The notes below the pieces were generated by a model. That model saw nothing but the letters and a program-made list of their open reading frames with translations. It had not been told where the DNA came from and did not search any database. A stretch of DNA of 64,000 nucleotides from positions 186,001 through 250,000 of the IMG/VR virus record IMGVR_UViG_3300033995_001164. One strand, written 5' to 3'. The first letter of the stretch is position 1. Each line of letters starts with the position of its first letter. This document shows, piece after piece, positions 1 through 64,000 of this stretch. The translations under genes were made by a program, and so were the position numbers.

Positions 1-711
1 AAACAATTAATAACAACACAAGATTTTTCATTATTAACTAAATCGGACACAATTAAATTCATTAACGCATTTATTAAAAAATGTAATGATAAAAGTCCTT
101 CAATTGGGGGAGTTGTAACTTTTTCATCTAATGCTCAAGACACCAATTTCCCAATATTTTTTAGACCATCAAATTCAATGTATTCATTAATTAATTCAAC
201 CTCATCTAGCATTGAATCAATTAATATTTCTCAAATATATAAAGAGGTTAAATTAAACTCTGCAGACCCAGGAGGTTATGGATTTATTTATGTTAAAGGT
301 AAAGTGACTTTACGTACTCCTTTAGTTCCTGTTAAAGTAGTTGTCCCACAAGATACTTATATTAGTACAGAGTCAACATATGGCGCTATTGGTGCGGATA
401 AATTATATTTGTTGTCTCATCTATCTCAAATACCGGGTAAATCAAAAATAAATTTTGATAATACATTATATGGAATTGATACTAAAAAATTCGCAGATGA
501 CATTGAACCTAATACTTCAAGTATGGTTAGAGGTGAAGAACTTTTAGAATTAATCAGTTTAATTGTTAGATTCTTGGTTAGTCACACACACGCTTATCCA
601 GGATTACCCCCTGTTAATGTCACTCAAGATGGTTCTAACGTTGCAAACATACTTACTGAAATGCAAAATGCCTATACTAAAATACTTAATGAAAATATTC
701 GACTTAATTGA
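1..711 (+). CDS. Baseplate central spike (gp5/gpV-like), C-terminal part, 5'-truncated by the window
   Basis: Frame is open from base 1 into the 178..711 ORF. The C-terminal SHTHAYPGLPP has the HxH tip motif typical of phage spike proteins. Confidence 0.55.
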   Translation, partial: KQLITTQDFSLLTKSDTIKFINAFIKKCNDKSPSIGGVVTFSSNAQDTNFPIFFRPSNSMYSLINSTSSSIESINISQIYKEVKLNSADPGGYGFIYVKGKVTLRTPLVPVKVVVPQDTYISTESTYGAIGADKLYLLSHLSQIPGKSKINFDNTLYGIDTKKFADDIEPNTSSMVRGEELLELISLIVRFLVSHTHAYPGLPPVNVTQDGSNVANILTEMQNAYTKILNENIRLN

Positions 712-732
712 TATTTATAATTAAAAAGATAG

Positions 733-2235
733 ATGTCAATTTTAAGGTCTTATATAGATAAAAACAATACCATTATTTCAAACTCTTATGTTAATACAGG
801 AAGGAACCCTGTTATTGAGTTAAATTTTGGTGCTTCTGATTTAATTGTTCCAAACTTTGGGTATACGAGATTCATCTTCGATTTAGATTTATCTTTACTA
901 CGTCAAAACATTCAATCGGGTGTAATCTCAACAGGTTGTACTACCGGAATGACACATACATTAAACATGACTAATACCTCTTCATTTGATAACGAATTAT
1001 TAAATACTTTCATGTCAAACGAAAGAAGAAGGGCAACCTCATTTGATTTAATCCTATTTAGAATCCCTGAGATTTCCGGAACTACCGGAGGACCTCAACT
1101 ATGGGATGAAGGTGTTGGATTTGATTATAGTGATTTTAATGTTAGTAAAGGAACCTCAAATGGTTCTTCAACCCCACTTACCTATGTTGATAGTCGTGCA
1201 TATTCGTCAAGACCATCTAACTGGTTTCAAACAACCACAATAGATAATTGGTCTCAACCGGGAATATATGACAACACTAATCAAGGGGTTGTTAATTATT
1301 CGGGATTAACTATTGTTAGTCGACAACATTTTGAATTAGGTAATGAAGACTTATATATGGATATGTCCGCCGAAATTAATGGAGTGTTAAATGGAAGTAT
1401 CACAGGAGTTACCGGGTGGGGATTGGCGTATCTCCCTCAAATTGAGAATATTTCAGGTCTTACCGATAGTTATAGTGTTGCATTCTTTTCAAGACAAACC
1501 CAGACGTTTTACCAACCATTCCTACAAACAACATATAATGATTTAATTCAAGACGATAGAAATCAATTTCTAAAAAACCAAGTTAATAAACTTTATCTAT
1601 ATATCTACCAAAATGGGAATTTTGTAAATTTAGATAGAAACCCTATTGTAAACGTTTATACTCGAGATAATTCACTTTGGTCAGGTGCGACCGGATTAAC
1701 TTCTTGTCTAATTACAAAAGGAATATATGAAGTCACTATTCCTAATGTATTTTCAGGATGTGCCGCCCCATGTGTTTTTTACGATGTATGGTCAAACCTT
1801 TCAATAAATGGACAAGGAATACCAAATGTAGAAAATCAATTTATTCTCCAAGAATATACTTCAGGAATACAAATTGGGTCAACATCTAAGGAGCCTCAAA
1901 AATATGGATTTAATTTTTATGGTATATTACAAAATGAAAATATCCTTAATACCGACATCAGGAAAGTTGGGGTAACCATTAAAAAGGCGTATACCGCTCA
2001 ACAAATGTTATTAGATGTTTCTTCATATTATCGAGTATATGTAAAAGAAGGGACGACTGAAGTTTTAGTTCAAGATTGGACCCCAATTAATAGAACACCG
2101 AATGAATATTATTTTATGTTTGACATGAGAGATAAAATACCAAATCAATATTATGTTGATATTCAAGTAAATACATCAGGTGAAAAAGACACCTATAAAA
2201 AACAATTAACCTTTAATATTGTAAATCACAAGTAA
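733..2235 (+). CDS. Putative virion structural protein (500 aa, beta-rich, Ig-like C-terminus)
   Basis: Long ORF rich in T/G/N/S, next to the spike gene and preceded by the ATATTTATA late-type motif at 711-719. Confidence 0.5.
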   Translation: MSILRSYIDKNNTIISNSYVNTGRNPVIELNFGASDLIVPNFGYTRFIFDLDLSLLRQNIQSGVISTGCTTGMTHTLNMTNTSSFDNELLNTFMSNERRRATSFDLILFRIPEISGTTGGPQLWDEGVGFDYSDFNVSKGTSNGSSTPLTYVDSRAYSSRPSNWFQTTTIDNWSQPGIYDNTNQGVVNYSGLTIVSRQHFELGNEDLYMDMSAEINGVLNGSITGVTGWGLAYLPQIENISGLTDSYSVAFFSRQTQTFYQPFLQTTYNDLIQDDRNQFLKNQVNKLYLYIYQNGNFVNLDRNPIVNVYTRDNSLWSGATGLTSCLITKGIYEVTIPNVFSGCAAPCVFYDVWSNLSINGQGIPNVENQFILQEYTSGIQIGSTSKEPQKYGFNFYGILQNENILNTDIRKVGVTIKKAYTAQQMLLDVSSYYRVYVKEGTTEVLVQDWTPINRTPNEYYFMFDMRDKIPNQYYVDIQVNTSGEKDTYKKQLTFNIVNHK

Positions 2236-2680
2236 TGAATAAAATAGTTAAACTAACGGAATCCGATTTAAATAGAATCGTAAAGAAAGTTCTTAAAGAA
2301 CAAGAAGTTGCTGATTATATGTTTTTTAGTAATCTTCAACAAATTAAAAGACAATGTGAAGTCTTATTAGAAATGGACCCTCAACAAATCGATGAAATTA
2401 TTAATGAAGGGGGGCATGATTGGGCGGATGACCATGTAACTGAAGCCAAAAATAATATGGACCAAGTATTTGATTTTTTAATGAATGAAACCAAAAAAGA
2501 ATATATCGATTATGAGGAGGTAAACGAAGGTAAAAAAAAAATGTTGCAACCAATAAAAAATTATGGAAACAATCTTTAGATTGGGCGAGGCAACGATATG
2601 ACGTTTGTCCTAGCGCTTATTGTAATGGTGCTGCCGTCAAACGATACAATTCTAAGGGGGGTAAATGGAAAAAAGAGTAA
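2235..2680 (+). CDS. Leader-bearing virion protein that extends past a -1 frameshift at A10 (2532-2541)
   Basis: N-terminus is MNKIVKLTESDLNRIVKKVLKEQ. The 0 frame stops at 2579; the -1 frame 2540..2680 reads NVATNKKLWKQSLDWARQRYDVCPSAYCNGAAVKRYNSKGGKWKKE, resembling a small conserved phage domain. Confidence 0.6.
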
Positions 2681-2750
2681 TAATACTCTTTTTTTTCCGT
2701 AAAAAATTACATACTTAGACACTTTACCCAAAAACCATATATTTATATAT

Positions 2751-3659
2751 ATGGAAACAAAATATTGTAAAAAATGTGATAATTTTATCCCTATCGGTGA
2801 ATTTCATCAATCACAAAATTCTTCATTGTGTAAATACCATCATAATGAGATTGGTAGAAATAATAAAAAAAAATATCGAAAAGACCCGAAAAACAAAGAA
2901 AAAGAGAGATTAAACTATCACGAAAGAAAAGTTAGACTATGGGCAAATTATCTCCTATCCTCAACCAAAAAAAGAAATTATGAAAATAATTTAACTGTTG
3001 AAGATATTTTAGAGATATATAACAAACAAGAGGGTAAATGTTATTGGTTTAAAATCCCTTTAATCCCTTCAACTATTAAAAAACACCCTCAAAAACCATC
3101 TTTAGATAGAATAGATGGGTTAAAAGGTTATACAAAAGAAAATGTTGTATTATCCTGTTATGCTGCTAATATCGGAAGAAATGAAACTTCAAGTGAAATT
3201 TGGTCTGATTTTTTAGAGGTCTTGTTTAATGGTGTTAATAAAACTGAAAAAAAGATAAATAACGAAGTAATTAAATTAAATAAAAAAATTGAGGAAACCG
3301 ATGACAGGGACGAGTTCGCAATTTATGATGAAAATTTAAATTGTACTGTAGTTAAAAATTTAAATCAATATGCTAGAGATAATAATATTAGCGTAAATAC
3401 TATACATTCAAGTCGGAAAAAAATAAATAGAGTTATTCAAAAAGGATTAATTATATTAAATCGAAGTAAAAAAGAGACCGTGGAAAAACGAATGTATCTA
3501 TTAACATCACCAAACGGTAATAAATACACGGTTCAATCATTACGAAAATTTTGTAATGAAAACAACCTTAATGATAGTGCATTACAAAAAGTGGGAAAAG
3601 GAGAAATTAAACATTATAAAGGTTGGGGATGTGAATATGTGACAAAAATTTTAATTTAA
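2751..3659 (+). CDS. Homing endonuclease (His-Me/HNH-like core, NUMOD-like C-terminal repeats)
   Basis: N-terminal CxxC; CYW...PSLDRID..KGYTKENVVLSC...N core; basic C-terminal DNA-binding repeats. Confidence 0.7.
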   Translation: METKYCKKCDNFIPIGEFHQSQNSSLCKYHHNEIGRNNKKKYRKDPKNKEKERLNYHERKVRLWANYLLSSTKKRNYENNLTVEDILEIYNKQEGKCYWFKIPLIPSTIKKHPQKPSLDRIDGLKGYTKENVVLSCYAANIGRNETSSEIWSDFLEVLFNGVNKTEKKINNEVIKLNKKIEETDDRDEFAIYDENLNCTVVKNLNQYARDNNISVNTIHSSRKKINRVIQKGLIILNRSKKETVEKRMYLLTSPNGNKYTVQSLRKFCNENNLNDSALQKVGKGEIKHYKGWGCEYVTKILI

Positions 3660-3718
3660 AAAGTTTGGTGTATTCAAAAAAATATGTTTACCTTTGTCGA
3701 GTTAAAACACGATAAACT

Positions 3719-4117
3719 ATGAGGCATTTTTTTAGAAAAACGAGATTAAAAATTTACTTGAAATTTAGGGGGATTACCCGAATTAAAATGTCGTCTGTTG
3801 ATAAGAATGAGATAAAATCTTCTGCGATTTGTCGGCGTTTAATATCTCACCCGGATTCTAAATTTTTAATTGCTCCATTATCCCATAAAAGATATATTAA
3901 AAACGACCCATTAGGGATGTTTATTGTTTTATCAAACAATAGAATTAACATCACTAATCACATATATAACTATGATGTTAATTTAAGTCCAGCAATTTCC
4001 GATAAATTAAACGATATGTTTGATAATAAAGTTGAATTGTTAAGACAAACTTTTGAAACTGAAATTAAAAGTCAAATTAAGCATTCTCTTACCACAATAC
4101 TTGAAAAACTTATGTAG
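3719..4117 (+). CDS. Hypothetical protein
   Basis: 132-aa ORF with upstream TACCTTTG host-type promoter element. Confidence 0.6.
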   Translation: MRHFFRKTRLKIYLKFRGITRIKMSSVDKNEIKSSAICRRLISHPDSKFLIAPLSHKRYIKNDPLGMFIVLSNNRINITNHIYNYDVNLSPAISDKLNDMFDNKVELLRQTFETEIKSQIKHSLTTILEKLM

Positions 4118-4553
4118 ATAGTTGTTCTTTAATCACTTTTAAAATTAAACCTCTTAATGATTCATTTTGAGGTTTTTTTATTGGGGTTTTAATTAATCTT
4201 TTTTTAGTCCCATTCCACACCGATTCTGACTCTTTAATTGGATTACCACTTAAAGTGGGATTAACAGCGGAACCCTCTTCATCATTCTGACCTCGGTAAC
4301 TTTGTTTTTGTTTCATTAACAAATGAGACATTTTTTTAGTCTTAGACTCTATCTCTTTTCTTTTTTGGGGGGTTTCCTTATAATCTCCATCCGCCTCTTC
4401 ATAAGCCAATTCTGCATTTGTATAGTGGTAAACTTCATCAGTAAATGGGTCTAATTGTTTTTTTTCCCATATTTGAGGGGCTAAAACAATTGGTGTTTTA
4501 TAATTTCCGGAACTTCCGGAACCTGTTGCTTCATTTATTCTATTTTTTTTCAT
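4110..4553 (-). CDS. Hypothetical protein, probably virion-associated
   Basis: Likely start MKKNRINEA at 4553, with the TATTTATA motif about 10 nt upstream. Confidence 0.55.
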   Translation of the reverse strand: MKKNRINEATGSGSSGNYKTPIVLAPQIWEKKQLDPFTDEVYHYTNAELAYEEADGDYKETPQKRKEIESKTKKMSHLLMKQKQSYRGQNDEEGSAVNPTLSGNPIKESESVWNGTKKRLIKTPIKKPQNESLRGLILKVIKEQLST

Positions 4554-4585
4554 ATACTTAACTATAAATATACAATTAAAGAATA

Positions 4586-4831
4586 ATGGAACAAGAAAGA
4601 CAACCACTAGGGTTATTATTTGATAGCGTGGGATATAACTCCCCTGAAGATGTTGATAGATTAATAGATGACATGACTATTGAACAATCTTTTTATATCT
4701 TAACTCAATCGTTACACTATGTTCATAGTTCTCGATTATTTACGATGCAAGAAACTGAATTAGTTTCAAAATCGTTAAGGATACTACATAAAGTAATGTC
4801 GGGTAATAATGAATCAGAAACAACTGAATAA
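4586..4831 (+). CDS. Hypothetical protein
   Basis: 81-aa ORF followed by a terminator hairpin. Confidence 0.55.
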   Translation: MEQERQPLGLLFDSVGYNSPEDVDRLIDDMTIEQSFYILTQSLHYVHSSRLFTMQETELVSKSLRILHKVMSGNNESETTE

Positions 4832-4860
4832 AAAAAAAAAGGTCTCACGGGACCTTTTTT
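4831..4860. terminator. Bidirectional intrinsic terminator
   Basis: AAAAGGTC-TCACGG-GACCTTTT flanked by A and T tracts, between convergent genes. Confidence 0.7.
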
Positions 4861-4867
4861 TATTTAA

Positions 4868-5716
4868 TTATAGTTTGTTTCCACAAGAAGGACAAAATTT
4901 AAAATTACTTTTTGTTTTGACCCCGCATTCCGTACAGTAATTTCTTATGTCAGAACTTGTTTTGTTTTTAGTACTCAAAGGTTGTATTTGAATTCGAATC
5001 TGATGAGACGCATAATACTCAAATTCTTTATTTGAGTTTTGAAAATGTTGATTTGTTTTTTCACCCTTTTCAACTCTTCCGGTTTCAATACTTTTACTTA
5101 TTGGGGTTTGGGATGAATTGTAAAATGCCGTATTAGTTATACCGGCAGTATTAGTTATACCGGCAGTATTTATGACCCCACTAACATTTGACGATGTGTT
5201 AAATGCCGTTGAAGAAATGCCATTAGTGAAAGTTGAACTACCACAAGTCCCAAAAATTGAATTATCTGTTGTTGTTGAAATAAAGGTTGGATTGTATGTA
5301 CTATTCAATTGATTTAGATTGGTGGTACCGTAACGATAATTATTACTCAATGTTAAATGGTTATTTCGTTTCTCATTGTAGAACTCAATTCGTATGTCCC
5401 CGTTTAAGGCAATTGCCGATTGATTTTCCGAAGTATTATTAACAGTGTAGGTACTGAACTGAAATTTGTTATTTGTGTCGAAGAAACGTTCTAAAAACAC
5501 TCTTTCTCCGGGTCTTAAAACTAAACCACTTTGTGAGATATAATCACCATGTAATTTTATTTTACAAAGAATAGTGTTTTGGGTTGGATTATGAATTTCG
5601 AATTCAAAATTGTCATTGTCTTCCATGAAGACTACGTGTCCGTTATAAACTTTTAGACGCGATTTTTTCTTAGTGATGTGAGCATTTGGTTTGCTCACCG
5701 CAGTTGTGTAATTCAT
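4868..5716 (-). CDS. Hypothetical protein with C-terminal zinc ribbon
   Basis: Ends in CTECG...FKFCPSCGNKL (two CxxC). Confidence 0.65.
   Translation of the reverse strand: MNYTTAVSKPNAHITKKKSRLKVYNGHVVFMEDNDNFEFEIHNPTQNTILCKIKLHGDYISQSGLVLRPGERVFLERFFDTNNKFQFSTYTVNNTSENQSAIALNGDIRIEFYNEKRNNHLTLSNNYRYGTTNLNQLNSTYNPTFISTTTDNSIFGTCGSSTFTNGISSTAFNTSSNVSGVINTAGITNTAGITNTAFYNSSQTPISKSIETGRVEKGEKTNQHFQNSNKEFEYYASHQIRIQIQPLSTKNKTSSDIRNYCTECGVKTKSNFKFCPSCGNKL
5130..5165. repeat. 18-nt tandem duplication (GITNTA x2 in the protein)
   Basis: gtattagttataccggca occurs twice in tandem. Confidence 0.8.
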
Positions 5717-5888
5717 TTTACTTAATTTTATAATAGTTAATGACTATGTTACTGATACCTTTGTGTCCGTGAATACTCTAAAGTCAAATTGACTCGGGAC
5801 CAATAATCTAAAATCTATTAATAAATATATCTGAAAAAATTTTGCAGTGAAGTAAAAAATATTTATTTTTGTAGGAAATATTTAAATT

Positions 5889-6143
5889 ATGAAAAAGTTA
5901 TTATTATTGATTCTACTTATGGGAAGTTTATCGTCATTTTCACAAGTAAAGAAAAAAACCCCTAAACCCAAAAATTTGGATAAAGAGGTTAATCTTTCTT
6001 TAGATTCACTTTCCAAAATTTATAAAAAAAATGTTCTTGTGGTAAAAACATTTATTATAAATGACACATTAAAAAGATATATTGGGTACATTAAAGATGA
6101 TAAATTATACCACGAATTGATTGAAGTAAAACGTATTAACTAA
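5889..6143 (+). CDS. Small exported hypothetical protein
   Basis: MKKLLLLILLMGSLSSFSQ is a Bacteroidota-style signal peptide. Confidence 0.55.
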   Translation: MKKLLLLILLMGSLSSFSQVKKKTPKPKNLDKEVNLSLDSLSKIYKKNVLVVKTFIINDTLKRYIGYIKDDKLYHELIEVKRIN

Positions 6144-7269
6144 TACAACGCCCAATTAAACCATATCCTGTTTTAATTTTATCCGTACCTATTGGGGAAA
6201 ATACTTTAACTTTTTTATCCCCTGATGGTGAGTCAAATGGTATGGTAATGCCTTTATTAGATAAATTATAAATAACAAACTCAGTCTGACCTTGTTCTAT
6301 CATTCTTTTCATCTTCAACAATGGTGGTCCAATTTCATCACCTGATTTTTGATACTGAATTGAATTTGAGTTATTTAATAATTGTCTAACCAAATCATTA
6401 TAATCAGTAACTGTTATTGTTAAAATCTTACTTCCTGAAACGGCCACTGAATTATTAATTTTTAATTTAGTTAAGAAAAAAACAGATAATGGAGTATATT
6501 TCCAATCTTTATATTTGCTAACCTCACTTGTGATATAACCAGTGTCTGTTTCAATGTTACCATCATTTGTCGTGATAATTAACCTATCAGGTATTTGGCC
6601 TGGAGTAAATACCATTTCCCCTTTACCATTCAAGAACTCATCAGTTAAAACATAATTTAATTTTGGGTCTCCCTGACCTGCATTAATTCCTAAATTAAAA
6701 TTACATTTTGTACCTCCACCTTTAATATCAAAGGTTACAAATTGTTCTTGACGATATTTTTTAATTAAATCAGGATTTCTATTATCCCCTTTTGTTTTAT
6801 CATATGGGGTTGACCCTATTTTAACATCTGATTCGGATTTTGGAGTGTTAATTGTTAAAACATTCTTTTTTATTAAATCAGGAAATATTTCATCAAAATA
6901 TTTTTTAACGGAATTAGCCCTTGCCAAACCTAAACTACCTTTAGTCTCAAAACCTTTAGGGTTTGTAACATTAGATTCTCCGGATGAAATATTCACAACA
7001 AATTGACCACCGCCAGAATTTTTAATAAACTCTTCTATTTTAGGTTTTAATGATAATATAACATTTTTAACTTTTTCAGAATCATACTCACCAAATCCAA
7101 AATTATTTCCAATATTTTGAGTTGGGAAAGTTTTTTGTACGGGTGTGTTATTAATATTTTTTGAAATTAATTGTTCGTTAATTAAATATAAATTTTTAGT
7201 CGCACTTTCATGTAAATTAAGAATTCTATTTCTTTCATCCTTGTTAATATCCCAAGTTTGTTTAATCAT
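6136..7269 (-). CDS. Leader-bearing head protein with OmpA-like domain
   Basis: Leader ERNRILNLHESATKNLYLINEQ; SGES...SLGLARANSVKKYF resembles the OmpA-like peptidoglycan-binding motif. Confidence 0.5.
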   Translation of the reverse strand: MIKQTWDINKDERNRILNLHESATKNLYLINEQLISKNINNTPVQKTFPTQNIGNNFGFGEYDSEKVKNVILSLKPKIEEFIKNSGGGQFVVNISSGESNVTNPKGFETKGSLGLARANSVKKYFDEIFPDLIKKNVLTINTPKSESDVKIGSTPYDKTKGDNRNPDLIKKYRQEQFVTFDIKGGGTKCNFNLGINAGQGDPKLNYVLTDEFLNGKGEMVFTPGQIPDRLIITTNDGNIETDTGYITSEVSKYKDWKYTPLSVFFLTKLKINNSVAVSGSKILTITVTDYNDLVRQLLNNSNSIQYQKSGDEIGPPLLKMKRMIEQGQTEFVIYNLSNKGITIPFDSPSGDKKVKVFSPIGTDKIKTGYGLIGRCIS

Positions 7270-7364
7270 TTTTATTTTTAATTATAAATAGTTTAAATTA
7301 TCTTATTAATTTTATTTTGTGAATTACCATAATATCATTATCTTTGTACTCTAAAATAATAGAT

Positions 7365-7967
7365 ATGAAAAAAAAAATTTTATTATTCGTTATTGGTGTT
7401 CTAAGTTTAGTTTCAGAATCTTGTATCTCCCAAAAATTTAAAAATGGTGATATCATATTCCAAACATCAAAATCGTCTCAAAGTAAAATGATTCAAATTA
7501 TTACCGAATCAAAATTAACTCATTGTGGTATAATTTTTTATCAAAACGGAAAACCTTACGTATTTGAAGCGGTTCAACCTGTAAAAATAACACCTTTACA
7601 AAAATGGATTAGTCGTGGTTTTAATGAAAAATATATTGTATCTAGAGTTAAACTCCCATTAACTAATAATCAATTAAAGGAAATGTACGGATATTCCAAA
7701 TCTTTACTTGGTAAAAATTATGATATTAAGTTTGAATGGTCGGATAAAAACATGTATTGCTCAGAATTAGTTTATAAAGTATTTGTTGCTGGAGACCGAT
7801 TTATTGGACGAGCAAAAAAATTCTCCGATTACAACTTAAACAATAAAATTGTTAAAGACGCAATCAAGAGAAGATATGGGGATTCTATTAATCTAAATGA
7901 AATGGTTATTACACCTGTTGATATATATCAAAGTTCTGAACTTAATACAATATACGATAATTACTAA
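7365..7967 (+). CDS. YiiX/YebB-like permuted papain (NlpC/P60) amidase
   Basis: GDIIFQTS...THCGII...YDIKFEWSDKNMYCSELVYK (His before Cys); signal peptide; TATCTTTG promoter upstream. Confidence 0.85.
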   Translation: MKKKILLFVIGVLSLVSESCISQKFKNGDIIFQTSKSSQSKMIQIITESKLTHCGIIFYQNGKPYVFEAVQPVKITPLQKWISRGFNEKYIVSRVKLPLTNNQLKEMYGYSKSLLGKNYDIKFEWSDKNMYCSELVYKVFVAGDRFIGRAKKFSDYNLNNKIVKDAIKRRYGDSINLNEMVITPVDIYQSSELNTIYDNY

Positions 7968-9094
7968 ACTTGGAAGAAACTATCTGATTGGTCTTTAAAA
8001 CTATTTACCACTGAAATTGGGGTTGGGAAACAAAAAGACCCCGTTTGAATCCCTCCTGATTTAGCTACATCACGATTGAACGTACCACAATTAGCGTCCT
8101 CGTCACCAATAGAGAAATCAAGAGCACTGTATTCTCTTTGCTTTACCGATGCATAATCAATTGCCCCGGATGGGTTTGGTAATTTAACGACCGCAACAGT
8201 CATTGACATTGTTGGTCCCGGTGGATAAGTTTTTTGTTTTGCCAATTTTGATACTTGTTTAGGGTTTAGTAGTTGACCATCTTTAATTTTACCTACTCTA
8301 CCTAATGGGTGGGATAACACTTTACCATACCCTTTTTTAGAACCAGGGTATCTACCAAATTCATAACAAGTTGCATTACCGTCCGGTGATATTATAATAC
8401 AACCACCGTGACCTAATTTACCATAAGTACCTTCTTTACCACCACCTGACGTAACTCTAACTAAAGAACCAAGTAATTGAGATAAACCACTTTTCCCATC
8501 AATTTTAGGTTGATATTCGGGGAATGCCCATATTAACATAAACCCACCGTTTTTTGACGGTGAAGTTACTTTATTAGTTTTATTACCTTTAATCTTATCT
8601 AATCTTCTATCTTTCCCTAAACTAACTCTAGTATTATCAATTTCGGTTGGATTTAATTCCGGTTTAAGTTTAAATTTATCTGAACCTATAGATGTCTGAG
8701 TTTTTTTCTTTACTGGTTGTACTTTAGTTTGACCAACAACGGGAGGTGTTACTGTGTTTATAACAGGAATTTTTTCATTATATATTTTACCCTTTATTGA
8801 ATTAATTGACTTAGGGTTATTTGCTAAGACCCAATTAGGGTTGTCCCCATCCGACGATTTAGCGTAATAATAATCATTCCCCATTTTACCGTAAACATAA
8901 GGGTCTCCCACATTACCTTTTTTGATTATGGCTCCTTGAGTGTTTTGAAGATTTTGAGGACCAACTTGTGGTTGTGTGGGTAGTCCCATATCTAAAGTAG
9001 GTTGTTCGGATAAATATTGTCTTTTAGTCGCAGACTCGTGAAGATTTAAAATTCGGTCTTTTTCTTCATTATTAATTAAAAATAAATTATTCAT
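7964..9094 (-). CDS. Leader-bearing head protein with putative permuted papain-like C-terminal domain
   Basis: Leader EEKDRILNLHESATKRQYLSEQ; GHGGCIII...YEFGRY...ANCGTF. Confidence 0.45.
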   Translation of the reverse strand: MNNLFLINNEEKDRILNLHESATKRQYLSEQPTLDMGLPTQPQVGPQNLQNTQGAIIKKGNVGDPYVYGKMGNDYYYAKSSDGDNPNWVLANNPKSINSIKGKIYNEKIPVINTVTPPVVGQTKVQPVKKKTQTSIGSDKFKLKPELNPTEIDNTRVSLGKDRRLDKIKGNKTNKVTSPSKNGGFMLIWAFPEYQPKIDGKSGLSQLLGSLVRVTSGGGKEGTYGKLGHGGCIIISPDGNATCYEFGRYPGSKKGYGKVLSHPLGRVGKIKDGQLLNPKQVSKLAKQKTYPPGPTMSMTVAVVKLPNPSGAIDYASVKQREYSALDFSIGDEDANCGTFNRDVAKSGGIQTGSFCFPTPISVVNSFKDQSDSFFQV

Positions 9095-9095
9095 A

Positions 9096-9545
9096 TTATT
9101 TTGGTGTTGAAACTGTTGTTGGAATTTGTGGTGCGTTAATTTGTGGTGCCGGTTGTTGTGTAGTTTCGGCGGGTTTTAAATCTGATTCAACGGGTTTAAG
9201 TTGTAATTTGTTGATTGCGACAATATTTTTATAAATTGCATTTGCTGTTTTTGGACCATATAAACCATCAGCAATTAATCCCGATTGAAATTTATCGTTT
9301 AATAATTGTTGTAATACCTGAACTCTTGGATTTTTAACCCCCATTTTAATTGGTTGAACGTTATTTGTTGGAGGTGGTGGTGTAGGCGCCACAGGTGTCT
9401 CAGGTGTGGTAGTTGTGGTTGCGGGTACTGCAGTTGTAGGTGCGGCAACCGGAGTTGATTGTTCTGAAACAACAATACCTCTTTTATACCCTAATAGGTA
9501 TTTCATATTTTCAATCTCTTCTGATATAATTTTTTTCATCTCCAT
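9096..9545 (-). CDS. Leader-bearing protein with peptidoglycan-binding domain
   Basis: MGVKNPRVQVLQQLL...IADGLYGPKTANAI matches PG_binding_1 pattern; leader ends VVSEQ. Confidence 0.7.
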   Translation of the reverse strand: MEMKKIISEEIENMKYLLGYKRGIVVSEQSTPVAAPTTAVPATTTTTPETPVAPTPPPPTNNVQPIKMGVKNPRVQVLQQLLNDKFQSGLIADGLYGPKTANAIYKNIVAINKLQLKPVESDLKPAETTQQPAPQINAPQIPTTVSTPK

Positions 9546-9549
9546 AATA

Positions 9550-10188
9550 TTATTGGCTTAACAAATCAATCATTTTTTCAACATTAAGAGAATCAAGATT
9601 ACCTGTTTGGTTTTGACCTAACAATTTTTGAATTTCCTTGGTTGTTCTTTGAGTTTGTTGTGTTATTTGTTGTCTTCTTTGTTGAATCTTTTGTTGTTGA
9701 ACCATTTTAGGGTCAACTACTTGTGTTTTTGTTTTCGTTGCCGGTTTTTCTTTTTTAGGGTTTGTTATTGGTGTTGTTGAAGTCACCTTAAATGTTCCTT
9801 TATTTAACCAATCACCAGTTTTTGATATATCGGCAGTACTTTGAATTCCTATCGATTTTAAATGGGCGATAATTGATTTCATTCCCGGAACATCAATTGT
9901 CTCCCCATTAATCATAGAAGGTATATCGGAATATCCACCACCTTGTAACGCTAATTGAGCATTTACTGCATTATATGTTGGTATGTCCTTAATTTGAGAT
10001 ATCCAAGCAGGTAGTCCTGATGTTAAAGTTGTGTTTGTTCCAGGTCCACGAAAACCGGCGTATAAGTTTCTAGCAATTTTTTGAGCCTCAGTTTCTTGTT
10101 CTGTTAAGTATTGTTTCTTCGCAGCACTTTCGTGAATACTTAAGATTCTATTTTTTTCCTCTTCATCCAAGAAATATAATTTTTCCAT
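9550..10188 (-). CDS. Leader-bearing head protein, weak annexin-like repeat
   Basis: Leader EEEKNRILSIHESAAKKQYLTEQ; IARNLYAGFRGPGT resembles the start of an annexin repeat. Confidence 0.45.
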   Translation of the reverse strand: MEKLYFLDEEEKNRILSIHESAAKKQYLTEQETEAQKIARNLYAGFRGPGTNTTLTSGLPAWISQIKDIPTYNAVNAQLALQGGGYSDIPSMINGETIDVPGMKSIIAHLKSIGIQSTADISKTGDWLNKGTFKVTSTTPITNPKKEKPATKTKTQVVDPKMVQQQKIQQRRQQITQQTQRTTKEIQKLLGQNQTGNLDSLNVEKMIDLLSQ

Positions 10189-10218
10189 AAAATATTTTAT
10201 TTATAAATATCCAATATT

Positions 10219-10899
10219 TTATAATAATTTATTTGACTTACGAATATTCTCCTCACCCCACATCGGTTGGAGATTGTTTAACGACCAACATCTCATAAAC
10301 TCATCATCTCCCATCTCTTGAATATTAAAAGAAGTGATTGGTAGTTTATGGTCAACATGCCAAATCCCATAATTATCCCAAGTCATCGTGTCCGTGAATT
10401 GTTTTTCTAAATGATTAATTAATTCTTCCGGTGTATATTGTAGGATGTCAAAGTAATGACCGTATTTATCCACATTACTTTCTTTTAAGACTGTGTAAAT
10501 GGCGGTTCTGAAATTAGATATTAGTTTATATAATGGGTCTGAGTCTTTACGGTTTTTTTCATAATCACGTTTGGTTTTTCTCCACTTATCAACATTTTCA
10601 GTCCTCCATTTTTTATGATATTCTGTTAAATATTCTCTATTTTTTTCAGACCATTTTTTGTGATATTCTAATTTTTTTTCTTTATGTTTGTGATAAGTTC
10701 GTTTATCTGATTCTTTTTTACCACCAAGAAATCTTCTACCGGATGGGCCCATTATAACTCCATTTTCTTTTAATACTCTTAAAATTGTTGGTTTACTAAT
10801 TCCCGTTTTTTCAGAAATAGTATGTGAACCTAAAAGGTCTTGATTATACATTTTAAGTATATTTTTTAACTCCTCTTCTGTTGGTATAAATTTTTTCAT
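10219..10899 (-). CDS. HNH homing endonuclease
   Basis: WHVDHKLPITSF...CWSLNNLQPMWGEENIRKSN; N-terminal HTH-like segment; sits directly downstream of the capsid gene. Confidence 0.75.
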   Translation of the reverse strand: MKKFIPTEEELKNILKMYNQDLLGSHTISEKTGISKPTILRVLKENGVIMGPSGRRFLGGKKESDKRTYHKHKEKKLEYHKKWSEKNREYLTEYHKKWRTENVDKWRKTKRDYEKNRKDSDPLYKLISNFRTAIYTVLKESNVDKYGHYFDILQYTPEELINHLEKQFTDTMTWDNYGIWHVDHKLPITSFNIQEMGDDEFMRCWSLNNLQPMWGEENIRKSNKLL

Positions 10900-10955
10900 A
10901 TAATATAAATATACAACAATTATACCAAAAAACCGATTATTGAAAATAAAGGAAT

Positions 10956-10982
10956 AAAAAAAGGGACATATAGTCCCTTTTT
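10956..10982 (-). terminator. Terminator after major capsid gene
   Basis: AAAGGGAC-ATATA-GTCCCTTT hairpin with A/T tracts. Confidence 0.7.
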
Positions 10983-11004
10983 ATTAAATATTTTAAGATT
11001 TTGA

Positions 11005-12792
11005 TTATCTCAATTCTCTTAAATCGAATGTTCTAACACCATCAACAGTAATTCTTCCGTAAAATCTGTTGTTCACCATTTTTTTCGCGTAACGAGTCAT
11101 TATACCTTTAATCGGTGTAAAGTTGAATGGGTTGTACATTGTTGGAGTTAATTGTAATGGTACGTATGGTGCGTAGATGTATCCTGTGTCTAACAATGAT
11201 GTTCCTTTGTGTCCCATTAACACTTGGTTTGGTGGGAAGTAAGGGTCACGGTAAACTTGGTAACGTCCTGCAAGAGTACCAACTCTTTCAATACCCATGT
11301 TGTATTGGTCTTGCTCAGGAGAAGCATTTGATACGTGGAAGTATTCTAAATCGTCAAAGATAGCAGAGATTTCAGAAGAAACAACAATCCAGTTAGCTCC
11401 ACCTCTTAATGTAGATTTGTGGATTTGAGCAGAGATTTGGTTAATCGCTGTAATAAGCGTTTGGTTCCAGTCTTTTTGAGTATAAGGAACAGCAGAAGAA
11501 CCTAAACGTTTCCAACCATTGTAATCCCATCTCAAGTTCCAAGCAGCACCTTTACGTAAATCTCTTAAGATTTCACGGTCAATTTCTGCCGCCACTTGCT
11601 CAGATAATAAAGCTGTTAATTCAGCTTCAGCATCGATGTTGTGGAATGCAGCAACGTCTTGTGCCATTTCAGGAGACCATTGTGCTCTTAATTTTCTTTC
11701 TGTTACAGAAACAGTAACTGACATAAGGTCAAAAGAAACCTCACCAATTTTATCTTCAAACTCTAAGTTTTTGTAGATTTTATAAGATGCGGTGAATGCA
11801 GCATCATTAGCAGTTGAAGATGAGAATGTTGAACCTGTGTAACCGTCCATTGAACCACCACAAGTAATACAAACTGGTACTTGTAAGTCAACCTCTAAGT
11901 AGATTTTACCTTGAGCATCACATACGTTGTCATATTGACCACCTCCTGTTTTACTATCAGGGAATACTAATGTAGAGTTATTATTTCCGTATTCAACAAT
12001 ACCTTTACCATATTTTTGAGTTACAACTCTAAATAAATAAGGGTTATTTACGTTAGCCGCAGTTGTTGGGTTACCAGCAGCGCCTTTAATAGTTAAATCA
12101 GCTAAGAAAGATTCGTTATCCATTGGTTGACCGTCAGGACCGATTAATTTACCTGCTCCATCAGATGCGAAACCTGACATAACGATTAATACTTTTCTGT
12201 AATCAGATGTTCCATATCCTGAAACAACTAATTGGTCTCCAGCCCACGCAACAGTTGCAACAGACGCAGTAATAGCGGAAAATTGTCCTTTTGAATAGTC
12301 ATATAAACCTGGTGGGTCTAAAGCTGGTTCATTACCTTCATAGAATCTGTCATAAAGGTCTTTTGTATTATTGTAGTCATATCCACTGTTTGGTGTTTGA
12401 CCTTCAGTTGCATTTGGTGCTCCGTAAGGTGCGTAGTGAGCTCCCGGAGTTTCGTATGCTTGAATGTTTGGTACGAAGTAGAATAATTTACCAATTGGTA
12501 AGTTCATTGCTTGTACTGAAACGATGTCGTTAGATAATAATTTAGAGAATACTCTTCTAACGATTGGGAAAACCACTGTTTCAAATGCACCTGTATCAGA
12601 TGTAGATGATGCTTCGTTAATTAAATACGATGCTTGGTTTTCATATAATTGTGCAACGTTTTCTCTCATGTGACCTTTAAGACCCTCTAAGAATCCTAAT
12701 TTATCCCATTTGTTGATTGTGTCTTCTTTGATAACTTTAAGGTGTTTTAACCCGATGTTACCAACTAATCCTGATTCTAATAATGCTCCCAT
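11005..12792 (-). CDS. gp23: Major capsid protein, T4 gp23 family
   Basis: FPIVRRVF...VSVQAMNLPIGKLFY, VTERKLRAQWSPEMAQDVAAFHNIDAEAEL, YAPYVPL...PIKGIMTRYA. Confidence 0.95.
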   Translation of the reverse strand: MGALLESGLVGNIGLKHLKVIKEDTINKWDKLGFLEGLKGHMRENVAQLYENQASYLINEASSTSDTGAFETVVFPIVRRVFSKLLSNDIVSVQAMNLPIGKLFYFVPNIQAYETPGAHYAPYGAPNATEGQTPNSGYDYNNTKDLYDRFYEGNEPALDPPGLYDYSKGQFSAITASVATVAWAGDQLVVSGYGTSDYRKVLIVMSGFASDGAGKLIGPDGQPMDNESFLADLTIKGAAGNPTTAANVNNPYLFRVVTQKYGKGIVEYGNNNSTLVFPDSKTGGGQYDNVCDAQGKIYLEVDLQVPVCITCGGSMDGYTGSTFSSSTANDAAFTASYKIYKNLEFEDKIGEVSFDLMSVTVSVTERKLRAQWSPEMAQDVAAFHNIDAEAELTALLSEQVAAEIDREILRDLRKGAAWNLRWDYNGWKRLGSSAVPYTQKDWNQTLITAINQISAQIHKSTLRGGANWIVVSSEISAIFDDLEYFHVSNASPEQDQYNMGIERVGTLAGRYQVYRDPYFPPNQVLMGHKGTSLLDTGYIYAPYVPLQLTPTMYNPFNFTPIKGIMTRYAKKMVNNRFYGRITVDGVRTFDLRELR

Positions 12793-12833
12793 TTTAAAAT
12801 ATTTTGTTTTTGATTTTTATTTATTTATTTTGA

Positions 12834-14336
12834 TTACCCTAATTTACTCATTAAATCTTTCATTCTAAGGAATTGAGGATTTTCATAAGTTTTTGATTCA
12901 AGTAGAGTAGTCGATGAACCTGTAGATACTGTTTTTTGAATTTTGTTTCCTACTGATTCACTAATTGATTTTTTAATTTCTGGTTTAGATAATTCACCTT
13001 TAATTGACTGATAAAGATTTTTAGATTCTTTTAAAGTTTCAACATCGTCAAATCTTCTTAAGATATTAATTTTCTCTTTTTTAGTAGTCGAATGTTCAGT
13101 GAACAATCTTGTTGCGTAAGCTAAGTTTGAATTAAATATTGCAACTTCATTAAGTTTTTCTCTGAAAACATTTAACGCTTTTCTATACTCTTCATTTTTC
13201 TCTCTTAACAACGAAACTTCTTCAGTAGATTCTTTATAAACTTTATTACGATTTGGTGTAATACCTTTTCTTAATCCTCTACCTTCTTTGGAACCCATTC
13301 CATAAGTGTGGGCAGCTTCTTTAGTTTCCTCTTTTTCAAAAGCTTTTCTTTTTAAAGTGTCACCTTGTTTAGTAGTGTAATCTTTATCACCTTTAAAGGT
13401 TTTAGATTTATCACCCTTATTCATTCCGTAATCACCTTCTTTTGTTTCTACCTTAACAACTTTGGATTTTCCCCCCATATTTGCCCCTGCTTTGTATTCG
13501 AATTTAGGTTTACCTGTCCCTACTGATTTAGGCCCTTGTTTTCTTTTTTCATTGAATCCTCCAGCCACTTTTTTAATTTCAGTTTTACCTGGTCCATTTC
13601 CAATTCCAACACCTTTAGGTTTGATTGTTGATTTCGCTTCTCTCACAGCTCTTCTTGAATTGTAAGACTCTTCTAAATCCTCTTCTTCGTCGTCCATCAT
13701 GTCATCTTCAAATTCGATTTCAAACATAATTTCTTCATCATCTTGGTCTAAATCGATGTCATTCGTACTACCACCCGCAAAAATCGCATCAAGTACGTCA
13801 TCTGTAGTTTGGTCATCCATTTCACCTAATTCATCAAATTCCATGTCGTCCTCTTCGTCTAACATTTCCTCTTCTTCTTCAGATTCCCCAAGTTTAACAA
13901 GATACTCAGAGTCATTATCGTTATCAGTTAAATGAATGTCATTACCGTCTTTTTGAACTATAATACCATCTTTTTCACCCATAGCTTTAAACACTTTAAG
14001 AATTTCTTCGTCAGAAGCTCCTGTTAAGTCAATTGGACTTTCATCAGAATCCATGTCCATGTCAAAATCCATGTCCATATCATCTTCATCTTCGTCTTCA
14101 TTATCAATGTCCATATCTAAGTCGATGTCTTCTTCATCAGAATCCATATCGTCTTCCACATCCATATCTAATTCAATCCCGTCTTCTTCTTGTTCAGAAA
14201 GAGATTCTTTTACTAGCTGATTGATTTCTTCCTTCATAGTTGAAGCAAGTATTCCTTTTGCGTTTTCGGCTATAGCTTCTTCAACTTGTCTCATTTGAAT
14301 AAGTGCCTCCTGTACTAATTTATTATTTTCTTGCAT
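12834..14336 (-). CDS. Prohead core scaffolding protein (gp22-like)
   Basis: Very acidic middle, coiled-coil C-terminus (LNEVAIFNSNLAYATRLF); lies between protease and capsid genes. Confidence 0.7.
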   Translation of the reverse strand: MQENNKLVQEALIQMRQVEEAIAENAKGILASTMKEEINQLVKESLSEQEEDGIELDMDVEDDMDSDEEDIDLDMDIDNEDEDEDDMDMDFDMDMDSDESPIDLTGASDEEILKVFKAMGEKDGIIVQKDGNDIHLTDNDNDSEYLVKLGESEEEEEMLDEEDDMEFDELGEMDDQTTDDVLDAIFAGGSTNDIDLDQDDEEIMFEIEFEDDMMDDEEEDLEESYNSRRAVREAKSTIKPKGVGIGNGPGKTEIKKVAGGFNEKRKQGPKSVGTGKPKFEYKAGANMGGKSKVVKVETKEGDYGMNKGDKSKTFKGDKDYTTKQGDTLKRKAFEKEETKEAAHTYGMGSKEGRGLRKGITPNRNKVYKESTEEVSLLREKNEEYRKALNVFREKLNEVAIFNSNLAYATRLFTEHSTTKKEKINILRRFDDVETLKESKNLYQSIKGELSKPEIKKSISESVGNKIQKTVSTGSSTTLLESKTYENPQFLRMKDLMSKLG

Positions 14337-14482
14337 GAAAAATTATTGTTATTTTCATTATAAATATTACCAAAAACAAAAAAAGTTTATTTTATCTAAC
14401 TAATAGACAAAATAAACTTTAATTTAGTGCAAAAAAAAGTAGTCGAATACGACTACTTTTTGTTTATTGATGATTAAATCAG

Positions 14483-14692
14483 TTATTGAATAACCTCATC
14501 AATTTTACTTTCAGAGACTGCGGTTATTCTCCACTCGTGTGTGAACCCCTCATATTTTTTTGTAACCTTGGCCTCAACATCTGTTACTGAATACCCTTCT
14601 ACAAGTTTTTCTTCTCTGATTTTTCTAATTTTACCTGTATTCTCATCAGGTAAGTCGTACTGAATTTTTGCTACGAAATACTTTTCTTCCAT
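14483..14692 (-). CDS. DUF4494-like small protein
   Basis: ENTGKIRKIREEKLVEGYSVTDVEAKV resembles the Bacteroidota DUF4494 pattern. Confidence 0.55.
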   Translation of the reverse strand: MEEKYFVAKIQYDLPDENTGKIRKIREEKLVEGYSVTDVEAKVTKKYEGFTHEWRITAVSESKIDEVIQ

Positions 14693-14699
14693 GTGTTTT

Positions 14700-15416
14700 T
14701 TATTTTCCTAAAAAGTCGTTTAATTTTTTCATTAAATCAACTGACTTCTCAACATAATCGTCTTTTTGTTTATGTTTTTTTTCTTCGTCTAAATTTTCCT
14801 CATATTTTTCTCTATCATCCGCATTTGAAAATAAATAAGCTCCCGGTGTGGACGGTGACGATACTAAGTCAAAACAGATTAATTCAAAATCTTCCTGAAC
14901 TTCATTTCTTTCTCCAACTTTTTTTAACGACCCAACCCCTCTTGATGATATACCTAAGGTTACTCCTTGTCTCATTAAGTTCGCTGCTATATCCCCTTTT
15001 GTGGATACAACTCCTGATTCGTGAAAACCCGGAGAAGTTAATAATTTTAGTTTTCCCATTAAAATATTTCGGTCCCACCATATTTCAGTGATAATATGGG
15101 ATACTCGGTCTAAATCGATTAAAGATGACTCAGGGTGGTTTAATTCGGATGTTGATAAACCTTTGTTAATTGTTTTTTGATAATTGTCCGCTTCTCTTCT
15201 TAATATCTTTTCAGGGTATGAACGACCATTTCTATTTGGTGTATCGTATTTTTGTAAAACAGCATAAAATTCAAATGGGTTTCTATAATCCATGTCTTTA
15301 GCTTCTTGTAAAACTTTTTCATTATGTTTGTCTTTAGGAGACACCCAACCGGCATCCGCTTCAACTAATATACCATGTCCTACTTCAGTCGCTTCTAATA
15401 TTCTTAATTGTTTCAT
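14700..15416 (-). CDS. gp21: Prohead core protease, T4 gp21 family
   Basis: NRNGRSYP, ELNHP, LGISSRGVGS, DLVSSPSTPGA motifs. Confidence 0.92.
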   Translation of the reverse strand: MKQLRILEATEVGHGILVEADAGWVSPKDKHNEKVLQEAKDMDYRNPFEFYAVLQKYDTPNRNGRSYPEKILRREADNYQKTINKGLSTSELNHPESSLIDLDRVSHIITEIWWDRNILMGKLKLLTSPGFHESGVVSTKGDIAANLMRQGVTLGISSRGVGSLKKVGERNEVQEDFELICFDLVSSPSTPGAYLFSNADDREKYEENLDEEKKHKQKDDYVEKSVDLMKKLNDFLGK

Positions 15417-15453
15417 TAATTCTTTTTAAGATAAATATATCGATTATGGTACT

Positions 15454-15894
15454 TTACAAGGATTCCTCTTTTTTTGTAGTAGAAAATTCAAAATATTTAT
15501 TGGTGGTAATATTATTATTAAAGATTGATTGGACAATATTTTTTACAGAATTTTTAATTTCTACGGATTTGAAATCAAATTCATTTGTGGTATATAAATT
15601 TATTTCTAAATTAAAAAATGATTTTTTTCCATGAGAAATGCCACTTGTCCTTAAGTCTAAATCAACAATACTTTTATCTTGGAAGATATTGGTATCAATT
15701 GATTTATAGACGGAATGTTTTATTTCTCTACTTAAATTAGAAACTATCCGATTCCAATTGTCATATTCATCTTTGGGGTTTACCCATGATTGAATGTTTA
15801 TGTATATTGATTTTAAATTTTTCGAATCTACTGTTCCGTAAACCGATTTAATTGGAGCGTATAAGTTTAATTTTACACTTTTTCCTTTTTTCAT
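15454..15894 (-). CDS. Hypothetical protein
   Basis: 146-aa ORF in the head operon. Confidence 0.6.
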   Translation of the reverse strand: MKKGKSVKLNLYAPIKSVYGTVDSKNLKSIYINIQSWVNPKDEYDNWNRIVSNLSREIKHSVYKSIDTNIFQDKSIVDLDLRTSGISHGKKSFFNLEINLYTTNEFDFKSVEIKNSVKNIVQSIFNNNITTNKYFEFSTTKKEESL

Positions 15895-16026
15895 TAATGT
15901 TTTTCATTATAAATGTTTATTGATTATAGTGAAAATATAAGTTAAATTATAATTGATGTCAAAAAAAAAGTGTTTCTACTAATTGAATAGTAAAAACACT
16001 TATCTTTTTTGATAAAATATGTTAAA

Positions 16027-16725
16027 TTAAATAGATTCTTCTAAACTTTTAAGTTTTAAAAAATTCATTTGGTCGAACTTTTCATCCCCCAATCTATCAA
16101 TTGTTTCGGAGATTTTTGTTTTTATTTCAAACTCTTGTTCCTTTTCTAAAATCACTTTTAATTTACTAATAGTGGTTTCACGTAAAACTTCAAATTTGGT
16201 TTCAAGTGATTTAGTATCTTCGGATATTAGTTGGAAAAATTCTTTTTTTGTTGTTTCATCTAAATTATCAATATATCCTCTTAATGTTTGGTTAGCAATA
16301 CTAACCATTGATTTAATTGGTATATTAATTGACCCTTTAACTACTTTTTTATTTTCTTTTAAAACATTAATTATTTGTTTCTTAACTGTTAATCTTTCGA
16401 TTAAGTCCAACTTATTGGAATAAACTAAAGTATCTAAATCCTCGTAATTATTTTTAACGGATTCAATTAATGATTTAGGTAATTTTATTGTCGGTAAAAT
16501 TTTATGTAACAGATTAATACCTTCTTCTAAGAATTCTTTAGCATCCTGTTCAGATAAACCTTGAGGAGTACTTAATTGGTCATATAAAGCATAGGCTTTC
16601 GACATAGATTTATTGTTCAATACATTATGTTTGAACTCTCTTAGAGATTTTTTAAAATCTTTCTCGTCATTATATGACTCAAGTAGATTTTTTTCGATTA
16701 TGGATTTTAGGTTTCCGAAGGTCAT
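16027..16725 (-). CDS. Hypothetical head-associated protein
   Basis: 232-aa helical ORF directly downstream of portal; late-type motif upstream. Confidence 0.6.
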   Translation of the reverse strand: MTFGNLKSIIEKNLLESYNDEKDFKKSLREFKHNVLNNKSMSKAYALYDQLSTPQGLSEQDAKEFLEEGINLLHKILPTIKLPKSLIESVKNNYEDLDTLVYSNKLDLIERLTVKKQIINVLKENKKVVKGSINIPIKSMVSIANQTLRGYIDNLDETTKKEFFQLISEDTKSLETKFEVLRETTISKLKVILEKEQEFEIKTKISETIDRLGDEKFDQMNFLKLKSLEESI

Positions 16726-16750
16726 TATATGTAATTTTATTAAATAAATA

Positions 16751-19567
16751 TTAGGAATTTAGTAACTTATCCAATTCTTTTGAAATTTCTCCTAAAGATT
16801 CTTGTCCATGACCTAAATTAATCATTTGAGCCCCTTCTATTAAGTTATTCTCAACCAACATATTTAAGTTATTAATTCGAGATTCCGGGGTTATTTCCGC
16901 TTCTCCTCCGACTGGTGGAGGTGGAACTGTTTCTTCCCCTGCCGGTGGTAATTCTTCGCCGCCTAAATCGGAGGTTTCAAATTCTCCCCCGCCAAATGAT
17001 GGAGGTGGTTCAGATGTTTCAGTTGAAGCTGTTTGGGTTCCTCCTGAGGTACTACCATAAAGTTTATCGATATTATCAAATAAACCTGTTTTAGTGATAA
17101 CCGTAGCAGTTGCCTTAAGCTCTTCCCCTACCGCTCTTTCAATTCTTTGTTGTTGTAAATCCAAACGAACTTCTTCATCTGACCATCCAAAAATATGTTT
17201 CTTAGCCCATGTTGCTGAAGTCGCTTGAATACCATTTCCTGGGTCCGCAACTAAATCTTTGTATAATAAAACTTTTTCTTTCCAAACGTCAATTTTTAAT
17301 AAATCTGCTTGGGTTGATGGATTACTTAATCCTAATGTGAAATTATCCAATTCGTCTTCAAATCCTAATAAAAATAAATGGACGATTGCAATTTTATTTA
17401 ATTCTGCAACCATACTTTTTTGAATTCTATTAATTGTTCTAGCAAAACGAATATCTTGTAAAGATAAATTTTTACCATCTCCTACAACTTCTTCAAAACC
17501 TAAAAATGCTTTAGGTACACGAAGAGCTGTTAATAGTTTCTTTTGGATATATTCAATATCGGCAATTTCTGAAAGGTTGGTCGCCCCTGGTAATGTAGTA
17601 ATCGGGTCAGGTGCTGAAGGGTCTCTAACTGGGATGAAATAATCTTGGTCTACCGCCATTTGGTTAAACCTCATGTCAACATTACCTGTTTTATTATCTA
17701 CAACCTGTTCTCTTTTAAATTTATTTGCAACTCTTTGTACGTATGCCTCGACATCGTCATCGTTCATATTACCAACAAATACTTTAAACATTCTTCTTTC
17801 AGGTGCTCTTGATGTACGATAAATTAACATCGCATCTTCTGATAGTAATAATTGTTTCCAAATTCTTCTTGCTTTCTCTAACATAGAAGTACCATAAGGA
17901 AGTTTTCTGTCGTCACCTAATAATCTAAAATGACCAATTTCCCATGTTTGGAATTCCATGTTTTTAATCTTCCAAGTAAAATGAAGAGATTTTTTGTCTT
18001 TATCTAATTCTTTAGTTATGTCAGTCGATATTTTTGCACTTACCCCTACTTCATGTCTTTCAATCTCGATTGTTGGTAATTGTTGAACACCTACAATTCC
18101 TTTTTCAGGGTCTAATTTTAAAAAAATAAAGTTATCACCATACTTGCAAGTGTTTCTTGTCCACATTGGTAGGTTAGTGTTAATGTCAAGTGAGTTATTA
18201 AACAAGTCGGCTAATACCCCTTTTATTCTGTTTGACTCTGAATAAATTTGTAATATAAACCCATCTTCATTTGTTGTGGTTGATTCTTCCGCATAAATGT
18301 CTAACGCTGCTGATATTTCAGGAGTGTTATGGGAAAATATAGTATCTGTTGCAAAGTTTTTATATCCGGGAACTGTTAAATCATAAACAGGAATAACTCC
18401 ATTAGGTTCTATTGACACTATTTTATGATTCAAATTAATTGAAGACCCCACACTTTTTGACGTAGAGTATTTTGATTTTTCAATACCATAAGCGTCGAGG
18501 AATGTTGACCAATCTTTGTAACCGGAATTTGTAATATCTCTTTGTAATTTCCTGTATGAAACATTCAACTTTAAAGATGTTTTTTTCAAAGATTTCTCAA
18601 TTCTCGCCGTTTCAATGATATTGTCAAAAGGTATCGAAAAATATGCTGGATTTTTATTACCTTTACGTTTTCCACCCCAAGTCATTTTACCTTTACGTTT
18701 GGCAACTTCAGACATTTTTAATCTATACTCAGGATTAGACCATAATTTTTCATTATTCAATCTTGCATGATATGCTCTATGTTCTGAAATATCCATAATT
18801 AATAAATTTTCAGGAAGATTATTTTTCCCATTAAAATCAATATGGTGTACTTCTTCGTTGTCTTTTATTTCTACTTCATTATACCATTTTGCAATTAAAC
18901 TATGTTCTGATACCCACCCATGGTGTCCTTCATCTTTATTGCAAGTGTAAACCCAATTATAGTTTTGGTTATTATAAAATGATTTACGATAAAACGGCAT
19001 CATAGAATCCCCGTCTTTGAGGTTCATAACTCTCTCAAATGACCCATCTCTTTTCATTAATTGGTGTTCCCATGTTGTGATAATAAATGAACCATCGTCA
19101 AAAATAACTTTATATGTCATTTCATCTCGAGTGTAATGTGCATTTCGAGCCTTTGAGGGTACGACTTTTTTCAAATTGTGGTCATACGAATAAGTGATAA
19201 ATTCGTAATCTCTGCCTTTGTCAGCAAGTTCTTTTATGGTTATAAAACCATCAGGAGTTGCTATTTTTGTGTCTCCGGCGATGCAATATTCCATACTTTC
19301 ATAATCGTATTGTGCCGATAATCTTGACGGTTCATAATATATTGCCTGAGAATATAAATTATTCTCAACTTTTGCCCATTGATTGGTTAAATAAAAGGTT
19401 TGTTGCGCCTGTAACTTTTCTTTCTCGTATTCTTCTTTACTTTTGGTACGTAGTAATTCCTTTTTATCAAACTTAAAAGTTGGATAATCTTGGTTTAATT
19501 GAGAATTAGGCCCAAATGTTTGGGATAATCTCTGCCATACCGTCATATTATTTTGTTGTTCGCTCAT
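16751..19567 (-). CDS. gp20: Portal protein, T4 gp20 family, interrupted by an intein
   Basis: TPEISAALDIYAEE, PYGTSMLEKARRIWKQLLLSEDAMLIYRTSRAPERR, DYFIPVR, DIEYIQKKLLTALRVPKAFL. Confidence 0.93.
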   Translation of the reverse strand: MSEQQNNMTVWQRLSQTFGPNSQLNQDYPTFKFDKKELLRTKSKEEYEKEKLQAQQTFYLTNQWAKVENNLYSQAIYYEPSRLSAQYDYESMEYCIAGDTKIATPDGFITIKELADKGRDYEFITYSYDHNLKKVVPSKARNAHYTRDEMTYKVIFDDGSFIITTWEHQLMKRDGSFERVMNLKDGDSMMPFYRKSFYNNQNYNWVYTCNKDEGHHGWVSEHSLIAKWYNEVEIKDNEEVHHIDFNGKNNLPENLLIMDISEHRAYHARLNNEKLWSNPEYRLKMSEVAKRKGKMTWGGKRKGNKNPAYFSIPFDNIIETARIEKSLKKTSLKLNVSYRKLQRDITNSGYKDWSTFLDAYGIEKSKYSTSKSVGSSINLNHKIVSIEPNGVIPVYDLTVPGYKNFATDTIFSHNTPEISAALDIYAEESTTTNEDGFILQIYSESNRIKGVLADLFNNSLDINTNLPMWTRNTCKYGDNFIFLKLDPEKGIVGVQQLPTIEIERHEVGVSAKISTDITKELDKDKKSLHFTWKIKNMEFQTWEIGHFRLLGDDRKLPYGTSMLEKARRIWKQLLLSEDAMLIYRTSRAPERRMFKVFVGNMNDDDVEAYVQRVANKFKREQVVDNKTGNVDMRFNQMAVDQDYFIPVRDPSAPDPITTLPGATNLSEIADIEYIQKKLLTALRVPKAFLGFEEVVGDGKNLSLQDIRFARTINRIQKSMVAELNKIAIVHLFLLGFEDELDNFTLGLSNPSTQADLLKIDVWKEKVLLYKDLVADPGNGIQATSATWAKKHIFGWSDEEVRLDLQQQRIERAVGEELKATATVITKTGLFDNIDKLYGSTSGGTQTASTETSEPPPSFGGGEFETSDLGGEELPPAGEETVPPPPVGGEAEITPESRINNLNMLVENNLIEGAQMINLGHGQESLGEISKELDKLLNS
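18326..19285 (-). mobile_element. Intein (320 aa) with HNH homing endonuclease in the portal
   Basis: Starts CIAGDTKIATPDG (block A) and ends VYDLTVPGYKNFATDTIFSHN followed by Thr; internal EVHHIDFNGKNNLPENL. Confidence 0.92.
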
Positions 19568-19606
19568 GATTTAAATTTACTTATTTCCTCAGTAATATAA
19601 ATAGTA

Positions 19607-21364
19607 TTACCCGCCAAATAACCACCCGTATTTTTGATAGTCTTCTCTCGTTGACCCCTGATTCATTGGATGTTGTCTACCCATTTGAGGCACCATCGGG
19701 TTAAAGAATTCTGAGGAGTTTTTATTTTCAGTCACAGCTGTCGACCAAGAGTTTAACATTGCTCTTGTGTGATTAGTAACTTTTTCTAGTGATTGGAATG
19801 ATTTCTCAGCAACATATATTGCCATAGCAATACTCATTATACAATCATCGTGATGCATTTTTTGGTGGTCAGGTCGTCCATTAATATAAACAAATGTGTT
19901 CATTTCATTATACAAACGACTCGAATAAATTCTAAACTTATGTCTCATCGCTTCTTCAAACGAGGCTATAATTTGAACCCTTTTTGAGTTAAAGTTAATT
20001 CCCGGGATTTTTTCATTTATTTTTGGGTCGTATTTCCATTTATTGGTCATATCAACACCATCAACATATAATCCACCTTGGTAATTCATTTCTTGGAGTT
20101 TTCTTGCGGTTGCAACTCCCATACCACCAGTTAAATCAACAACACAAAAGGCGCTATACATGGTTCCCCATTTATAAGCTATTTCTGCCAATACATCTGG
20201 TGGAATTTTTCCAACATATTCCAATACTTGTTCACGGGCGTCAAAATCAATTATTTCAATACTTGAGAAATCTTCGGAATCTCCTCGAGATACATCAACA
20301 CCCATTACATATTTATGACCATTTTCCGGTTCTTTCCATATCCAAAGACCTCCACCCATCATTTTAGCCTGCGGGTCTTTAACTTGGTTTTTAGAAATAT
20401 CTTGCATCATATCCGAATCAAATACATTATCTCCGGAACCTAAAAAGTTACATTCTAACTCTTGTGCAACTTTACGTCTATCATATTTTAATTTCTTAAC
20501 CATCCCTTCAAACCATGATGAACATGGTTTATACCCTTGTTCTATATAGTTTGTCACTATTGAATGGTCTCTTTCAAATGGGTTAGGCGTTGATAGGTTA
20601 ATTACAACCTCATCAAGATTATATTCTTCACGATTTAATAAGAAATGGACTAAGTCATTTGTTTTCACCATATATAAATCTTTTGTATATCGTGGGTCAC
20701 GATGCCAAAACATTTCAGTCACTTTGAAGTCATTCATACCTCTAAGTGATTGGTCATAAATTTCATAGTAGATTGGGTCGTATCCGTTAGGTGTGGAAAC
20801 AACTATAACCTTACCCCCTGTGGATAAGGATGCCATACAAGCAGCCCAAAAATCTCCATCCGCCTCAATATAAGCCGCCTCATCAAATATCAGAATAGTT
20901 GGGGTATAACCCCTAAGAGCATCTCGAGAGGTTGCAACTGCTTTAACTTCACATCCATTAGTTAGTTTAAAGTGACGTTGAGCATTTTTTTCTTGAGAGA
21001 ATCCAACACCAACCCACGCGGGCCATTGTTCAGTAAACCCTCTAACTTTATTAGCCATCTCCACCGCAGTATCTAACTTGTTGGCAATGATTAATATTTT
21101 TTCAGGTTTAGTTTTTTTTGCAAAGGCCAATTTTTTTGATGCCCAAGCGGCAGTTACGGTCGATACACCCGCTTGTCGATACTTTAGTGCAACATTTTCA
21201 TTGTGATTATCATAATCCTCAATAAGTGTAATTTGGTCGGGGAATAGGTCTAACGGTACGTATTTTGAGACCGTATTATCGTATGTCTGTAAATAAGTAC
21301 GAAGTGCGTAGGGAGTATTCCTCATGCACTTCGTTACTTCAATAATTAATTGTTCTTTATTCAA
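19607..21364 (-). CDS. gp17: Terminase large subunit, T4 gp17 family
   Basis: KYRQAGVST (Walker A), ILIFDEAAYI (Walker B), STPNG, GVDVSRGDSEDFS nuclease motif. Confidence 0.93.
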   Translation of the reverse strand: MNKEQLIIEVTKCMRNTPYALRTYLQTYDNTVSKYVPLDLFPDQITLIEDYDNHNENVALKYRQAGVSTVTAAWASKKLAFAKKTKPEKILIIANKLDTAVEMANKVRGFTEQWPAWVGVGFSQEKNAQRHFKLTNGCEVKAVATSRDALRGYTPTILIFDEAAYIEADGDFWAACMASLSTGGKVIVVSTPNGYDPIYYEIYDQSLRGMNDFKVTEMFWHRDPRYTKDLYMVKTNDLVHFLLNREEYNLDEVVINLSTPNPFERDHSIVTNYIEQGYKPCSSWFEGMVKKLKYDRRKVAQELECNFLGSGDNVFDSDMMQDISKNQVKDPQAKMMGGGLWIWKEPENGHKYVMGVDVSRGDSEDFSSIEIIDFDAREQVLEYVGKIPPDVLAEIAYKWGTMYSAFCVVDLTGGMGVATARKLQEMNYQGGLYVDGVDMTNKWKYDPKINEKIPGINFNSKRVQIIASFEEAMRHKFRIYSSRLYNEMNTFVYINGRPDHQKMHHDDCIMSIAMAIYVAEKSFQSLEKVTNHTRAMLNSWSTAVTENKNSSEFFNPMVPQMGRQHPMNQGSTREDYQKYGWLFGG

Positions 21365-21378
21365 GAGTTGTTTTTTGG

Positions 21379-22680
21379 TTATTTAGGTCTCGATATACCT
21401 AAACTACCCAAGAAATCATCTAATCCATCGTCGTCATCTTCGTCATCAGATTCAATCCCTTCTTCTTCTTTGTAGTTTTCAAACTCTTCTTTCATTTTAA
21501 TAGCCTCTTTCATGATTTCTTTAAATCTTGAAGTTGCTTTTGATACTTTTGAAGAGTCTTCAGAGATTGCATTTCCAATAATGTCTAAAAATTCTTGAGC
21601 TTCAATTTGGTATAAAACAGTATGAAACCAGTTTATCAAACCTTTATTTTCAGGTTCGTATATATCATCAGGTAAAGCAAACCTAATTCGTTCAACAATT
21701 TCAGGACCGATTCTTAGTTGCATTGGTTCATTACTCAATACATCTGTTTGTCCCATAACTTTTTGAGCCATTTCAGGGTCTTTTGGTAATCCATGTCTAC
21801 CTTTGGCTTCTTCTAAACCTTTAATAATTTCATGACATAAAATAGGGAAAATCATACCAAATGCTTTGATTACAGTATCAGGAGTTTCTTCCCCTTCTTC
21901 TCCTTCTTCACCATCTTCATCATCATTACTACCTAACTCAACTTTACCTGCAACTCCTTGACCTGTTTGACTCATCATTTCAATCATTTGTTCCATACTA
22001 AAATATAGGAAGTCATTAATTGCCATAATCCCTAAATAATCTCTATAAAGAGATGGGTCAATTTCATCAAGTCTTGCCTTAATATCCGGTTTTTGGAACA
22101 TATAATGTCCTTTCTTTGCGGCACCTTGAATAATTGCGTTGATGATATTTCTTTTATGTTTTTCTAATTCAAAAATTTCATCCTTAGTTAAATCCTCAAC
22201 CTCAAAAGATGGGATTTCAATTCCTTCTTCTTTTTCTTCTTCATCCTCCTCTTCCTCTTCAGGTTTCATTCTAAAGTTTGAAGTATCTATTGGTTCTCGA
22301 TTTAAATAAGCTTCAATTTTATACCAATCATCAGGAACTTCAGATTCTTCTAAAGATGCATCAATAGCCAATTGTTCTAACTCGTCTCTATGAGCGGCCT
22401 CAATTCTCATGATGTTTGGTAATTTTCTCATCATTTCTTGGTATATCATACCTTGAGTTTGTTGAGAACTTAAATTTTCAATACCTGTAACTTCACTTAA
22501 TTTTTCCGCAACTTTTTGGAAACGATTACTAATTAATCTTTGAACATCACCTTCTTTCTTTTTCATTGCAGGATTCTGAGCGTATAACCCCTCAGGACTT
22601 GCAAGTTTTCTTTCCAAATTTGGGTCCATTCTTTCAGGTCTATTCCCGTAATCTAATTGTTCTTTAATTTTCTTTGCCAT
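21379..22680 (-). CDS. Hypothetical acidic head-region protein
   Basis: 433-aa ORF in operon with terminase; starts MAKKIKEQ. Confidence 0.6.
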   Translation of the reverse strand: MAKKIKEQLDYGNRPERMDPNLERKLASPEGLYAQNPAMKKKEGDVQRLISNRFQKVAEKLSEVTGIENLSSQQTQGMIYQEMMRKLPNIMRIEAAHRDELEQLAIDASLEESEVPDDWYKIEAYLNREPIDTSNFRMKPEEEEEDEEEKEEGIEIPSFEVEDLTKDEIFELEKHKRNIINAIIQGAAKKGHYMFQKPDIKARLDEIDPSLYRDYLGIMAINDFLYFSMEQMIEMMSQTGQGVAGKVELGSNDDEDGEEGEEGEETPDTVIKAFGMIFPILCHEIIKGLEEAKGRHGLPKDPEMAQKVMGQTDVLSNEPMQLRIGPEIVERIRFALPDDIYEPENKGLINWFHTVLYQIEAQEFLDIIGNAISEDSSKVSKATSRFKEIMKEAIKMKEEFENYKEEEGIESDDEDDDDGLDDFLGSLGISRPK

Positions 22681-22682
22681 TA

Positions 22683-23519
22683 TTATTTTTCTAAGATTTG
22701 CATAATTACATCCATGATTTTATCTTTAGCTTCTTCCGGAGAAGGTCTATTAGCCTTTGGGGCTGGATTAACACCAGGGTTTGGATTTTTACCCGGATGA
22801 CTTGGTCTTGTTCCCGGTTTTGTTGTCGGTTTCACTCTTGTTGGTGCAACTTCAGTATCTCCTTTAGCTTTTGGGGCTGGATTAACACCAGGGTTTGGAT
22901 TTTTACCCGGATGACTTGGTCTTGTTCCCGGTTTTGTTGTCGGTTTCACTCTTGTTGGTGCAGGTGCCGTTTCGGCCTCTGTAAGATATTTAACAAGTTC
23001 ACCTTTAGTAATTCTTGGAGGTAAATTTCTCTCTACTATTTTCATAATTTCATTTTCAAGGAACAAAGATACAACATTTTTTCCTTCCCCCAACTGTTTT
23101 TTTACAGATTGTACACATCTTTCAAATTTTCTTGTTTTTTTTGGACCAACTTGTGCATGACAAATAGCCCATGGGTTTGATTTTCCTGTTTTTTCAGTTT
23201 CAAAAATACCCATTCCATCGTCGGTCGCATCAGGGTCTTTAGTGACATTAAGAGTTTCATCTTCTTCAATTTCCCCTTCCGCTGCAACCGCAATTGTTTT
23301 TTTAGTGACAGGGTCTGTTTTAACAGCGTAACCTTTAGGTGCTGAAGGTAAGCTCCCCCCTTGAGGTCCTATCTCGTATTTTGTAGTTTGTTTTTGAACT
23401 ACTTGTTCATTCACAAGCTTACTGTGTAACACATTAATTTGAGATTCAGTTAAATTACTGACAGTTTTTGACGATAGTCCTTTTTCAATAAGCTCTAATG
23501 CTTTCGTATTAATTTTCAT
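22683..23519 (-). CDS. Leader-bearing protein with Pro/Thr-rich repeats
   Basis: Likely start MKINTK at 23519; LTESQINVLHSKLVNEQ leader; NPWAICH...FERCV segment. Confidence 0.55.
   Translation of the reverse strand: MKINTKALELIEKGLSSKTVSNLTESQINVLHSKLVNEQVVQKQTTKYEIGPQGGSLPSAPKGYAVKTDPVTKKTIAVAAEGEIEEDETLNVTKDPDATDDGMGIFETEKTGKSNPWAICHAQVGPKKTRKFERCVQSVKKQLGEGKNVVSLFLENEIMKIVERNLPPRITKGELVKYLTEAETAPAPTRVKPTTKPGTRPSHPGKNPNPGVNPAPKAKGDTEVAPTRVKPTTKPGTRPSHPGKNPNPGVNPAPKANRPSPEEAKDKIMDVIMQILEK
22756..22962. repeat. Direct repeat, 93 nt identical, period 114 nt (38 aa)
   Basis: 22756-22848 equals 22870-22962; encodes APTRVKPTTKPGTRPSHPGKNPNPGVNPAPKA twice. Confidence 0.9.
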
Positions 23520-23904
23520 AAATAACTTTCTTTTCAAATTCTAATAACAAATCTTTTTCATAAAGTTTGTCTTTTATTTCTTGTTCCGGAGTTCCGAATC
23601 TAAATACCATTCTTTTTTTGATATTATCATCGTCCGATTCCCAGGCTAATGCGATAACATCATCCATTGCATCTGTTATGGAAAAAAAATCGGAGTTTTG
23701 AATCAATTCCAATTTTACATCAGTATCTCTCAAAACTCCTACTTTTTTAATATATTTTAAATCAGGTGGTTGAGGGTATCCATTAGATGGACGATTGTCC
23801 CACGATTCGCCCCACACATCCAAATTATTAGAAAATATGAATTCGTAAAGATTGTCTCCTTTATAATTAGGACCTAAACCATTTACGTAAATCAAATAGC
23901 TCAT
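23509..23904 (-). CDS. Hypothetical protein
   Basis: 131-aa ORF translationally coupled to neighbours. Confidence 0.6.
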   Translation of the reverse strand: MSYLIYVNGLGPNYKGDNLYEFIFSNNLDVWGESWDNRPSNGYPQPPDLKYIKKVGVLRDTDVKLELIQNSDFFSITDAMDDVIALAWESDDDNIKKRMVFRFGTPEQEIKDKLYEKDLLLEFEKKVIYEN

Positions 23905-25409
23905 GATAATAACCCTTCAGGTGTGATTTTAATTTCTTTTCCTTTATTTTCAAAAATTAAATTATTTTTGTTTGTTTTCCCAATAATTTTAGCTGATGAA
24001 TTTTCTTCTAAAAATTTTTGAGAAGCTAATTCTTGTTCAATAGTTTCTGTTAATTTAATAACCGATTTCATTTGTCTTCTAACATCAGTAATTGATTTTG
24101 TTTTTTTCGATGCAGTTTTCTGTCTATTTTCAACAATTTCTTTTTTAGAAACTTCAAAATATCTTGACAATACTTTATCTACTTTGGATTCTCCAAAGAT
24201 ACTATCAAAGATTGCCCCATTACCTAAACTAGGTTTTTTAGTTCTAACTTTGAATGGTTTTCCCCCTGATAATTGTTTATATCTATTAAACCATTTTTCA
24301 CCTTGGTCTCCATTTCCAAACCATCTAGTATCACCGTGTTTTTCTTTAAATGAAGGAAAATCATGAACTTCTTCTTCATCATAATCAAAGTCAAAATCAC
24401 CACTATAGTTAACATCATCATTGTCATACCAATTCTCATCATCAAATGAACCAAATTTATTGCCTTTACTTGACTTACGAGTATATGGTTCACTTATTTC
24501 ATCAGAATTTATATCAACACCATCATAGAAAAACTCATCCAATTCACCTTCCATTGGAATGTCCATGTCAGATTGAATATCTTCAACTTCACTATCATCA
24601 GTGAAATCCTCACCATCCATGTCATCTCCACCTAAATCTTCAGTTTCATCTTCAAATTTAGATAAAATATCTTCTCTATCTTCTTCACTTAATTCACTTA
24701 AATCAAATGAAGATAGTACCATATTGATAACATATTTAATATTCTCAGAAGTCAAACCTTCCTCACTTTCTAATGTTCTGATTTTTTGAGTTAATTTACC
24801 TGTTAACTTTTGGATTGTTTTAAAAGTTACTTGTCCGTTAGAACCACCCTCATCTTCAATATCCGTATCAACATTAGTATCGATTTCAGTGTCTATACCC
24901 ATATCATCTTCCATACCCATATCATCTTCCATACCTATATCATCCATTGGGGATGGAGGTAATTCCGGTGTCGGAACCGATGGTGGTGCAGAAGGGGTTT
25001 CAGCAGGTGACGGCATATCCATTTGAGGTTTTGGGGTTTTCAAGGTGAATTTTTTTTGTTCACCATAAAGAGACAAACCTTCTTCATTTTCATTAAGTCG
25101 ATTTAACTCACCCGCAACAAGATTTAACCTTTTGAATGCTTGAGAATATGAAGAATAGTATTTTCTATTTTTCATCGGCTCAATATAATCAGTTTCAGAT
25201 TCTGAAATTGTTTTTTTAATAATATACCCTTGTCTCTCTTTAACAATTTCATATTTATTACCATCTGCAAGACCAATAGAATATTCTGATTTCGCAGTTT
25301 CATTTATACGGTTTGGTATTACTTCGTTAAAACGAGCAATTTCCATTATTCTTTTTAGTTTTTGGTCCCCTGTTAGTTTTTCACTACCAATTGGTTTTAA
25401 ATTTCCCAT
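23901..25409 (-). CDS. Hypothetical acidic virion protein
   Basis: 502-aa ORF with D/E-rich and Pro-rich tracts, inside the head operon. Confidence 0.6.
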   Translation of the reverse strand: MGNLKPIGSEKLTGDQKLKRIMEIARFNEVIPNRINETAKSEYSIGLADGNKYEIVKERQGYIIKKTISESETDYIEPMKNRKYYSSYSQAFKRLNLVAGELNRLNENEEGLSLYGEQKKFTLKTPKPQMDMPSPAETPSAPPSVPTPELPPSPMDDIGMEDDMGMEDDMGIDTEIDTNVDTDIEDEGGSNGQVTFKTIQKLTGKLTQKIRTLESEEGLTSENIKYVINMVLSSFDLSELSEEDREDILSKFEDETEDLGGDDMDGEDFTDDSEVEDIQSDMDIPMEGELDEFFYDGVDINSDEISEPYTRKSSKGNKFGSFDDENWYDNDDVNYSGDFDFDYDEEEVHDFPSFKEKHGDTRWFGNGDQGEKWFNRYKQLSGGKPFKVRTKKPSLGNGAIFDSIFGESKVDKVLSRYFEVSKKEIVENRQKTASKKTKSITDVRRQMKSVIKLTETIEQELASQKFLEENSSAKIIGKTNKNNLIFENKGKEIKITPEGLLS

Positions 25410-25432
25410 CGTATATTAATTTGTTTTTGTTT

Positions 25433-25639
25433 TTAATTATTTAGTCCGTTAAAACCTCCAAGAGCGATTGCACTCAAATCGGTTACGGTATTCCCTGTAA
25501 GACCTGTTGATGTCGACATAGCAACTGGATGTGGTGCAACTCCATTTGCTGGCCCTCCAACATTAATAGACCCGCCACTAAAATTACCTAATATACCAAC
25601 TGAGTACTCATATTGAGAATTAACACTAATTTCCGCCAT
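25433..25639 (-). CDS. Small Gly-rich hypothetical protein
   Basis: 68 aa; TATTTATA motif about 12 nt upstream. Confidence 0.55.
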   Translation of the reverse strand: MAEISVNSQYEYSVGILGNFSGGSINVGGPANGVAPHPVAMSTSTGLTGNTVTDLSAIALGGFNGLNN

Positions 25640-25692
25640 TTTTTTTTTATTTATAAATATATGAATATTAACAATTATTGAAAATTTAGTAC

Positions 25693-26424
25693 CTAATCCT
25701 CAATTTTTCTTTCAATAGATAGTTTTTTATCTGTCCCTTTATTAATCGAATCGAATAATTTTTTAACATGTCCTGACCTTCTTAGGTATTTAAACACTAA
25801 ATTTTCGTAAGATAGTTCTCCGCCATCATCCAATCCTGATTGACGATATTTTTTTAATTTATCTTTAATTGATTCAAGAATTTTAATGTCCCCATTCTCA
25901 ACGGAAGTATCAATTTTCTCAGTCCAATTTTTGATTTTATCTTCAAGAGCTTTTTTATTTATTTCTAAATTTGTTTTTTTTGGAACATTAATCCATTCAT
26001 TATTCATAATAGAGTATACTCCTGAACTAATATGGGGTTCTTCGGCGTCTTGAGCATATAATTCCACATCATAACCAAAGATTTTAATGTTATGATTTAT
26101 ATTAAAAAGTTGTTTTTTTAAATTGAAAAGTTCTTTGTATAATTCATCCTCGTCTCCGTATTCATCCATATCCACAATAACATGTAAATCAAAATCTGAA
26201 AATTCAGACCAATTAAAATTTGATAATGAACCGGTTAGAACGACATCTTCAACAAATACATTATCACCCAAATAATCTACAAACTCTTCGGCGATACGCT
26301 CAAGGGCTTCTTTAACCTTAGGAATCATAGTCGCCTTCTTCGGGTTATCCGGATTTTCCCATACTTTTGGGTTAAGGGTTTCTTTAATAGAAAAACTATT
26401 AAGTATTTGTTGGAATTTACTCAT
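25693..26424 (-). CDS. Nucleotidyltransferase, Pol-beta superfamily
   Basis: LTGSLSNFNWSEFSDFDLHVIVD (GS...DxD) and third acidic residue in YDVELYAQD. Confidence 0.8.
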   Translation of the reverse strand: MSKFQQILNSFSIKETLNPKVWENPDNPKKATMIPKVKEALERIAEEFVDYLGDNVFVEDVVLTGSLSNFNWSEFSDFDLHVIVDMDEYGDEDELYKELFNLKKQLFNINHNIKIFGYDVELYAQDAEEPHISSGVYSIMNNEWINVPKKTNLEINKKALEDKIKNWTEKIDTSVENGDIKILESIKDKLKKYRQSGLDDGGELSYENLVFKYLRRSGHVKKLFDSINKGTDKKLSIERKIED

Positions 26425-26435
26425 TATTATAAATA

Positions 26436-26678
26436 CTACGCTTTCTTATACTTGTAGGCTTTTGATATTTCTGTTACAAAAAATTTTCCTTGGGATTCTG
26501 CAGCCCTAAATTTAGTGTATGTTTGGTGTGGAACTTCATCATACTCATACTTCAATCCATTGTTAAATTCAACAACTAATTTTTTTGTTTCAGTATCGTA
26601 TTCTGTTCTTTTAATGTTTGACGATTTAATTTCATTAATAATCTTCGTCCCCTTGATTTCCTCTCTCGTAATCCCCAT
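26436..26678 (-). CDS. KTSC domain protein
   Basis: SSNIKRTEYD...LVVEFNNGLKYEYDEVP..TY..F..AESQGKFF. Confidence 0.9.
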   Translation of the reverse strand: MGITREEIKGTKIINEIKSSNIKRTEYDTETKKLVVEFNNGLKYEYDEVPHQTYTKFRAAESQGKFFVTEISKAYKYKKA

Positions 26679-26967
26679 CGCTTAGTGGTGTTAGTTCGTT
26701 TATGTTTTGTAATATAGGTGTTAAATAACTAGTGAAGTCATTCCAATCTACATCAAAACCTAAGTCTTTTACCTGTTGAAATAAAGCTTTTTGTTCATCA
26801 CCAAAATTATGATATAATTTCATTAAACGATTTTCGTAATACGGTGGTTTTTCTAAATCTTTTTCACTCCATCCTTGAGATTGAAAATATTGTCTAATTT
26901 CAAGATATAATTCACTTAATCGTTGTAAACCAACGCTACTATTTAAAAATTTTTCAAATGGTTTCAT
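26635..26967 (-). CDS. Hypothetical protein
   Basis: Likely start MKPFEKFL at 26967; late-type motif upstream. Confidence 0.5.
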   Translation of the reverse strand: MKPFEKFLNSSVGLQRLSELYLEIRQYFQSQGWSEKDLEKPPYYENRLMKLYHNFGDEQKALFQQVKDLGFDVDWNDFTSYLTPILQNINELTPLSDGDYERGNQGDEDY

Positions 26968-27027
26968 ATTAATAAATATGGTGTATATTAGAATAAGAAA
27001 CCCCACCGGTGAGGGTGGGGTTTGATT

Positions 27028-27408
27028 TTAAAGTTTTAATTTTTTTAATTCATCACGAATTTCAATTGACCGTTCAAAGTTATGGTCTTTAATTGATTGT
27101 TTTAATTCTTCTTCAAGTTTAGAGATAGATTCTTGATTAGTTTCCATTTTTCTGATTTGGTCTCTAATCTCAACCGCTTTCTCAAAGTCTTCATTTTCGA
27201 TTGCCAACTCAAGTTGTCGTTTTAAACCATTACTACCTTTAGGTGTTTTTGGTTCTGAACTTCTATAGAATGAAGTCACTTTTATCGTACCATCTTCAGA
27301 TACTCTTGTTTCTGATTTCCATTCCCCTAACTGAGAAGAATCAAACTGAGAGAACATATTATCAAATTCTCTCAAAATGTCATTAAAATTTTTTCTGTTT
27401 CCAAACAT
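27028..27408 (-). CDS. Protein with two UvrB/UvrC (UVR) motifs
   Basis: LELAIENEDFEKAVEIRDQI and LKQSIKDHNFERSIEIRDEL. Confidence 0.85.
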   Translation of the reverse strand: MFGNRKNFNDILREFDNMFSQFDSSQLGEWKSETRVSEDGTIKVTSFYRSSEPKTPKGSNGLKRQLELAIENEDFEKAVEIRDQIRKMETNQESISKLEEELKQSIKDHNFERSIEIRDELKKLKL

Positions 27409-27578
27409 AATTTTATTTTTTAATTCAAATTTATTTTATACCTTTGTATTATTCAAATAATATACCAAACCAAAAAATATGTCAATATGTCAGGTTAAAA
27501 AAAACTTACTGACAATTTGTCTAAAAATTAGGATAAGAATAAAATTTGATACACCTTTGTAAAATAAAATTAGAAACT

Positions 27579-29594
27579 ATGAACGACTTAATGGACGACA
27601 ACGACAAATCAGGGAACAAAGCACAAAAACAAGCTATGGATACAAACACACCTGTATTAGACAACTTCAGTAGAGATTTAAATAAACTAGCTGAGGCGGG
27701 TAAATTAGACCCGGTTATTGGTAGAGATGCCGAGATTTTGAGAATCGCACAAATCCTTTCTCGTAGAAAAAAGAATAACCCTATTATCATAGGTGAACCC
27801 GGATGTGGTAAAACCGCATTGGTTGAAGGTTTGGCTATGAAAATTGTGAGTGGAGAATGTCCAAGAAACTTAGTGGACAAAAGAATCGTGAACCTTGATT
27901 TAACTTCAGTTGTTGCTGGTACAAAGTATCGTGGACAATTTGAGGAAAGAATGAAAGTGATTATCGAGGAACTTAGTGCTAATCCAAATATCATTGTGTT
28001 TATCGATGAGATTCACACATTGGTTGGTTCCGGTAATTCTTCAGGTTCAATGGATGGTTCAAACATCTTCAAACCGGCACTTGCCCGTGGAGAGGTTCAA
28101 TGTATTGGTGCGACAACTCTTGATGAGTTCCGTAAGAACATTGAGAAAGACGGAGCCTTGGAAAGAAGATTCCAAAAAGTAATTGTGGAGCCATCCACAG
28201 TTGAAGAAACAATCGAAATCCTTAAGAATGTTCGTGATAAATACGAATCATACCACAAAGTGTTGTATAGTGACGAAGTTGTGGAAACTTGTGTTAAGTT
28301 GGCTGACCGTTACATCACCGACCGTGAGTTCCCGGATAAAGCATTTGACATCTTAGATGAGGTTGGTGCTCGTATGCAAACCGAGATTAAAGTTCCTGAT
28401 GTTATTGAGGAATTAAAAAAGAAAGCCGCTGAGATTAAGATTGAAAAAATGGAAGTGGTTAAAAAACAAAACTACGAACAAGCAGCACAACTTAGAGATA
28501 AGGAGAAAAAGTTATTGATTAAACTTGAGGCGGAAAAAGATAAGTTTGCAAAACAAATGGATTTGGAGAAACAAACTATTGTTCTTGAAACCGTATATCA
28601 AGTTGTGTCAAGTATGACTAAAATCCCTGTGAGTAAAATGGATGCTGATGATTCCAAAGCGTTGATGAATTTAGATAAATCAATCATGGGTAAAGTGATT
28701 GGTCAGGATGCTGCTGTTGTTAAGATTGCAAAATCAATCAAGAGAAACCGTTTGGGTATCAAAGACCCTAACAGACCTATTGGTTCATTTATTTTCTTAG
28801 GTTCAACCGGTGTTGGTAAAACTCACTTGGCCAAACAATTAGCTAAAGAGATGTTTGGAACAGAAGATTCACTTATCCGTGTGGATATGTCAGAATACCA
28901 AGAGAAACACACCATCTCTAAATTGGTTGGAGCACCTCCGGGATATGTTGGTTACGAAGAAGGAGGTTTATTAACTGAGAAAGTTAAAAACAAACCATAT
29001 TCTGTAATCTTATTTGATGAGGTTGAAAAAGCTCACAAAGATGTTTTCACGGTATTACTTCAAATATTAGATGATGGACACGTAACCGATAGTTTAGGTA
29101 GAAAGATTAACTTCAAGAATACCTTAATCATCCTTACATCTAACTTAGGTGTTAAGAAATTACAAGACTTCGGTACTGGTATTGGATTCTCTAATAACTC
29201 TTACGCCGACGAAGAAGCTAAGAAAGAAATCTTGATGAAAGAGATGAAGAATTTCTTTTCTCCTGAGTTCATTAACCGTATTGATGACACTATTGTCTTT
29301 AATTCATTAACTCCTGAAGATATCGATAAAATCACCGATATTGAGTTAAAGAAATTAATGACTCGTCTTGGTGAGATGAAATACACCGTAACCTACGATG
29401 ATGAGGTTGTTAAATACCTATCTAAAATTGGATACGATGAAGTATATGGTGCAAGACCATTGAAGAGAGCAATCCAAGACAAAATTGAGGATTTGTTATC
29501 CGAAGAAGTATTAACCGGTAAAATGGTTGAGGGTAAATCCTACCAAATCAAAATGAAGGGTGAGGACATCACAATTCAGAAAAAAGGAAAATAA
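27579..29594 (+). CDS. clpC: ClpC-type AAA+ unfoldase lacking the N-terminal Clp-repeat domain
   Basis: GEPGCGKT/DEIH and GSTGVGKT/DEVEK ATPase modules, single UVR M-domain, TGIGF ClpP-docking loop. Confidence 0.9.
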   Translation: MNDLMDDNDKSGNKAQKQAMDTNTPVLDNFSRDLNKLAEAGKLDPVIGRDAEILRIAQILSRRKKNNPIIIGEPGCGKTALVEGLAMKIVSGECPRNLVDKRIVNLDLTSVVAGTKYRGQFEERMKVIIEELSANPNIIVFIDEIHTLVGSGNSSGSMDGSNIFKPALARGEVQCIGATTLDEFRKNIEKDGALERRFQKVIVEPSTVEETIEILKNVRDKYESYHKVLYSDEVVETCVKLADRYITDREFPDKAFDILDEVGARMQTEIKVPDVIEELKKKAAEIKIEKMEVVKKQNYEQAAQLRDKEKKLLIKLEAEKDKFAKQMDLEKQTIVLETVYQVVSSMTKIPVSKMDADDSKALMNLDKSIMGKVIGQDAAVVKIAKSIKRNRLGIKDPNRPIGSFIFLGSTGVGKTHLAKQLAKEMFGTEDSLIRVDMSEYQEKHTISKLVGAPPGYVGYEEGGLLTEKVKNKPYSVILFDEVEKAHKDVFTVLLQILDDGHVTDSLGRKINFKNTLIILTSNLGVKKLQDFGTGIGFSNNSYADEEAKKEILMKEMKNFFSPEFINRIDDTIVFNSLTPEDIDKITDIELKKLMTRLGEMKYTVTYDDEVVKYLSKIGYDEVYGARPLKRAIQDKIEDLLSEEVLTGKMVEGKSYQIKMKGEDITIQKKGK

Positions 29595-29598
29595 TAAG

Positions 29599-29626
29599 AA
29601 AGGGGGATGAAAATCCCCTTTTTTTT
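29599..29626. terminator. Bidirectional terminator
   Basis: AGGGGGAT-GAAA-ATCCCCTT followed by a T tract, between convergent genes. Confidence 0.7.
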
Positions 29627-29632
29627 ATATGG

Positions 29633-29974
29633 TTAATTGTCGGAATATGACTTCCAAATAGTCCTTGTAGTTGATAATGGTTCTATGACAATATCAACAT
29701 CTAAATTATATGAATTTTGGAACCATACTGCAACCATCTCTTTAGTTTCCAACCACGGTTTATTAAACATTTTCATAATGAAAGTTATAATACTATCATC
29801 AAGTCCGAGTCTACCGTATTTTTCATAATATTCCATAACAACATCACCATTTTTCATAAAATAATAAAGGTCAGGATAATCAACAGAAACTTTGTGTTTT
29901 AACCCTCCATATTCATCTTCCAACCACTTGTTGATTAGACTATCAACCCTATTTTCGTTAATTAATATTTTCAT
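29633..29974 (-). CDS. Hypothetical protein with leader-like N-terminus
   Basis: Starts MKILINE; late-type motif upstream. Confidence 0.55.
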   Translation of the reverse strand: MKILINENRVDSLINKWLEDEYGGLKHKVSVDYPDLYYFMKNGDVVMEYYEKYGRLGLDDSIITFIMKMFNKPWLETKEMVAVWFQNSYNLDVDIVIEPLSTTRTIWKSYSDN

Positions 29975-30025
29975 ATTAATAAATACCCTAAAACAAAAAA
30001 GAAACCATTTGGTCTCTTTTATATT

Positions 30026-30868
30026 TTAGAAGAATCTGTGATTATATCTTGGAATCTCAACTACTTCTTTGTAGTGTAACTTATTCCCAAGTTTTTCAAT
30101 CATTTGTCTTCCCATTTCAATCCCTTTGAAAACATCCTCAATCACCACATATTCGTTTGGTGTGTGGTAATCGTAATACCCAATTGAAAAGTTGATACAA
30201 GAAAAACTAAATTTACTTCTCAACGCATAAACATCAGTATATGGATGAACCATGTATTGCATATCTTCGTTATGCATCCCTTCGGTTAATACTTGGTCAC
30301 AAACTTCAAAGAATTCTGACTCTCTATCAAATAAATCTTGACTGAAACATTTTTCGGTAATCATCCAGTTCTCCGGAGCGTCAAATTGAATTCCATAACC
30401 AACATTAGTGAAGAATTCAGGGTCAGCCTTTTTGGAACCGTGACATCCGGTTTCTTCAGATACAAAGAAAGTGGCTTTTAAATTTGGTAATTCTTTTAGT
30501 AATTTTAAACAAGCAAATACTCCACATTTATCATCACCACCGATTCCGGTTGGTAATCCATGTAAGTTGTAAGCTTTCAACGAATCTTTAATCTCACCTT
30601 GAGCATTAGGTAATTGTTCTTCATGAACTATTATATTGTCTAATCTGTGGACTGTGTCAGTATGTGCAATAACACAAGGGAAGTAAAAGTCCTCAGGAAG
30701 TGTTTCAAGTTCTTGTTTGGTTGCATAAACATTTTTGTGTTCATCAACATAATGTTCTATATTGTTTTCGGTCAACCAATTCTGTAAAAATTCAACCATT
30801 AGGTCTTCTTTATAAGTTACGGTTGGAACACTAAGAACTTCTTTTAGTAATAATATATCGTTTGTCAT
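30026..30868 (-). CDS. Zinc exopeptidase, M20/M28/M42 clan
   Basis: IAHTDTVH, GGDDKCG, EETGCHGS, YHTPNE metal-binding motifs. Confidence 0.85.
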   Translation of the reverse strand: MTNDILLLKEVLSVPTVTYKEDLMVEFLQNWLTENNIEHYVDEHKNVYATKQELETLPEDFYFPCVIAHTDTVHRLDNIIVHEEQLPNAQGEIKDSLKAYNLHGLPTGIGGDDKCGVFACLKLLKELPNLKATFFVSEETGCHGSKKADPEFFTNVGYGIQFDAPENWMITEKCFSQDLFDRESEFFEVCDQVLTEGMHNEDMQYMVHPYTDVYALRSKFSFSCINFSIGYYDYHTPNEYVVIEDVFKGIEMGRQMIEKLGNKLHYKEVVEIPRYNHRFF

Positions 30869-30885
30869 GGGACAAAGGTAATAAA

Positions 30886-32025
30886 TTAATACATGTCATC
30901 CAAATTAAATAAGGTATTTTGATATAAAAAATTGTTAAATTCTTCTTCTTCCAATTCAAGTTTTTTAAATAATCCGGTATCTTTAGTTTTGACAATTAAT
31001 TTAACTGACATATTACCCGGATTAAACGATTCAATTTGAAAAATAATATTGTCGTCTTTAGGGGTTTCATACCAAGTTTTTAATTTATATTTAGATACAA
31101 CTCGGTTTCTAAATTCAACAAAGTCTTGAATTGTATATTCTTCGTCACTTTTTTCATCTAATTTTTCAATAATCTTTTCAAATTGTCTTGTAACCTCATT
31201 ATTAAATGATACTGAATCGAAATATTGTTCATCTTGAAACTCGTAAATTTTCTCATACCAACCACCAGGAGTTGACCCTCCAAAAGACTTATTTATTATT
31301 TTTGTAACAATCTCTTTGGCATTAGAATTAAATAAATTTAGTTGTAACGCACCCAAATATAAATCGGCAAGAGTGATTTCCACTTCATCCATATTGTAAT
31401 TAAGGTTAATACCATTTTCCTCTAACGGTTTATTAAATTCATCTTCGATTGCCTTTTTTGCGACAGTATTCATTTCGTGCTCTTTTTCAGATTGAAAATC
31501 CCCGAGGATATAATCAATTTCATTAGGAAATAAATCAAGTAACATTTCGGATAATTCTTGTCTGTATTCTTCACTCTCGAGATTAAATTCTTTTTCAGGT
31601 AATATTGTGGATGCGATGTCCTTAAGAGTTTCTTTATTCTCATCGTTCAATTCATAATACACATTGTACCCTTCTTTAAAATCTTGTTCTATTTGATATG
31701 AATCTTGAAAATCATATCCATTGTATGAATTAATAGCTTGCATGAACCAAACATCTGATTCGTCCATGTCAATTTCTTCTAAAAATTCTTTATCATCTTC
31801 AAATTTAATGGTTATAATAGATTGACCTAAAGGTTCCTTAGTTTGAATATAGTCTATAGTATTATCGATATTATATAACTCGTCAGTACTAATTCTACCT
31901 TTAGAAAAATTTCTAAGACCGACAACTAAGTTCTTATCTTCCTCTTTTTCAGTGTCTTGCTCTGTCTGTATGACCCTTCTGATAATATGATTAAGGTCTG
32001 ATTCAGTTAATTTTATTACTTTCAT
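30886..32025 (-). CDS. Leader-bearing acidic protein
   Basis: Likely start MKVIKLTESDLNHIIRRVIQTEQ at 32025. Confidence 0.55.
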   Translation of the reverse strand: MKVIKLTESDLNHIIRRVIQTEQDTEKEEDKNLVVGLRNFSKGRISTDELYNIDNTIDYIQTKEPLGQSIITIKFEDDKEFLEEIDMDESDVWFMQAINSYNGYDFQDSYQIEQDFKEGYNVYYELNDENKETLKDIASTILPEKEFNLESEEYRQELSEMLLDLFPNEIDYILGDFQSEKEHEMNTVAKKAIEDEFNKPLEENGINLNYNMDEVEITLADLYLGALQLNLFNSNAKEIVTKIINKSFGGSTPGGWYEKIYEFQDEQYFDSVSFNNEVTRQFEKIIEKLDEKSDEEYTIQDFVEFRNRVVSKYKLKTWYETPKDDNIIFQIESFNPGNMSVKLIVKTKDTGLFKKLELEEEEFNNFLYQNTLFNLDDMY

Positions 32026-32056
32026 TAAAATGATTTTACAATAAATACTTTTTTTG

Positions 32057-32087
32057 TTTGGAATTTCAATATTTATGTTTATCTTTG
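32057..32087 (+). promoter_or_regulatory. Bacteroidota sigma70-type promoter for tmRNA
   Basis: TTTG (32057-60), 19-nt spacer, TATCTTTG (32080-87). Confidence 0.75.
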
Positions 32088-32101
32088 TACCATAATAATA
32101 G

Positions 32102-32511
32102 GGGGATGAAATGGAATTGACTGACATATCTACTTATTTAGGGCACGTAGTGAGAAGTTTCCTATCACTTAAATCTATGGATGACAAAATTATAAATGGC
32201 AACATTTTAAACAAAATGGCTCTAGTAGGTCTTGTACGTCAAGATGAGCTTGTGAACGTAGCGTAAGCAAACACACATTGGGGTCGACGGATATATGTAC
32301 CTTGCAACAGAAATATCTTAAGGTGTGATACCACCCGAAGAGTGTCAAGGTCTCGTTTGAGGGTCTACCTATTAAAGTGAACCTCCCACAGTTGTAGGTA
32401 ATGATGGAAAAATTAAAACCTTCTTATTTGTCAGTTGAGAATTAATTGAATAAACGTGTAGACCTAAACACTTAGGATGGACAACACCCGATTTCGAAAT
32501 CGGCATCTCCA
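32102..32511 (+). ncRNA. ssrA: tmRNA; tag reading frame 32198-32266 encodes (A)GNILNKMALVGLVRQDELVNVA
   Basis: 5' GGGGATG pairs with 3' CATCTCC-A including the G3.U70 pair; GGAATTGAC D-loop; GGAC...TTCGAA T-arm; resume context ATAAAT-GGC. No encoded CCA. Confidence 0.9.
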
Positions 32512-32520
32512 CTTTAATAA

Positions 32521-32553
32521 AAAAAAAATCCATCATATGATGGATTTTTTTTT
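32521..32553 (+). terminator. Terminator after tmRNA
   Basis: AAAATCCATCAT-ATGATGGATTTT inverted repeat with T tract. Confidence 0.7.
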
Positions 32554-32616
32554 TATTAATTTTCTAAAATCATATCATTATATCCATTTTTTTTATTTAT
32601 ATTTGCAAGATAAAAT

Positions 32617-33348
32617 ATGCGTGAAATGAAAGGTAAATTAAAGAAAATAGATGATAAGTGGGTTGTTGAATACTCCGGTATTTCATATAGTGGTGGCAAT
32701 CCAAAACAATTAGGTAGTTACACCAAAAAAGTATGTAAAAAAACTTTACCATTACACCCCAATTTTATTACAATGACAGATTATGTTTGGGTTAAAGGAT
32801 ACAAATTTTACGATGGTTATGAAGTTGAATTTACCGAAGTATTGGTTAATTCTATAGGTAGAGAAGTTGACCCAAATAATTTAGGTCAAAATCACTCAAA
32901 ATGTATATGGTATGCCAGACCCTCTTTATCGGAAAAAGAAGATTTGGGTTATACAACCAAAATGGGAATTGGGGTTAGTGATGAGATGGTTCGAGCAACT
33001 ATGATTCCAAAAGAATATTTTGGAAAAGAAGAACAAAAACAACATCTAATTGATATGATGAAGGATGATGAAGAATTGGGGTTGTATGAACAAATCGACC
33101 AAAATAATCCTGTTACAAAAGGTAGTACTGCTTTAGTAAAAAAAATCAAATTTGAGGATGTCTTCAACGATGAGAAAAGAGAAGGGGTTAAAAGAGTAAT
33201 TCATCAACATAAAGTTTTAAAAGATTTAAGTTTAGTCAATCCCGCCCATTTACAAATGACAAGTAATGGTCATGGAGAATTCCCTGATAGTTATAAATTA
33301 ACTGAAAAAGGTATTCAATATATTATTGAACAATTAAATAAAGAGTAA
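32617..33348 (+). CDS. Hypothetical protein
   Basis: 243-aa ORF after a TATATTTG promoter element; first of a run of coupled small ORFs. Confidence 0.55.
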   Translation: MREMKGKLKKIDDKWVVEYSGISYSGGNPKQLGSYTKKVCKKTLPLHPNFITMTDYVWVKGYKFYDGYEVEFTEVLVNSIGREVDPNNLGQNHSKCIWYARPSLSEKEDLGYTTKMGIGVSDEMVRATMIPKEYFGKEEQKQHLIDMMKDDEELGLYEQIDQNNPVTKGSTALVKKIKFEDVFNDEKREGVKRVIHQHKVLKDLSLVNPAHLQMTSNGHGEFPDSYKLTEKGIQYIIEQLNKE

Positions 33349-33351
33349 GGA

Positions 33352-33765
33352 ATGGGTGAGAACAAAAAACCAAGAGTATATCATTCAAAAATATTAGAAG
33401 ATGTATTATCAAACATTACTCCGGAAGAGTTGGAATCAACTGAAATTGAAATGAGAAATATGGGGTATGAAGAGACCTATACCAATAAAGAAATTAGAAC
33501 TTGGTGGTTAAACCAAACTGAGGGAAGAAGACGAGATATGGTTCGGGAATACTTCAAAGGTGGTAATAGTGAAAGAATCAACACATTATACGGCATTATG
33601 CCGGAAGAAATGGAGGAAATATATAACATTAATGTTGATGTTATTATAATGGATTGGGAAGAAATCTTATTTGATTTTATAGATTTTTACCCGTGTCAAT
33701 TACCTGACGAATTATTTGAATGGTTGGATAATAATTACGAAATACCAAAGAAAAAAAATGGTTAA
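33352..33765 (+). CDS. Hypothetical protein
   Basis: Coupled ORF. Confidence 0.55.
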   Translation: MGENKKPRVYHSKILEDVLSNITPEELESTEIEMRNMGYEETYTNKEIRTWWLNQTEGRRRDMVREYFKGGNSERINTLYGIMPEEMEEIYNINVDVIIMDWEEILFDFIDFYPCQLPDELFEWLDNNYEIPKKKNG

Positions 33766-33865
33766 ATGTTATCAACATATTGATACCACATCTGATGAAT
33801 GGTGTTGGAAATGTCAGGGATTAACCGATAATGAGAGGTTTAATTCAACTAAAATAATAAATAAG

Positions 33866-34366
33866 ATGGAAAAGATTAAAATAATATTCCTTGATATCGA
33901 TGGAGTTCTTAATGTTTACTCCCACGACCACGATGAGTTTGGTAGTCAATTTCAACCCCAATTTGTTAATAACCTTAAACGAGTTATTGAAGAAACGGGT
34001 GCCAAGATTGTAATATCATCAACTTGGAGATATGGTGGATTACAGAGGATGAAAGATATGTGGGAAAAGAGGAACTTACCTGGTGAGGTGATTGATATCA
34101 CACCGGATTGTACTTACTTACATAATGAAGGTTTATTTGAATGGATAGATGAAGTTGAAAGAGGTCACGAAGTACAATATTGGTTGGATGAACATCCTGA
34201 AGTGGAAAGATATGTTATCTTAGATGATGATAACGATTTCTTACCCCACCAACGAGGTAATTTTGTTAGAACGGCAAACAATATCAATCATCCGGATGCG
34301 TTGGACATCGGATATGGATTAACGAATGAATGTACAAACAAATCAATTAGAATATTAAACGTGTAA
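33866..34366 (+). CDS. HAD-family phosphatase (Swiss-Army-Knife RNA-repair-like)
   Basis: IIFLDIDGVLN, IVISSTWR, RGHEVQYWL...YVILDDD. Confidence 0.85.
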   Translation: MEKIKIIFLDIDGVLNVYSHDHDEFGSQFQPQFVNNLKRVIEETGAKIVISSTWRYGGLQRMKDMWEKRNLPGEVIDITPDCTYLHNEGLFEWIDEVERGHEVQYWLDEHPEVERYVILDDDNDFLPHQRGNFVRTANNINHPDALDIGYGLTNECTNKSIRILNV

Positions 34367-34370
34367 TAAG

Positions 34371-34781
34371 ATGATAACAAAAGAAAAGTATTTAGATTTA
34401 ATTAAAACTAAAGAAGTGGTAGAAAATAGAGCGTATGAGGTATCAACTCTATTAAATAAATTAAATTCGTCAATGTGGGGAATGTATTCAGATTCCGGAG
34501 AGATGTATTTTTATGATGATTCAGTTTCATTAAACACTCACGATTATTTTAGAGGAAGTTATGATTCAACGTCAATGGACTTTAATTCGGATTATTTGTT
34601 TATGTCGGATGATGAAATTATAGAAGATGCTAATAGAATAATTGAATTTGACAAAGAAAAAACTAGACAAATTAAAGAGAATAAAGACAAATTATTAATA
34701 GAACAAACAGAAGAAAAAGAGAGAATAGAGTATGAGCGTCTAAAGAACAAATATCATAAACTTGAACCAAATGGAAAATAA
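34371..34781 (+). CDS. Hypothetical protein
   Basis: Coupled ORF. Confidence 0.55.
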   Translation: MITKEKYLDLIKTKEVVENRAYEVSTLLNKLNSSMWGMYSDSGEMYFYDDSVSLNTHDYFRGSYDSTSMDFNSDYLFMSDDEIIEDANRIIEFDKEKTRQIKENKDKLLIEQTEEKERIEYERLKNKYHKLEPNGK

Positions 34782-34786
34782 TTAAT

Positions 34787-34939
34787 ATGTTCAAGAAATT
34801 ATTCAAGAAGTTCTCTGATGTTAAATGTAACCATTCATTTATTATGGAAGAGGTGTGGGACCTTGAGAAAGACCCGGTTTGTACCAAATGCGGTAAACCA
34901 ATAAGTGAATTAACCCCTAAAGTTAAAAAGAAAAAATGA
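34787..34939 (+). CDS. Small Cys/His protein (50 aa, not in the ORF track)
   Basis: MFKKLFKKFSDVKCNHSF...VCTKCGKP; its stop overlaps the next ATG (ATGA). Confidence 0.5.
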   Translation: MFKKLFKKFSDVKCNHSFIMEEVWDLEKDPVCTKCGKPISELTPKVKKKK

Positions 34940-35193
34940 AAACACACACAAAAGGAAGCGTAATTGTTGAGGAGATTAAAATTGGTGATATTCATTATGA
35001 ATATGACTATGGTATGGGAATTAAATGTCAAGTAACAACCTTACCAAGAATAAACGAGTCAGGTCAATATGAATGGGAAAGTGAAAATATGAAAACAGGT
35101 AAAACAATCAATTATTTGGTTGACCCAAAATATTCACATTACTCCGCAAATCTTTATGATTATGAAGCGTATAAAGTTAATACCTACATATAA
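34936..35193 (+). CDS. Hypothetical protein
   Basis: Coupled ORF. Confidence 0.55.
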   Translation: MKTHTKGSVIVEEIKIGDIHYEYDYGMGIKCQVTTLPRINESGQYEWESENMKTGKTINYLVDPKYSHYSANLYDYEAYKVNTYI

Positions 35194-35194
35194 G

Positions 35195-35371
35195 ATGAGA
35201 GAAACATTTACAATAGATGAGATTAGGAAGTACATCCTATCACAGGATAGTTTGGGAGATGTTCTATACAATTTAAGTTCTTCTAAAATATTTGAAGCAA
35301 ATGAATTAGAAGATGATGAATTGGATTGGGACGATTTAGATGATAATGAAATTAGAGAAACGTATCGATAA
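35195..35371 (+). CDS. Hypothetical protein
   Basis: Likely start MRETFTIDEIRK. Confidence 0.45.
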   Translation: MRETFTIDEIRKYILSQDSLGDVLYNLSSSKIFEANELEDDELDWDDLDDNEIRETYR

Positions 35372-35556
35372 TGAAAGAAAAAATAAAATTAAGAATTAAT
35401 TTATTTTATGTATTTTTGCAATGGTGTTGTTTAGTACCAAGTGAGATTAAAGAACATTGGGATGATATGAATCGTAGATATTATAATGAGACAGACCCTG
35501 AAATGTTAAAAATATTTAAAGAATTAGAAGATAAATGGGAAGAGAAAATTGATTAA
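35371..35556 (+). CDS. Hypothetical protein
   Basis: Coupled ORF. Confidence 0.5.
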   Translation: MKEKIKLRINLFYVFLQWCCLVPSEIKEHWDDMNRRYYNETDPEMLKIFKELEDKWEEKID

Positions 35557-35980
35557 TAATAAAGAAATGGAAAAAGAGACATTTGAAGAATACTTACAGA
35601 GATTAAAAGACAGACGCACCGAAGGAGATTACAAATACAGTGATGAGGATTTTAAAAACTACATTTACCATATTATTGATTGTTATGAAAAGAATATTAG
35701 TGTTTATGAATGTCTTGAATTTATGTATTTTATAGTAAGAGAGCCCATCCAAGAATTGGGAGTACTGGAAGTACCGATGCCTATATCAAAACAAGAAACA
35801 CTTCCCGAATTAGTCAACATACCAATGATGGTTAGTATGGATGGGAAAAATTGGGAAAGAAGAAATGTAATTGCATTGTCAAAAGGAATCTATATTACCT
35901 CTGAAGGAAGAAAAACGTGTTTACATACAGAAGAGGAATTTGAATCAATCGATTATTGGAAATTTGCTAAACCTATTTAA
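35549..35980 (+). CDS. Hypothetical protein
   Basis: Coupled ORF. Confidence 0.5.
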   Translation: MINNKEMEKETFEEYLQRLKDRRTEGDYKYSDEDFKNYIYHIIDCYEKNISVYECLEFMYFIVREPIQELGVLEVPMPISKQETLPELVNIPMMVSMDGKNWERRNVIALSKGIYITSEGRKTCLHTEEEFESIDYWKFAKPI

Positions 35981-35982
35981 TT

Positions 35983-36270
35983 ATGGTAAATTTTGAAAAC
36001 TTACAAGAAGGGTGGGTTAAATTTTCACGAATACCTTGTGTTGAAGGATGTATTGATGTTTGGTATGGTGATTGTGCTTATAACCCAAATAGTGAAATTG
36101 AACCTCGTTGGAACCTAAACTCATTCACAACATTTATTAGATTAAATGGTGAAGGAGAATGGTTTCCAAACGGATATAGAAAAGGAATTAAAGGGTTTGC
36201 CGGAGAAATGGATGAAGTTGCAACATCACAAGAAATTTGGGACGAAATAAGTAAATGCAATGAAGAATGA
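35983..36270 (+). CDS. Hypothetical protein
   Basis: Coupled ORF. Confidence 0.5.
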   Translation: MVNFENLQEGWVKFSRIPCVEGCIDVWYGDCAYNPNSEIEPRWNLNSFTTFIRLNGEGEWFPNGYRKGIKGFAGEMDEVATSQEIWDEISKCNEE

Positions 36271-36518
36271 ATAAAGTAAAAATAACAGACATATCACAAC
36301 TAGTGGAAGGTCAATTAGATATTGATGTTGTTCGTCAATTCTATTTAGAGGTTTTGTATTGTGTTGTGGAGGATTATAGAAGTATAAACGACATTAACGA
36401 TATTGTTAATGATTTATCACCCCTCCCGGAAAAAAAGTTAGAACATTTCAAAATACATTTGGAAGGTTTTGTTGATGATTTAATTTATGATGGTGTAATA
36501 ACGAAAGTTCAAAAATGA
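36267..36518 (+). CDS. Hypothetical protein
   Basis: ATGA-coupled ORF. Confidence 0.5.
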   Translation: MNKVKITDISQLVEGQLDIDVVRQFYLEVLYCVVEDYRSINDINDIVNDLSPLPEKKLEHFKIHLEGFVDDLIYDGVITKVQK

Positions 36519-36910
36519 TGAAAGGGATTATAAAAGTTAGAAGTTTTGATTCATTAAAAAAATTGAATTACAAACGAGCAAAAGGGAAAAGTATAAACAT
36601 TAAATCGTTGGATACCTCAACTAGTGAATCAATTATAACTTTAGAGAAATTAGGTCTTTTAACTCCTGAATTGTTATGGGAGTTAGTTGAAAGACGAAAA
36701 TATCTCTGTATTGAAGAACATAAATTAGAATGGGTAATACGAGCCAGAGAAAAAAACTTACCTCTATTTGCTGAAGATATAGATAAGTATGTTAATCATT
36801 TTTCAGACGTTAAATTAGCGGTTTTAAGAATCCCGTATGAAATAAGAATAATACCTAAGTATAGAACTTACATTTGGAAAAAAGAAATTGGAGAAATAGA
36901 TGGAAACTAA
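36515..36910 (+). CDS. Hypothetical protein
   Basis: ATGA-coupled ORF. Confidence 0.5.
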   Translation: MMKGIIKVRSFDSLKKLNYKRAKGKSINIKSLDTSTSESIITLEKLGLLTPELLWELVERRKYLCIEEHKLEWVIRAREKNLPLFAEDIDKYVNHFSDVKLAVLRIPYEIRIIPKYRTYIWKKEIGEIDGN

Positions 36911-37487
36911 AAAAATATTGTTTTTGGATAATGATGGGGTAATCTGTCTCTCCAATAATTGGGGTGGGAGAACCAAAAAATGGGATAAGTATAAAAAACT
37001 TAATCCCGAGGCGACCAGTGATACTACGGCGCCCGTCGATGTGAGGTTTGATGATTTTGATAAAAAGGCCATCAAAGTATTAAATCAAGTATTAGAAGAG
37101 ACCGGAGCGGAAATCGTTGTTTCCTCTGATTGGAGATTACACGCAACATTAGAAGAAATCGGAGAATACTATCTCTCTCAAGGAATCTTAAAAGCTCCAA
37201 TTGCATTTACCAAACGATACATCGGTTGTGATAAACCTGATGAGTTTGAATGGGTTAGAAGAACAATGTACGAACAACAAAGATGTATAGAAGTTAGACA
37301 ATATCTAACCGACCATCCTGAAGTTACACATTGGGCTTGTATCGATGATTTAGAGTTAGGTGAAAAAGATACTCACGATAGAGAACAAAAGTGGGGTTTA
37401 TCCAACTTCGTTCACACGCCAAGAATGAATGAAGGAATTAAACAATCAGGCATTAAAGAAAAATTATTACAATACCTGAATGACTGA
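36900..37487 (+). CDS. Second HAD-family phosphatase (Swiss-Army-Knife-like)
   Basis: ILFLDNDGVI, IVVSSDWR, EVRQYLTDHPEVTHWACIDD. Confidence 0.8.
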   Translation: METKKILFLDNDGVICLSNNWGGRTKKWDKYKKLNPEATSDTTAPVDVRFDDFDKKAIKVLNQVLEETGAEIVVSSDWRLHATLEEIGEYYLSQGILKAPIAFTKRYIGCDKPDEFEWVRRTMYEQQRCIEVRQYLTDHPEVTHWACIDDLELGEKDTHDREQKWGLSNFVHTPRMNEGIKQSGIKEKLLQYLND

Positions 37488-37498
37488 TATTTATCAGT

Positions 37499-38020
37499 AT
37501 GATTCAATACTTCACAGAAATCCTTAAAACATTTTCAACAGCCCAACGTATTTGGGCTTTGATTATTTTATGTATATCCGTATTTTTAATAACATTCGGT
37601 TCAGATATAATTGACGCGTTAAAACCGGACTTCACACAACAGAATTTGGTAATTAAGAGACAAAGAACTATGATTACATCTCTGAATACCCAATTAGACA
37701 GTTTGACCTTCAGAGTTAATGATTTGACTCAAGAAGTGATTGATGGACAATCGGAATGTTCTTATAAAAGGATAGAAAGAGAAAAGGAGATTATTACTCA
37801 AATTGATGAGTTAGAAAAGATAATAAGAAATATGAATCCTCGTACAATGGTTAAAAACCCTCGTGTATTGGCAATGAAACGAACTAATGATACTATTGAG
37901 GTCGATACAATAAGAGTTATTCCGGATGAAAATACAGAATCAATTATGGAAGATAATACTGAACTCGCAATATCGGCGTTACATGAGTTGAAAAATAGGA
38001 TTAAAAATAAGAAATATTAA
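37499..38020 (+). CDS. Membrane-anchored coiled-coil protein (possibly lysis/spanin-like)
   Basis: One N-terminal hydrophobic helix then coiled coil; late-type motif upstream. Confidence 0.45.
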   Translation: MIQYFTEILKTFSTAQRIWALIILCISVFLITFGSDIIDALKPDFTQQNLVIKRQRTMITSLNTQLDSLTFRVNDLTQEVIDGQSECSYKRIEREKEIITQIDELEKIIRNMNPRTMVKNPRVLAMKRTNDTIEVDTIRVIPDENTESIMEDNTELAISALHELKNRIKNKKY

Positions 38021-38025
38021 TTTAT

Positions 38026-38388
38026 ATGAGTCAAGTTAAAGTATCTGCTAAACGACATTTAGCAAAAACAATAAGTTATCGAATAATCAGTACTGTAATT
38101 GGTTTTTTAATAATGTGGGTAATATCCGGTTCTATTAAAATTGGCGCAGCCTTTGGAATTGCGGAATTAATTTATAAGCCAATACAATATTATATTCATG
38201 AAAGAGTTTGGTATAGATGGATTACTTTTGGTTTGATTAAATCTATTCCGGTTAAGGAAAAAACTAAAAGAGTTTTTAAAAAGACTTATCATACACCACC
38301 TTTACAAGAACCAAGAGTTATTAAAGAAGAGGAACAACCAACACCTGAAATCAAAAGATTAACATATAGTAAGAAATCCGACAATTAG
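38026..38388 (+). CDS. DUF2061 membrane protein
   Basis: RHLAKTISYRIIST...YYIHERVW pattern. Confidence 0.8.
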   Translation: MSQVKVSAKRHLAKTISYRIISTVIGFLIMWVISGSIKIGAAFGIAELIYKPIQYYIHERVWYRWITFGLIKSIPVKEKTKRVFKKTYHTPPLQEPRVIKEEEQPTPEIKRLTYSKKSDN

Positions 38389-38428
38389 TCGGATTTTTTT
38401 TTTATCTAATAATGAGGTATTTATTATT

Positions 38429-39067
38429 ATGAATGAATTTAATAAAATAACTCGAACATATAATATCATTTCTGATATGAAAAAAAATAAAGTAACTGAG
38501 GCAACCGACATTAATGGTGTTGACGAATTAGTTTACAATCCTGTAACAAAAAAAGGCGGGGAGATAGGATACGGATATGACAATGGACAACGAAAAGAAG
38601 GGATGACTTGGTCCGGTCATGAAAATCATTTACACATAGGTTTTACCGACCGTAATGCCGCAATAGCAATCATAGATAAAGCACATTCGATGGGATTAAA
38701 AACTACTGAAAACCCATACGCAAAAAAAGACCCTAATAATAAAGTTGACAATGTTCACACAGGGGGGAGTTTACATTACAAAAATTTTCCGGGAACTCCG
38801 ACAGTTGGGATGGCTGTTGATATTAGTGGTAACCAAATTAAAATTACGGAATTAATTAAATGGATAGAATCTAAATATTCTAAAGAGTCAAGTTCCTCAT
38901 CAATAGACTCAAAAACCGGGACTGAAACCCCATCAGAAGAAGATGGTTATTTATCAAATTGGGCGGGTAATGTAGCTAAAACGATAATGCCGGTAGGAAC
39001 ATCAATCGATGTTCGTTCAATGGTTGGTCTTAAAGAAGAAATAGATAGGATTAAAAAATTATTATAA
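38429..39067 (+). CDS. Putative zinc peptidase-like virion protein
   Basis: HENHLHIGF and SLHY...MAVDI motifs; C-terminal LKEEIDRIKKLL; late-type motif upstream. Confidence 0.45.
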   Translation: MNEFNKITRTYNIISDMKKNKVTEATDINGVDELVYNPVTKKGGEIGYGYDNGQRKEGMTWSGHENHLHIGFTDRNAAIAIIDKAHSMGLKTTENPYAKKDPNNKVDNVHTGGSLHYKNFPGTPTVGMAVDISGNQIKITELIKWIESKYSKESSSSSIDSKTGTETPSEEDGYLSNWAGNVAKTIMPVGTSIDVRSMVGLKEEIDRIKKLL

Positions 39068-39118
39068 AAAAAAACCATCTTTAATGATGGTTTTTTTTTT
39101 ATATTTAATAATCTATTT

Positions 39119-39583
39119 TTATTTTAAAAATCTTAACTTATATACTGTGGAAAATATCAGTTCCTGAACTGTATCAATTTGGTTTTGGATGAACGATTCT
39201 TTAACACCTTTTCTTGCATTATCAATCATTGTATCTAATGATTTGAAATAATTAATCACTTGTTCAGAACTCTTGTAGTCCTCGGTTTTAATTGAATCGT
39301 AATTTTTAATAACATCGTACTTACCTTGGTAACTTTCAATAATACCATCTACCAATGTATCAATCCCTTCATAGTATCCTTGTAATGCCTTATGTTCAGA
39401 ATACGATTTGGTTTGTAAATGAAAAATGTGAACTTGAGTTTGTGAATGTAGTAATGTTGATACCATATTTTTAAACCCTGAATTACTTTTAGTGTTCGTA
39501 TTTTCTTCTTTTTTACTTTCTTGTTCACTTAATCTCATTGCCTTAAAGAGCATTTCTTTGGTCATTGTTATTTTATCGTTCAT
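39119..39583 (-). CDS. Ferritin/Dps-like protein (DUF5856-like)
   Basis: HIFHLQTKSYSEHKALQGYYEGIDTLVDGIIESYQG four-helix pattern; leader ends RLSEQ. Confidence 0.7.
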   Translation of the reverse strand: MNDKITMTKEMLFKAMRLSEQESKKEENTNTKSNSGFKNMVSTLLHSQTQVHIFHLQTKSYSEHKALQGYYEGIDTLVDGIIESYQGKYDVIKNYDSIKTEDYKSSEQVINYFKSLDTMIDNARKGVKESFIQNQIDTVQELIFSTVYKLRFLK

Positions 39584-39615
39584 AATTTACTATTTTTGTT
39601 TAGCAATAAATATCA

Positions 39616-40020
39616 TTAGTTTATCAATTGTAATAATATATACGATAATTTATATCCGGTGAACGCCCCAAGAGCGGATGGAATTGGGAAAACAATTAAC
39701 TGTCCCAAATCAGTAACATATTTGGGACGATTAACTATTTTACCCATGAAGAAGTAATAAGTTAAATACCCTAAGAATACTGCAATATCTGCCCTTGTCG
39801 AAATAAACACTACAAGCGTAGCACCAAGGAATCCAAATATAAAATTATCTCTTACTCCTTCGAATATTTCACGACGAGTTGCGGTTTTATATTCCTTAAC
39901 TATTTTCTTAATTTTGGTCTTCCTTTGTTTAAAGAAATTTGGATTTAATTCTTCATTTTCCATCATCCAATATATTAGGGTAATACAATAATGTCGGATT
40001 CTTTTTTTGAATGTCAACAT
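39616..40020 (-). CDS. Membrane protein
   Basis: Three hydrophobic segments. Confidence 0.55.
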   Translation of the reverse strand: MLTFKKRIRHYCITLIYWMMENEELNPNFFKQRKTKIKKIVKEYKTATRREIFEGVRDNFIFGFLGATLVVFISTRADIAVFLGYLTYYFFMGKIVNRPKYVTDLGQLIVFPIPSALGAFTGYKLSYILLQLIN

Positions 40021-40561
40021 CCGGATAAAGTTTACTAAACTCCATCACATTGAATTTTTGAGTGATTAAATGGAACCCATTTTTAGTGGGAATCACTTTT
40101 TCAACTTTACTCCCAACTGGCTGAATCTCCATAAGGTCCATGGTAATGTCCCTCAAGAATTTTTTATCCTTAGTGTCGATATCGATAATCCATCTCTTTT
40201 CCTGAGTTTTAATTTGTCCAACAACTGAATCAAATAACCCTTTTTGGACCTGAGCACCATTCTTAATCCTTTGGGCCAAGGTTGACAACATCTCCAATGA
40301 TACATCTCGGTGATTTTGTTTTTGAACATGGATATACGCTCGGGCTTTAAACATCTCACAAAGTTGTTTAATCTCATCATACCTTTTATCAAGGTATTCA
40401 AGACTATCGACGCAGTAAGTTTTAATAGTTCTCACTGATTGGTGATTATCTCTCTCCCCTTCAGGTTGGTCTTTTTTCCTTTTGAATACATACAACATAT
40501 AGAAGTCTCCCGGTTCGGAAAAATTTAATAAGGATTTTACTACGTCAATATTATCTATCAT
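39953..40561 (-). CDS. Hypothetical protein, possibly AEP (primase-polymerase) fold
   Basis: RWIIDID and PTKNGFHL resemble AEP motifs I and II. Confidence 0.45.
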   Translation of the reverse strand: MIDNIDVVKSLLNFSEPGDFYMLYVFKRKKDQPEGERDNHQSVRTIKTYCVDSLEYLDKRYDEIKQLCEMFKARAYIHVQKQNHRDVSLEMLSTLAQRIKNGAQVQKGLFDSVVGQIKTQEKRWIIDIDTKDKKFLRDITMDLMEIQPVGSKVEKVIPTKNGFHLITQKFNVMEFSKLYPDVDIQKKNPTLLYYPNILDDGK

Positions 40562-40566
40562 ATCTT

Positions 40567-41112
40567 TTATTTATTATCCATCCAATCAATTTTAGGACAG
40601 TATTTGTTATATTTTGCCTTTGCGAATTCCACCACCAAATAAGTTTTTTCTTCTTTTGGTTCACTCCATATTCTCCGACCATTCTCATCGTATTTTATCT
40701 TACGTTTTCGGTTCCGGTCTTTAAGAGCTGTAACACCTTCAATAACCCCAATCATAATTGATGCCATCCATAATATAGCACCTATTGTTCCCATAAAATC
40801 ATAAAAACTATCTTTAGTTGGTAATATAAAAAACCAACCAATAAATGACAACATGCAAAAGATGAAGAACAATAAAAAATAAAACAACACTCCAATCCCA
40901 ATACGCTTTCCGGTACTATTATCATTATATTCGTAATCTTTATCATAAAGTTCCATAACAATCGATGGAAGACCAACCAAAGAATAAGGGATTAACACTA
41001 ACCAAGCTAACACCAATTTCCAAAAATAAGGACATAAGTTGTTTGGTAAAACATTTGTTCCGTAGAACCATCTGTACAGTTTTGAACTGATTGAATTCGA
41101 ATTTAATTTCAT
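40567..41112 (-). CDS. Membrane protein
   Basis: Three hydrophobic segments; host-type promoter upstream (41128-41157). Confidence 0.6.
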   Translation of the reverse strand: MKLNSNSISSKLYRWFYGTNVLPNNLCPYFWKLVLAWLVLIPYSLVGLPSIVMELYDKDYEYNDNSTGKRIGIGVLFYFLLFFIFCMLSFIGWFFILPTKDSFYDFMGTIGAILWMASIMIGVIEGVTALKDRNRKRKIKYDENGRRIWSEPKEEKTYLVVEFAKAKYNKYCPKIDWMDNK

Positions 41113-41214
41113 ATTTTTATATTTTTGACAAAGATAATACTTTTTTTCATTACACCAAATAAAAAACCCCCAAATTAAAAATAATCTGAGGGTTTTTATA
41201 ATCCTTATTTTTTT

Positions 41215-41520
41215 TTATTCCATAAAATCGTTGTCATCGTAATCAAATTCACCAACTTCAGTGCCACCCATTTTTGTTCCATATGGGATGTCTTTTGGGT
41301 GAGATTCGTAACCTAATTCTTCACCATAAGAATTTGGGTGAAATCCAAGTCCGTGTTGGTAGGTACCAACAATTTTACCGGTTTCAATGTCTTTTACTAA
41401 TCTTTCAGGTCGTTTTTTGGTGGTTTCATAATGAGATTGTTCTGAAATAACCTTTCCTGATTTATACCCAAAAAGGTATTTTATATCACCTAATTCTTCA
41501 GTTAATATTTTCTTATCCAT
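41215..41520 (-). CDS. Leader-bearing protein
   Basis: Leader ILTEELGDIKYLFGYKSGKVISEQ, paralogous to that of 9096..9545. Confidence 0.6.
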   Translation of the reverse strand: MDKKILTEELGDIKYLFGYKSGKVISEQSHYETTKKRPERLVKDIETGKIVGTYQHGLGFHPNSYGEELGYESHPKDIPYGTKMGGTEVGEFDYDDNDFME

Positions 41521-41553
41521 TTTAATTGTTTTAATATAAATATAACGTATAAT

Positions 41554-41581
41554 AAAAAACCCCCAAGTTTCCTCGGAGGTT
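41554..41581 (-). terminator. Terminator at the end of the tRNA operon
   Basis: AACCTCCGAG-GAAA-CTTGGGGGTT-TTTT on the minus strand. Confidence 0.75.
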
Positions 41582-41694
41582 ATATGTAGGGTTGCCGGGT
41601 ACCTAAACTGATTAACGACAATCAGACCATCGTTCGCGACCTGTAAGAGTCCAACGACTGATATTATACTATACTTACACTCAAATATCTATTG

Positions 41695-41767
41695 TGGCCC
41701 CGGAGAATTACGATATCCCGACTTCTACATTATGAGTGTAGCACTCTAACCTCTGAGTTACGAGACC
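41695..41767 (-). tRNA. tRNA-Ile2 (CAT), atypical T-arm
   Basis: GGTCTCG/CGGGGCC-A; CTACA-CTCATAA-TGTAG; T-arm GGGAT-ATCGTAA-TTCTC. Confidence 0.75.
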
Positions 41768-41858
41768 TTAAATTAGGTTTTGGTGTAAACACCCTACACG
41801 ACTTTAACCTAAAAAGTACACTGAGTAATTTAAAACCCTCAGCGGTTTAATTGTTAAC

Positions 41859-42089
41859 CTATTGGTGGTGTTTTATATACCGACCAAACTTATCCACCCT
41901 CACAGAGAGTTTCTCCAATCTAAAGTTCCATTCTTTGAACTTTCCTAAGCCCGATTTTACTCTTGCTTGTTTAATCGCAGATTCTTCTGCCTTCTCACGT
42001 CCGTCTTCTGTTGTTTCAACAAAAAACGTGGGAGCCTGAACACCGTTTCTAACGGGAACTACTCTCCAAATTCTCAATTTCTGAGTCAT
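41859..42089 (-). CDS. Hypothetical protein
   Basis: 76-aa ORF. Confidence 0.5.
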   Translation of the reverse strand: MTQKLRIWRVVPVRNGVQAPTFFVETTEDGREKAEESAIKQARVKSGLGKFKEWNFRLEKLSVRVDKFGRYIKHHQ

Positions 42090-42173
42090 AAATTTTAGCT
42101 AATAGCTAAAACTATGTGGAGTTCGGATTTTGGTTTTTCATATTGATAATTTACACATTTTCTAATTAAAAGA

Positions 42174-42277
42174 AATATTAAACATATGGTGGTCTATCAC
42201 CTCACATTTTCAACGGGTCCAATTTTATGTGTGCCTCACTGGTTTACTTCTGCAATGTCACTTTAATGTTTAATATT
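42174..42277 (-). ncRNA. Candidate structured RNA, 104 nt
   Basis: Perfect 12-bp closing helix AATATTAAACAT/ATGTTTAATATT; internal CACAT/ATGTG and GGTG/CACC helices. Confidence 0.45.
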
Positions 42278-43073
42278 ACTTATTTTGGACAATTTTTATC
42301 ATTTCCATAATCCCATAATTTTTACACCATTTTCTAACCGCATTATCACTAACATTATAATGACGACCAACGGATGTAAATGTCTTGTGTTTCTCAAAAA
42401 TTTCCAATAATTCAGGAACTTTTGGGATTATGTTATTTATTCTTTTTCCTTCATAATAACACTCAATAGAACAATATTTTTTACTTTTTCCAGTATATTC
42501 TCCGTTACAAGTTAAACATTGTTTAATTTCTTTTTCCTTTGGTGGTAATTTAACTAACTCGGCATTTGTTAAATTATTTAACCACTCTATGGATGGTTCT
42601 GATTTTTTTGTTTTTACATTTTTACCTCGATAATTATTAGTCATAGCGTGACAATTAGGGCATAATATTTGTAAATTATTTAATCTATTATCATTTGAAT
42701 CACCATTTATATGATGTAATTCTAATTTAATTGGTTGTTCCATCCATTGTGATAATCCACAACATTCACAGGTTTTAGTTTTTAACCCGTCTTCAATTAA
42801 TCGTTTTCTTAAATTATGACTCCCATAAACAGAACCTTTAATTAATATTTTATCCAAACTCATTGGTGGGATAACTTTTCTATATCTATCACCCTGATTC
42901 CAACCTTGTCCGGTAAAATGGGATGTATCAATATTAAATTCTGTAATTTTATTTCTGAGTGTTTTATAATTTCCACCAGCAGCAATAATCCCTAATTTTT
43001 TACAAACTTCAGATATTGACAACGATTCTTTAATAACTTGTTCTAAACTCTCTTTTGTGTGTTTATATTTCAT
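42276..43073 (-). CDS. HNH homing endonuclease
   Basis: CECCG...LELHHINGDSNDNRLNNLQILCPNCHAMT; HTH-like termini. Confidence 0.9.
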   Translation of the reverse strand: MKYKHTKESLEQVIKESLSISEVCKKLGIIAAGGNYKTLRNKITEFNIDTSHFTGQGWNQGDRYRKVIPPMSLDKILIKGSVYGSHNLRKRLIEDGLKTKTCECCGLSQWMEQPIKLELHHINGDSNDNRLNNLQILCPNCHAMTNNYRGKNVKTKKSEPSIEWLNNLTNAELVKLPPKEKEIKQCLTCNGEYTGKSKKYCSIECYYEGKRINNIIPKVPELLEIFEKHKTFTSVGRHYNVSDNAVRKWCKNYGIMEMIKIVQNK

Positions 43074-43150
43074 AATGTTCCTTTATTATAAATATCTCGA
43101 ACCTACACAAAGTTTAAGTTTTTTAATTATTTTTTACGATTACCTTTTTG

Positions 43151-43235
43151 TACCCGGAGAGGGACTTGAACCCTCAACCCCCTTACGGAGGACTAGATTT
43201 TAAGTCTAGCGTGTATACCATTCCACCACCCGGGT
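43151..43235 (-). tRNA. tRNA-Leu (TAA)
   Basis: CTAGA-CTTAAAA-TCTAG; long variable arm; canonical T-arm. Confidence 0.95.
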
Positions 43236-43240
43236 AGTTG

Positions 43241-43316
43241 TTGATAAGGTGGGTTTCGAACCCACGGACTCTCGGCAGTTACCCACCGAGTGTTTCGCCA
43301 ACAAAACTTCTTACCA
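43241..43316 (-). ncRNA. tRNA-like RNA 1 with GNRA hairpin in place of the anticodon loop
   Basis: TGGTAAG/CTTATCA-A acceptor, GTTT/AAAC D-stem, GTGGG-TTCGAAA-CCCAC T-arm; central CTCGGTGG-GTAA-CTGCCGAG. Confidence 0.7.
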
Positions 43317-43327
43317 ATCCTTCCACC

Positions 43328-43528
43328 AATGAGATTATTTTGGTGTAGATGTCCACAGTTTTTCTATTCAAAACCCATCGCGTCTTACCGCTTAAAAGTC
43401 AACAACTACTCGGAGGGATTGTTGTCAGTTCCCTTTATTCCGACAGACCCCCTCTGTAAAACCGTATGAGGCGTCAGCTACATCATTATTTCGAACGATG
43501 CCAAATCATTGAGTATCTCTATCTCATT
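43328..43528 (-). ncRNA. Candidate structured RNA, 201 nt
   Basis: AATGAGAT/ATCTCATT closing helix and several internal hairpins; no ORF. Confidence 0.45.
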
Positions 43529-43531
43529 TGT

Positions 43532-43619
43532 TGTTAGAACAGGAATCGAACCCGTGCTCTGCCGAAGATACCCCACTTTCGTGAATCGACGACCAAATAC
43601 TACCACTATATCATCTAAC
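43532..43619 (-). ncRNA. tRNA-like RNA 2
   Basis: GTTAGA/TCTAAC-A acceptor, AGTGGTAG D-loop, ACGGG-TTCGATT-CCTGT T-arm; central GTCGA/TCGGC helix bearing TTCAC-GAAA-GTGGG. Confidence 0.6.
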
Positions 43620-43624
43620 AATTG

Positions 43625-43698
43625 AGGTTCCTGTCAGAATCGAACTGACTCTATTCGGGGTTACAAAACCCGTGCACCACCTTTTATGCGTAGGAACC
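43625..43698 (-). tRNA. Atypical tRNA, tentatively Thr (TGT)
   Basis: GGTTCCT/AGGAACC-T; CGGG-TTTTGTAAC-CCCG (U31.C39 mismatch); canonical T-arm. Confidence 0.55.
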
Positions 43699-43751
43699 CT
43701 GTTGCAGAGTATTTTTTTTAAGTAGAAGTCAACTCTGTCTCTTAAACTACT

Positions 43752-43811
43752 AAAAGAAACTGTCCAAGGTCTATCCTGCTTTCGCTGTCCAGATTTTTCT
43801 CTGTTTCTTTT
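43752..43811 (-). ncRNA. Candidate small structured RNA, 60 nt
   Basis: AAAAGAAAC/GTTTCTTTT closing helix; GC-GAAA-GC hairpin; TGGACAG occurs twice. Confidence 0.35.
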
Positions 43812-43812
43812 A

Positions 43813-43905
43813 ACATCATCACTTCGGCCACATTGGGAGAACCGCAGTTCCCACGTTGTTTAAGGAGGTAGTTTGGCGGTGTATCACACCGAGTTATGAT
43901 AATGT
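43813..43905 (-). ncRNA. Candidate structured RNA, 93 nt, with ACCTCCTTA loop
   Basis: 10-bp closing helix with two G.U pairs on the minus strand; CGGTG/CACCG and GGGAAC/GTTCTCC hairpins. Confidence 0.45.
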
Positions 43906-43910
43906 ATTTG

Positions 43911-43984
43911 TACCCCCGGTGAGAGTCGAACTCACAAAACTCTTCATCCTAAGTGAAGCGGCTTTCCCGTTTGCCCACGAGGGT
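43911..43984 (-). tRNA. tRNA-Leu (TAG) without long variable arm
   Basis: CTTCA-CTTAGGA-TGAAG; only 74 nt. Confidence 0.8.
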
Positions 43985-43991
43985 ATTATTG

Positions 43992-44064
43992 TATCCTTAT
44001 CGGGATTCGAACCCAAACGACAAATTTAGAAGATTTGTATGCCAATCCATTACATCATAAGGAC
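43992..44064 (-). tRNA. tRNA-Arg (TCT)
   Basis: CAAAT-CTTCTAA-ATTTG; cloverleaf intact. Confidence 0.9.
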
Positions 44065-44077
44065 GTTTTTTTTTTTG

Positions 44078-44151
44078 AGACGATAGTCGGTCTCGAACCG
44101 ACCTTATTCCACATTGGAAGTGTGGTGCCATACCTACTAGGCGATACCGTC
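44078..44151 (-). tRNA. tRNA-Gly (TCC)
   Basis: CCACA-CTTCCAA-TGTGG; U73. Confidence 0.92.
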
Positions 44152-44230
44152 ATTTTTTGGGTAGATTCAGACTAGTACTGTCTACCGGGACCTCAAGTTT
44201 GAATTTCTTCAGGGAATTGAGACACATTCG

Positions 44231-44302
44231 TAGCAGGTGCTGGATTCGAACCAACGACCTAGAGGTTATGAGCCTCCCGAGCTACCTCTGCTCTAACCTG
44301 CA
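44231..44302 (-). tRNA. Initiator tRNA-fMet (CAT)
   Basis: 1.72 mismatch, GAGC/GCTC D-stem, GGAGG-CTCATAA-CCTCT. Confidence 0.85.
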
Positions 44303-44318
44303 ATTTATTTGTTTTTAG

Positions 44319-44394
44319 TAGCGAAGTACAGGTACCGCCCCTGTCTTATGTCAAGTTTATGAGACTTGCGGAAACTCTATGCCCCCCACTCGCG
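44319..44394 (-). tRNA. Atypical CAT tRNA (fMet-like acceptor, non-canonical T-loop)
   Basis: CGCGAGT acceptor with a bulge and C1.U72; CAAGT-CTCATAA-ACTTG; ACAGG-GGCGGTA-CCTGT. Confidence 0.6.
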
Positions 44395-44410
44395 ATGTAT
44401 TATTTAATTG

Positions 44411-44486
44411 CGGTCCCGGAGGGTTTCGAACCCTCATTTTAGAGCAGTGACAGTGCAATTCCCCTACCAATGGGGCTCACAAGACC
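44411..44486 (-). tRNA. tRNA-Asp (GTC)
   Basis: GCA-CTGTCAC-TGC (weak stem); G73. Confidence 0.85.
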
Positions 44487-44586
44487 AAAATTTTCAATTC
44501 AAAGGTGACTATCCTATAACAATTGAAGGAGAAAGAACCGTGTTTCCCGGGTAGTGACTTCCCGTATTCTGTCTTTCTGTTTTTTG

Positions 44587-44660
44587 TGGAACTGACGGGG
44601 GTCGAACCCGCATACCTTCTCGTTGCAAACGAGCTATTCAGCCAATTGAACTACAGCCCC
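44587..44660 (-). tRNA. tRNA-Ala (TGC)
   Basis: G3.U70 pair; CTCG-TTTGCAA-CGAG. Confidence 0.92.
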
Positions 44661-44724
44661 AATTATTCGTCTTTCCGAATCGTCAACATTGTGTAATTAG
44701 GGGACACGTTGCTCATAACCCTTG

Positions 44725-44796
44725 TACTGCCACGGAGAATCGAACTCCGATTTTATGGATGAAAACCATATATCCTGACCGTTAGATGATGGCAGC
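44725..44796 (-). tRNA. tRNA-Glu (TTC)
   Basis: TATGG-TTTTCAT-CCATA. Confidence 0.92.
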
Positions 44797-44842
44797 TTAT
44801 GAATAACCAATATTTCAATTAACTTGTTTCTTTTTGATGGTA

Positions 44843-44873
44843 CAAAGATAATGCTTTATTTCATTCTACCAAA
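44843..44873 (-). promoter_or_regulatory. Bacteroidota sigma70-type promoter for the tRNA sub-operon
   Basis: Minus strand TTTG-GTAGAATGAAATAAAGCAT-TATCTTTG (19-nt spacer). Confidence 0.75.
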
Positions 44874-45102
44874 CTTTACTCTTCTTTTTTTTCTTCTTCG
44901 ACTAAAACATTTTTTAATCCGTAGGTTACTCCCAATATCGGTGAGTAATCCATAACCAACTCTTCTCTAATCATACCTGTTATTATTATTTTTAGTTATT
45001 GTATCAATATATTTTTTACCTGCGAGTATCAATACCAGTAAACATACCAACAATCCACCCATTATGACCAATATTTGTTCTCCTGTATATTCTTCCATAA
45101 CT

Positions 45103-45345
45103 TTAATTTGATTTTCTCCAATTATTGGTGTTATAAATACAAAATTGTGAACCCACTTGGGCGTTTCTCCAATCATTCGGGTATAGATAAAATAATTTAT
45201 CATCTCCGGTACATTCATTTCTAATTACAACAGAATAATCTCTCACTCTATTACTAATTACTAGCCCACAATTACAACTCACATATCCATCAACAGAACA
45301 AGATAAGAATAGTGGGATGGACATAATTAAAATTAATTTTTTCAT
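45103..45345 (-). CDS. Small putative lipoprotein
   Basis: MKKLILIMSIPLFLSC lipobox-like; promoter at 45363-45394. Confidence 0.6.
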   Translation of the reverse strand: MKKLILIMSIPLFLSCSVDGYVSCNCGLVISNRVRDYSVVIRNECTGDDKLFYLYPNDWRNAQVGSQFCIYNTNNWRKSN

Positions 45346-45599
45346 AATCCTTTTATTTGTTACAAAGGTAATACATTATTTCATTCTACCAAATAAAAAC
45401 AAAAAAAAAATCCACCTTTTTTGAAGATGGATTTTTAAATATTTTTTTTTACTTAAATATATATCATACCATCTCCTTCCAAGTCGTATCTCTACCCTCA
45501 GTTCCCGCTATCGTAAGTAATATGTTTAAAGTTTGCATTTTCTGTGTTATTGTAATTTCTAATAAATATACACCTTTTTATAAAAGTGTCAAGTATTAA

Positions 45600-45986
45600 T
45601 TATTTATTTTCTATAAGTTCATCTAAAACAGCCGGAATGTATTGTTTAAACAATTTAATTGCATTCATTTTAAGTTCAATCATTTCCTTAATATTGTCAG
45701 ATAATTTTTTAATCTTATCGTATTCATCCGGAGTTAATAAGAACACTTCTTTTGGTATAGTGTTATATGTCTTCCCTATAATTGGACTTGTTATTTCAAT
45801 AATATTGGTATCTCCATCGTAATAATACGGTGTTAACCCCTGAGACTTAAATTTAAGTAAACTCATTGGAGTTATATCAAAATCTAATATTTTTCTATTC
45901 TCCGGAAGTTTTGGTTTATCCATCATTTCTTTGTGTTGGTTTAATATATCGTCTTTTTCTTCTTCGGTAATTATAAATTTTCTCAT
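45600..45986 (-). CDS. Leader-bearing protein
   Basis: MRKFIITEEEKDDILNQHK; late-type motif upstream. Confidence 0.6.
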   Translation of the reverse strand: MRKFIITEEEKDDILNQHKEMMDKPKLPENRKILDFDITPMSLLKFKSQGLTPYYYDGDTNIIEITSPIIGKTYNTIPKEVFLLTPDEYDKIKKLSDNIKEMIELKMNAIKLFKQYIPAVLDELIENK

Positions 45987-46127
45987 ACTAATAAATATCT
46001 TAACATAATGAATTACTATTCAAATACATTTTTTTTTAAACCGGTATAGATAATATTGTTTTAACAATTATCGGAAATGGATAATTTCTTCGAGGTGAAG
46101 GTATTTTAATCATAAGTAATATTATTA

Positions 46128-46325
46128 AAAAAGTTTAACAACCCCGCCCTCGGGTCGTAGCGGGCTACATGGGAATTCCGGAATTCGTCGTGTTCGTCAC
46201 CGGCGTACTAGTCCTTATCTATCCTTTACCGTATTACTACGGTGCTACTATTGGGAGGTCACCCCTATCAACACGCTAGTCCATTAATTTTTTAGAGTAT
46301 GGACACCCCGGTTGTTAAACTTTTT
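46128..46325 (-). ncRNA. Candidate structured RNA, 198 nt, GC-rich
   Basis: Perfect 16-bp terminal inverted repeat AAAAAGTTTAACAACC/GGTTGTTAAACTTTTT; internal CCGTA-GTAA-TACGG, GTCCAT/ATGGAC and GTAGC/GCTAC hairpins. Confidence 0.55.
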
Positions 46326-46387
46326 ATTTACATTCACCGTATTTCTACGGCGATTATCGCCGGTATTCACCGTATCGATAAATTTTG

Positions 46388-46528
46388 TGGGTAACAGGGG
46401 ATTCGCACCGAGAGCCTTGACATATCTTTTTTTCTAGAAATATTACAATACATTGTACTCCAATTAACCTTATTCTCTGACACCACCCTCACCGAATGGC
46501 CCGATTCGCTACACCGGAAAGGTTACCC
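46388..46528 (-). ncRNA. tRNA-like RNA 3 (141 nt, weak T-arm)
   Basis: Perfect GGGTAAC/GTTACCC-A acceptor-like helix; GG-TGCGAAT-CC T-loop-like segment. Confidence 0.4.
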
Positions 46529-46536
46529 AAATAATT

Positions 46537-46687
46537 AAAAACAGACAGAATGATTCTCCGATATTTACGTCTTAGGGGACTAGACGGGCATCATACCCGT
46601 GTTTACCCTCGGCGGTCTCTTGGTTTGGTTGATTACTCCGAACCTCACATCCGTATTACCACTGACTTAAGTTATGTGTCTGTTTTT
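46537..46687 (-). ncRNA. Candidate structured RNA, 151 nt
   Basis: 11-bp AAAAACAGACA/TGTCTGTTTTT closing helix; GGGTA/TGCCC and CGTCT/AGACG hairpins. Confidence 0.5.
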
Positions 46688-46688
46688 G

Positions 46689-46855
46689 TGGAATATTTGG
46701 GATTCGAACCCATGCCTCGCACCGTCTGATGCTTGCACATCCTTATGTGCTTTTATCCCTTTTTTTTGTAAAACAACAGACGGCTTTGAAGTACATCCAC
46801 ACCAACAATTATGACCGACTTCACCTTATGTGGAAGTTTAGTTTTACAATATTTC
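46689..46855 (-). ncRNA. tRNA-like RNA 4 (167 nt)
   Basis: GAAATAT/ATATTCC-A acceptor; TGGG-TTCGAAT-CCCA T-arm; 7-bp CCGTCTG/CAGACGG helix enclosing a long insert. Confidence 0.6.
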
Positions 46856-46921
46856 TTCGGGAGAGACCCTCAAGGGGTCACCTAACGGAATTATACCCTT
46901 AAATCACTCTCCGTCTTCTTG

Positions 46922-46992
46922 CACGTTTGATAGGTCTCGAACCCATACAAATTCTTTTGGAGAGAATTATGCTACCATTACATCACAAACGT
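46922..46992 (-). tRNA. tRNA-Trp (CCA)
   Basis: ATTCT-CTCCAAA-AGAAT; G73. Confidence 0.92.
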
Positions 46993-46993
46993 A

Positions 46994-47641
46994 TTATTTT
47001 AACCATTTTCTAATGGCGTTATCACTAACACCATATTTACGACCTGTTCCTTTATACCCAAGATTAATTACATCTTGTTTTATTTGTTCTATGGATGGTC
47101 TCTCAACTTTTCTATTTTGTTTATTTGTACATTTGATACATTTATCACTTTTTTTATCTTTTGTACCACCACACTCACAATGGTATTTAATTTTATTAGA
47201 TTTCCCGGAATATGTGCTAGTTTGGGAGTGACAATTAGGACATAAAAATCTTAAATTTTCTATTCTATTGTCATTATTAACCCCATTAATATGGTCTAAA
47301 TGTAGGCTAATATTTTTACCATTCCATTCCCCATTATTGCCACATTCGACACATTTATACTCAAGTAAATTTTTCTTTAATATTCTATTTTTAATTTTAC
47401 CTCTCGCAAATGTTGAATCTTTAACAAAAACGTCCTCGTCTAATCTAACTTCTTTAGGTCCTGTACCATAATAATTATATTTAGGAATCTCTAAACCCAA
47501 TTTAATAATTCTGTCTTTAATATTTCTATAACCACCCGACCCATTTGGTGATAAATTAAATAATAAAATAACCTCTCTCATTGATTTTGAATTATTTAAT
47601 ATTTCAAATAATTCTTCTTTTGTTACAGTTTTTAAATTCAT
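46994..47641 (-). CDS. HNH homing endonuclease
   Basis: CVECG...LHLDHINGVNNDNRIENLRFLCPNCHSQT; same C-terminal YGVSDNAIRKW as 42276..43073. Confidence 0.9.
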   Translation of the reverse strand: MNLKTVTKEELFEILNNSKSMREVILLFNLSPNGSGGYRNIKDRIIKLGLEIPKYNYYGTGPKEVRLDEDVFVKDSTFARGKIKNRILKKNLLEYKCVECGNNGEWNGKNISLHLDHINGVNNDNRIENLRFLCPNCHSQTSTYSGKSNKIKYHCECGGTKDKKSDKCIKCTNKQNRKVERPSIEQIKQDVINLGYKGTGRKYGVSDNAIRKWLK

Positions 47642-47711
47642 ATACTTTATTTTAATATAAATATCTTAAAAAACTAAAAAGGGTCACCATAACCTATGTT
47701 TCACCAAAAAT

Positions 47712-47872
47712 AATAACATAATTTTTTGTAGTCCCCCGCCGGGTAACCCCCCTACTTTTTCACACAACCCGGATGCCTCCGAATCTAATTTTCTATTTCA
47801 CCTCTTACTAAGAAACGCGTTTTCCATTCAGAGATTCAAGCCGATTTTCGCGAGTTAAAAAACTATGTTATT
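47712..47872 (-). ncRNA. Candidate structured RNA, 161 nt
   Basis: 16-bp closing helix with one G.U pair on the minus strand; CCGGGT/ACCCGG and CGCG/CGCG helices. Confidence 0.5.
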
Positions 47873-47874
47873 TG

Positions 47875-47944
47875 AGGTCTCGGGGGGAATCGAACCCACT
47901 CTATTAGTTTTGCAGACTAACCGGTCGCCACGACCAACAAGACC
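47875..47944 (-). tRNA. tRNA-Cys (GCA)
   Basis: TTAGT-CTGCAAA-ACTAA; U73; short D-arm. Confidence 0.9.
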
Positions 47945-48017
47945 ATTTAACCTACGACCTAAAGAACAGGAATTGTATCCATATCATTCTATGAGCACTG
48001 TAGGTTTTCTATTTTAA

Positions 48018-48089
48018 AAAACACCCGGACTGACCTTTTCTCCCTTGTCTGTACGTGTTATCCGGCCGTGACTACGTAGCGGGTGTTTT
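48018..48089 (-). ncRNA. Candidate small structured RNA, 72 nt
   Basis: AAAACACCC/GGGTGTTTT closing helix and CCGGA/TCCGG. Confidence 0.35.
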
Positions 48090-48254
48090 AATAAATCACA
48101 CATCCATCAAGATTGGGATAATTAGAAGGGCTATTTATTTTCAAACTATTTCATTCCTCCCTAAAACTAACTTACTCAACAAACATAACACTTCTTGTAG
48201 TGTTACATTTTCTAACTTTAACGCTGTTTGTCTTTCTATGTGTAAATTTAATTT

Positions 48255-48641
48255 TTATGTGTCAATTCCAAAAAACTCCTTACCGGTTGATTCTTGTAAT
48301 CCATACATATATTCTTCCGCTTCTTCTTCAGAATCAAAATACGTGCTATGTGATGTCTTATCAGATAAATTAACGGTTATTTGAGATTTTTGTCGAATTT
48401 CTTTAGTTTCTTCATTGATAAGATACCATTTGTATTCACTTAAATATTCCGTAGTTCTTCGGTTTATTCCGGAATTATAATTACTCCACCCTTCAGGTGT
48501 TTCTTCTGTCATACCATACTTAATCCCTAAAAATGTTTTAGGTTTTGATGGTACTTTATCAAACCACTTATAACCTGTTTCTTTTTCCGGTTGGAAACTC
48601 ATTGACGCCACTCTATCTACTTGGAAATAATATCTACCCAT
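48255..48641 (-). CDS. Hypothetical protein
   Basis: 128-aa ORF. Confidence 0.55.
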   Translation of the reverse strand: MGRYYFQVDRVASMSFQPEKETGYKWFDKVPSKPKTFLGIKYGMTEETPEGWSNYNSGINRRTTEYLSEYKWYLINEETKEIRQKSQITVNLSDKTSHSTYFDSEEEAEEYMYGLQESTGKEFFGIDT

Positions 48642-48801
48642 ATTTGTTTATTTAATATCTTCTCTAAAATATGACATCTCAACATTGTATAATTCACAAA
48701 TTCTTTCTGTGGACATTTTGGAGAATAAACTTCCCAAACAATGGATAAAATATCCATCAATAAACCACTTTAATCTTTGTTTTGCTTCGTATTCTGTCAT
48801 C

Positions 48802-49044
48802 TTAATATCCTATTTCATCTTTAATCTTCCATTGTTCATCAATGGGGATTCTTTCAACCCTTTCAACCGGAACAAATCCGTCCAATCTTTTTTCTTTAAC
48901 ATCCTCAAAATGTTCAATGGTGTCCAAATAAAACCCGAACTGATATCGAATGTATTGGAACTTTTCACCATCCCAATATGCCATGTGGTTGTTTCTACAG
49001 AAACCATTATACCACCCTTCAACCATATCTTTTTTTAATATCAT
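48802..49044 (-). CDS. Hypothetical protein
   Basis: 80-aa ORF after host-type promoter (TACCTTTG near 49096-49103). Confidence 0.55.
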   Translation of the reverse strand: MILKKDMVEGWYNGFCRNNHMAYWDGEKFQYIRYQFGFYLDTIEHFEDVKEKRLDGFVPVERVERIPIDEQWKIKDEIGY

Positions 49045-49142
49045 AATTTCTATTTTTAATCCTCTTACACCAAGAGTTAATCTTTAATTTTTTTACAAAG
49101 GTAGGAATAAATTTTTAACCAACCAAATTAAAAATTAGAAAA

Positions 49143-49305
49143 TTATATAGGAAGTTTTACTTTACTTAAAATATTATTTGAAACGTGAGTATAAACTTTC
49201 TAAGAAAGGTTTAACATGCGATAAATAATTATTTCCAGTTTTAGGGGAGTAGTTCAGATATATAAACTTTTCTTCACAAATCTTTATAATTTTTTGGTTT
49301 TTCAT
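49143..49305 (-). pseudogene. Internally deleted tyrosine recombinase (integron-integrase-like)
   Basis: N-terminal MKNQKIIKICEEKFIYLNYSPKTGNNYLSHVKPFLESL (SAM-like YS..T...Y motif) is joined out of frame to C-terminal YTHVSNNILSKVKLPI (catalytic-Tyr motif). Confidence 0.75.
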
Positions 49306-49340
49306 AATATAACTTACTAATAATTAATGTTTTACACAAT

Positions 49341-49369
49341 ATTACATATATAACATAGTTATGTGTAAT
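49341..49369 (+). other. attI-like site
   Basis: GTTATGT core at 49358, just upstream of the integrase start; its flank is complementary to the R'' of the first attC. Confidence 0.55.
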
Positions 49370-49385
49370 AAAATAAAAATTATGA

Positions 49386-49598
49386 TTATCCTATATCACA
49401 TTTGGTTATTAATCCTTTATCAATCTCCAAGTTTATTCTATCAAATCGTAAATCCATTGTGATTACATAATTATTAGAATCTTCTCTTGTTATTCTAACT
49501 TTATAATCATTTTCTTTACATAATTCTGTTCCTGATTCTTTATTCATTCCGATTAAAGATTCTAATAATTCATTACTTCCGTTTCTATTTCGTCCCAT
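49386..49598 (-). CDS. Cassette 1 gene: peptidase-inhibitor I78/potato-inhibitor-like protein
   Basis: VITMDLRFDRINLEIDKGLITKCDIG matches the TMDyr.dR...D...I....G pattern. Confidence 0.6.
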   Translation of the reverse strand: MGRNRNGSNELLESLIGMNKESGTELCKENDYKVRITREDSNNYVITMDLRFDRINLEIDKGLITKCDIG

Positions 49599-49632
49599 AA
49601 TTTTAAATTTGTATAATTTTTATTTTACATAC

Positions 49633-49686
49633 ACATAACAAATGATAAACAACATTAAAACGATTGTTTATCATCGGACGTTATAA
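49633..49686 (+). mobile_element. attC site 1 (54 nt)
   Basis: ACATAAC-AA-ATGATAAAC-loop-GTTTATCAT-CGGAC-GTTATAA. Confidence 0.8.
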
Positions 49687-49701
49687 AACATTAAAACGAT
49701 T

Positions 49702-49831
49702 TTATAACAAAGTATAAAAGAAATGCTCCAAAAGTTCGACATTGGAAATCCTCTGTTACGGAGTTGAACCGCATCTACCTTGCAAGATAGTTGTTACACA
49801 ACCGCACTTCTTTTATACTCAATCGTTATGT
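49702..49831 (+). mobile_element. attC site 2 (130 nt), closing an ORF-less cassette
   Basis: TTATAAC-AA-AGTATAAAAGAA...TTCTTTTATACT-CAATC-GTTATGT. Confidence 0.8.
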
Positions 49832-49846
49832 TTAATTTTAAGAAAT

Positions 49847-50116
49847 TTATTTGTTTTTTAATTTGTCTTGAAGTATTTTGTTTACATCAAATTTAGTCCA
49901 AGAAGTTTGTTCTTCAAGTGGTTTTCGTTCTGTTGGTGGCGTTGGTACATCATCAATAACCATATAGTGACTAAATGTTAAATGAGACAAACTTCTTCCC
50001 ATTTGTCCTTTCAATTTACTTGGAAACATATGACCATTTGTTCTATTTACCCACCAACAAAATAATTCTTCATTTGGTAAATCTTGTTCTGAATTTATCT
50101 CTATCCATTCTTTCAT
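49847..50116 (-). CDS. Cassette 3 gene: DUF551-like hypothetical protein
   Basis: Likely start MKEWIEINSEQDLP; ends with SHYM...PTPP pattern. Confidence 0.5.
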   Translation of the reverse strand: MKEWIEINSEQDLPNEELFCWWVNRTNGHMFPSKLKGQMGRSLSHLTFSHYMVIDDVPTPPTERKPLEEQTSWTKFDVNKILQDKLKNK

Positions 50117-50155
50117 ATAATATATTTTTAAGTTGTATAAATTTTTTAAAACTAA

Positions 50156-50209
50156 ACATAACAAAGTGTAAAAAACATTAAAACAATTTTTTACACCCAA
50201 CCGTTATGT
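50156..50209 (+). mobile_element. attC site 3 (54 nt)
   Basis: ACATAAC-AAA-GTGTAAAAA-loop-TTTTTACAC-CCAACC-GTTATGT; loop nearly identical to attC1. Confidence 0.8.
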
Positions 50210-50226
50210 GTAATAAAAAACTAAAA

Positions 50227-50451
50227 TTAAACTACCTCAACTTTATACAGTGTTCTATTATCGAAGTTTTCTTTTGAAAACCCCTTTATTACATCATTAT
50301 TTTTGTGTGAAATTGTTTCAATGTCATCTATGTTGTTTTTGATGTCATTCAGTGTTTTACTCAATCTACTCCAGTAAATTTGTTCACACAAAAATAAACC
50401 AGTCCATTGTAGGTTTTTCAAAATAAAATCTGTTAATTTAGTTCGTTTCAT
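50227..50451 (-). CDS. Cassette 4 gene: hypothetical protein
   Basis: 74-aa ORF between attC3 and attC4. Confidence 0.55.
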   Translation of the reverse strand: MKRTKLTDFILKNLQWTGLFLCEQIYWSRLSKTLNDIKNNIDDIETISHKNNDVIKGFSKENFDNRTLYKVEVV

Positions 50452-50489
50452 ATATTTAAAAGTTTAATTTTTTTACGTTTTTTACATAC

Positions 50490-50512
50490 ACATAACAAGG
50501 TGTATATGTAAT
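50490..50512 (+). mobile_element. Truncated attC site 4 (left arm only)
   Basis: ACATAAC-AAGGTGTATA with no right arm; same upstream TTTACATACACATAACAA as attC1. Confidence 0.55.
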
Positions 50513-50517
50513 AATTT

Positions 50518-50703
50518 TTACAAAGATACGATTATATTCCTACTCCGGAGTGTTTTTCTTAAAAGAGATAATCTTTTTCTATGATTGACATATTGGTCAC
50601 CATCATTAGCTTTATGTCCTTTAAAAATTGATTCAGTTATCTCACATTCCAATTTAATAATTTCACTTATTAGCTCTTCTGTTGTTAAATCACTCTCAAT
50701 CAT
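50518..50703 (-). CDS. Hypothetical protein
   Basis: Coupled ORF. Confidence 0.5.
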   Translation of the reverse strand: MIESDLTTEELISEIIKLECEITESIFKGHKANDGDQYVNHRKRLSLLRKTLRSRNIIVSL

Positions 50704-51023
50704 ATTTTCTCAAATTCGTCTTCAAATCCGTACCATTCCTCACCTTCTTCATCTTCGTACCAATATGTGTATGCCCGGTCGTATTTATGCCAATCAATTC
50801 TAGTCAATTCAACCTCATTTCCACTATTTTTATCTCTAACCACATTACCAACTTGAAATGCTTGTGGTACGTAATCATTGATTGTTTCACTTTTAATAAT
50901 CAATTCTCCAACACTTTTAACCTCATCAGTTTGGATATTGGTATAGTTTCCTTCGGATGATAATTCCCACCCATTGTCATACAACCAATTCGTAAAATCT
51001 AAAATTTCGTTTTCTAATAACAT
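50700..51023 (-). CDS. Hypothetical protein
   Basis: ORF after a TATCTTTG promoter element near 51046-51053. Confidence 0.55.
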   Translation of the reverse strand: MLLENEILDFTNWLYDNGWELSSEGNYTNIQTDEVKSVGELIIKSETINDYVPQAFQVGNVVRDKNSGNEVELTRIDWHKYDRAYTYWYEDEEGEEWYGFEDEFEKI

Positions 51024-51063
51024 AATATATCAGTTTTTGTGGGGACAAAGATACTACGATTTT

Positions 51064-51339
51064 TTAATCTACCAAATTTTTATCTTTATTTTCCAAATAT
51101 TTTCTTGACTCACTACACATTTTTTCCAAAACCTCTAATGATTTGAGATTCTTAAAGATGATTGTTAGAATTTCCTCACTTTCACCACCTAACACATCAA
51201 CACCAACCTCATTCGGTTCTGACAATGAATCAATCGTAATGAATGGTAATTTAACACTGTTCTCAATTCCCATTCCAAATGATAATTCACCATCTCCGGC
51301 CACAATAACTCTCTCACGTTGTTTTTTTACTTCTGACAT
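51064..51339 (-). CDS. Hypothetical protein
   Basis: 91-aa ORF. Confidence 0.55.
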   Translation of the reverse strand: MSEVKKQRERVIVAGDGELSFGMGIENSVKLPFITIDSLSEPNEVGVDVLGGESEEILTIIFKNLKSLEVLEKMCSESRKYLENKDKNLVD

Positions 51340-51344
51340 AATAT

Positions 51345-52187
51345 TTAATTTTCTGTTTCTAATCTTTTAATAACGTCCTTAATATTAATATATGATGTTA
51401 AAATTGTTGGTAACCCAAGAAGAGCATTACAAAAATCAAACATATATCTATAAGTTGAGAATACACTTCCCACACTCACCTTATTGTACATTACGTAGTA
51501 TGTTAATAATGCTGTCACACTTCCATAAACAATACCTTGAATCCAAATTGAAAACTTAGCATCAATACTTGACATTTTAAGTGATAAGAACTGACCTCTC
51601 TTTAATAAATTATTAATTGAGGCAATTTTTCTTGTACCAATCACATCAGTTTGTTCTTCAGACAAATCATTATATTTACTTGTAATGTTGGCAATTTTTG
51701 GTGAATAATATGCTGTTGCCCCCAAGATTAATATTGTTGTAATAATCAAGAATCCAACAATCGGTAAACTTACCATTGCCAAGAAGTAGATGGCGCCAAC
51801 CAAACCAATAATCGTCTGTATTACCAATAACATATCTCGTTCAAAAAACAGGACAATATAGTGCATTAAGGTTAATCTTCCGTTGATTTTTGTTGTCTCA
51901 ACATCATTATCAAGTTGATTACTTGTTTCAATAGAGGCAAATCTCCTATAAATCCCGGAGAATACTTTAGTGTCATAAATTTTACTGATGTACCCGAAGA
52001 ACATAATTGATGCAAATGTAGAAACCAAATACCATATGTATGAATAATCTTTGGTAATTAAGTGGTCAATTGCATTACCCAAAACTTTGGGATACATAAC
52101 CATCAATATCGCATTAATCATGAACAATGAATATGAAAATATTATTGATTTCCAATTCTCACTAAACATTATTTTTAACTTATCCAT
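51345..52187 (-). CDS. ABC-transporter-type six-helix transmembrane domain, no ATPase
   Basis: Six hydrophobic helices; YPKVLGNAID, YDTKVFSGIY, GSVFSTYRYMFDF patterns. Confidence 0.7.
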   Translation of the reverse strand: MDKLKIMFSENWKSIIFSYSLFMINAILMVMYPKVLGNAIDHLITKDYSYIWYLVSTFASIMFFGYISKIYDTKVFSGIYRRFASIETSNQLDNDVETTKINGRLTLMHYIVLFFERDMLLVIQTIIGLVGAIYFLAMVSLPIVGFLIITTILILGATAYYSPKIANITSKYNDLSEEQTDVIGTRKIASINNLLKRGQFLSLKMSSIDAKFSIWIQGIVYGSVTALLTYYVMYNKVSVGSVFSTYRYMFDFCNALLGLPTILTSYINIKDVIKRLETEN

Positions 52188-52256
52188 ATCTTATCTTTTT
52201 TGATTTTGACAAAGATACAACTAAAATTTAATCTACCAAATAATTATGAATTTTCT

Positions 52257-52484
52257 TTAAATTGTTTTCCAAGTCTTTTTAATGGTTTTTGAAAAGTTAA
52301 CAATTTTTTGACAGTCTTCACAATTTACATTTTCATTTGTTTTTACAAATTGACCACAAGTCATAAAATCCCCATCAAGTGTTAAACCACATAAAGTGTA
52401 ATCACTTCCAACCGGTGATGTAAAATGAATTTCATTTTTGAATATATCATCACCATTACCAATGAATTTTATTTTATTTGACAT
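52257..52484 (-). CDS. Small Cys/His (zinc-finger-like) protein
   Basis: H...CG...C...CEDC spacing. Confidence 0.5.
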   Translation of the reverse strand: MSNKIKFIGNGDDIFKNEIHFTSPVGSDYTLCGLTLDGDFMTCGQFVKTNENVNCEDCQKIVNFSKTIKKTWKTI

Positions 52485-52687
52485 TATTCCTCACTTTTTT
52501 TAGGTCCCTTGAAATCACAATCAAGACAAACGTATCTCTGTTCTTCAATGCTCCAATCCATATTATAATGTTGACATTCCTTAGGTTTTAAATATTTTTG
52601 TTGTTTCTTGTATTCCGACACCACTTTAAGTGCTGTTTTATACTGACTTTCTGTTATCATAGTTAAAAGAATAAGTAGGGTCTCCAT
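52484..52687 (-). CDS. Small zinc-ribbon protein
   Basis: ECQH...YVCLDC. Confidence 0.45.
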   Translation of the reverse strand: METLLILLTMITESQYKTALKVVSEYKKQQKYLKPKECQHYNMDWSIEEQRYVCLDCDFKGPKKSEE

Positions 52688-53172
52688 TCATCAGGGATTT
52701 CGTGATGAACTTGTTTCATTAACATCAAGTAATGAGGTCTCCTTGGTTGAGGAATTTCCTTACCGTATTCCTCCAACGTCAAATTGGACTTCTCACCGTT
52801 ACACCTTCTACAAGCGGTAACTAAGTTGTCCCAACTGTCTTTCCCCCCCTTAGATTGGGGTATTACGTGGTCCAAAGTTAGCGTCTTTCTATTATTGTCT
52901 CCACAATATACACACTCAAAGTTATCTCTACGATAAACATTCTCTCTACTTAAAGGAACTTTTTGAATTATCTGATTCACATATTTGTAGACCCGAATAA
53001 TTGAAGGTTTTTTGATATCCAATTCAGGATTCACTAATTTGAATGATTCCGGATGTTCATTTATAACGTCAGCATTACCCTTATAAGAAATGACGAAAGC
53101 CCTCTCTGTGGAAATAATACTCCTCGCCATAAAACTTGAATCCAAAACCAAAGTTTTTTGGTAACTACTCAC
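52663..53172 (-). CDS. HNH endonuclease (McrA-like)
   Basis: RENVYRRDNFECVYCG...TLDHVIPQSKGGKDSWDNLVTACRRCNGEK. Confidence 0.9.
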   Translation of the reverse strand: MSSYQKTLVLDSSFMARSIISTERAFVISYKGNADVINEHPESFKLVNPELDIKKPSIIRVYKYVNQIIQKVPLSRENVYRRDNFECVYCGDNNRKTLTLDHVIPQSKGGKDSWDNLVTACRRCNGEKSNLTLEEYGKEIPQPRRPHYLMLMKQVHHEIPDEWRPYLFF

Positions 53173-53206
53173 GACTATTAATTTTTAATTAAACATTTTT
53201 TTTTTG

Positions 53207-53277
53207 TTCCCCCAAATGGTACTGGCCCATTTTCCCGATATTAAAAGTATCGTGCTTCACCTTAAAGCTTTAGGGGA
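53207..53277 (-). tRNA. tRNA-Lys (TTT), non-canonical T-loop
   Basis: CGATA-CTTTTAA-TATCG; AATGG-GCCAGTA-CCATT. Confidence 0.8.
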
Positions 53278-53360
53278 TTATTGAGCTCATTTTGTTTTGT
53301 TATTCGGCTCAAAATATAAGTAATTTGAGATTAATAATCAAACTTTATGAGCCACATTTG

Positions 53361-53433
53361 TCGGTCAGGTGGGTATCGAACCCACTACCTTTCGCGTATC
53401 AGGCGAATGCTCTACCGATTGAGCTACTGACCG
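53361..53433 (-). tRNA. tRNA-Ile (GAT)
   Basis: TTCGC-CTGATAC-GCGAA. Confidence 0.95.
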
Positions 53434-53438
53434 AATTG

Positions 53439-53510
53439 TTAGGGTGGAGAGGGTCGAACTCTCCGCTTCCTGCCTCCAATGCAGGCTTCTCACCCCGAGA
53501 ATACACCCTA
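53439..53510 (-). tRNA. tRNA-Pro (TGG)
   Basis: CCTGC-ATTGGAG-GCAGG. Confidence 0.88.
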
Positions 53511-53524
53511 ATATATTTTTTTTG

Positions 53525-53609
53525 TAGAGAATATGGGATTCGAACCCATACCCCCATTTAAGGAGGGACACATTAGCAGTGTGTTCTGATACCGTTACAG
53601 CAATTCTCT
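53525..53609 (-). tRNA. tRNA-Ser (GCT)
   Basis: ACACA-CTGCTAA-TGTGT; long variable arm. Confidence 0.9.
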
Positions 53610-54389
53610 TTTTGAATAATTAACAATAAATTCTGATTTACCTGTTTCAGTTATTTCTTCGTGTATTTCACAATGACAATTACTACAAACCAAAACACAT
53701 TTATCAACCTCTTTTTTCATTTTTTCTTCTGAATAATTTTTACCCCCTATAGTAAAATCTTTTTCATCAGGATTGATATGGTGAAATTGTAAGGCGTTCA
53801 TAGATTTACTATAACCACATCTCTGACAACAACCACCTTTATACTCAACTAATCTTTTTTTTCTATTTTTACGACATCTAACTACGTGTTCAACAGAACT
53901 TTTCCTACGTTCAATCGCGGTTTGAGTTTTGACCTCAACAATACTACTAATAATCTTTCTACCAACTCCTAATATTTCACTAACTTTTCGGATGCTACCA
54001 ATTTTGTCATATAATTCTTTTATTTTTTTTATAAAATCCTCATCTTTAAATCTTAATTCATTTTTATTTTTATTAAGATTAAAAATTTTACAAATTCTGA
54101 TTACTTTATCTTGACTAATATTAACTTGGGGAAAAATACTTTTATATGTTTCACCATTTTGTTTTAAATTAATAATTTTATCAATTACCGATTTGTCAAT
54201 TAGTTTTAAAAAATCTTCATCATTTATTGTTGTTGTTTTATAATTTTCGTGAACACCTCCCATACCATTTTTATTAATATGATATGAAATAACACCGACG
54301 CTACAACCCAATATATTTTTAATATTTGTAATACTATATCCTTCTAACCTCAATTTTAATATTGAATCTTTTAATTTTTCTGTTTCCAT
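53595..54389 (-). CDS. HNH-type homing endonuclease with multiple HTH-like segments
   Basis: GGCCQRCGY...LQFHHINPDEKDF...EVDKCVLVCSNCHCEIH; stop codon lies inside tRNA-Ser. Confidence 0.85.
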   Translation of the reverse strand: METEKLKDSILKLRLEGYSITNIKNILGCSVGVISYHINKNGMGGVHENYKTTTINDEDFLKLIDKSVIDKIINLKQNGETYKSIFPQVNISQDKVIRICKIFNLNKNKNELRFKDEDFIKKIKELYDKIGSIRKVSEILGVGRKIISSIVEVKTQTAIERRKSSVEHVVRCRKNRKKRLVEYKGGCCQRCGYSKSMNALQFHHINPDEKDFTIGGKNYSEEKMKKEVDKCVLVCSNCHCEIHEEITETGKSEFIVNYSKRELL

Positions 54390-54449
54390 TTACTTAATTT
54401 GTTTATTAATAAATATATCAAAAATATTGAAAAGTTCAAGTTTTTTTTG

Positions 54450-54522
54450 TGTCCCCAAGAGGATTCGAACCCCTATTCTATCTGTCGTAAAGATAAGTCC
54501 TTTCCAGTTGAACGATGGAGAC
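54450..54522 (-). tRNA. tRNA-Arg (ACG)
   Basis: TATCT-TTACGAC-AGATA. Confidence 0.9.
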
Positions 54523-54579
54523 AATTTGATGTCTTTCCATCAGTCATCCCTATTATTTGGTAAGGGTGGAACATCCTTG

Positions 54580-54722
54580 TGGTCAGGACAGGTCTCGAAC
54601 CTGTACGATTGAAAAGACCAATTTTACTCGGTTCTTCGGGATGGTCAACATATTTAATGTGATGTCTCACGGCCCGATTAATCAATCACCCATTACGCGT
54701 CTACCAATTCCGCCACCTGACC
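54580..54722 (-). ncRNA. tRNA-like RNA 5 (143 nt, Leu-type D-arm)
   Basis: GGTCAGG/CCTGACC-A; TGGCGGAATTGGTAGACGC; ACAGG-TTCGAGA-CCTGT; about 90-nt insert with no 7-nt anticodon loop. Confidence 0.75.
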
Positions 54723-54726
54723 AATT

Positions 54727-54825
54727 TGAGGTTGAGAATTCCTCTGTGTCATAGAGAACTTATACTCTAGTTTTTAGTACCCCTCATCTCACAACGGTTT
54801 GCGTACCGTATCGGGAATAACACAT
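54727..54825 (-). ncRNA. Pseudoknotted RNA motif, copy A
   Basis: Shares ends and an internal GTGAGAT with copy B; P1 TGTGTTA/TGACACA; 3' hairpin GAGG-AATTCTCAA-CCTC. Confidence 0.6.
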
Positions 54826-54829
54826 TTCG

Positions 54830-54967
54830 AATTAAAGGTAGGACTCGAACCTACGACCTGATTTCCTTTTCCACTTAGTTCGGTATTGGATGTGACTCCG
54901 TCCCTTATTCGTTGTTTTTCTCTTTCGAGTTAGGTATGTCTGTTCTAACCAACTGAACTACTTTAAT
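54830..54967 (-). ncRNA. tRNA-like RNA 6 (138 nt)
   Basis: ATTAAAG/CTTTAAT; TAGTTCAGTTGGTTAGAACA D-arm; AGGTC-GTAGG-TTCGAGT-CCTAC; about 80-nt purine-rich insert replaces the anticodon arm. Confidence 0.75.
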
Positions 54968-54969
54968 TT

Positions 54970-55072
54970 TGAGGTTGAGAACTCCTCGTGTTGTGCAAAT
55001 ATAGACATAAATCCTTTAAAATTTATAATCTCACCCGACTATTCCATTCCCCTCCCACCGGGAACAACACAT
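54970..55072 (-). ncRNA. Pseudoknotted RNA motif, copy B
   Basis: P1 GTGTTGT/ACAACAC; GTGAGAT; GAGG-AGTTCTCAA-CCTC. Confidence 0.6.
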
Positions 55073-55086
55073 TTACCATTACTGAT

Positions 55087-55208
55087 AGTATCTTTATGTA
55101 AATTAGAGATATTCTATTCCAGACTTACCTGGACTTCTGTATTATATTTCAGAAACTTTTAAGGTTTCACCTCTATCTGATTGTCCCAGATTAATTTACA
55201 AAGATACT
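55087..55208 (-). ncRNA. Candidate multibranch RNA, 122 nt
   Basis: About 17-bp closing helix plus four short hairpins (ATCTG/CAGAT, AGG/CCT, TTCTG/CAGAA, TCCAG/CTGGA). Confidence 0.5.
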
Positions 55209-55224
55209 TAATATTTACCAATTT

Positions 55225-55428
55225 TTATTTCCATTGAGTTTTTCGGTTATACTTCCAAGTTTTGTGTTCTCTATATTTGTGAGAGAACTGACCTTTTCTG
55301 TAATGAACACCCTCGTCCCAATATGGTGGGTATTCAAACTTTAACCAAATCAATCTATAATCTTTTGAACAAGTCGCCTTGTTCAATTTCATTCTGTTTG
55401 TGTTTACACTCATAATCTCTGAGTCCAT
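55225..55428 (-). CDS. Small basic hypothetical protein
   Basis: 67-aa ORF within the RNA operon. Confidence 0.5.
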   Translation of the reverse strand: MDSEIMSVNTNRMKLNKATCSKDYRLIWLKFEYPPYWDEGVHYRKGQFSHKYREHKTWKYNRKTQWK

Positions 55429-55483
55429 TGTTTAGTGGACCTCAAAGATTGTCTAATACCTTTTTCATAATATTTTAATTAAG

Positions 55484-55557
55484 TGTGAAAGGTGGGACTC
55501 GAACCCACAATCTCCTGGACCACAACCAGACGCTTTACCAATTCAGCTACAATCACC
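55484..55557 (-). tRNA. tRNA-His (GTG)
   Basis: CTGG-TTGTGGT-CCAG; encoded G-1; two U.U mismatches in the acceptor. Confidence 0.85.
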
Positions 55558-55572
55558 ATGTACTTTATTTTG

Positions 55573-55646
55573 CTCTCCAGCTAGGACTTGAACCTAGGAC
55601 TCTCGTATTAACAGTACGATGCTCTAACCAACTGAGCTACTGAAGA
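55573..55646 (-). tRNA. tRNA-Asn (GTT), canonical
   Basis: TCGTA-CTGTTAA-TACGA; U1-A72, G73. Confidence 0.95.
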
Positions 55647-55710
55647 ATTTTTACCTTACTTCCCCGGCTTAACGGACCGAGTGCCATATAGGAGGTGTAA
55701 GGTGACCTCG

Positions 55711-55782
55711 AGGACCGGGGGAATTTCGAAATCCCGACCCGCAGACTAACAACCTGCCGCTCTTCCTCTGAGCTACCAATCC
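55711..55782 (-). tRNA. Second GTT tRNA, atypical
   Basis: GCAGG-TTGTTAG-TCTGC; G1-C72, U73, U53.U61. Confidence 0.7.
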
Positions 55783-55932
55783 GATTTTGACCACTATGTT
55801 ATTTTGCGAACGTATGAAGCTCGTATCATTATTAAGTCATAGTAGTCCAAGGCGTTACGCATCCATCTGTAACTTTACTTTTCTTGAGTCCCGGTAAGGC
55901 CTTACCAACTCTGGGAACGATTACCTCGTTTG

Positions 55933-56005
55933 TGTGTCCTACAGGAATCGAACCTGTTCCTTTCGCTCTTCAGGCGGACGTACGCACCAGCTATACGAAA
56001 GACAC
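55933..56005 (-). tRNA. tRNA-Phe (GAA)
   Basis: CGC-CTGAAGA-GCG; cloverleaf intact. Confidence 0.9.
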
Positions 56006-56008
56006 AAT

Positions 56009-56163
56009 TATAATAATGTTGGAGTACCCGTCTCGCTCCAATCTTAAGTGCTTAATCGTAGTTTTACGAGGCCCTCGGCACATTCCCTTTTCAGGGGGGT
56101 GATGATTTCTTTGACCTATCCTGAATTGTCGACATCCGATGGATAGAGAAAACCATTATTATA
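56009..56163 (-). ncRNA. Candidate multibranch RNA, 155 nt
   Basis: TATAATAATG/CATTATTATA closing helix; four internal hairpins. Confidence 0.45.
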
Positions 56164-56164
56164 G

Positions 56165-56245
56165 TGGAAAATAGTGGACTCGAACCACTCCCGTGAGGAC
56201 CTGATTTACAGTCAGGGTGCCGTATCCGAACGACTTTTATTTTCC
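56165..56245 (-). tRNA. tRNA-Tyr (GTA)
   Basis: CCTGA-CTGTAAA-TCAGG; variable arm. Confidence 0.92.
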
Positions 56246-56250
56246 TTTTG

Positions 56251-56321
56251 TACCTCGTGATGGTTACGCTCCACCGCCATTTGTATGTAAAACAAATACG
56301 CTCCTATTACGCCAACGAGGT
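56251..56321 (-). tRNA. tRNA-Val (TAC), non-canonical T-loop
   Basis: TTTGT-TTTACAT-ACAAA; GGTGG-AGCGTAA-CCATC. Confidence 0.8.
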
Positions 56322-56327
56322 AAATTG

Positions 56328-56399
56328 TACCGATGGGTGGGATTGAACCACCGACACCTTCCGTATGAAAGAAGTGCTCTACCACTGAGCTACATCAGT
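56328..56399 (-). tRNA. Elongator tRNA-Met (CAT)
   Basis: CTTCT-TTCATAC-GGAAG; paired 1-72. Confidence 0.85.
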
Positions 56400-56453
56400 A
56401 TTGTGGTGGACATAGGCTCATCACCTACTCGTGGGTTTCCACCGAACCCCTTG

Positions 56454-56525
56454 TTACCCCTAATGGAATCGAACCACTCCCGCATGGACCAAAACCATGT
56501 GTACTAACCGATATACGAAGGGGCA
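56454..56525 (-). tRNA. tRNA-Gln (TTG)
   Basis: CATGG-TTTTGGT-CCATG; U1-A72. Confidence 0.92.
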
Positions 56526-56536
56526 AAATATTTTTT

Positions 56537-56622
56537 AGTTAAAGAACGGTTACCACAATTACGTTCGCCTCGGCTTCACTCCGAACATTCTTTTTTGGGT
56601 GTGGATTAAACTATTTAACTAA
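56537..56622 (-). ncRNA. Candidate small structured RNA, about 86 nt
   Basis: TTAGTTAAA/TTTAACTAA closing helix; CCACA/TGTGG and GTTCG/CGAAC helices. Confidence 0.4.
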
Positions 56623-56626
56623 CCCG

Positions 56627-56709
56627 CGGAGGAGACAGGATTCGAACCTGCAACCCGTTTCCGAGCGACGGTTTTCAAGACCGCTCGACAACCAACTGTC
56701 CACTCCTCC
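56627..56709 (-). tRNA. tRNA-Ser (TGA)
   Basis: GCGGT-CTTGAAA-ACCGT; long variable arm; G73. Confidence 0.95.
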
Positions 56710-56759
56710 ATTTTTCTTACCAATATGTCAAATAACTAATTCCTTTATTTTTGATGGGA

Positions 56760-56790
56760 CAAAGGTAATCCTTTTTTTGTTTCTACCAAA
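56760..56790 (-). promoter_or_regulatory. Bacteroidota sigma70-type promoter heading the tRNA region
   Basis: Minus strand TTTG-N19-TACCTTTG. Confidence 0.75.
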
Positions 56791-56799
56791 CTTTTTTGT

Positions 56800-56834
56800 A
56801 AAAAAAAATCCCGAACTTTTTGAGTTCAGGATTT
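56800..56834 (-). terminator. Terminator upstream of the tRNA promoter
   Basis: ATCCTGAAC-TCAAAAA-GTTCGGGAT-TTTTTT on the minus strand. Confidence 0.65.
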
Positions 56835-57222
56835 AGGTTATATTTTATGTTTAACTTTTATATTGTCGTTAAATCATTTAATAAACTATCTGAACTTGTA
56901 TGCGAAATACGCGGATACGAACAATTACTAAACTGTTGGTTCCAAATCGAGACATTCATATGTTTATTACTATTTTTCATTTTTCTTTTTTTTTTTAGGT
57001 ATTTCTACCTGTGTTTTTAATAACTATTACAAACTTACGAAAAGTTTAAAAACTTGTCAATATTTTTTCTGATAATTTTATTAATTCTTCTTGGAGGTAT
57101 TCTTCCATCCACTCAGCTATTTTACTGTTGGTATCAGCGTAGGCTCCAAATTCAGTGAAATGTTCCTCTTGTTTTTTATCTAAAAAAATTTTTGCATTTA
57201 AATAATTCATTTTCTTTTTTTT

Positions 57223-57933
57223 TTAAAAATTTGTTTCAAATAATGTATTTGAATCGTTTTCTTCAATATTTTCAGTGTGATATAAAGTGACGGTATTATC
57301 ATTAAAGTTAAACATAAAATACCCTTCACCACCTTCATTATTTTCCCAACCACCAAAATTATTTGATAATACAGTATAACAAAAATCTTCCATAAGACTT
57401 GGGACTGACTCATTAATCTCGTCAAAACTACCATCAAGGGAACCGTCATCACCACCACCATTATAACGAGCGGTTAATATACCATCTTCAGGGATTTCAA
57501 CATTATTAGATGATAATTCATCCCTAAATGAATCCATATCCACTTCATCCCCTTCAAAATCAACCTCAGATTTACCACCAACATCATAATAACTGTAAAT
57601 TTGTCTTATAGTTAATTCTCTATTTCTTGTGTCAAAATCTATTAAAAAATCGTGGTAATTAATTCCCTCAATGTCAGGAAAAGAATAACTACCTGATGAA
57701 TCTAAATAATTAAAAATTTTCTGTAATATTTCAATAAATCCTGATGGAATATCTAAAGTTGAGTTATAATCAAAATTAGTTACATATTCCCACTCAATAT
57801 TACTGATTTCTGATTTGTTATCCCATTCATTAGCTTCAATTCTAATTTCAACAACTTTCTGTCCCATTGATTGGACATATCTCGAAACTCTTTCTAAATA
57901 TTTTTTCTCTTCCGGTGTTAATAATTCATTCAT
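57223..57933 (-). CDS. DUF6878-like protein
   Basis: ARYNGGGDDG...GGWENNEGGEGYF pattern. Confidence 0.55.
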   Translation of the reverse strand: MNELLTPEEKKYLERVSRYVQSMGQKVVEIRIEANEWDNKSEISNIEWEYVTNFDYNSTLDIPSGFIEILQKIFNYLDSSGSYSFPDIEGINYHDFLIDFDTRNRELTIRQIYSYYDVGGKSEVDFEGDEVDMDSFRDELSSNNVEIPEDGILTARYNGGGDDGSLDGSFDEINESVPSLMEDFCYTVLSNNFGGWENNEGGEGYFMFNFNDNTVTLYHTENIEENDSNTLFETNF

Positions 57934-57944
57934 ACTAATAAATA

Positions 57945-58292
57945 TTAGTCTTCTAGTTTAAGTGTCTTTAACATCCATAATGGACGTGTTTTTTCTCTAA
58001 TATTGTCAACCCACTCTTTCGCAGTTGGTATATAATTATTACAATCTTCTCTAACATGTTGCTCTCCAATATATCGGGTGTAGACAATTTTCCCATCACT
58101 ATTTAGGAATTCTGAACCAAATCTTTTTTCCATCTCAAAGATTCCTTCTGAGTGATGTCTCCATATTCTATGTAATGAATCCGCATACCATGATTTGGTT
58201 TCATCCATCCATTCATGTAAATGAGTGTAATCTTCCGGTTTTCCTCCAAATTTCTTTGCCGAGGATTTTGAATGTAAATTTGGGTGAGCCAT
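57945..58292 (-). CDS. DUF6915-like His-rich protein
   Basis: MAHPNLHSKSSAKKFGGKPEDYTHLHEWMDETK...HRIWRHH...GEQHVREDC. Confidence 0.7.
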   Translation of the reverse strand: MAHPNLHSKSSAKKFGGKPEDYTHLHEWMDETKSWYADSLHRIWRHHSEGIFEMEKRFGSEFLNSDGKIVYTRYIGEQHVREDCNNYIPTAKEWVDNIREKTRPLWMLKTLKLED

Positions 58293-58296
58293 AAAG

Positions 58297-58551
58297 TTAA
58301 AGTCTATTTGAAATGTTTTTGATAATCATTTCCTCATCGTTTGTTAACATTAGTCGGGACTTCATTAATTTACTCATAATAACACTCCATTCCTCATCTA
58401 AAAGGTTATGGTGTCTGTTGGATGTGATTGGTCCCCCATCTAAATATCCTTCCTCAATAAGGATATCGACTAATTCTTCAATATCTGAATCCCGACAATT
58501 TTCAACATATTCGGAGGGTTCAATGTTAACATAGGTACTAAAGTTTGGCAT
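58297..58551 (-). CDS. Hypothetical protein
   Basis: 84-aa ORF with host-type promoter upstream. Confidence 0.55.
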   Translation of the reverse strand: MPNFSTYVNIEPSEYVENCRDSDIEELVDILIEEGYLDGGPITSNRHHNLLDEEWSVIMSKLMKSRLMLTNDEEMIIKNISNRL

Positions 58552-58796
58552 AATATTTTAATTTAATTTCGACAAAAATATAAAATAAAATTGATACTAC
58601 AAACTATTTTGAAGATATTTATTAATATGATGATGACCAATTATAAATTGGGACTTTTGGAAATCATACAAATATGAGAAGGGTTGTGTTATTAGGATTG
58701 GAAACCTTATACAATCGAATAATTTAACATTTAAAAAGGGGTCTACCCCTTTTTTTTATTACCAAAATTTATTAGATTTAAAAAAAAACTTATTAT

Positions 58797-59120
58797 ATGG
58801 AAAATTACACAAACCCTGAGACGGGAGAAACAACACAAGACGTTCAAGATTTACTTAATGCATCATTAATTTTTGCAAGAGCATTGGGTCTTATTTTTAA
58901 AGAGGGTGAGGGAATTGTTGTTGATATTAAAGGAGACATTAAATTAAATGACGGTTCTAAAAAAGTAATTGTTTTTGGTCATAACGACCAAATTCACATA
59001 TACAAATGTGAAGAAGATTTAGAAGAAGGAACGGCTGTTAGTATGAATAATGATGAAGTTGACCCATCAAATATTGATGTTGTTGATTCAGAAATTATAT
59101 CTCCAACTGAAGAAAATTAA
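58797..59120 (+). CDS. Hypothetical acidic protein
   Basis: 107-aa ORF. Confidence 0.55.
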   Translation: MENYTNPETGETTQDVQDLLNASLIFARALGLIFKEGEGIVVDIKGDIKLNDGSKKVIVFGHNDQIHIYKCEEDLEEGTAVSMNNDEVDPSNIDVVDSEIISPTEEN

Positions 59121-59128
59121 AATTATAT

Positions 59129-59160
59129 TTTGGTGAATCAATTATTTTTATATATCTTTG
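59129..59160 (+). promoter_or_regulatory. Bacteroidota sigma70-type promoter for clpP
   Basis: TTTG-N20-TATCTTTG. Confidence 0.7.
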
Positions 59161-59176
59161 TCAAAAATTAAAACAT

Positions 59177-59920
59177 ATGAACGTAGGACAAGAATTTCAA
59201 AATTATTACACAAAACATTTAGGTAAACCATCTTTGGATTTACATAACTTCAACAATCACATTCAAAACTCGATGACTCCATATATTTTAGAGGAAAGAG
59301 AGATGAGAGTAACTCAAATGGATATTTTTTCTCGTTTGATGATGGATAGAATTCTTTGGGCTTCGGGTCCGGTTGACGATAGAATGGGTGATATTATACA
59401 ATCACAACTTATCTTCTTAGATAATTTGGATAAGAAAAAAGATATCAATTTATATCTACAAACTCCGGGTGGTAGTGTATTAAGTGGTTTAGGTATTAGA
59501 GATACTATGAACTTCATCAATGCCGATGTTGCAACCACAAATATTGGTATGTGTGCGTCCATGGGTTCGGTATTACTATCTTCAGGGGCAAAAGGTAAAA
59601 GGGAATCTTTAATTTTTTCAAAGGTTATGACTCACATGGTGTCTCACGGAACACAAGGGAATGTTCAAGACACTAGAATTGGTCAACTTGAAGCTGAAAA
59701 ATATAACTACTTGTTATTTAAAATATTAGCTGAGAATTGTGGTAAAACATTTGAACAAATGTTAGAATCATCAAGAAATGACAAATGGTTTAATTCAGAT
59801 GAAGCGTTAGAGTTTGGATTAATTGATAAAATTATCGGTGTTGAGAAAAATCAATCAATGACTGATATGATGATTGGTTTTGATGAGTATTATGAGAAAG
59901 AAATTCTTAAAAGAAAATAA
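59177..59920 (+). CDS. clpP: ATP-dependent Clp protease proteolytic subunit
   Basis: DIFSRLMMDRI, TPGGSV, CASMGS (catalytic Ser), VMTH (His), RNDKWF (Asp). Confidence 0.92.
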   Translation: MNVGQEFQNYYTKHLGKPSLDLHNFNNHIQNSMTPYILEEREMRVTQMDIFSRLMMDRILWASGPVDDRMGDIIQSQLIFLDNLDKKKDINLYLQTPGGSVLSGLGIRDTMNFINADVATTNIGMCASMGSVLLSSGAKGKRESLIFSKVMTHMVSHGTQGNVQDTRIGQLEAEKYNYLLFKILAENCGKTFEQMLESSRNDKWFNSDEALEFGLIDKIIGVEKNQSMTDMMIGFDEYYEKEILKRK

Positions 59921-60032
59921 GAATAAGTGTTAAATGAAAAAAGAAGGTATTACTACCTTCTTTTTTTTTTAGATAAGATAAACACCCCCTTGTTTTTAAA
60001 AATCTAATTTATATAATAGAGTTTTATATCTA

Positions 60033-60689
60033 TTATGTTGTAACCACAGGTTTAATTTTATTATAAACATCTGTCGCTTTTTTGTTAAAACCATTAAACA
60101 TTCCACAAACTATTCCGGATAATTGATTTTCTAAACTTGAGATAAATGCGGTGTCTTTAACGGCGCCTCCCAAAGCATTTCTTAAGAATGAATACCCTTG
60201 ACCTTCAAGTCCAGCTTTTTCTCCTAACATTTGAACAACCGCCTCAGATAATGATTCAGCAATTAATTTAGTTAATTCTTTACAATCTTTAAGAGCTAAA
60301 GCTAATCTTCTTGGGTCTGAAACTATAAATGATGTTATTGCATTTGTAAAAAAATTACTTAACCCTAACTTTCCAACTAAAGATTTAACCATTGGTTCAA
60401 CAACTGTTTGAGCAATTCCACTCAAAGCATTACTCCCAAATAATTTTCCTAAAACGTCCATCAATTGTTCGTTTAAGATTTTATTCTCACTTAAAAAATT
60501 AATCTCTTCAAGAAGAGAATAAGCAATTTTTTCTTGTTTCTTTTTAGGTAATTTATTAAAATTTTTAATATTATCTTCCGATTCAACAATCATTAATATT
60601 CTACTTCTAACTAAATTCTCTTCAATTAAAGTTTTTTCTTGATTATCTTTCGCTTCTAATATCGCTCTTTTTATTTGTTTTTCTAACAT
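60033..60689 (-). CDS. Hypothetical protein, probably virion-associated
   Basis: MLEKQIKRAILEA leader-like start; in operon with leader-bearing genes. Confidence 0.55.
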   Translation of the reverse strand: MLEKQIKRAILEAKDNQEKTLIEENLVRSRILMIVESEDNIKNFNKLPKKKQEKIAYSLLEEINFLSENKILNEQLMDVLGKLFGSNALSGIAQTVVEPMVKSLVGKLGLSNFFTNAITSFIVSDPRRLALALKDCKELTKLIAESLSEAVVQMLGEKAGLEGQGYSFLRNALGGAVKDTAFISSLENQLSGIVCGMFNGFNKKATDVYNKIKPVVTT

Positions 60690-60699
60690 AACTTATTGA

Positions 60700-61623
60700 T
60701 TATTTCAATCTCCATTTAGCGTCTTCACCATAAGATAATGGCCCACCCGTTCCACCTCTTAATGTTTTAATATAATTGTCAACAATACTAAAAACTCCAC
60801 CCCATTTACCGTTAAATTGGTTGGCACAAGCCTGAACTTGAGATTTTAATGAATCAAATTGACTTTGAGGTATGTCTTCTCTTTTAGTTTTCCAATAATC
60901 ATAATATTGTTTCACTTTATCTCGACACACTTTTTTATCTTGTTCTCCGGCAGCTGGTTTATACATGATTAAACCTCCAGGGAAATATTGTTCACTACCT
61001 TGAACATTAACTTTTTGATAAGTCCCAGATGCTAATTGTTCAGGGGTTAGTTTTTCAACATATCCTTCGTTTTTTATCCATTGATTGATAAAAGCTTGTT
61101 GTTCCGGAGTATAACCACCTTGTTTTGCAGTATTAACCTTTAATTTATATAAATCGTATTTTGGATGTTTTTGGTATAATTGAGAAAGTTCTGTATCTGT
61201 TACGGCAATGTCAGCTCTTTTTTTCCATCCGTATTGTTCCAATTCTCTTGCAATGTCAGTATCTACTGTTGCTTTTTGAGATGCTTGTGTCGCTTGTTGA
61301 GAATCCATTTGAGCAATCTTATCACATTTCCAATTACCACTTTTACTTCCATCTCTAAATTTATAAGTCATATCACCATAAAAGTCGATTTCTTTACCAC
61401 TTTTAGTAGTTGCACGATAAACAAATTTAGTTTTATCAGGATTTGTAAATAATTGACCATTAATTAAACATCCCGCAGCTTTAGCCTTTCTTAATATTTC
61501 TTCACCCGTGTTTGAAACTGGCGTGACAGGTACAATAGGTTGTATTTGTTCCTTCATCAATGATTTGTGCATTGATAAAATTTCATTCTTTTCGGATTCT
61601 TCTATAATATATCTTTTCTTCAT
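60700..61623 (-). CDS. Leader-bearing protein
   Basis: MKKRYIIEESEKNEILSMHKSLMKEQ. Confidence 0.6.
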   Translation of the reverse strand: MKKRYIIEESEKNEILSMHKSLMKEQIQPIVPVTPVSNTGEEILRKAKAAGCLINGQLFTNPDKTKFVYRATTKSGKEIDFYGDMTYKFRDGSKSGNWKCDKIAQMDSQQATQASQKATVDTDIARELEQYGWKKRADIAVTDTELSQLYQKHPKYDLYKLKVNTAKQGGYTPEQQAFINQWIKNEGYVEKLTPEQLASGTYQKVNVQGSEQYFPGGLIMYKPAAGEQDKKVCRDKVKQYYDYWKTKREDIPQSQFDSLKSQVQACANQFNGKWGGVFSIVDNYIKTLRGGTGGPLSYGEDAKWRLK

Positions 61624-61631
61624 TTTTAAAA

Positions 61632-62696
61632 TTAAGTATTAATCAATGATAATGAATCGTCCGCATCTGCTTGAACTGAGAATTCATCTGTTTGTGGTTT
61701 AACCGGTTGTTTAGATGCACAGATTTTTGTAACATCAGCATCAGTAAATGAGGTAAACCCTTTAGATGCTAACGCGGCTTTAGTCTTTTTACCAAATTTT
61801 CCGTCAGGAGTTAATCCTAAACATCCTTGAACTTTTGCAATTGTATTTGATTTACATCCATAGGAATAAGTTCCTGAACATGGTTTGTAAGTACTTTTAC
61901 CGGGTGTTTTACCACCTGTTTTATTACCACCTCCGCCACTACTAGTGTCTTTAATAGTTAATAAAGAATCCTCAACACAATTTCTAATTGGTCTGTATAT
62001 TTGTTTCCATTCAGACTCCGAATCAATGTCGATATCTAAATCATCAAATAAATCACCACTATCGGAATGTGCGTTATAATATTTAACTAACGCACAGAAA
62101 TCAGATGCAGTACCGGATTCTAATTTTTTGAATGCTCCAAATAATTTTTCTTCATCAGTTCCTCCTTGAAATCCGTAACTATCATTAACAATTGCGTCTT
62201 CAATATCATCAGTAATTGAACGTAAATCAGTATCTTGTAATTTTCGTTGTAATTTGGCAATTTTAATACCCTCAGATGAACACATTTCAAACATTTTTTT
62301 CACTTTGTTCATTCCCGTATCTTTTGTTACAAACCAATAAACTAATGGTAGTAACGCAAGTCCGGCTGCTCCTCCTACAATTGCTCCAGCTGCTGTCGCC
62401 CCAACCCCAAGAGATGATAACGCACCTACTAATCCCGTACCTTGTGACGCGGCAATTGCAGTTGCACCAGCGATTTTAGGTAACGCAACCCCCGCAGCCC
62501 CTAAAGCACCCGACGCACCTAATCCTGCTCCCGCAGCGGCTCCTAATCCAGCTCCTGCAACGGTTGGTGACACGTATTGTTCTTCAATAATTCCAATTTC
62601 TTTTTTATTTTCGTTCAGAGTTTTTGACATATCGTAAGACATCATCAATTTAACTCTTTCTAACGCCTCCGCCGGGCTATATTTTGGTTGTACCAT
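61632..62696 (-). CDS. Leader + Gly-zipper/hydrophobic + annexin-like + PG-binding protein
   Basis: AGAGLGAAAGAGLG...LALLPLVYWF; GGTDEEKLFGAF...YYN...GDLFDDLD; GCKSNTIAKVQGCLGLTPDGKFGKKT. Confidence 0.55.
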   Translation of the reverse strand: MVQPKYSPAEALERVKLMMSYDMSKTLNENKKEIGIIEEQYVSPTVAGAGLGAAAGAGLGASGALGAAGVALPKIAGATAIAASQGTGLVGALSSLGVGATAAGAIVGGAAGLALLPLVYWFVTKDTGMNKVKKMFEMCSSEGIKIAKLQRKLQDTDLRSITDDIEDAIVNDSYGFQGGTDEEKLFGAFKKLESGTASDFCALVKYYNAHSDSGDLFDDLDIDIDSESEWKQIYRPIRNCVEDSLLTIKDTSSGGGGNKTGGKTPGKSTYKPCSGTYSYGCKSNTIAKVQGCLGLTPDGKFGKKTKAALASKGFTSFTDADVTKICASKQPVKPQTDEFSVQADADDSLSLINT

Positions 62697-62729
62697 CTTT
62701 AAAGTATTTTAATTATAAATATGTTGTTA

Positions 62730-62978
62730 TTACCAAATCTGATTAGCAGCACCTCGGGTTAATCCAGTTTGCCATTTTTGACCTGATTTCATTAGTGGAT
62801 TTGCTTTACCTCGAGTTAATGTATATGTATCTTCCCATTTAGGTATTGACCCTCCACCACCTCCAGATGAGGGAGTTGATGCCGCAGCATCGTCTTGTTC
62901 TTCCATTTCTTCCCTTGGTTCACTATCTGAAGTGTATTTTTTAAAGAAGTCGATAAGTGCATTAATATCTCTAACCAT
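62730..62978 (-). CDS. Hypothetical virion-type protein
   Basis: EMEEQDDAAA...KWE...TRGKANPL...W.TGLTRGAANQI internal repeat. Confidence 0.55.
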   Translation of the reverse strand: MVRDINALIDFFKKYTSDSEPREEMEEQDDAAASTPSSGGGGGSIPKWEDTYTLTRGKANPLMKSGQKWQTGLTRGAANQIW

Positions 62979-63010
62979 TTTTAATATTTTTTTGTTATTT
63001 AAATAAATAG

Positions 63011-63337
63011 TTAATAAAACTCATTTTTTGGTAATTGGAGTGGGTTAATTAAATAATATTCATTTAAGAATATGATTAGTTCATCTTCATCTAATTCGAT
63101 TGTCTCATGTTCAAAAATTCCCCCTTCAAAATCGTCCTCATCATCTCCGAAAAAATCGAATGTTTCTGTGACAAGGTCAAATCCGTATTCCTCAACAATA
63201 CTATAATCGATTGTGTCATTTCTTAACACATCTTCTTCATCATCTATAGTTCTAAATGATACCTCAATCATATTAGTCTCTCCGTTCAAATAATATGATA
63301 TAATTTCTTTAATTTCCATAATAACTTTTATAAACAA
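63011..63337 (-). CDS. Hypothetical acidic protein
   Basis: 108-aa ORF. Confidence 0.55.
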   Translation of the reverse strand: MFIKVIMEIKEIISYYLNGETNMIEVSFRTIDDEEDVLRNDTIDYSIVEEYGFDLVTETFDFFGDDEDDFEGGIFEHETIELDEDELIIFLNEYYLINPLQLPKNEFY

Positions 63338-63385
63338 ATATGTTAAAATATCTCAAAAGACAATATTTTTATCACTAAATCGCAT

Positions 63386-63412
63386 AAAAAACCCCTCCGG
63401 TTAGAGGGGTTT
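63386..63412 (-). terminator. Intrinsic terminator
   Basis: AAACCCCTC-CGGTTA-GAGGGGTTT. Confidence 0.65.
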
Positions 63413-63424
63413 ATTAAATTAGTT

Positions 63425-64000
63425 TTAAAGTTTAATATCACCACCAACATTAATCATTTTTCTTATTTCGTTTTCATTATGTTTTTTAGATAATGGTGTT
63501 TGCATAATATTTAAATTTTCTCCCACACTTTTTAATTCACCAAAAGTCTTAATTGGGCAATTTTGGATAAATAAATTTTCTACCGATTCTAATTTCCCCA
63601 AAGACTTTAAATTAAGGCAATTCATAATTCTTATATATTTTGCCGATTTTATATTACCCAAAGATTCTAAATTAGGACAATGTTGGATATCTATCATTTC
63701 GGCGAATGTTACAACACCTAAATTTTCAATTGATGTCTCAGAAATCACTAAAATATTTACATATTTTAACATATTTAATGATTTTAAATTAGGACAATTA
63801 CGAATTTCTAACGATGTAACACTTTTTAAGTTTTCTAAAGATTTAAAATTACAATTATTTAATACAAGTCTTCCATCAACTGATGTTAAATCACCTAAAG
63901 TATTGGTTGAGTTAAGAATTAAATCTCCTTTAGACCCATCTTTAATATATTTTTGTATTTTCTTTTGTTCAGCGATTTGATGATTTTTAGAACGTTCCCC
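63425..64000 (-). CDS. Leucine-rich-repeat protein, 5'-truncated by the window
   Basis: Frame open to base 64000; repeats such as CPNLKSL, LESLGNIKSA, LKSLGKLESV, IKTFGELKSV. Confidence 0.75.
   Translation of the reverse strand, partial: GERSKNHQIAEQKKIQKYIKDGSKGDLILNSTNTLGDLTSVDGRLVLNNCNFKSLENLKSVTSLEIRNCPNLKSLNMLKYVNILVISETSIENLGVVTFAEMIDIQHCPNLESLGNIKSAKYIRIMNCLNLKSLGKLESVENLFIQNCPIKTFGELKSVGENLNIMQTPLSKKHNENEIRKMINVGGDIKL

Follow-up and report, generated by a model that had tools for sequence, protein, structure and literature searches.

In phage T4, a range of internal proteins are targeted by a capsid-targeting sequence (CTS), which gp21 removes; the length of the CTS is given as 10 residues (PMC9026906, PMC3012670) or as 10–20 residues (PMC5694885, PMC9026906). 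The internal proteins of T-even phages have only the CTS in common (PMC3012670), and a possible role of the CTS in evolution, as a means of loading various proteins, has been put forward (PMC9026906). Longer propeptides occur in giant phages, and the paralogues gp53 and gp54 of SPN3US have identical N-termini, the rest having diverged (PMC5694885). The propeptides of phiKZ, 201phi2-1 and SPN3US are comparable to the peptides described below in that they belong to jumbo phages in which a gp21-related protease cuts after Glu and many head proteins are processed. However, they mostly measure 80–160 residues rather than forming a few portable families on unrelated cargo, and they come from a different head lineage, whereas the head genes described here are near those of T4 (Pfam Gp23, Portal_T4).

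Encapsulins offer a further parallel, as a short terminal tag sends diverse enzymes into the lumen of an HK97-fold shell. This cargo-loading peptide may stand at either terminus, is usually C-terminal, undergoes no cleavage, and binds a defined pocket of the shell protein; neither a protease nor DNA packaging is involved.

The jumbo phage analysed here, from lake water, has a 309-kb genome and a T4-type head. Many of its proteins, unrelated to one another, begin with one of a few highly conserved peptides (leaders). As with the CTS of T4 IPI, IPII, IPIII and Alt, these are N-terminal tags ending in (L/I)-x-E, they occur alongside a head of T4 type and an S77 protease, and they are placed on otherwise unrelated, fast-evolving accessory proteins. 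The two are likened by placement and end motif, and an earlier note on this DNA correctly described the leaders as the longer ones (22–33 residues compared with 10–20). A single genome has at least three unrelated families, Gln almost always occupies P1′, and carriers are far more numerous (11 robust ones in the genome, besides the metagenome clusters counted below). Peptidoglycan domains abound in the cargo, in contrast to the small basic anti-restriction proteins of T4. Given the precedent of the CTS and the internal proteins, the idea is not new in kind, and the leaders would be a variant of it.

Leader Families and Their Carriers

Profile HMMs recognized three N-terminal leader families, carried by nine ORFs in the window (the whole 64,000-nt stretch analysed) and by eleven genome-wide. 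Scores ranged from 17 to 79 bits, compared with at most 10.9 bits on reversed and fivefold shuffled proteomes, so the leaders align beyond chance. Without exception, strong matches began at ORF residues 1–3 or directly after an internal Met. Class A (KLTESDLxRIVKKVLKEQ) is found on 2235, on 30886-32127 read from Met35, and outside the window at genome positions 29954-30301 and 269475-269786. Class B (EEKxRILxLHESATKxxYLxEQ) is found on 6136, 7964, 9550 and 60700 and more weakly on 45600, and class C (EIENMKYLLGYKRGIVVSEQ) on 9096 and 41215. The features are collected in Table 1, where, as in the text, a slash within a motif marks the proposed point of cleavage.

Table 1. Leader genes, head genes and doubtful ORFs of the window.
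Coordinates	Strand	Assignment	Match	Leader or motif	Payload or other features	TATTTAT (nt upstream)
2235..2579	+	class-A leader gene	HMM 54-59 bits	aa 1-22 (2235-2300), MNKIVKLTESDLNRIVKKVLKE/Q; ends VLKEQ	truncated relative to 153-aa orthologues; start overlaps stop of 733-2235	14 (before 733-2235)
6136..7269	-	class-B leader gene	HMM 68 bits	aa 1-32 (7174-7269), LINE/Q	OmpA-like peptidoglycan-binding domain	14
7964..9094	-	class-B leader gene	Pfam PF25218 (TseH) 3.3e-8 in payload	aa 1-30 (9005-9094), YLSE/Q	TseH-like papain-fold peptidase domain	
9096..9545	-	class-C leader gene	HMM 79 bits	9462-9545, VVSE/Q	PG-binding domain (PHROG endolysin PG-binding part)	
9550..10188	-	class-B leader gene	HMM 57 bits	aa 1-30 (10099-10188), YLTE/Q	first in operon 9550-9096-7964	14
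30886..32025	-	class-A leader gene	HMM 38-56 bits, ORF residues 35-59	31960-32025, MKVIKLTESDLNHIIRRVIQTE/Q	357 aa; start at Met35 of ORF 30886-32127	15 (before Met35)
41215..41520	-	class-C leader gene	HMM 7e-24	aa 1-27 (41440-41520), VISE/Q	74 aa	15
45600..45986	-	class-B-like leader gene	17 bits, E 2e-4, expanded profile not seeded with it	MRKFIITEEEKDDILNQHKE...		4
60700..61623	-	class-B-like leader gene	36 bits, E 1.5e-10	aa 1-25 (61549-61623), MKKRYIIEESEKNEILSMHKSLMKE/Q; ends LMKEQ		
11005..12792	-	major capsid protein, gp23 type	Pfam Gp23 6e-71; aligned to T4 gp23			
12834..14336	-	putative scaffold		SLSE/Q, LVKE/S, other Φ-x-E sites	between protease and capsid genes; helical ends, acidic and basic middle	
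14700..15416	-	prohead protease, T4 gp21 type (Peptidase_S77)	Pfam PF03420 1.4e-22	own N-terminus reads RILE/A		14
16027..16725	-	putative prohead core protein		[LI]xE dense, 14 sites in 232 aa		18
16751..19567	-	portal protein, gp20 type, intein-interrupted	Pfam Portal_T4 4e-71; Intein_splicing 2e-11			
22683..23537	-	doubtful ORF within head operon		...SNLTESQINVLHSKLVNE/Q at aa 28-45; LVNEQ		
39119..39583	-	probable non-member	Pfam DUF5856 1e-19	MRLSE/Q at aa 16-21	DUF5856 protein	
61632..62696	-	doubtful leader ORF		...ERVKLMMSYDMSKTL...IIEE/Q	Gly/Ala-rich segment follows	18

The earlier note had counted at least 12 ORFs with one of three related leaders. Profiles supported nine ORFs of the window; three of the twelve, 22683, 39119 and 61632, lacked profile support, and the relatedness of the leaders was not borne out, because hhalign detected no significant similarity between the classes (E 0.52 for A-B, 0.27 for A-C and 0.40 for B-C). 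Traits common to all three are position, a Φ-Φ-[TSND]-E-[SE] start, helical character and a terminal Φ-x-E-Q. The Φ-x-EQ strings quoted in that note were all recovered in the ORFs named for them. Genome-wide, [LIVMFY]xEQ was 2.7-fold enriched at residues 12–45 of proteins (35 compared with 70 elsewhere, p = 7e-6).

No leader contains a hydrophobic core of at least 10 residues with a lipobox or twin-Arg motif. The leaders are charged and amphipathic, and for this reason Sec, Tat and lipoprotein signal peptides were ruled out. True signal peptides are present on the neighbouring genes 5889-6143 and 7344-7967, and a C92 amidase with a signal peptide is situated among the leader genes.

A look-alike N-terminus, the stereotyped start MKYIITES, is found on many other genes of the genome. 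In one such family the helix is a confident part of the fold, so a similar N-terminus is not by itself proof of a detachable tag. Members of the 4110-4607 family carry a class-A-like helix C-terminally, and in protein P0174 such a helix stands in tandem with a class-B leader.

Structure of the Leader Proteins

The AF2 model of 6136 has a predicted helix at residues 10-36, disorder at 34-43 and then the folded payload, which Foldseek matched to the OmpA C-domain (4rha, E 6e-5). Alignment A3 of its orthologues shows the leader to be better conserved than any other part; the invariant columns are R15, I16, H20, A23, T24, Y28 and P143. In 7964 a Pro/Gln-rich linker separates the leader from the peptidase domain; this leader is common to 71 proteins, and the homology ends at EQ. 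The true start of 9096 is probably the second Met (MKKIISEE). Its leader, invariant among orthologues, is followed by a Thr/Pro/Ala linker of greatly varying length.

The labels previously given to these payloads, OmpA-like for 6136, papain-like for 7964 and PG-binding for 9096, were upheld, while the annexin-like label of 9550 amounts to a weak lead, its payload having yielded weak PG-binding and annexin leads only (atlas; annexin score 0.65).

Among database relatives of 2235, 5736 keep the leader. The Met35 start of 30886 is supported by the TATTTAT motif preceding it. The leader of 45600 lacks EQ, its nearest Φ-x-E being KLPE/N. As 60700 lies only 8 nt downstream of 61632-62696, the two are probably co-transcribed.

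Junction and Conservation

Homology among leader-bearing proteins stops exactly at Φ-x-E/Q, and a disordered or low-complexity linker comes after the leader. Among 148 class-B representatives, P1′ was Gln in 122, the HES motif was located at index 17–19 in 136, and the leader stood at the extreme N-terminus in 136. For class A, 103 of 108 matches were N-terminal or followed a Met, with Gln at P1′ in 69 of the 103. In the window, the leader ends VLKE, LINE, YLSE, VVSE, YLTE, VISE and LMKE fit an (L/I)-x-E-type motif; 45600 (KLPE) departs from it, as do certain orthologues in which P3 is Thr or Lys (YLTLE, YLIKE).

Column identity reached 0.66–0.79 in leaders compared with 0.19–0.47 in cargo. 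The conservation is at the peptide and not the DNA level, as codons differ synonymously. This bears on the explanation that the shared 5′ ends are recombination or expression cassettes at the DNA level, conserved gene starts aiding the shuffling or translation of accessory genes, with a functionless peptide, or that the proteins are diverged paralogues, which we regard as extremely improbable. Conserved junctions are frequent sites of shuffling for phage accessory genes, MKYIITES opens many other genes, and the upstream TATTTAT motif is common to them; against this, the synonymous differences are many and include six-fold Ser (AGT and TCT) and Arg (CGA and AGA) switches, no conservation was detected in DNA upstream of leader genes beyond the short motif, and constraint is tighter on the peptide than on the cargo.

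As for paralogy, an all-against-all BLASTP comparison of the payloads of 22 candidate ORFs revealed no similarity (best E 0.005), in agreement with the earlier statement that the C-terminal parts differ. Only 5 of 116 N-terminal similarity edges extended to the rest of the protein. An ordinary paralogue family was ruled out, the payloads being without BLASTP similarity and differing in Pfam domains and folds.

Head Module, Genomic Placement and Upstream Motif

The protease was aligned to T4 gp21 (5jbl, 1.3e-12), with ELNHP and SSRGVGS conserved; we take the ELNHP and SRG-GS motifs to hold the catalytic His and Ser. The putative propeptide of the capsid protein would end at LINE60/A61, the expected place. 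More than 60 relatives share LINE/A without change, and phage immuto has IVSE/A at the same position. Identity of the capsid protein to the nearest GenBank phages is about 42%. The same tetrapeptide, LINE, ends both the capsid propeptide and the 6136 leader. The SLSEQ reported earlier from the scaffold is indeed present in 12834-14336, itself a putative scaffold for which family searches gave no match.

Such a shared end motif is difficult to reconcile with a permanent, uncleaved docking or oligomerization helix, in which the terminal E-Q would simply be the helix end and the target would be the tail, the baseplate, a replication compartment or the host membrane or cell wall machinery. The encoded gp21-type protease and the sharp break in homology right after Glu, with flexible linkers next, also argue against it. 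The predicted amphipathic helices of the leaders would suit it, as would the class-A-like copies in the 4110-4607 family and in P0174, which resemble a portable binding module, and overall we consider it unlikely. The C-terminal copy is no argument against cleavage, because T4 Alt, too, bears a propeptide at its C-terminus (PMC9026906).

Four leader genes come after the capsid gene. Across 20 relatives, the interval from the capsid gene to 733 contained from zero to four leader genes, and leader-gene content differed between close relatives. Several leader genes are located far from the head module, which counts against packaging.

TATTTAT was sevenfold enriched upstream of starts and heads every transcription unit with a leader gene in the window (Fisher p = 8e-4). 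The scaffold, protease, core and portal genes and the giant ORFs have it upstream as well. Metatranscriptome contigs covered the capsid gene only.

Cargo Diversity

In metagenomes, the class-B leader was found in 1319 protein clusters (E ≤ 1e-3), almost always at residue 1, and the top 124 clusters comprised at least 25 payload groups. Class A was found at 79 viral loci with 46 payload groups, mostly unnamed and small. A search of 185,579 cellular genomes gave a single class-B match, on a 4-kb MAG contig; the leaders are restricted to viral sequence.

The Pfam domains of class-B payloads were PG_binding_1, OmpA, LysM, Tlde1/YkuD and TseH. Named payloads bind or cut peptidoglycan, and most leader-carrying payloads have no cell-wall domain. 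The predominance of peptidoglycan binders and hydrolases among the named payloads, together with the C92 amidase mentioned above, would agree with a capsid-independent export, lysis-timing or inhibitory pro-segment under which peptidoglycan enzymes would stay inactive or in the cytoplasm until infection ends. We give this possibility little credence, as the leaders are charged and without a hydrophobic core, most payloads (including the 46 class-A groups) fall outside it, and the genes adjoin the capsid gene and have the upstream motif of the head module.

Domains of the type VI secretion effectors TseH and Tlde1 (PF25218 and PF10908/PF03734) also occur behind the class-B leader. These effectors are enzymes that reach the periplasm of another cell, as is proposed for leader cargo, whereas the delivery device here would be the phage head and tail. 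No secretion adaptor, PAAR or VgrG part or cognate immunity gene was identified here.

Proposed Mechanism

With moderate confidence, the leaders are interpreted as cleavable capsid-targeting propeptides, a longer, multi-class version of the T4 head-loading tag. Docking, cleavage, packaging and ejection are all four inferred. A late-infection protein would carry an amphipathic N-terminal helix of 22–33 residues, of class A, B or C, by which it would dock to the prohead core during assembly or to the inner shell. After shell closure, the gp21-type S77 protease would cut after the Glu of the terminal Φ-x-E/Q, much as it would cut the capsid protein at LINE/A, and the mature cargo, freed inside the head, would leave together with the DNA when the next cell is infected. 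As many cargoes bind or cut peptidoglycan, their proposed site of action is the periplasm of that cell. Likewise, since leader and cargo are separate, linker-joined modules, cargo may be gained, lost, duplicated or replaced between close relatives.

The earlier suggestion of a protease-removed packaging tag is thus partly supported at the level of sequence, with which the S77 protease, LINE/A, the E/Q boundary, the linker, the strong conservation of the leader and the variable leader-gene content of close relatives are all compatible. Counting against the propeptide reading are the mismatch at P1′ (Gln at leaders, Ala at the capsid site), the Thr or Lys at P3 of some orthologues and the lack of any common ancestry detected between the classes.

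A bolder proposal, to which we attach rather low probability, is that the leader classes, three or more and unrelated, form an address code for differing prohead sites or stoichiometry. Freshwater Bacteroidota jumbo phages would thereby load a very large, fast-turnover repertoire of injected effectors, numbering more than 1300 class-B protein clusters and, for class A, dozens of payload groups, with tandem arrays frequent. Short forms (MKYIITE/S and MKKNRINE/AT) and C-terminal copies would extend it to perhaps a tenth of the genome's genes.

Doubtful Members

Three ORFs have no more in common with the leaders than the terminal motif or a vague likeness. In 22683 the terminal motif is present, with no significant match to a leader profile. 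Similarly, 39119 matched no leader profile; it belongs to PHROG 858, named starvation-inducible regulator, and from this name alone it is putatively ferritin/Dps-like. No leader profile matched 61632 either. On a Flavobacterium-MAG contig, the gene syntenic to 61632 carries a true class-B leader on an unrelated payload.

Leader families

Profile HMMs made from the copies in the window resolved the leaders into three families, classes A, B and C (see the table; genes are named by their start coordinates, and a bar marks the supposed cut site). All peptide strings quoted in the earlier note were present in the sequence. Leader profiles scored 17–79 bits in the genome, as against at most 10.9 bits when all 905 ORFs were reversed or shuffled, so that the leaders align beyond chance. 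All strong matches lay at ORF residues 1–3 or straight after an internal Met. For gene 30886, Met35 was favoured as the start because the motif TATTTAT is found 15 nt upstream of it. The motif [LIVMFY]xEQ was 2.7-fold enriched at residues 12–45 of the genome's proteins (p = 7e-6).

Most of the twelve leader ORFs originally claimed were recovered, while 22683, 39119 and 61632 were matched by no profile and have no more in common with the leaders than the end motif or a loose likeness. The description of the three leaders as related did not hold, as no significant similarity was detected between the classes (hhalign E 0.27–0.52), and a single leader superfamily was dropped for this reason. Classes A, B and C are best regarded as families in their own right that agree in position and helical character, begin with Phi-Phi-[TSND]-E-[SE] and end in Phi-x-E-Q.

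Codons within a class varied at many synonymous sites (Ser AGT/TCT, Arg CGA/AGA, Leu CTT/TTA), and the DNA upstream of leader genes was conserved in a short motif and nothing beyond it. The constraint therefore acts on the leader peptide, not on the DNA. This synonymous variation, together with the unrelated payloads (the protein parts after the leader), contradicts an origin of the leaders as a DNA-level cassette junction or by plain paralogy, which we consider very improbable. The leader observation itself is real and robust.

Features of the window and of related loci
Feature	Coordinates or genes	Strand	Match or remark
Class A leader, KLTESDLxRIVKKVLKE|Q	2235-2579	+	two more outside the window, same genome
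Class A leader	30886-32127	-	from Met35
Class B leader, EEKxRILxLHESATKxxYLxE|Q	6136, 7964, 9550, 60700; 45600		45600 more weakly
Class C leader, EIENMKYLLGYKRGIVVSE|Q	9096, 41215		
Major capsid protein	11005-12792	-	Pfam Gp23, 6e-71
Putative scaffold	12834-14336	-	
Prohead protease, gp21-type	14700-15416	-	Peptidase_S77, 1.4e-22
Portal, gp20-type, with intein	16751-19567	-	Intein_splicing, 2e-11
Large terminase, T4-type	19607-21364	-	
Signal-peptide gene	7344-7967	+	Peptidase_C92 permuted papain-like amidase, 1e-28
Signal-peptide gene	5889-6143	+	
MKYIITES(Q/K/R)... gene	29633-29974	-	small; about 20-26 more elsewhere
MKKNRINE|ATGS gene	4110-4607	-	
MKKNRINE|ATGS gene	38429-39067	+	
METKxCxKC... 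gene	2751-3659	+	six more elsewhere in the genome
ClpB/ClpA-like double AAA+ chaperone	27546-29594	+	AAA_2, 4e-68; ClpB_D2-small, 2e-23
tRNA block	43150-56709	-	23 tRNA genes
tRNA with four-base anticodon (gtaa), as called	43240-43316		within the tRNA block
Leader-like ORF, phage immuto (locus L001)	4756-5220		154 aa

Leaders and payloads of individual genes

As the earlier note had proposed, the parts following the leaders differ, and no BLASTP similarity was found among them. In an alignment of 22 sequences orthologous or paralogous to 6136, R15, I16, H20, A23, T24 and Y28, all in the leader, were invariant, as was one residue of the payload; column identity was 0.66–0.79 over residues 1–30 and 0.19–0.47 thereafter. 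The AF2 model of 6136 consisted of a helix at residues 10–36, disorder at 34–43 and a confident fold after that, and its first payload domain resembled OmpA C-terminal peptidoglycan-binding domains in a structure match. Class-C orthologues combined an invariant leader with a Thr/Pro/Ala linker of widely differing length and a conserved PG-binding domain. Matches of the 9550 payload in an atlas search scored at most 0.73 and serve as leads only.

Complete replacement of the payload in the gene that follows the capsid gene was rejected, as the payloads of relatives in this slot are divergent orthologues of 6136. Variation in the slot, which is bounded by the capsid gene and the conserved 733/2235 pair, consisted of presence, absence and duplication; the number of leader genes there ranged from 0 to 4 in 20 relatives. 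In this comparison of 20 relatives, the block 9550-9096-7964 was confined to this genome and its twin contig.

The class-A gene 2235 stops at 114 aa after a run of A ('EGKKK'), and its thousands of orthologues measure 153 aa and have a Cys-rich end. A sequence similar to that end, '...RYDVCPSAYCNGAAVKRY...', is still encoded in another frame at approximately 2540–2680; slippage, a frameshift or a faulty assembly could account for the shortening. Two opposite-strand genes with classical signal peptides (7344 and 5889) lie between leader genes, and their products could be secreted partners or immunity-like proteins of wall-active cargo.

Leaders across databases

When a collection of 5.8 billion proteins was queried with residues 1–40 of 7964, 71 proteins (206–508 aa) with a near-identical leader were obtained, diverging completely straight after SEQ; their domains include TseH-like, LysM, YkuD/Tlde1 and PG_binding_1. 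The class-B profile (33 positions), applied to 1.84 billion cluster representatives, matched 1319 clusters at E ≤ 1e-3, of which 233 also passed E ≤ 1e-10. In the 148 best-matching clusters, the leader was N-terminal in 136 and Gln followed Glu in 122, and the 124 payloads of at least 60 aa fell into at least 25 BLAST groups. Named payload domains in these 148 were PG_binding_1, OmpA, LysM, Tlde1/YkuD, TseH and PG_binding_3, most payloads being without a name. Class A gave 108 matches in 79 IMG/VR loci (103 of them N-terminal or after a Met), representing 46 payload groups, often in tandem arrays of small genes.

The named payloads fit the possibility that the leader is a pro-segment or export signal of wall-active enzymes. 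However, many payloads are unnamed, the leaders have no hydrophobic core and they occur in a head-gene context, which makes this explanation improbable.

In 185,579 bacterial and archaeal genomes, one class-B match was found, on a 4-kb contig binned as uncultured Flavobacterium. This contig is syntenic with 61632-63337, the window's gene being replaced there by a true class-B leader with an unrelated payload. A tblastn search of GenBank phages with the 26–34-aa leaders returned no match at E ≤ 10, which is uninformative at such query length, and no class A, B or C leader was found in the head region of Flavobacterium phage immuto. One immuto ORF starts with a different leader-like N-terminus, MKKQILSEQFRRMQKLAGIITESQ. 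As immuto also has an S77 protease, other clades may possess tag families of their own.

Head module and proposed link to the protease

The phage is represented by a single contig of 309,177 bp with 31.6% G+C, and a T4-type head module occupies the minus strand of the window. The window protease aligned with T4 gp21 (PDB 5jbl) at 1.3e-12, the ELNHP and SSRGVGS motifs being kept, and the capsid protein aligned with T4 gp23. Capsid identity to the nearest GenBank phages (Flavobacterium phage immuto, Microcystis phage Mel-JY01 and an uncultured 484-kb phage) was only about 42%, and no GenBank phage matched the head module in megablast. Hundreds of IMG/VR relatives showed 80–93% capsid identity, and near-complete coverage of the phage sequence was observed in many lake-water metagenomes. 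The intein in the portal gene gave a weak HNH-like match (HNH_3, 0.004, below the Pfam cut-off).

The N-terminal region of the capsid protein ends LINE60|A61 without variation across more than 60 relatives, and IVSE|A occupies the equivalent position in immuto. The 6136 leader likewise ends in LINE; the other leaders end in YLSE, YLTE, VVSE, VISE, VLKE or LMKE. The window protease carries RILE|A at its N-terminus, reminiscent of the LIE-9 reported for T4 gp21 (PMC9026906). Phi-x-E-type sites were dense in the putative scaffold and the core-like protein 16027, and [LIVM]xE[QAS] occurred within the first 13 residues of 34 genes against about 13 expected. A complex prediction of protease, scaffold and leader scored 0.00 and was weighed neither for nor against.

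Comparison with the T4 system

In T4, internal proteins that are otherwise unrelated reach the scaffolding core by means of a 10-residue capsid-targeting sequence (CTS), which the prohead protease gp21 cuts off; the CTS is the sole common part of T-even internal proteins (PMC3012670, PMC9026906). Longer propeptides occur in giant phiKZ-like phages (PMC5694885). The most economical reading, which we hold to be fairly probable, is that the leaders are CTS-like tags working as in T4, with docking, cleavage, packaging and ejection all being steps that we infer. The leader would address unrelated cargo to the head and would then be removed by the gp21-type protease. Peptidoglycan-acting cargo would be ejected into the periplasm, a destination that this type of cargo fits.

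In contrast to the T4 CTS, the leaders comprise 22–33 residues, several unrelated families occur in one genome, Gln after the supposed cut is near-invariant, the scale across metagenomes differs, and the cargo is dominated by peptidoglycan binders and hydrolases. We conclude that this uncultured clade of freshwater jumbo phages has a putative, very widespread CTS-like system with long leaders of several classes.

If the leaders are tags, the injected head proteins of this abundant lake clade could be read from sequence, without virion proteomics, as a catalogue of hundreds of families, most of them without an assigned function and many directed at the cell wall. The T4 principle would then be general, having given rise to several leader families that are long and strongly conserved, and ready-made loading tags would be available for engineering Bacteroidota phages. 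The exact E|Q module boundary constitutes a testable prediction of the specificity of a distant gp21-type protease.

Look-alike N-termini and terminal helices

About 21–27 further genes begin MKYIITES..., six of them full-length paralogues with a predicted alpha/beta fold of which the N-terminal helix is an integral part. Long detachable leaders were rejected for these six, as helix 7–22 has pLDDT >90 in a model with pTM 0.76. The first seven residues end I-T-E, and IITE|S as a 7-residue mini-tag or mini cut site is speculation.

A second family, with members in the window and at loci L033, L037, L068 and L073, has the short N-terminus MKKNRINE|ATGS, which shares its Phi-x-E|A with the capsid site. 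At the C-terminus, relatives of this family carry a class-A-like helix (...KNESLQRIIKRVLKE...), and a window copy finishes with LKVIKEQLST, possibly the tag in a C-terminal form. In the metagenomic protein P0174, a class-A-like segment (LRESDLKKIIDKLLLRE) directly adjoins the class-B leader and precedes a PG_binding_1 domain, so that two leaders appear in tandem.

Such C-terminal and tandem copies of class-A-like helices would suit a leader that stays uncleaved and docks its protein to another structure as a helix. We consider this unlikely in view of the sharp module boundary and of the end motif, which resembles that of the capsid protein; cleaved CTS-like tags are preferred.

Upstream motif, expression and host

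TATTTAT was the most enriched heptamer upstream of starts in the whole genome (87 genes, 7.3-fold). Its distance to the ATG fell into two sharp classes, 4–5 nt and 13–18 nt, which together comprise 68 genes where 4 were expected. The motif lies upstream of the genes for scaffold, protease, core protein and portal and of ORFs of 1581, 1684 and 822 aa, and in the window it was found before 733, 6136, 9550, 12834, 14700, 16027, 16751, 25433, 30886 (Met35), 41215 and 61632. All transcription units holding a window leader gene were headed by TATTTAT (Fisher p = 8e-4, 13–18-nt class). The motif is probably the phage's own promoter and possibly marks late genes; if it is a promoter, the 4–5-nt class would yield nearly leaderless mRNAs. 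The T4 late promoter TATAAATA was rejected, since 53 and 39 copies were found against 53 and 63 expected.

In freshwater and estuary metatranscriptome contigs, the clade's capsid gene (10880-12850) reached a word depth of up to about 14,000. Over 6900-12850, at 85% likeness, these contigs covered the capsid gene only, plus a trace at 7099-7496, the adjoining leader genes being almost bare.

TAnnTTTG, which resembles the Bacteroidota -7 box, was 2-fold enriched, mostly before small non-structural genes, and the whole-genome count found none before leader genes. This motif, the Flavobacterium-binned contig and the lake-water occurrence together hint at a freshwater Bacteroidota host.

The window also holds a tRNA block and a phage-encoded chaperone. 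Gene 2751 belongs to a scattered seven-member paralogue family with a Cys-rich, zinc-ribbon-like N-terminus, which could be homing-endonuclease-like.

What the first reader, a model, noticed from the sequence alone, without database searches (positions are those of the whole stretch)
27028..32511. Phage-encoded ClpC-ClpP-adaptor-tmRNA proteolysis module
Seen: a ClpC with the IGF ClpP-docking loop and a UVR M-domain but no N-terminal substrate/adaptor domain; a divergently transcribed small protein with two UVR motifs; an M20/M28 peptidase; a tmRNA; and a clpP at 59177. Established: UVR motifs form antiparallel coiled-coil dimers, and the ClpC M-domain controls activation by adaptors. Inference: the two-UVR protein is a phage adaptor or activator for the N-less ClpC, giving the phage a protease independent of host adaptors.
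Basis: partly seen in the sequence, partly recalled or inferred. Interest (0 to 1): 0.62.

Follow-up and report, generated by a model that had tools for sequence, protein, structure and literature searches.

The report
Jumbo-phage N-less ClpC protease block
A 309-kb lake phage carries its own protein-shredding kit (a ClpC motor that has naturally lost its regulatory N-domain, ClpP, a peptidase, a tmRNA with an unusual tag), and a small two-UVR protein beside the motor is a plausible but unproven and dispensable regulator of it.

Summary
The window lies in a complete 309-kb lake-water jumbo phage.

- **ClpC (27579-29594):** it aligns to S. aureus ClpC residues 144-800 only, so it is a natural N-domain deletion. 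All ATPase and pore motifs, the [IV]GF ClpP-docking loop and the M-domain tip (aromatic, Arg, Asp) are invariant in 88 relatives.
- **Two-UVR protein (27028-27408):** a conserved phage-only family with its own promoter and terminator. When present it always sits divergently next to clpC. It is missing from 39 of 88 ClpC lineages and from two complete relatives, and ClpC shows no compensating change.
- **tmRNA (32102-32514):** real and conserved in position. It encodes a clade-specific tag of 21-22 residues.
- **Other parts:** ClpP (59177) is a true ClpP, and the head module has its own protease. The M20 protein is a lid-less PepT-like peptidase tightly linked to clpC.

Published work on engineered S. 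aureus ΔN-ClpC gives the UVR protein a precise candidate role. That construct binds ClpP without an adaptor but is blocked by M-domain head-to-head contacts. Removing those contacts gives adaptor-free degradation of SsrA-tagged substrate.

The one complex prediction gave no verdict. I rate this a new variant of a known kind.

The parts
27579..29594 (+). Natural N-domain-less ClpC (671 aa; the mechanical ORF starts at TTG 27546). It has D1 and D2 AAA+ rings, an M-domain with a UVR motif (aa 297-307, nt 28467-28499) and a GIGF ClpP-docking loop (aa 534-537, nt 29178-29189).
   Evidence: It aligns to S. aureus ClpC 144-800. Walker A/B, the KYRG and GYVG pore loops, [IV]GF, the aromatic at the F436 position (Y in 84, F in 4), and the R443 and D444 equivalents are invariant or nearly so in 88 distinct relatives.
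27028..27408 (-). 126-aa two-UVR protein. It has an N-terminal helix, a beta-hairpin and two UVR helical hairpins, and no cysteines.
   Evidence: PF02151, 1.1e-14, two stretches. (48 homologs, with the UVR motifs the most conserved part). (272 metagenomic homologs). (AF2 model, pLDDT 63.6). (Atlas clusters 100% viral). (best solved match is the McsA coiled-coil domain, 1.9e-6).
27457..27485 (-). Near-consensus sigma-70-type promoter (TTGACA-17-TATTAT) upstream of the UVR gene.
   Evidence: 11 of 12 matches, the best site in the region. This is a consensus match only.
26998..27023 (-). GC-rich stem-loop terminator immediately after the UVR gene stop.
   Evidence: 10 pairs, 6 of them G-C. It makes the UVR gene a monocistronic unit.
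30026..30868 (-). 280-aa PepT-like M20 metallopeptidase that lacks the lid/dimerisation domain.
   Evidence: H69xD71, D112, E138-E139 and H235 are invariant in 83 homologs. It is present in 102 of 110 ClpC loci.
30886..32025 (-). Conserved protein of unknown function ('orf413'). The likely start is Met35 at 32025, because the ORF from 32127 would overlap the tmRNA.
   Evidence: It is found in 86 of 110 ClpC loci, and conservation begins at about residue 39. The AF2 model has pLDDT 85.7. There is no fold match in PDB or BFVD, and the best VIA Z is 5.0. There is no family hit.
32102..32514 (+). tmRNA. The acceptor stem is GGGGAUG/CAUCUCC with G3:U, CCA is not encoded, and the tag ORF lies at 32198-32266.
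32198..32266 (+). tmRNA tag reading frame of 22 residues plus stop, with resume codon GGC. The tag ends in ...VNVA.
   Evidence: The homologous frame is found in 58 related loci, giving 36 distinct peptides with a shared pattern.
32515..32558 (.). Perfect 20-bp A/T-rich palindrome directly after the tmRNA. It is probably a bidirectional terminator.
59177..59920 (+). ClpP (247 aa) with a Ser-His-Asp triad and an N-terminal extension of about 31 residues.
   Evidence: NCBIfam ClpP NF011091 scores 227 bits over residues 5-220, against 60 bits for the ClpP-related head maturation model.
25693..27006 (-). Three conserved upstream neighbours: a 243-aa protein with a weak nucleotidyltransferase hit, an 80-aa KTSC-domain protein and a 123-aa ORF. 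They belong to the syntenic block, but a functional link is not shown.
   Evidence: KTSC is present in 108 and the 243-aa gene in 106 of 110 ClpC loci.

Best explanation
The region is the core of a proteolysis and ribosome-rescue gene block conserved across a large clade of roughly 310-325-kb lake-water jumbo phages.

**Shown**
- The central gene is a catalytically intact ClpC that has naturally lost its N-terminal domain at almost the same boundary as the engineered S. aureus ΔN-ClpC.
- It keeps the ClpP-docking loop and the M-domain tip residues.
- The phage also encodes a genuine ClpP, SmpB, a lid-less PepT-like peptidase next to clpC, and a tmRNA with a clade-specific tag of 21-22 residues.

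**Inferred from published ΔN-ClpC biochemistry**
- The phage ClpC assembles into hexamers and docks on ClpP (phage or host) without any N-domain adaptor.
- It recognises degrons such as a tmRNA tag through its pore.
- It can be held back by M-domain head-to-head ring pairing.

**Inferred, least certain**
- The two-UVR protein, made from its own strong promoter, binds the M-domain UVR hairpin through a UVR-UVR coiled coil. This would relieve or tune the pairing and switch the protease on.
- It is an accessory modulator, not an essential subunit.
- The peptidase then trims ClpP products towards amino acids.
For: **ΔN boundary and intact motifs:**

**No other Clp-system parts:** the genome has no Clp_N, MecA, McsB or second Clp ATPase.

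**ClpP is not the capsid protease:** it is a true ClpP, and a separate head maturation protease lies at 14700-15416 (phrog_207, 1.7e-43).

**Synteny:** clpC, the peptidase, orf413 and the tmRNA stay together across 110 loci. The UVR gene is always divergently adjacent when present.

**Tag frame:** conserved as peptide in 58 loci.

**SmpB:** present in this genome.

**ΔN-ClpC biochemistry (PMC12583610):**
- ΔN-ClpC binds ClpP.
- It forms M-domain-dependent ring dimers and rods and is proteolytically inactive.
- ΔN-ClpC-F436A degrades GFP-SsrA as well as MecA-activated wild type.

**UVR proteins and ClpC elsewhere:**
- The UVR family's closest matches are McsA-class UVR domains. In bacteria these lie directly upstream of clpC.
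- UVR proteins are enriched in plastid CLPC1 traps (PMC8889267).

**Presence and possible expression:**
- The phage occurs in at least 18 lake metagenome runs.
- RNA-library contigs of close relatives lie on the UVR gene, clpC, the peptidase and the tmRNA.
Against: - No binding evidence exists. The complex prediction stayed under the mark, so it counts neither way.
- The UVR gene is absent from 39 of 88 distinct ClpC lineages and from two complete genomes that have no small UVR protein anywhere. Those ClpCs keep an identical M-domain tip, and no ClpC column separates the two groups.
- clpP is missing from one complete relative, and SmpB from several.
- In McsA the homologous coiled-coil domain serves self-oligomerisation, not demonstrated ClpC binding (PMC11046695).
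- The UVR structure model is only moderately confident.
- The RNA evidence consists of contigs from metatranscriptome libraries, mostly of relatives 90-95% alike. It does not prove transcription.
- The host is unknown.
Confidence: 0.42

Rival explanations
1. The two-UVR protein is aimed at a host protein that carries a UVR motif (host ClpC, McsA, UvrB or UvrC). For example, it might block host ClpC regulation or nucleotide excision repair. Under this reading its position next to phage clpC reflects common ancestry or co-regulation, not partnership.
For: UVR motifs pair with other UVR motifs generally, as in UvrB-UvrC. The family profile matches the UvrB C-terminus almost as well as McsA. The gene has its own host-type promoter and terminator, as expected of an independently expressed early gene. 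It is dispensable for phage ClpC.
Against: The position beside clpC is strictly fixed in every locus that has the gene, across ClpC sequences as low as about 68% identical. The motif scores best against the McsA class, which is itself clpC-linked.
Confidence: 0.2
2. UVR motifs act as docking tags. The two-UVR protein, and the two other small UVR-tailed proteins of this genome, would be cargo-delivering adaptors or substrates that dock on the M-domain. Each would bring a different N-terminal domain, and none would act as a simple de-repressor.
For: The genome encodes three small proteins with unrelated N-terminal parts and C-terminal UVR motifs. The UVR tails are conserved in diverged relatives. 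The plastid adaptor ClpF and several proteins trapped by CLPC1 carry UVR domains.
Against: The two extra proteins were found only in close relatives, and a complete UVR-plus relative (G003) lacks them. No substrate-binding domain is recognisable. No binding data exist.
Confidence: 0.15
3. The N-less ClpC is not mainly a protease motor for a phage degradation pathway. It could work as a stand-alone unfoldase or assembly chaperone, or as a decoy that ties up host ClpP in inactive assemblies. The neighbouring genes would then be unrelated auxiliary genes.
For: Engineered ΔN-ClpC with ClpP forms proteolytically inactive rods. One complete relative has ClpC but no ClpP. Jumbo phages carry patchy Clp parts that have been proposed to serve assembly or translocation (PMC7824862).
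Against: The [IV]GF docking loop, both Walker B motifs and both pore loops are invariant in 88 sequences, which argues for active threading into ClpP. Four of five larger relatives encode ClpP. Linkage to a peptidase and a tmRNA is tight.
Confidence: 0.13
4. There is no functional module. The block is a conserved stretch of host-derived genes kept together by vertical descent in one phage clade.
For: clpP and smpB lie far away and are variably present. Unrelated conserved genes (KTSC, a nucleotidyltransferase-like gene, orf413) are as tightly linked to clpC as the peptidase.
Against: The same themes recur in unrelated large phages: phage G has ClpXP plus a tmRNA, and huge phages carry tmRNA plus SmpB. 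The association of small UVR proteins with clpC also recurs independently in bacteria.
Confidence: 0.1

Closest known systems
Engineered S. aureus ΔN-ClpC (Jenne et al., EMBO J 2025, PMC12583610)
   Same: The boundary is almost identical: the phage protein aligns from S. aureus residue 144, and the construct keeps residues 147-159 as a linker. Both have D1, an M-domain, D2 and a ClpP loop. Both have an aromatic residue at the M-domain tip with conserved Arg and Asp.
   Different: The phage protein is a natural gene conserved in hundreds of phage contigs. Its tip residue is Tyr, not Phe. Its assembly state and activity are untested.
McsA (protein-arginine kinase activator; ctsR-mcsA-mcsB-clpC operon)
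   Same: Both are small proteins with a C-terminal UVR/coiled-coil motif encoded next to clpC. McsA is the best family and PDB match for the phage motif. JGI auto-annotation names the phage family 'McsA'.
   Different: The phage protein has no cysteines and so no zinc-coordination domains. It has two UVR motifs where McsA has one. The phage has no McsB. The gene is divergent from clpC, not in an operon with it.
Plastid ClpF and the UVR-domain interactors of CLPC1 (PMC8889267)
   Same: These are non-repair proteins that carry UVR domains and associate with a ClpC whose own M-domain has a UVR motif.
   Different: They have different architectures (YccV, DUF151, EXECUTER). ClpF works with ClpS1 and the ClpC N-domain, which the phage ClpC lacks.
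Clp and trans-translation genes of other large phages: phage G ClpXP plus tmRNA (PMC12484599); ClpP, ClpS, ClpA and ClpX in jumbo phages (PMC7824862); tmRNA plus SmpB in huge phages (PMC7162821)
   Same: All are phage-encoded ATP-dependent protease parts found together with tmRNA and SmpB. Phage G's tag also ends in ...QVA.
   Different: Here the ATPase is a ClpC without an N-domain, not ClpX or ClpA. It is accompanied by a UVR protein and a PepT-like peptidase, and the tag is about twice the usual length.
phrog_4871 phage ClpC-like ATPases (e.g. Staphylococcus phage SpP)
   Same: Same Hsp100 family (1.4e-238).
   Different: The profile and phage SpP (813 aa) include the N-domain. N-less versions occur in this clade and in uncultured huge phages LR745206 and LR756508.

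Membership tests
ClpC (class I Hsp100 unfoldase that partners ClpP) | Two AAA+ modules with Walker A/B motifs and pore loops | tested here: met
   GEPGCGKT, FIDEIH, KYRG, GSTGVGKT, LFDEVEKA and GYVG are invariant or nearly so in 88 sequences.
ClpC (class I Hsp100 unfoldase that partners ClpP) | Short coiled-coil M-domain with a UVR-type motif and an aromatic tip residue | tested here: met
   Y299 aligns with S. aureus F436, and R306 and D307 align with R443 and D444.
ClpC (class I Hsp100 unfoldase that partners ClpP) | ClpP-docking (I/V)GF loop in D2 | tested here: met
   GIGF at 534-537, with [IV]GF in all 88 sequences.
ClpC (class I Hsp100 unfoldase that partners ClpP) | N-terminal Clp_N repeat domain (site for adaptors and phospho-arginine) | tested here: not met
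   there is no Clp_N in the protein or anywhere in the genome. Only 18-23 residues precede D1 across the clade.
ClpC (class I Hsp100 unfoldase that partners ClpP) | ATP-dependent substrate delivery to ClpP | not testable with these tools
   This needs biochemistry.
McsA | Two zinc-coordination (CxxC) domains that bind McsB | tested here: not met
   the protein has no cysteine. The cellular McsA-like hits have 4-10 Cys.
McsA | C-terminal coiled-coil/UVR domain | tested here: met
   NF053706 positions 141-176 and 8wtb_B 141-179. The phage protein has two copies.
McsA | Partner kinase McsB encoded alongside | tested here: not met
   there is no PF00217 match in the complete genome.
tmRNA (RF00023) | Score at or above the Rfam gathering threshold over the full model | tested here: met
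   50.6 against 47 bits, model positions 1-374. Relatives score 65-112 bits.
tmRNA (RF00023) | tRNA-Ala-like acceptor stem with a G3:U pair, and a T-arm | tested here: met
   5' GGGGAUG pairs with CAUCUCC, and the T-arm is CCGAUUUCGAAAUCGG. This was read directly from the sequence.
tmRNA (RF00023) | Internal tag reading frame with a resume codon and a stop, conserved as peptide | tested here: met
   the frame gives 36 distinct but related peptides in 58 loci. The third-codon-position bias is modest.
tmRNA (RF00023) | Pseudoknot-rich body | tested here: inconclusive
   the central part aligns with low posterior probability and a 116-nt insertion. No covariation analysis was run.
tmRNA (RF00023) | SmpB partner available | tested here: met
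   SmpB at G000:C1:23555-23968 (3e-48). It is absent from several relatives, which would have to use host SmpB.
ClpP (S14 peptidase) | Ser-His-Asp triad in a CLP_protease fold | tested here: met
ClpP (S14 peptidase) | Not the capsid maturation protease | tested here: met
   One search finds a separate head maturation protease in the head module. In one search the ClpP models score far above the head-maturation model.
M20 peptidase (PepT-like) | Di-metal ligand set (HxD, bridging D, EE, H) | tested here: met
   by motif alignment to PepT and invariance in 83 homologs.
M20 peptidase (PepT-like) | Lid/dimerisation domain inserted in the catalytic domain | tested here: not met
   the two aligned blocks are contiguous in the 280-aa protein but about 170 residues apart in PepT.

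The most novel reading that the evidence does not exclude
The phage clade runs a self-contained degradation system that is orthogonal to the host's. A natural ΔN-ClpC cannot respond to N-domain adaptors. It would be controlled through its M-domain by small phage proteins that carry UVR motifs as docking tags: the two-UVR protein as a de-repressor, and other UVR-tailed proteins as cargo adaptors. Its substrates would be marked by a phage-specific tmRNA tag of 21-22 residues read by the ClpC pore, and a linked PepT-like peptidase would complete the recycling to amino acids.
Probability: 0.18. Interest if true: 0.8.

Novelty: new variant of a known kind. Interest (0 to 1): 0.55.

Why it matters
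ClpC is normally kept off by its N-domain and M-domain and switched on by N-domain adaptors. Deregulated ClpC is toxic and is an antibiotic target. Here evolution has made the same ΔN truncation that was recently engineered in the laboratory and has kept it in hundreds of phage genomes.

That gives a natural system for asking how an N-less ClpC is controlled. The adjacent two-UVR protein is a concrete, cheap-to-test candidate for a regulator that acts through the M-domain, a mode of control not yet described for ClpC.

The clade-specific long tmRNA tag, sitting next to the protease genes, also makes it testable whether a phage can define its own degron. For phage biology, the block adds to evidence that jumbo phages take over host proteostasis and translation quality control.

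Tried and rejected
- **Complex prediction.** ClpC residues 1-389 (alignment A2) with the two-UVR protein (A1) gave ipSAE 0.16 and 0.19 against a mark of 0.32. This is no verdict and counts neither for nor against binding.
- **ARAGORN defaults.** It missed the tmRNA in the window and found it only at relaxed thresholds. At -ps80 it also produces many spurious calls in other loci. I kept only calls at the syntenic position with the shared tag pattern.
- **Cultured and deposited phages.** megablast of the region and tblastn of the UVR protein against INPHARED found nothing.
- **Other Clp-system parts in the genome.** McsB, MecA, Clp_N and a second AAA_2 ATPase such as ClpX were all absent. ClpS was not searched.
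- **ClpC residues tracking the UVR gene.** No column discriminates UVR-plus from UVR-minus phages.
- **Cellular relatives of the whole two-UVR protein.** Only motif-level matches to UvrB, UvrC and McsA-like proteins turned up. The N-terminal part has no relatives outside the phage clade.
- **orf413.** It has no Pfam, NCBIfam, PHROG or Atlas hit, and no fold match by Foldseek (PDB, BFVD) or VIA-align.
- **Host assignment from the capsid protein.** Only distant T4-like matches appeared (Flavobacterium, Microcystis and Rhodothermus phages), so the host remains unresolved.
- **ClpP as prohead protease.** Considered and rejected, because the head module has its own protease.
- **ORF 27521-27994(-).** Rejected as a gene. 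It overlaps the clpC 5' end on the opposite strand and has no family hit.
- **Not run.** The large representative-protein search, because the word search, Atlas and genome scans already bounded the family.

Full report
**Context.** The window is bases 186001-250000 of a 309,177-bp IMG/VR virus record that CheckV rates as complete. It holds a portal gene, a large terminase gene, a T4-like major head protein gene, a head maturation protease gene and about 25 tRNA genes. GC content is about 31%. The same DNA is present in at least 18 lake-water metagenome runs. At least 596 viral contigs encode a close ClpC relative. Several relatives are complete genomes of 321-326 kb, two of them with terminal repeats.

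**Observation.**
- *ClpC.* The ClpC-like ORF carries AAA, AAA_lid_9, AAA_2 and ClpB_D2-small domains and no Clp_N domain.
  - It aligns to S. aureus ClpC residues 144-800 with E 5e-222. The Met at 27579 is invariant in relatives.
  - Only 18-23 residues precede the first ATPase ring across the clade. No Clp_N domain exists anywhere in the genome.
  - The ClpP-docking GIGF loop, both Walker A/B pairs and both pore loops are invariant or nearly so in 88 distinct sequences. This is an active unfoldase, not a remnant.
- *Two-UVR protein.* The divergent 126-aa ORF has two UVR motifs.
- *Peptidase.* The 280-aa ORF is an M20 peptidase. It matches phage peptidase phrog_4191 and aligns to PepT at the metal-ligand motifs. 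Those motifs are invariant in 83 homologs. The lid domain is missing.
- *tmRNA.* It passes the Rfam gathering score narrowly. Relatives at the same position score up to 112 bits. It has a G3:U acceptor stem and a T-arm.
- *ClpP.* The gene at 59177 has the catalytic triad. It scores far better as ClpP than as a ClpP-like prohead protease. The head module has its own protease.

**Conservation and gene order.** I examined 112 related loci, 110 of which hold clpC.
- Gene order is conserved: a nucleotidyltransferase-like gene, a KTSC gene, sometimes a 123-aa ORF, sometimes the UVR gene, then clpC on the other strand, followed by the peptidase, orf413 and the tmRNA.
- Of the 110 ClpC loci, the peptidase accompanies clpC in 102 and orf413 in 86.
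- The UVR gene behaves differently. A family HMM finds it in 37 of the 80 best ClpC loci, always immediately upstream and divergent. In many loci without it the gap is too short to hold a gene.
- On a ClpC tree of 88 distinct sequences, 49 have the UVR gene and 39 lack it. It occurs on both sides of the midpoint root, and the pattern needs at least 7-10 gains or losses.
- Two complete relatives have no small UVR protein anywhere in the genome.
- No ClpC alignment column separates the two groups. The M-domain tip (Tyr or Phe, Arg, Asp) is the same in both.
- clpP is absent from one complete relative. SmpB is present only in this genome and one other of the six examined.

**The two-UVR protein.**
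- *Conserved features.* The family keeps an N-terminal MF...FDxMF segment, a W...S.DG...T hairpin and two strongly conserved UVR motifs.
- *Structure model.* AlphaFold gives one helix, a beta-hairpin and two helical hairpins joined by a long helix, at moderate confidence.
- *Distribution.* All 272 sequence relatives are metagenomic, and the Atlas clusters are 100% viral. None occurs in deposited phage genomes.
- *Relation to McsA.* JGI names many of them McsA. The protein has no cysteine, so it lacks the zinc domains, and the phage has no McsB.
- *Closest motif matches.* The motif itself is closest to the McsA coiled-coil domain, then the UvrB C-terminus, then the ClpC M-domain.
- *Cellular genomes.* The family profile finds UvrB, UvrC and small Cys-rich McsA-like proteins directly upstream of full-length clpC. 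Several Oscillospiraceae have no room for mcsB between the two genes.
- *Transcription unit.* The phage gene has a near-consensus sigma-70-type promoter and its own terminator.
- *Other UVR-tailed ORFs.* The genome also encodes two more small proteins, with unrelated N-terminal parts and one C-terminal UVR motif each. They are conserved in close relatives only.
- *No repair partners.* The phage has no UvrB or UvrC.

**Mechanism.** The most informative outside evidence is the 2025 study of S. aureus ClpC (PMC12583610).
- Deleting the N-domain lets ClpC form hexamers and bind ClpP without an adaptor.
- The hexamers then pair head-to-head through their M-domains, build rods with ClpP and do not degrade substrate.
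- Adding the F436A tip mutation makes the protein degrade GFP-SsrA as well as MecA-activated wild type. The SsrA degron is read by the pore, not the N-domain.
- The phage ClpC is the natural counterpart of that construct. It has the same boundary, an aromatic residue at the F436 position, and the conserved Arg and Asp.

A protein that occupies the M-domain tip through a UVR-UVR coiled coil would do what F436A does and release an adaptor-free protease that can take tmRNA-tagged substrates. The tmRNA next door encodes a tag of 21-22 residues. Its reading frame is kept as peptide in 58 loci, with 36 variants of one pattern ending in V-x-A. This is long and unlike canonical tags. Phage G's tmRNA tag also ends in QVA, and phage G encodes ClpXP (PMC12484599).

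**What is shown and what is inferred.**
- *Shown:* the gene identities, the N-domain loss, motif conservation, synteny, the patchy distribution of the UVR gene, and the conservation of the tag frame.
- *Inferred:* adaptor-free ClpP docking, M-domain pairing and pore recognition of the tag, all by analogy with the S. aureus work.
- *Inferred and weakest:* the link between the UVR protein and the M-domain.
  - The only direct computational test gave no verdict.
  - The repeated loss of the gene, without any change in ClpC, means it can at most be a modulator.
  - In McsA, the homologous domain drives self-oligomerisation (PMC11046695).

**Expression.** Contigs from four metatranscriptome libraries, mostly 90-95% alike and so from relatives, lie on the UVR gene, clpC, the peptidase and the tmRNA. 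Almost none lie on orf413. The tmRNA contigs have the highest word depth in three of the four libraries. This fits expression but does not prove it, because such libraries can contain DNA.

**Comparison with known systems.** Phage-encoded ClpP, ClpS, ClpA and ClpX (PMC7824862), ClpXP with tmRNA in phage G, and tmRNA with SmpB in huge phages (PMC7162821) are all on record. PHROGs holds a ClpC-like family whose profile includes the N-domain, and Staphylococcus phage SpP has a full-length version. N-less ClpC also occurs in uncultured huge phages of 484 and 634 kb, without a UVR neighbour. My literature searches found no description of N-less phage ClpC or of its UVR neighbour. UVR-domain proteins as ClpC partners have a precedent in plastids (PMC8889267).

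**Verdict.** The finding is a new variant of a known kind, and published biochemistry now makes its mechanism sharply testable.

Noticed in passing
L037:10753-10969 and L046:11130-11346 (relatives; the tmRNA position): A group I intron (RF00028, 72-75 bits) interrupts the tmRNA T-loop in some relatives. In L037 the flanking exons join to give the canonical T-arm and acceptor 3' strand.
   Followed up: partly
L053:13079-13490, L063:12365-12758, L072:12944-13351, L080:10898-11311: GOLLD RNA (RF02032, about 300 bits) lies 0.2-2.3 kb downstream of the tmRNA in several relatives. None reaches the gathering score in the window itself.
   Followed up: no
G000:C1:14388-14816(-) and G000:C1:42254-42598(-), outside the window (L004:1501-1929, L006:1501-1845): Two further small proteins (143 and 115 aa) have unannotated N-terminal parts and a single conserved C-terminal UVR motif. 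They were found only in close relatives.
   Followed up: partly
window 30886-32025 (-): orf413 is conserved between the peptidase and the tmRNA. Its AlphaFold model is confident (pLDDT 85.7), but no fold or family match was found.
   Followed up: yes
window 16751-19567 (-): The 938-aa portal ORF carries an HNH endonuclease segment at about residues 194-282, ahead of the portal domain.
   Followed up: no
window 41695-56709 (-): This block holds about 25 tRNA genes. ARAGORN calls one with a four-base anticodon (43240-43316), and one Rfam tRNA hit spans 138 nt (54830-54967), which suggests an intron.
   Followed up: no
window 32510-32514 and 25693-26424 (-): The tmRNA gene does not encode the 3' CCA. 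A conserved neighbour of the block has a weak nucleotidyltransferase (NTP_transf_2) hit just under the Pfam cut-off.
   Followed up: no
window 33716-34366 (+): A protein with a HAD domain of the 'Swiss Army Knife' RNA-repair type (PF18143, 6e-29) is encoded just past the tmRNA.
   Followed up: no
window 11005-12792 (-): The major head protein (595 aa) matches its nearest cultured relatives (Flavobacterium and Microcystis phages) in two pieces covering 56% of its length, which suggests an inserted segment.
   Followed up: no
L160 (LR745206.1) and L161 (LR756508.1): Uncultured huge phages of 634 and 484 kb also encode ClpC without an N-domain. N-domain loss therefore recurs in large phages beyond this clade.
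   Followed up: partly

Follow-up and report, generated by a model that had tools for sequence, protein, structure and literature searches.

A conserved 21-22-residue tag in a tmRNA family of lake-water phages and its link to a ClpC-like unfoldase gene

Here, we present comparative sequence evidence that a phage genome from lake water carries a genuine one-piece tmRNA gene, and that the 22-residue tag encoded in this gene is under purifying selection along its full length and not at the C-terminus alone. On balance, we favor the interpretation that the tmRNA is functional and that its conserved tag is recognized as a specific signal, most probably by a phage-encoded ClpC-like unfoldase together with phage ClpP. 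What is new is a tmRNA family specific to phages, whose tag of 21-22 residues is conserved, whose T-loop has 6 nt in some members and which is stably linked to a ClpC-like gene; phage tmRNAs as such, SmpB in huge phages and long tags in general are already known.

The window, i.e., the whole stretch of 64,000 nucleotides that was analyzed, comprises bases 186001-250000 of an IMG/VR virus record of 309,177 bp from lake water that CheckV rates as complete. The phage setting assumed in an earlier sequence-only reading of this DNA was correct. Positions given below are those of the window unless stated otherwise, and the main features are compiled in Table 1. The phage has a GC content of 31.6%, and near-complete copies of its DNA were present in 18 lake-water metagenome runs. 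BLAST searches of a deposited-phage collection with the tmRNA and the 20 kb around it gave no match. The minus strand bears an array of at least 25 tRNA genes from 41.6 to 56.7 kb. Three further Rfam tRNA matches that ARAGORN did not list (41695-41767, 43625-43698 and 56251-56321, minus strand) extend this array to at least 26-27 genes. The tRNA at 43240-43316 (minus strand) has an enlarged anticodon loop, for which ARAGORN proposes a four-base anticodon (gtaa) or, when introns are permitted, a tRNA-Val(aac) into which 3 nt are inserted; this may be a tRNA resembling frameshift suppressors, or else a mis-call. A 138-nt Rfam tRNA match at 54830-54967 (minus strand) is modeled by ARAGORN, when introns are permitted, as a tRNA-Leu(taa) whose anticodon loop contains 50 inserted nt.

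Table 1. Positions of the tmRNA gene, its parts and the associated genes (window positions, except SmpB)
Feature	Position	Strand	Basis and remarks
UVR protein, 126 aa, two UVR motifs	27028-27408	-	Pfam UVR 1.1e-14; found in 18 loci
ClpC-type double-ring AAA+ unfoldase without N-terminal domain	27579-29594	+	Pfam AAA, AAA_lid_9, AAA_2, ClpB_D2-small
M20/M42-family peptidase-like protein	30026-30868	-	Pfam Peptidase_M20 24.8 bits, just over cut-off; PHROG 4191 'peptidase' 3.7e-31
p413, probably 379 aa from ATG 32025	30886-32025	-	divergent, beside tmRNA promoter
Bacteroidota-type promoter candidate	32057-32087	+	TTTG (32057-60), 19 nt, TATCTTTG (32080-87)
One-piece tmRNA gene	32102-32514	+	RF00023 50.6 bits, model positions 1-374
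Pseudoknot PK1	32149-32185	+	crossing P3/P4 helices
Tag frame	32198-32266	+	GGC resume codon, 22 codons (GNILNKMALVGLVRQDELVNVA), last codon GCG 32261-32263, TAA 32264-32266
T-arm	32488-32503	+	CCGAU (32488-92), UUCGAA loop (32493-98), AUCGG (32499-503)
Intrinsic terminator hairpin	32515-32558	+	directly 3' of tmRNA; equivalents behind relatives' tmRNAs
Phage ClpP	59177-59920	+	PF00574 172 bits; Ser/His/Asp contexts conserved
SmpB	genome 23555-23968	-	161 bits, above NCBIfam equivalog cut-offs; basic C-terminal tail

The tmRNA gene, its relatives and its RNA architecture

The tmRNA is covered over its full length by RF00023, at a score barely over the gathering cut-off of 47 bits. ARAGORN made no tmRNA call on the window, on a sub-window or on eight extracted relatives. 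Because the same program read 50 of the 51 bacterial tmRNAs that we extracted for comparison, its silence represents a blind spot of the tool and not absence of the gene. Homologues were recovered by way of neighbor proteins, by Rfam searches of related large contigs and with a family-specific DNA pattern, yielding 92 complete homologues on about 90 IMG/VR contigs, among them 45 unique sequences. The pattern matched 89 times in IMG/VR. It also matched 11 times in 185,579 species genomes, and all of these matches were chance occurrences without tmRNA context (by our own estimate from the information content of the pattern, about 20 were to be expected). As far as searched, the family is limited to lake-water jumbo phages with Bacteroidota-like promoters. 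RF00023 scores of relatives were 68 and 45.6 bits. The lower score, obtained for L039 (G002:293685-294081), lies under the cut-off, so that annotation with Rfam, like that with ARAGORN, would overlook some members.

The family is mosaic, with types of tRNA-like domain, tag types and downstream modules reshuffled among its members (L011, L024, L037, L039 and others). A given tag is combined with several tRNA-like domains and pseudoknot modules, and a given domain or module with several tags, which points to recombination within the gene among co-occurring phages. The relative G001 was considered as a natural example without a tmRNA and was rejected, as its contig starts inside the tmRNA. Contigs of the family were also found in four freshwater metatranscriptome assemblies. 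Two of these contigs, 419 and 389 nt long, project to approximately 32089-32509 and 32123-32513, are nearly coextensive with the predicted tmRNA and carry a GNV-type variant of the tag; as assembled contigs of close variants, they attest to presence in RNA libraries and not to transcription, transcript ends or levels.

Both halves of the tRNA-like domain are present and supported by compensatory changes among the 45 unique homologues. The 7-bp acceptor stem pairs GGGGAUG (32102-08) with CAUCUCC (32504-10) and shows double changes at four of its seven pairs. Included in this stem is G3:U70, the alanine identity pair, which is invariant in all 45 unique sequences while the adjoining pairs vary. 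The discriminator A at 32511 is followed by CUU; hence CCA is not encoded by the window tmRNA, as it is by about half of the family. All five pairs of the T-stem show double changes. A 7-nt T-loop is usual for tmRNAs, though not strictly defining, and the 6-nt loop that had already been remarked on from the sequence alone is real: UUCGAA, one nucleotide short of the canonical length, sits in the relatives on five differently compensated 5-bp stems whose closing pair covaries between U-A and C-G. The short loop is thus a genuine trait of one sub-lineage; the T-loop of the other family lineages has 7 nt. In this particular genome, the 6-nt T-loop and the lack of an encoded CCA might make the RNA less functional, although close relatives with the same tag as the window have 7-nt T-loops and an encoded CCA.

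The remainder of the molecule likewise follows the bacterial one-piece plan. In PK1, helix P3 joins AGUGA (32149-53) to UCACU (32165-69), a pairing also recovered by a column scan, and helix P4 joins GUUUCC (32157-62) to GGA(U)GAC (32179-85). The crossing of P3 and P4 is retained in 30 of 30 distinct PK1 variants, many of them compensated. PK1 is followed by the 12-nt spacer AAAAUUAUAAAU, which bears U(-5)A(-4), as U85/A86 in E. coli; across the family, 10-14 nt separate PK1 from the resume codon in homologous register. The 45 sequences retain the PK1 stem as well as the P2 core GCACGU/ACGUGU, P2 with compensatory changes. Further downstream, one PK2 stem (GGGU/ACCU) has support, and the rest of the PK2-PK4 region is module-variable and poorly aligned by Rfam. 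RNAalifold recovered nested helices only, and the single-sequence fold z-score of -1.0 is uninformative for a pseudoknotted RNA. Bacterial one-piece tmRNAs that act with SmpB (RF00023) share with the phage RNA the acceptor stem with G3:U70, the T-arm, the long P2, PK1, the approximately 12-nt spacer bearing U(-5)A(-4), an internal tag frame closed by a stop codon, additional helices 3' of it and a matching SmpB.

A distance of 14 nt separates the promoter candidate, whose element TATCTTTG is also present upstream of the relatives' tmRNAs, from the mature 5' end; this suggests a short leader that would be removed by RNase P. Two open reading frames are traps for gene calling at this locus. The longest frame of p413 (413 codons, 30886-32127, minus strand) extends across the promoter and the 5' end of the tmRNA, and an ATG-initiated frame of 51 codons (32111-32266, plus strand), open in the window genome, passes along the tmRNA and joins the tag frame. 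At 33716-34366 (plus strand), 1.2 kb 3' of the tmRNA, an ORF matches HAD_SAK_2 (6e-29), the HAD domain of 'Swiss Army Knife' RNA-repair proteins, which hints at a neighborhood of RNA repair or translation maintenance.

Reading frame of the tag and comparison with Bacteroidota tmRNAs

The sequence-only reading had predicted a tmRNA with a 22-residue tag ending in -NVA, and had named ARAGORN and Infernal as means to check its frame. The prediction was exact. Rfam places its consensus resume codon on GGC 32198-32200, ARAGORN being silent here as elsewhere in the family, and the 45 unique homologues keep the frame. They encode 19 distinct tags, all of 21-22 residues, in the same frame and beginning with GN. 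With the alanine of the charged tmRNA counted, a predicted 23 residues would be appended. The triplet before the resume codon is GAC, AAC, AAT, ATT or TAC among the homologues. The tags end mostly in VA, otherwise in AA, TA or TI; the window tag ends in V-N-V-A, and residue 22 is alanine in 18 and residue 21 valine in 15 of the 19 tags.

Four reading-frame properties show that the peptide is what is conserved. First, among 28 distinct tag-coding DNAs, extra bases at codon positions 1, 2 and 3 number 20, 13 and 38. Second, synonymous switches are common, e.g., between TTA, CTA, CTT and TTG for leucine and between CGT, CGC and AGA for arginine; this pattern and the third-position variation indicate selection on the peptide and not on RNA pairing. 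Third, stop codons interrupt frame +1 in 28 of 28 variants and frame +2 in 26 of 28. Fourth, the pooled dN/dS of the tag is 0.28, with G1, N2 and G11 invariant and about ten more positions nearly so.

These data bear on two alternative explanations. The first holds that the locus is not a working tmRNA with this tag, and that it represents a 51-codon protein gene starting at ATG 32111, a fragment left by ssrA integration, a decaying captured host gene or a tmRNA with another resume point (+1, GCA ACA UUU UAA, i.e., ATF). It could draw on the missing ARAGORN call, the marginal Rfam score, the open ATG-frame in the window, the 6-nt T-loop and the lack of an encoded CCA. Yet the RNA is of full length with compensated helices, the family is kept across diverged phages and no near relative was found in the cellular genomes searched. 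Frame +1, although closed in all variants, is not conserved in content. The frame 5' of the resume codon is closed by in-frame stops in 36 of the 45 relatives, so that the 51-codon ATG-frame is an accident of the window genome and was rejected as a small protein. We consider this explanation extremely improbable and in effect refuted by the compensated helices, the codon pattern and the closed upstream frame.

According to the second explanation, the tmRNA mainly frees ribosomes during infection, and the tag is no degron and is conserved for the structure of the mRNA-like domain, for peptide release or for marking or localizing proteins. Release, and not tagging, is generally regarded as the essential part of trans-translation in several bacteria (PMC9601184). 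Conservation for RNA structure is at odds with the third-position variation and synonymous switches described above, however, and the hydrophobic, alanine-terminal end is a hallmark of degradation tags (PMC4131195). The location of the gene in a protease block (see below) also speaks against a mere release function, and we judge this explanation to be improbable.

For comparison with cellular tmRNAs, we sampled 151 genomes of the GTDB phylum Bacteroidota and extracted 51 tmRNAs, for 50 of which ARAGORN reported a tag. The tmRNAs of the sample score 93-198 bits with RF00023, as against 50.6 bits for the phage gene. The tags read have 8-10 residues (15 in one case) and all end in LAA or MAA, in keeping with the earlier statement that typical tags comprise about ten residues with an LAA end, and their T-loop has 7 nt in 49 of 50, the remaining one being unparsed. 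The phage family is set apart by its tags of 21-22 residues ending in -VA, -TA, -TI or -AA, by the 6-nt T-loop of one sub-lineage and by the phage-borne location of the gene in a ClpC-peptidase block. Shared with some Bacteroidota are the GGC resume codon (15 of 50) and the GN- start of the tag (4 of 50). The description of the resume context as Bacteroidota-like was fair, given that TAAAT precedes the resume codon in a TAAAT-GGC-type context in 6 of 50; U(-5)A(-4), however, is a general feature of tmRNAs. A profile of the phage family matches the Bacteroidota tmRNAs only in the universal 3' part, with at most 30 bits, which argues that the phage gene is not a recent capture from any of the sampled lineages.

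The host phylum is likely Bacteroidota, on the basis of promoter-motif enrichment. Genome-wide, TAnnTTTG occurs upstream of 65 of 372 crudely called genes, as compared to a mean of 21 and a maximum of 33 in shuffled sequences. The bipartite motif TTTG-N17-21-TAnnTTTG, which we take to be a Bacteroidota-type promoter, was found upstream of genes 30 times in sense and 6 times in antisense orientation.

Partner genes and the conserved block upstream of the tmRNA

The phage encodes candidates for the main protein partners of a tmRNA. In 11 of 32 relatives, the gene for SmpB lies within about 0.4-1 kb 3' of the tmRNA (e.g., G002:293685-294950). In the window genome (G000), SmpB maps to 23.5 kb, as against 218 kb for the tmRNA, and an unrelated gene of 243 aa occupies the place of SmpB. 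Phage ClpP has an intact catalytic triad (GMCASMG, MTHMV and RNDKW, aligned to 1y7o) and is present in five of five large relatives. Its gene is located 27 kb from the tmRNA, outside the conserved block. The combination of tmRNA, SmpB and ClpP was found in three complete relatives.

The ClpC-like protein has two AAA+ rings, a short ClpC-type M-domain and a ClpP-docking loop. Its best match among solved structures is ClpC 6em8 (742 bits, residues 8-663 of the phage protein on residues 144-800 of the chain), and its GIGF loop aligns, with an offset of one residue, to the AGF loop of 6em8. It thereby resembles the ClpC of the ClpC-ClpP systems of Firmicutes and Actinobacteria (6em8, 3j3s, 8a8u) in the D1/short M-domain/D2 layout, the end-to-end alignment and the (I/V/A)GF loop, and differs from them in the lack of the N-terminal domain. 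Pfam gave no match to Clp_N in this protein and the alignment begins only at ClpC residue 144, which is why we call it ClpC-like and not ClpC. The N-domain of known ClpC binds adaptors such as MecA, and phospho-arginine. The phage protein falls short of the NCBIfam equivalog cut-offs for ClpA and ClpB. It is the sole AAA_2 protein and thus the single Hsp100-type ATPase of the genome. Encoded beside it is the UVR protein, which is weakly similar to the C-terminus of McsA (41.5 bits with NCBIfam McsA, cut-off 210) and might regulate the unfoldase or act as its adaptor. An SspB-like adaptor was sought in the genome and not found.

Synteny was assessed for 29 unique tmRNAs with an upstream flank of at least 5.5 kb. 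In all 29, a ClpC-like gene precedes the tmRNA in the same orientation at a distance of 2-5 kb, and an M20-type peptidase gene is also present upstream; p413 is present in 27 of the 29. The block, in the order ClpC-like gene, M20 peptidase, p413 and tmRNA, is kept despite considerable divergence of its proteins, with identities of about 50-70% for the ClpC-like protein, 62% for the M20 peptidase and 25% for p413. No match to p413 was found in Pfam, NCBIfam, PHROG or Atlas, and its structural model, although confident (pLDDT 86.6), gave no fold match, the best Foldseek E of 0.02 and the best VIA Z of 5.0 being within noise.

An earlier suggestion was that the tag may route rescued proteins to the phage's own Clp system. 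The components that this suggestion presupposes are there, i.e., a ClpP with intact triad and an unfoldase with a GIGF loop that is linked to the tmRNA in every assessable relative, and this lends the suggestion genuine though indirect support. A coupling of tag and unfoldase did not emerge, as the type of tag does not co-vary with the divergence of the ClpC-like protein: ClpC-like proteins 96-100% identical to that of the window are paired with tags of the type GNILNK...VNVA in some phages and GNVLDKLSAVGFIRTEEVAVA in others. That tagged proteins are routed to the phage ClpC-like protein and ClpP is a suggestion that draws on synteny and on the analogy with Mollicutes discussed below. The further suggestion that the tag escapes host ClpXP found no support in the sequences.

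Possible readers of the tag and biological meaning

Phage-encoded tmRNAs have been described from huge phages (PMC7162821) and from mycobacteriophages and Bacillus phage G (PMC4131195), and a two-piece tmRNA is known from Melnitz-like phages (PMC9004378). Like the huge phages (PMC7162821), the phage studied here has its own ssrA together with SmpB and many tRNAs. Unlike the described phage tmRNAs, for which surveys relied on ARAGORN, no tested member of the present family is detected by this program. In a limited literature search, we found no earlier analysis of a conserved long phage tag or of a fixed linkage between tmRNA and ClpC. Tags usually end in di-alanine (PMC9601184), an end that only 2 of the 19 phage tags have (-VAA-like).

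The best precedent for a long tag that signifies a different reader comes from the Mollicutes (Mesoplasma/Mycoplasma), whose longer ssrA tag is read by Lon (PMC9382460). As in the phage family, this tag is much longer than that of E. coli, and there it evolved with a change of the reading protease (PMC9382460). In contrast to the phage setting, the organism concerned lacks ClpXP and its tag has an aromatic-rich end (...NYAFA), whereas the phage tag ends in V-x-V-A and its candidate reader would be ClpC-ClpP, with a link that is purely genomic.

We infer the following course of events for the phage tmRNA, from its charging and its work with the phage SmpB to tagging in vivo, a degron role of the tag and the identity of the protease. 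The RNA would be transcribed from its own promoter to the intrinsic terminator and then be processed at its 5' end, and the CCA end of the window tmRNA would be supplied by a CCA-adding enzyme. Charging with alanine would proceed through G3:U70, and phage SmpB would deliver the charged tmRNA to stalled ribosomes. Translation would resume at GGC 32198, add alanine and the 22 residues of GNILNKMALVGLVRQDELVNVA and terminate normally at the TAA codon. Purifying selection along the whole tag suggests that it is recognized as a specific signal. Its reader would most likely be the N-domain-less ClpC-type unfoldase with phage ClpP, and the M20 peptidase of the block may help to convert the products into amino acids.

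It is tempting to go one step further and propose an orthogonal tag-and-destroy system, in which the tag added by phage tmRNA and SmpB would be read specifically by the N-domain-less ClpC-ClpP and the M20 peptidase would finish degradation. Stalled chains on damaged host messages might in this way be recycled to amino acids for the phage, independent of, and perhaps invisible to, host proteases. Such a private reader is a tentative proposal that we regard as possible but doubtful, as three points speak against it, namely the non-polar, alanine-terminal end of the tag, the routine employment of -LVA tags for degradation in E. coli (PMC9382460) and the missing co-variation between tag type and ClpC-like protein. 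The phage Clp genes may serve other purposes.

The same three points speak for the alternative that host proteases (ClpXP, Lon, FtsH or a periplasmic tail-specific protease) are the readers of the tag. The ClpC-like protein and ClpP would then have unrelated tasks, and the synteny would reflect a shared expression block for 'protein turnover and translation'. Host ClpXP and other proteases accept C-termini of this type, which in two relatives end in -AA. In E. coli, variants of its own tag that end in -LVA serve as standard tags for degradation (PMC9382460). The location of ClpP outside the block also fits reading by the host. A tag made for host proteases would, however, be expected to resemble the host tag, whereas the phage tag is twice as long and conserved throughout, down to its three invariant residues. 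In addition, the ClpC-like gene has stayed linked to the tmRNA in all assessable relatives although its product has diverged considerably. We therefore regard reading of the tag by the host as rather unlikely, and retain recognition by the phage ClpC-like unfoldase and ClpP as the preferred interpretation.

Phage-borne tmRNAs are usually regarded as copies of a host function. The tag of the present family has diverged far from the likely host type, is maintained by selection on the peptide in numerous phages and is physically linked to the gene of a phage unfoldase. Since ARAGORN, which was used in published surveys, misses the family and the Rfam cut-off excludes some of its members, current counts of phage tmRNAs are likely underestimates. 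If a phage protease reads the tag, this would represent the second natural case of a joint change of tag and protease, after that of Mollicutes and Lon, and would offer a ready-made orthogonal pair of degron and protease for synthetic biology.
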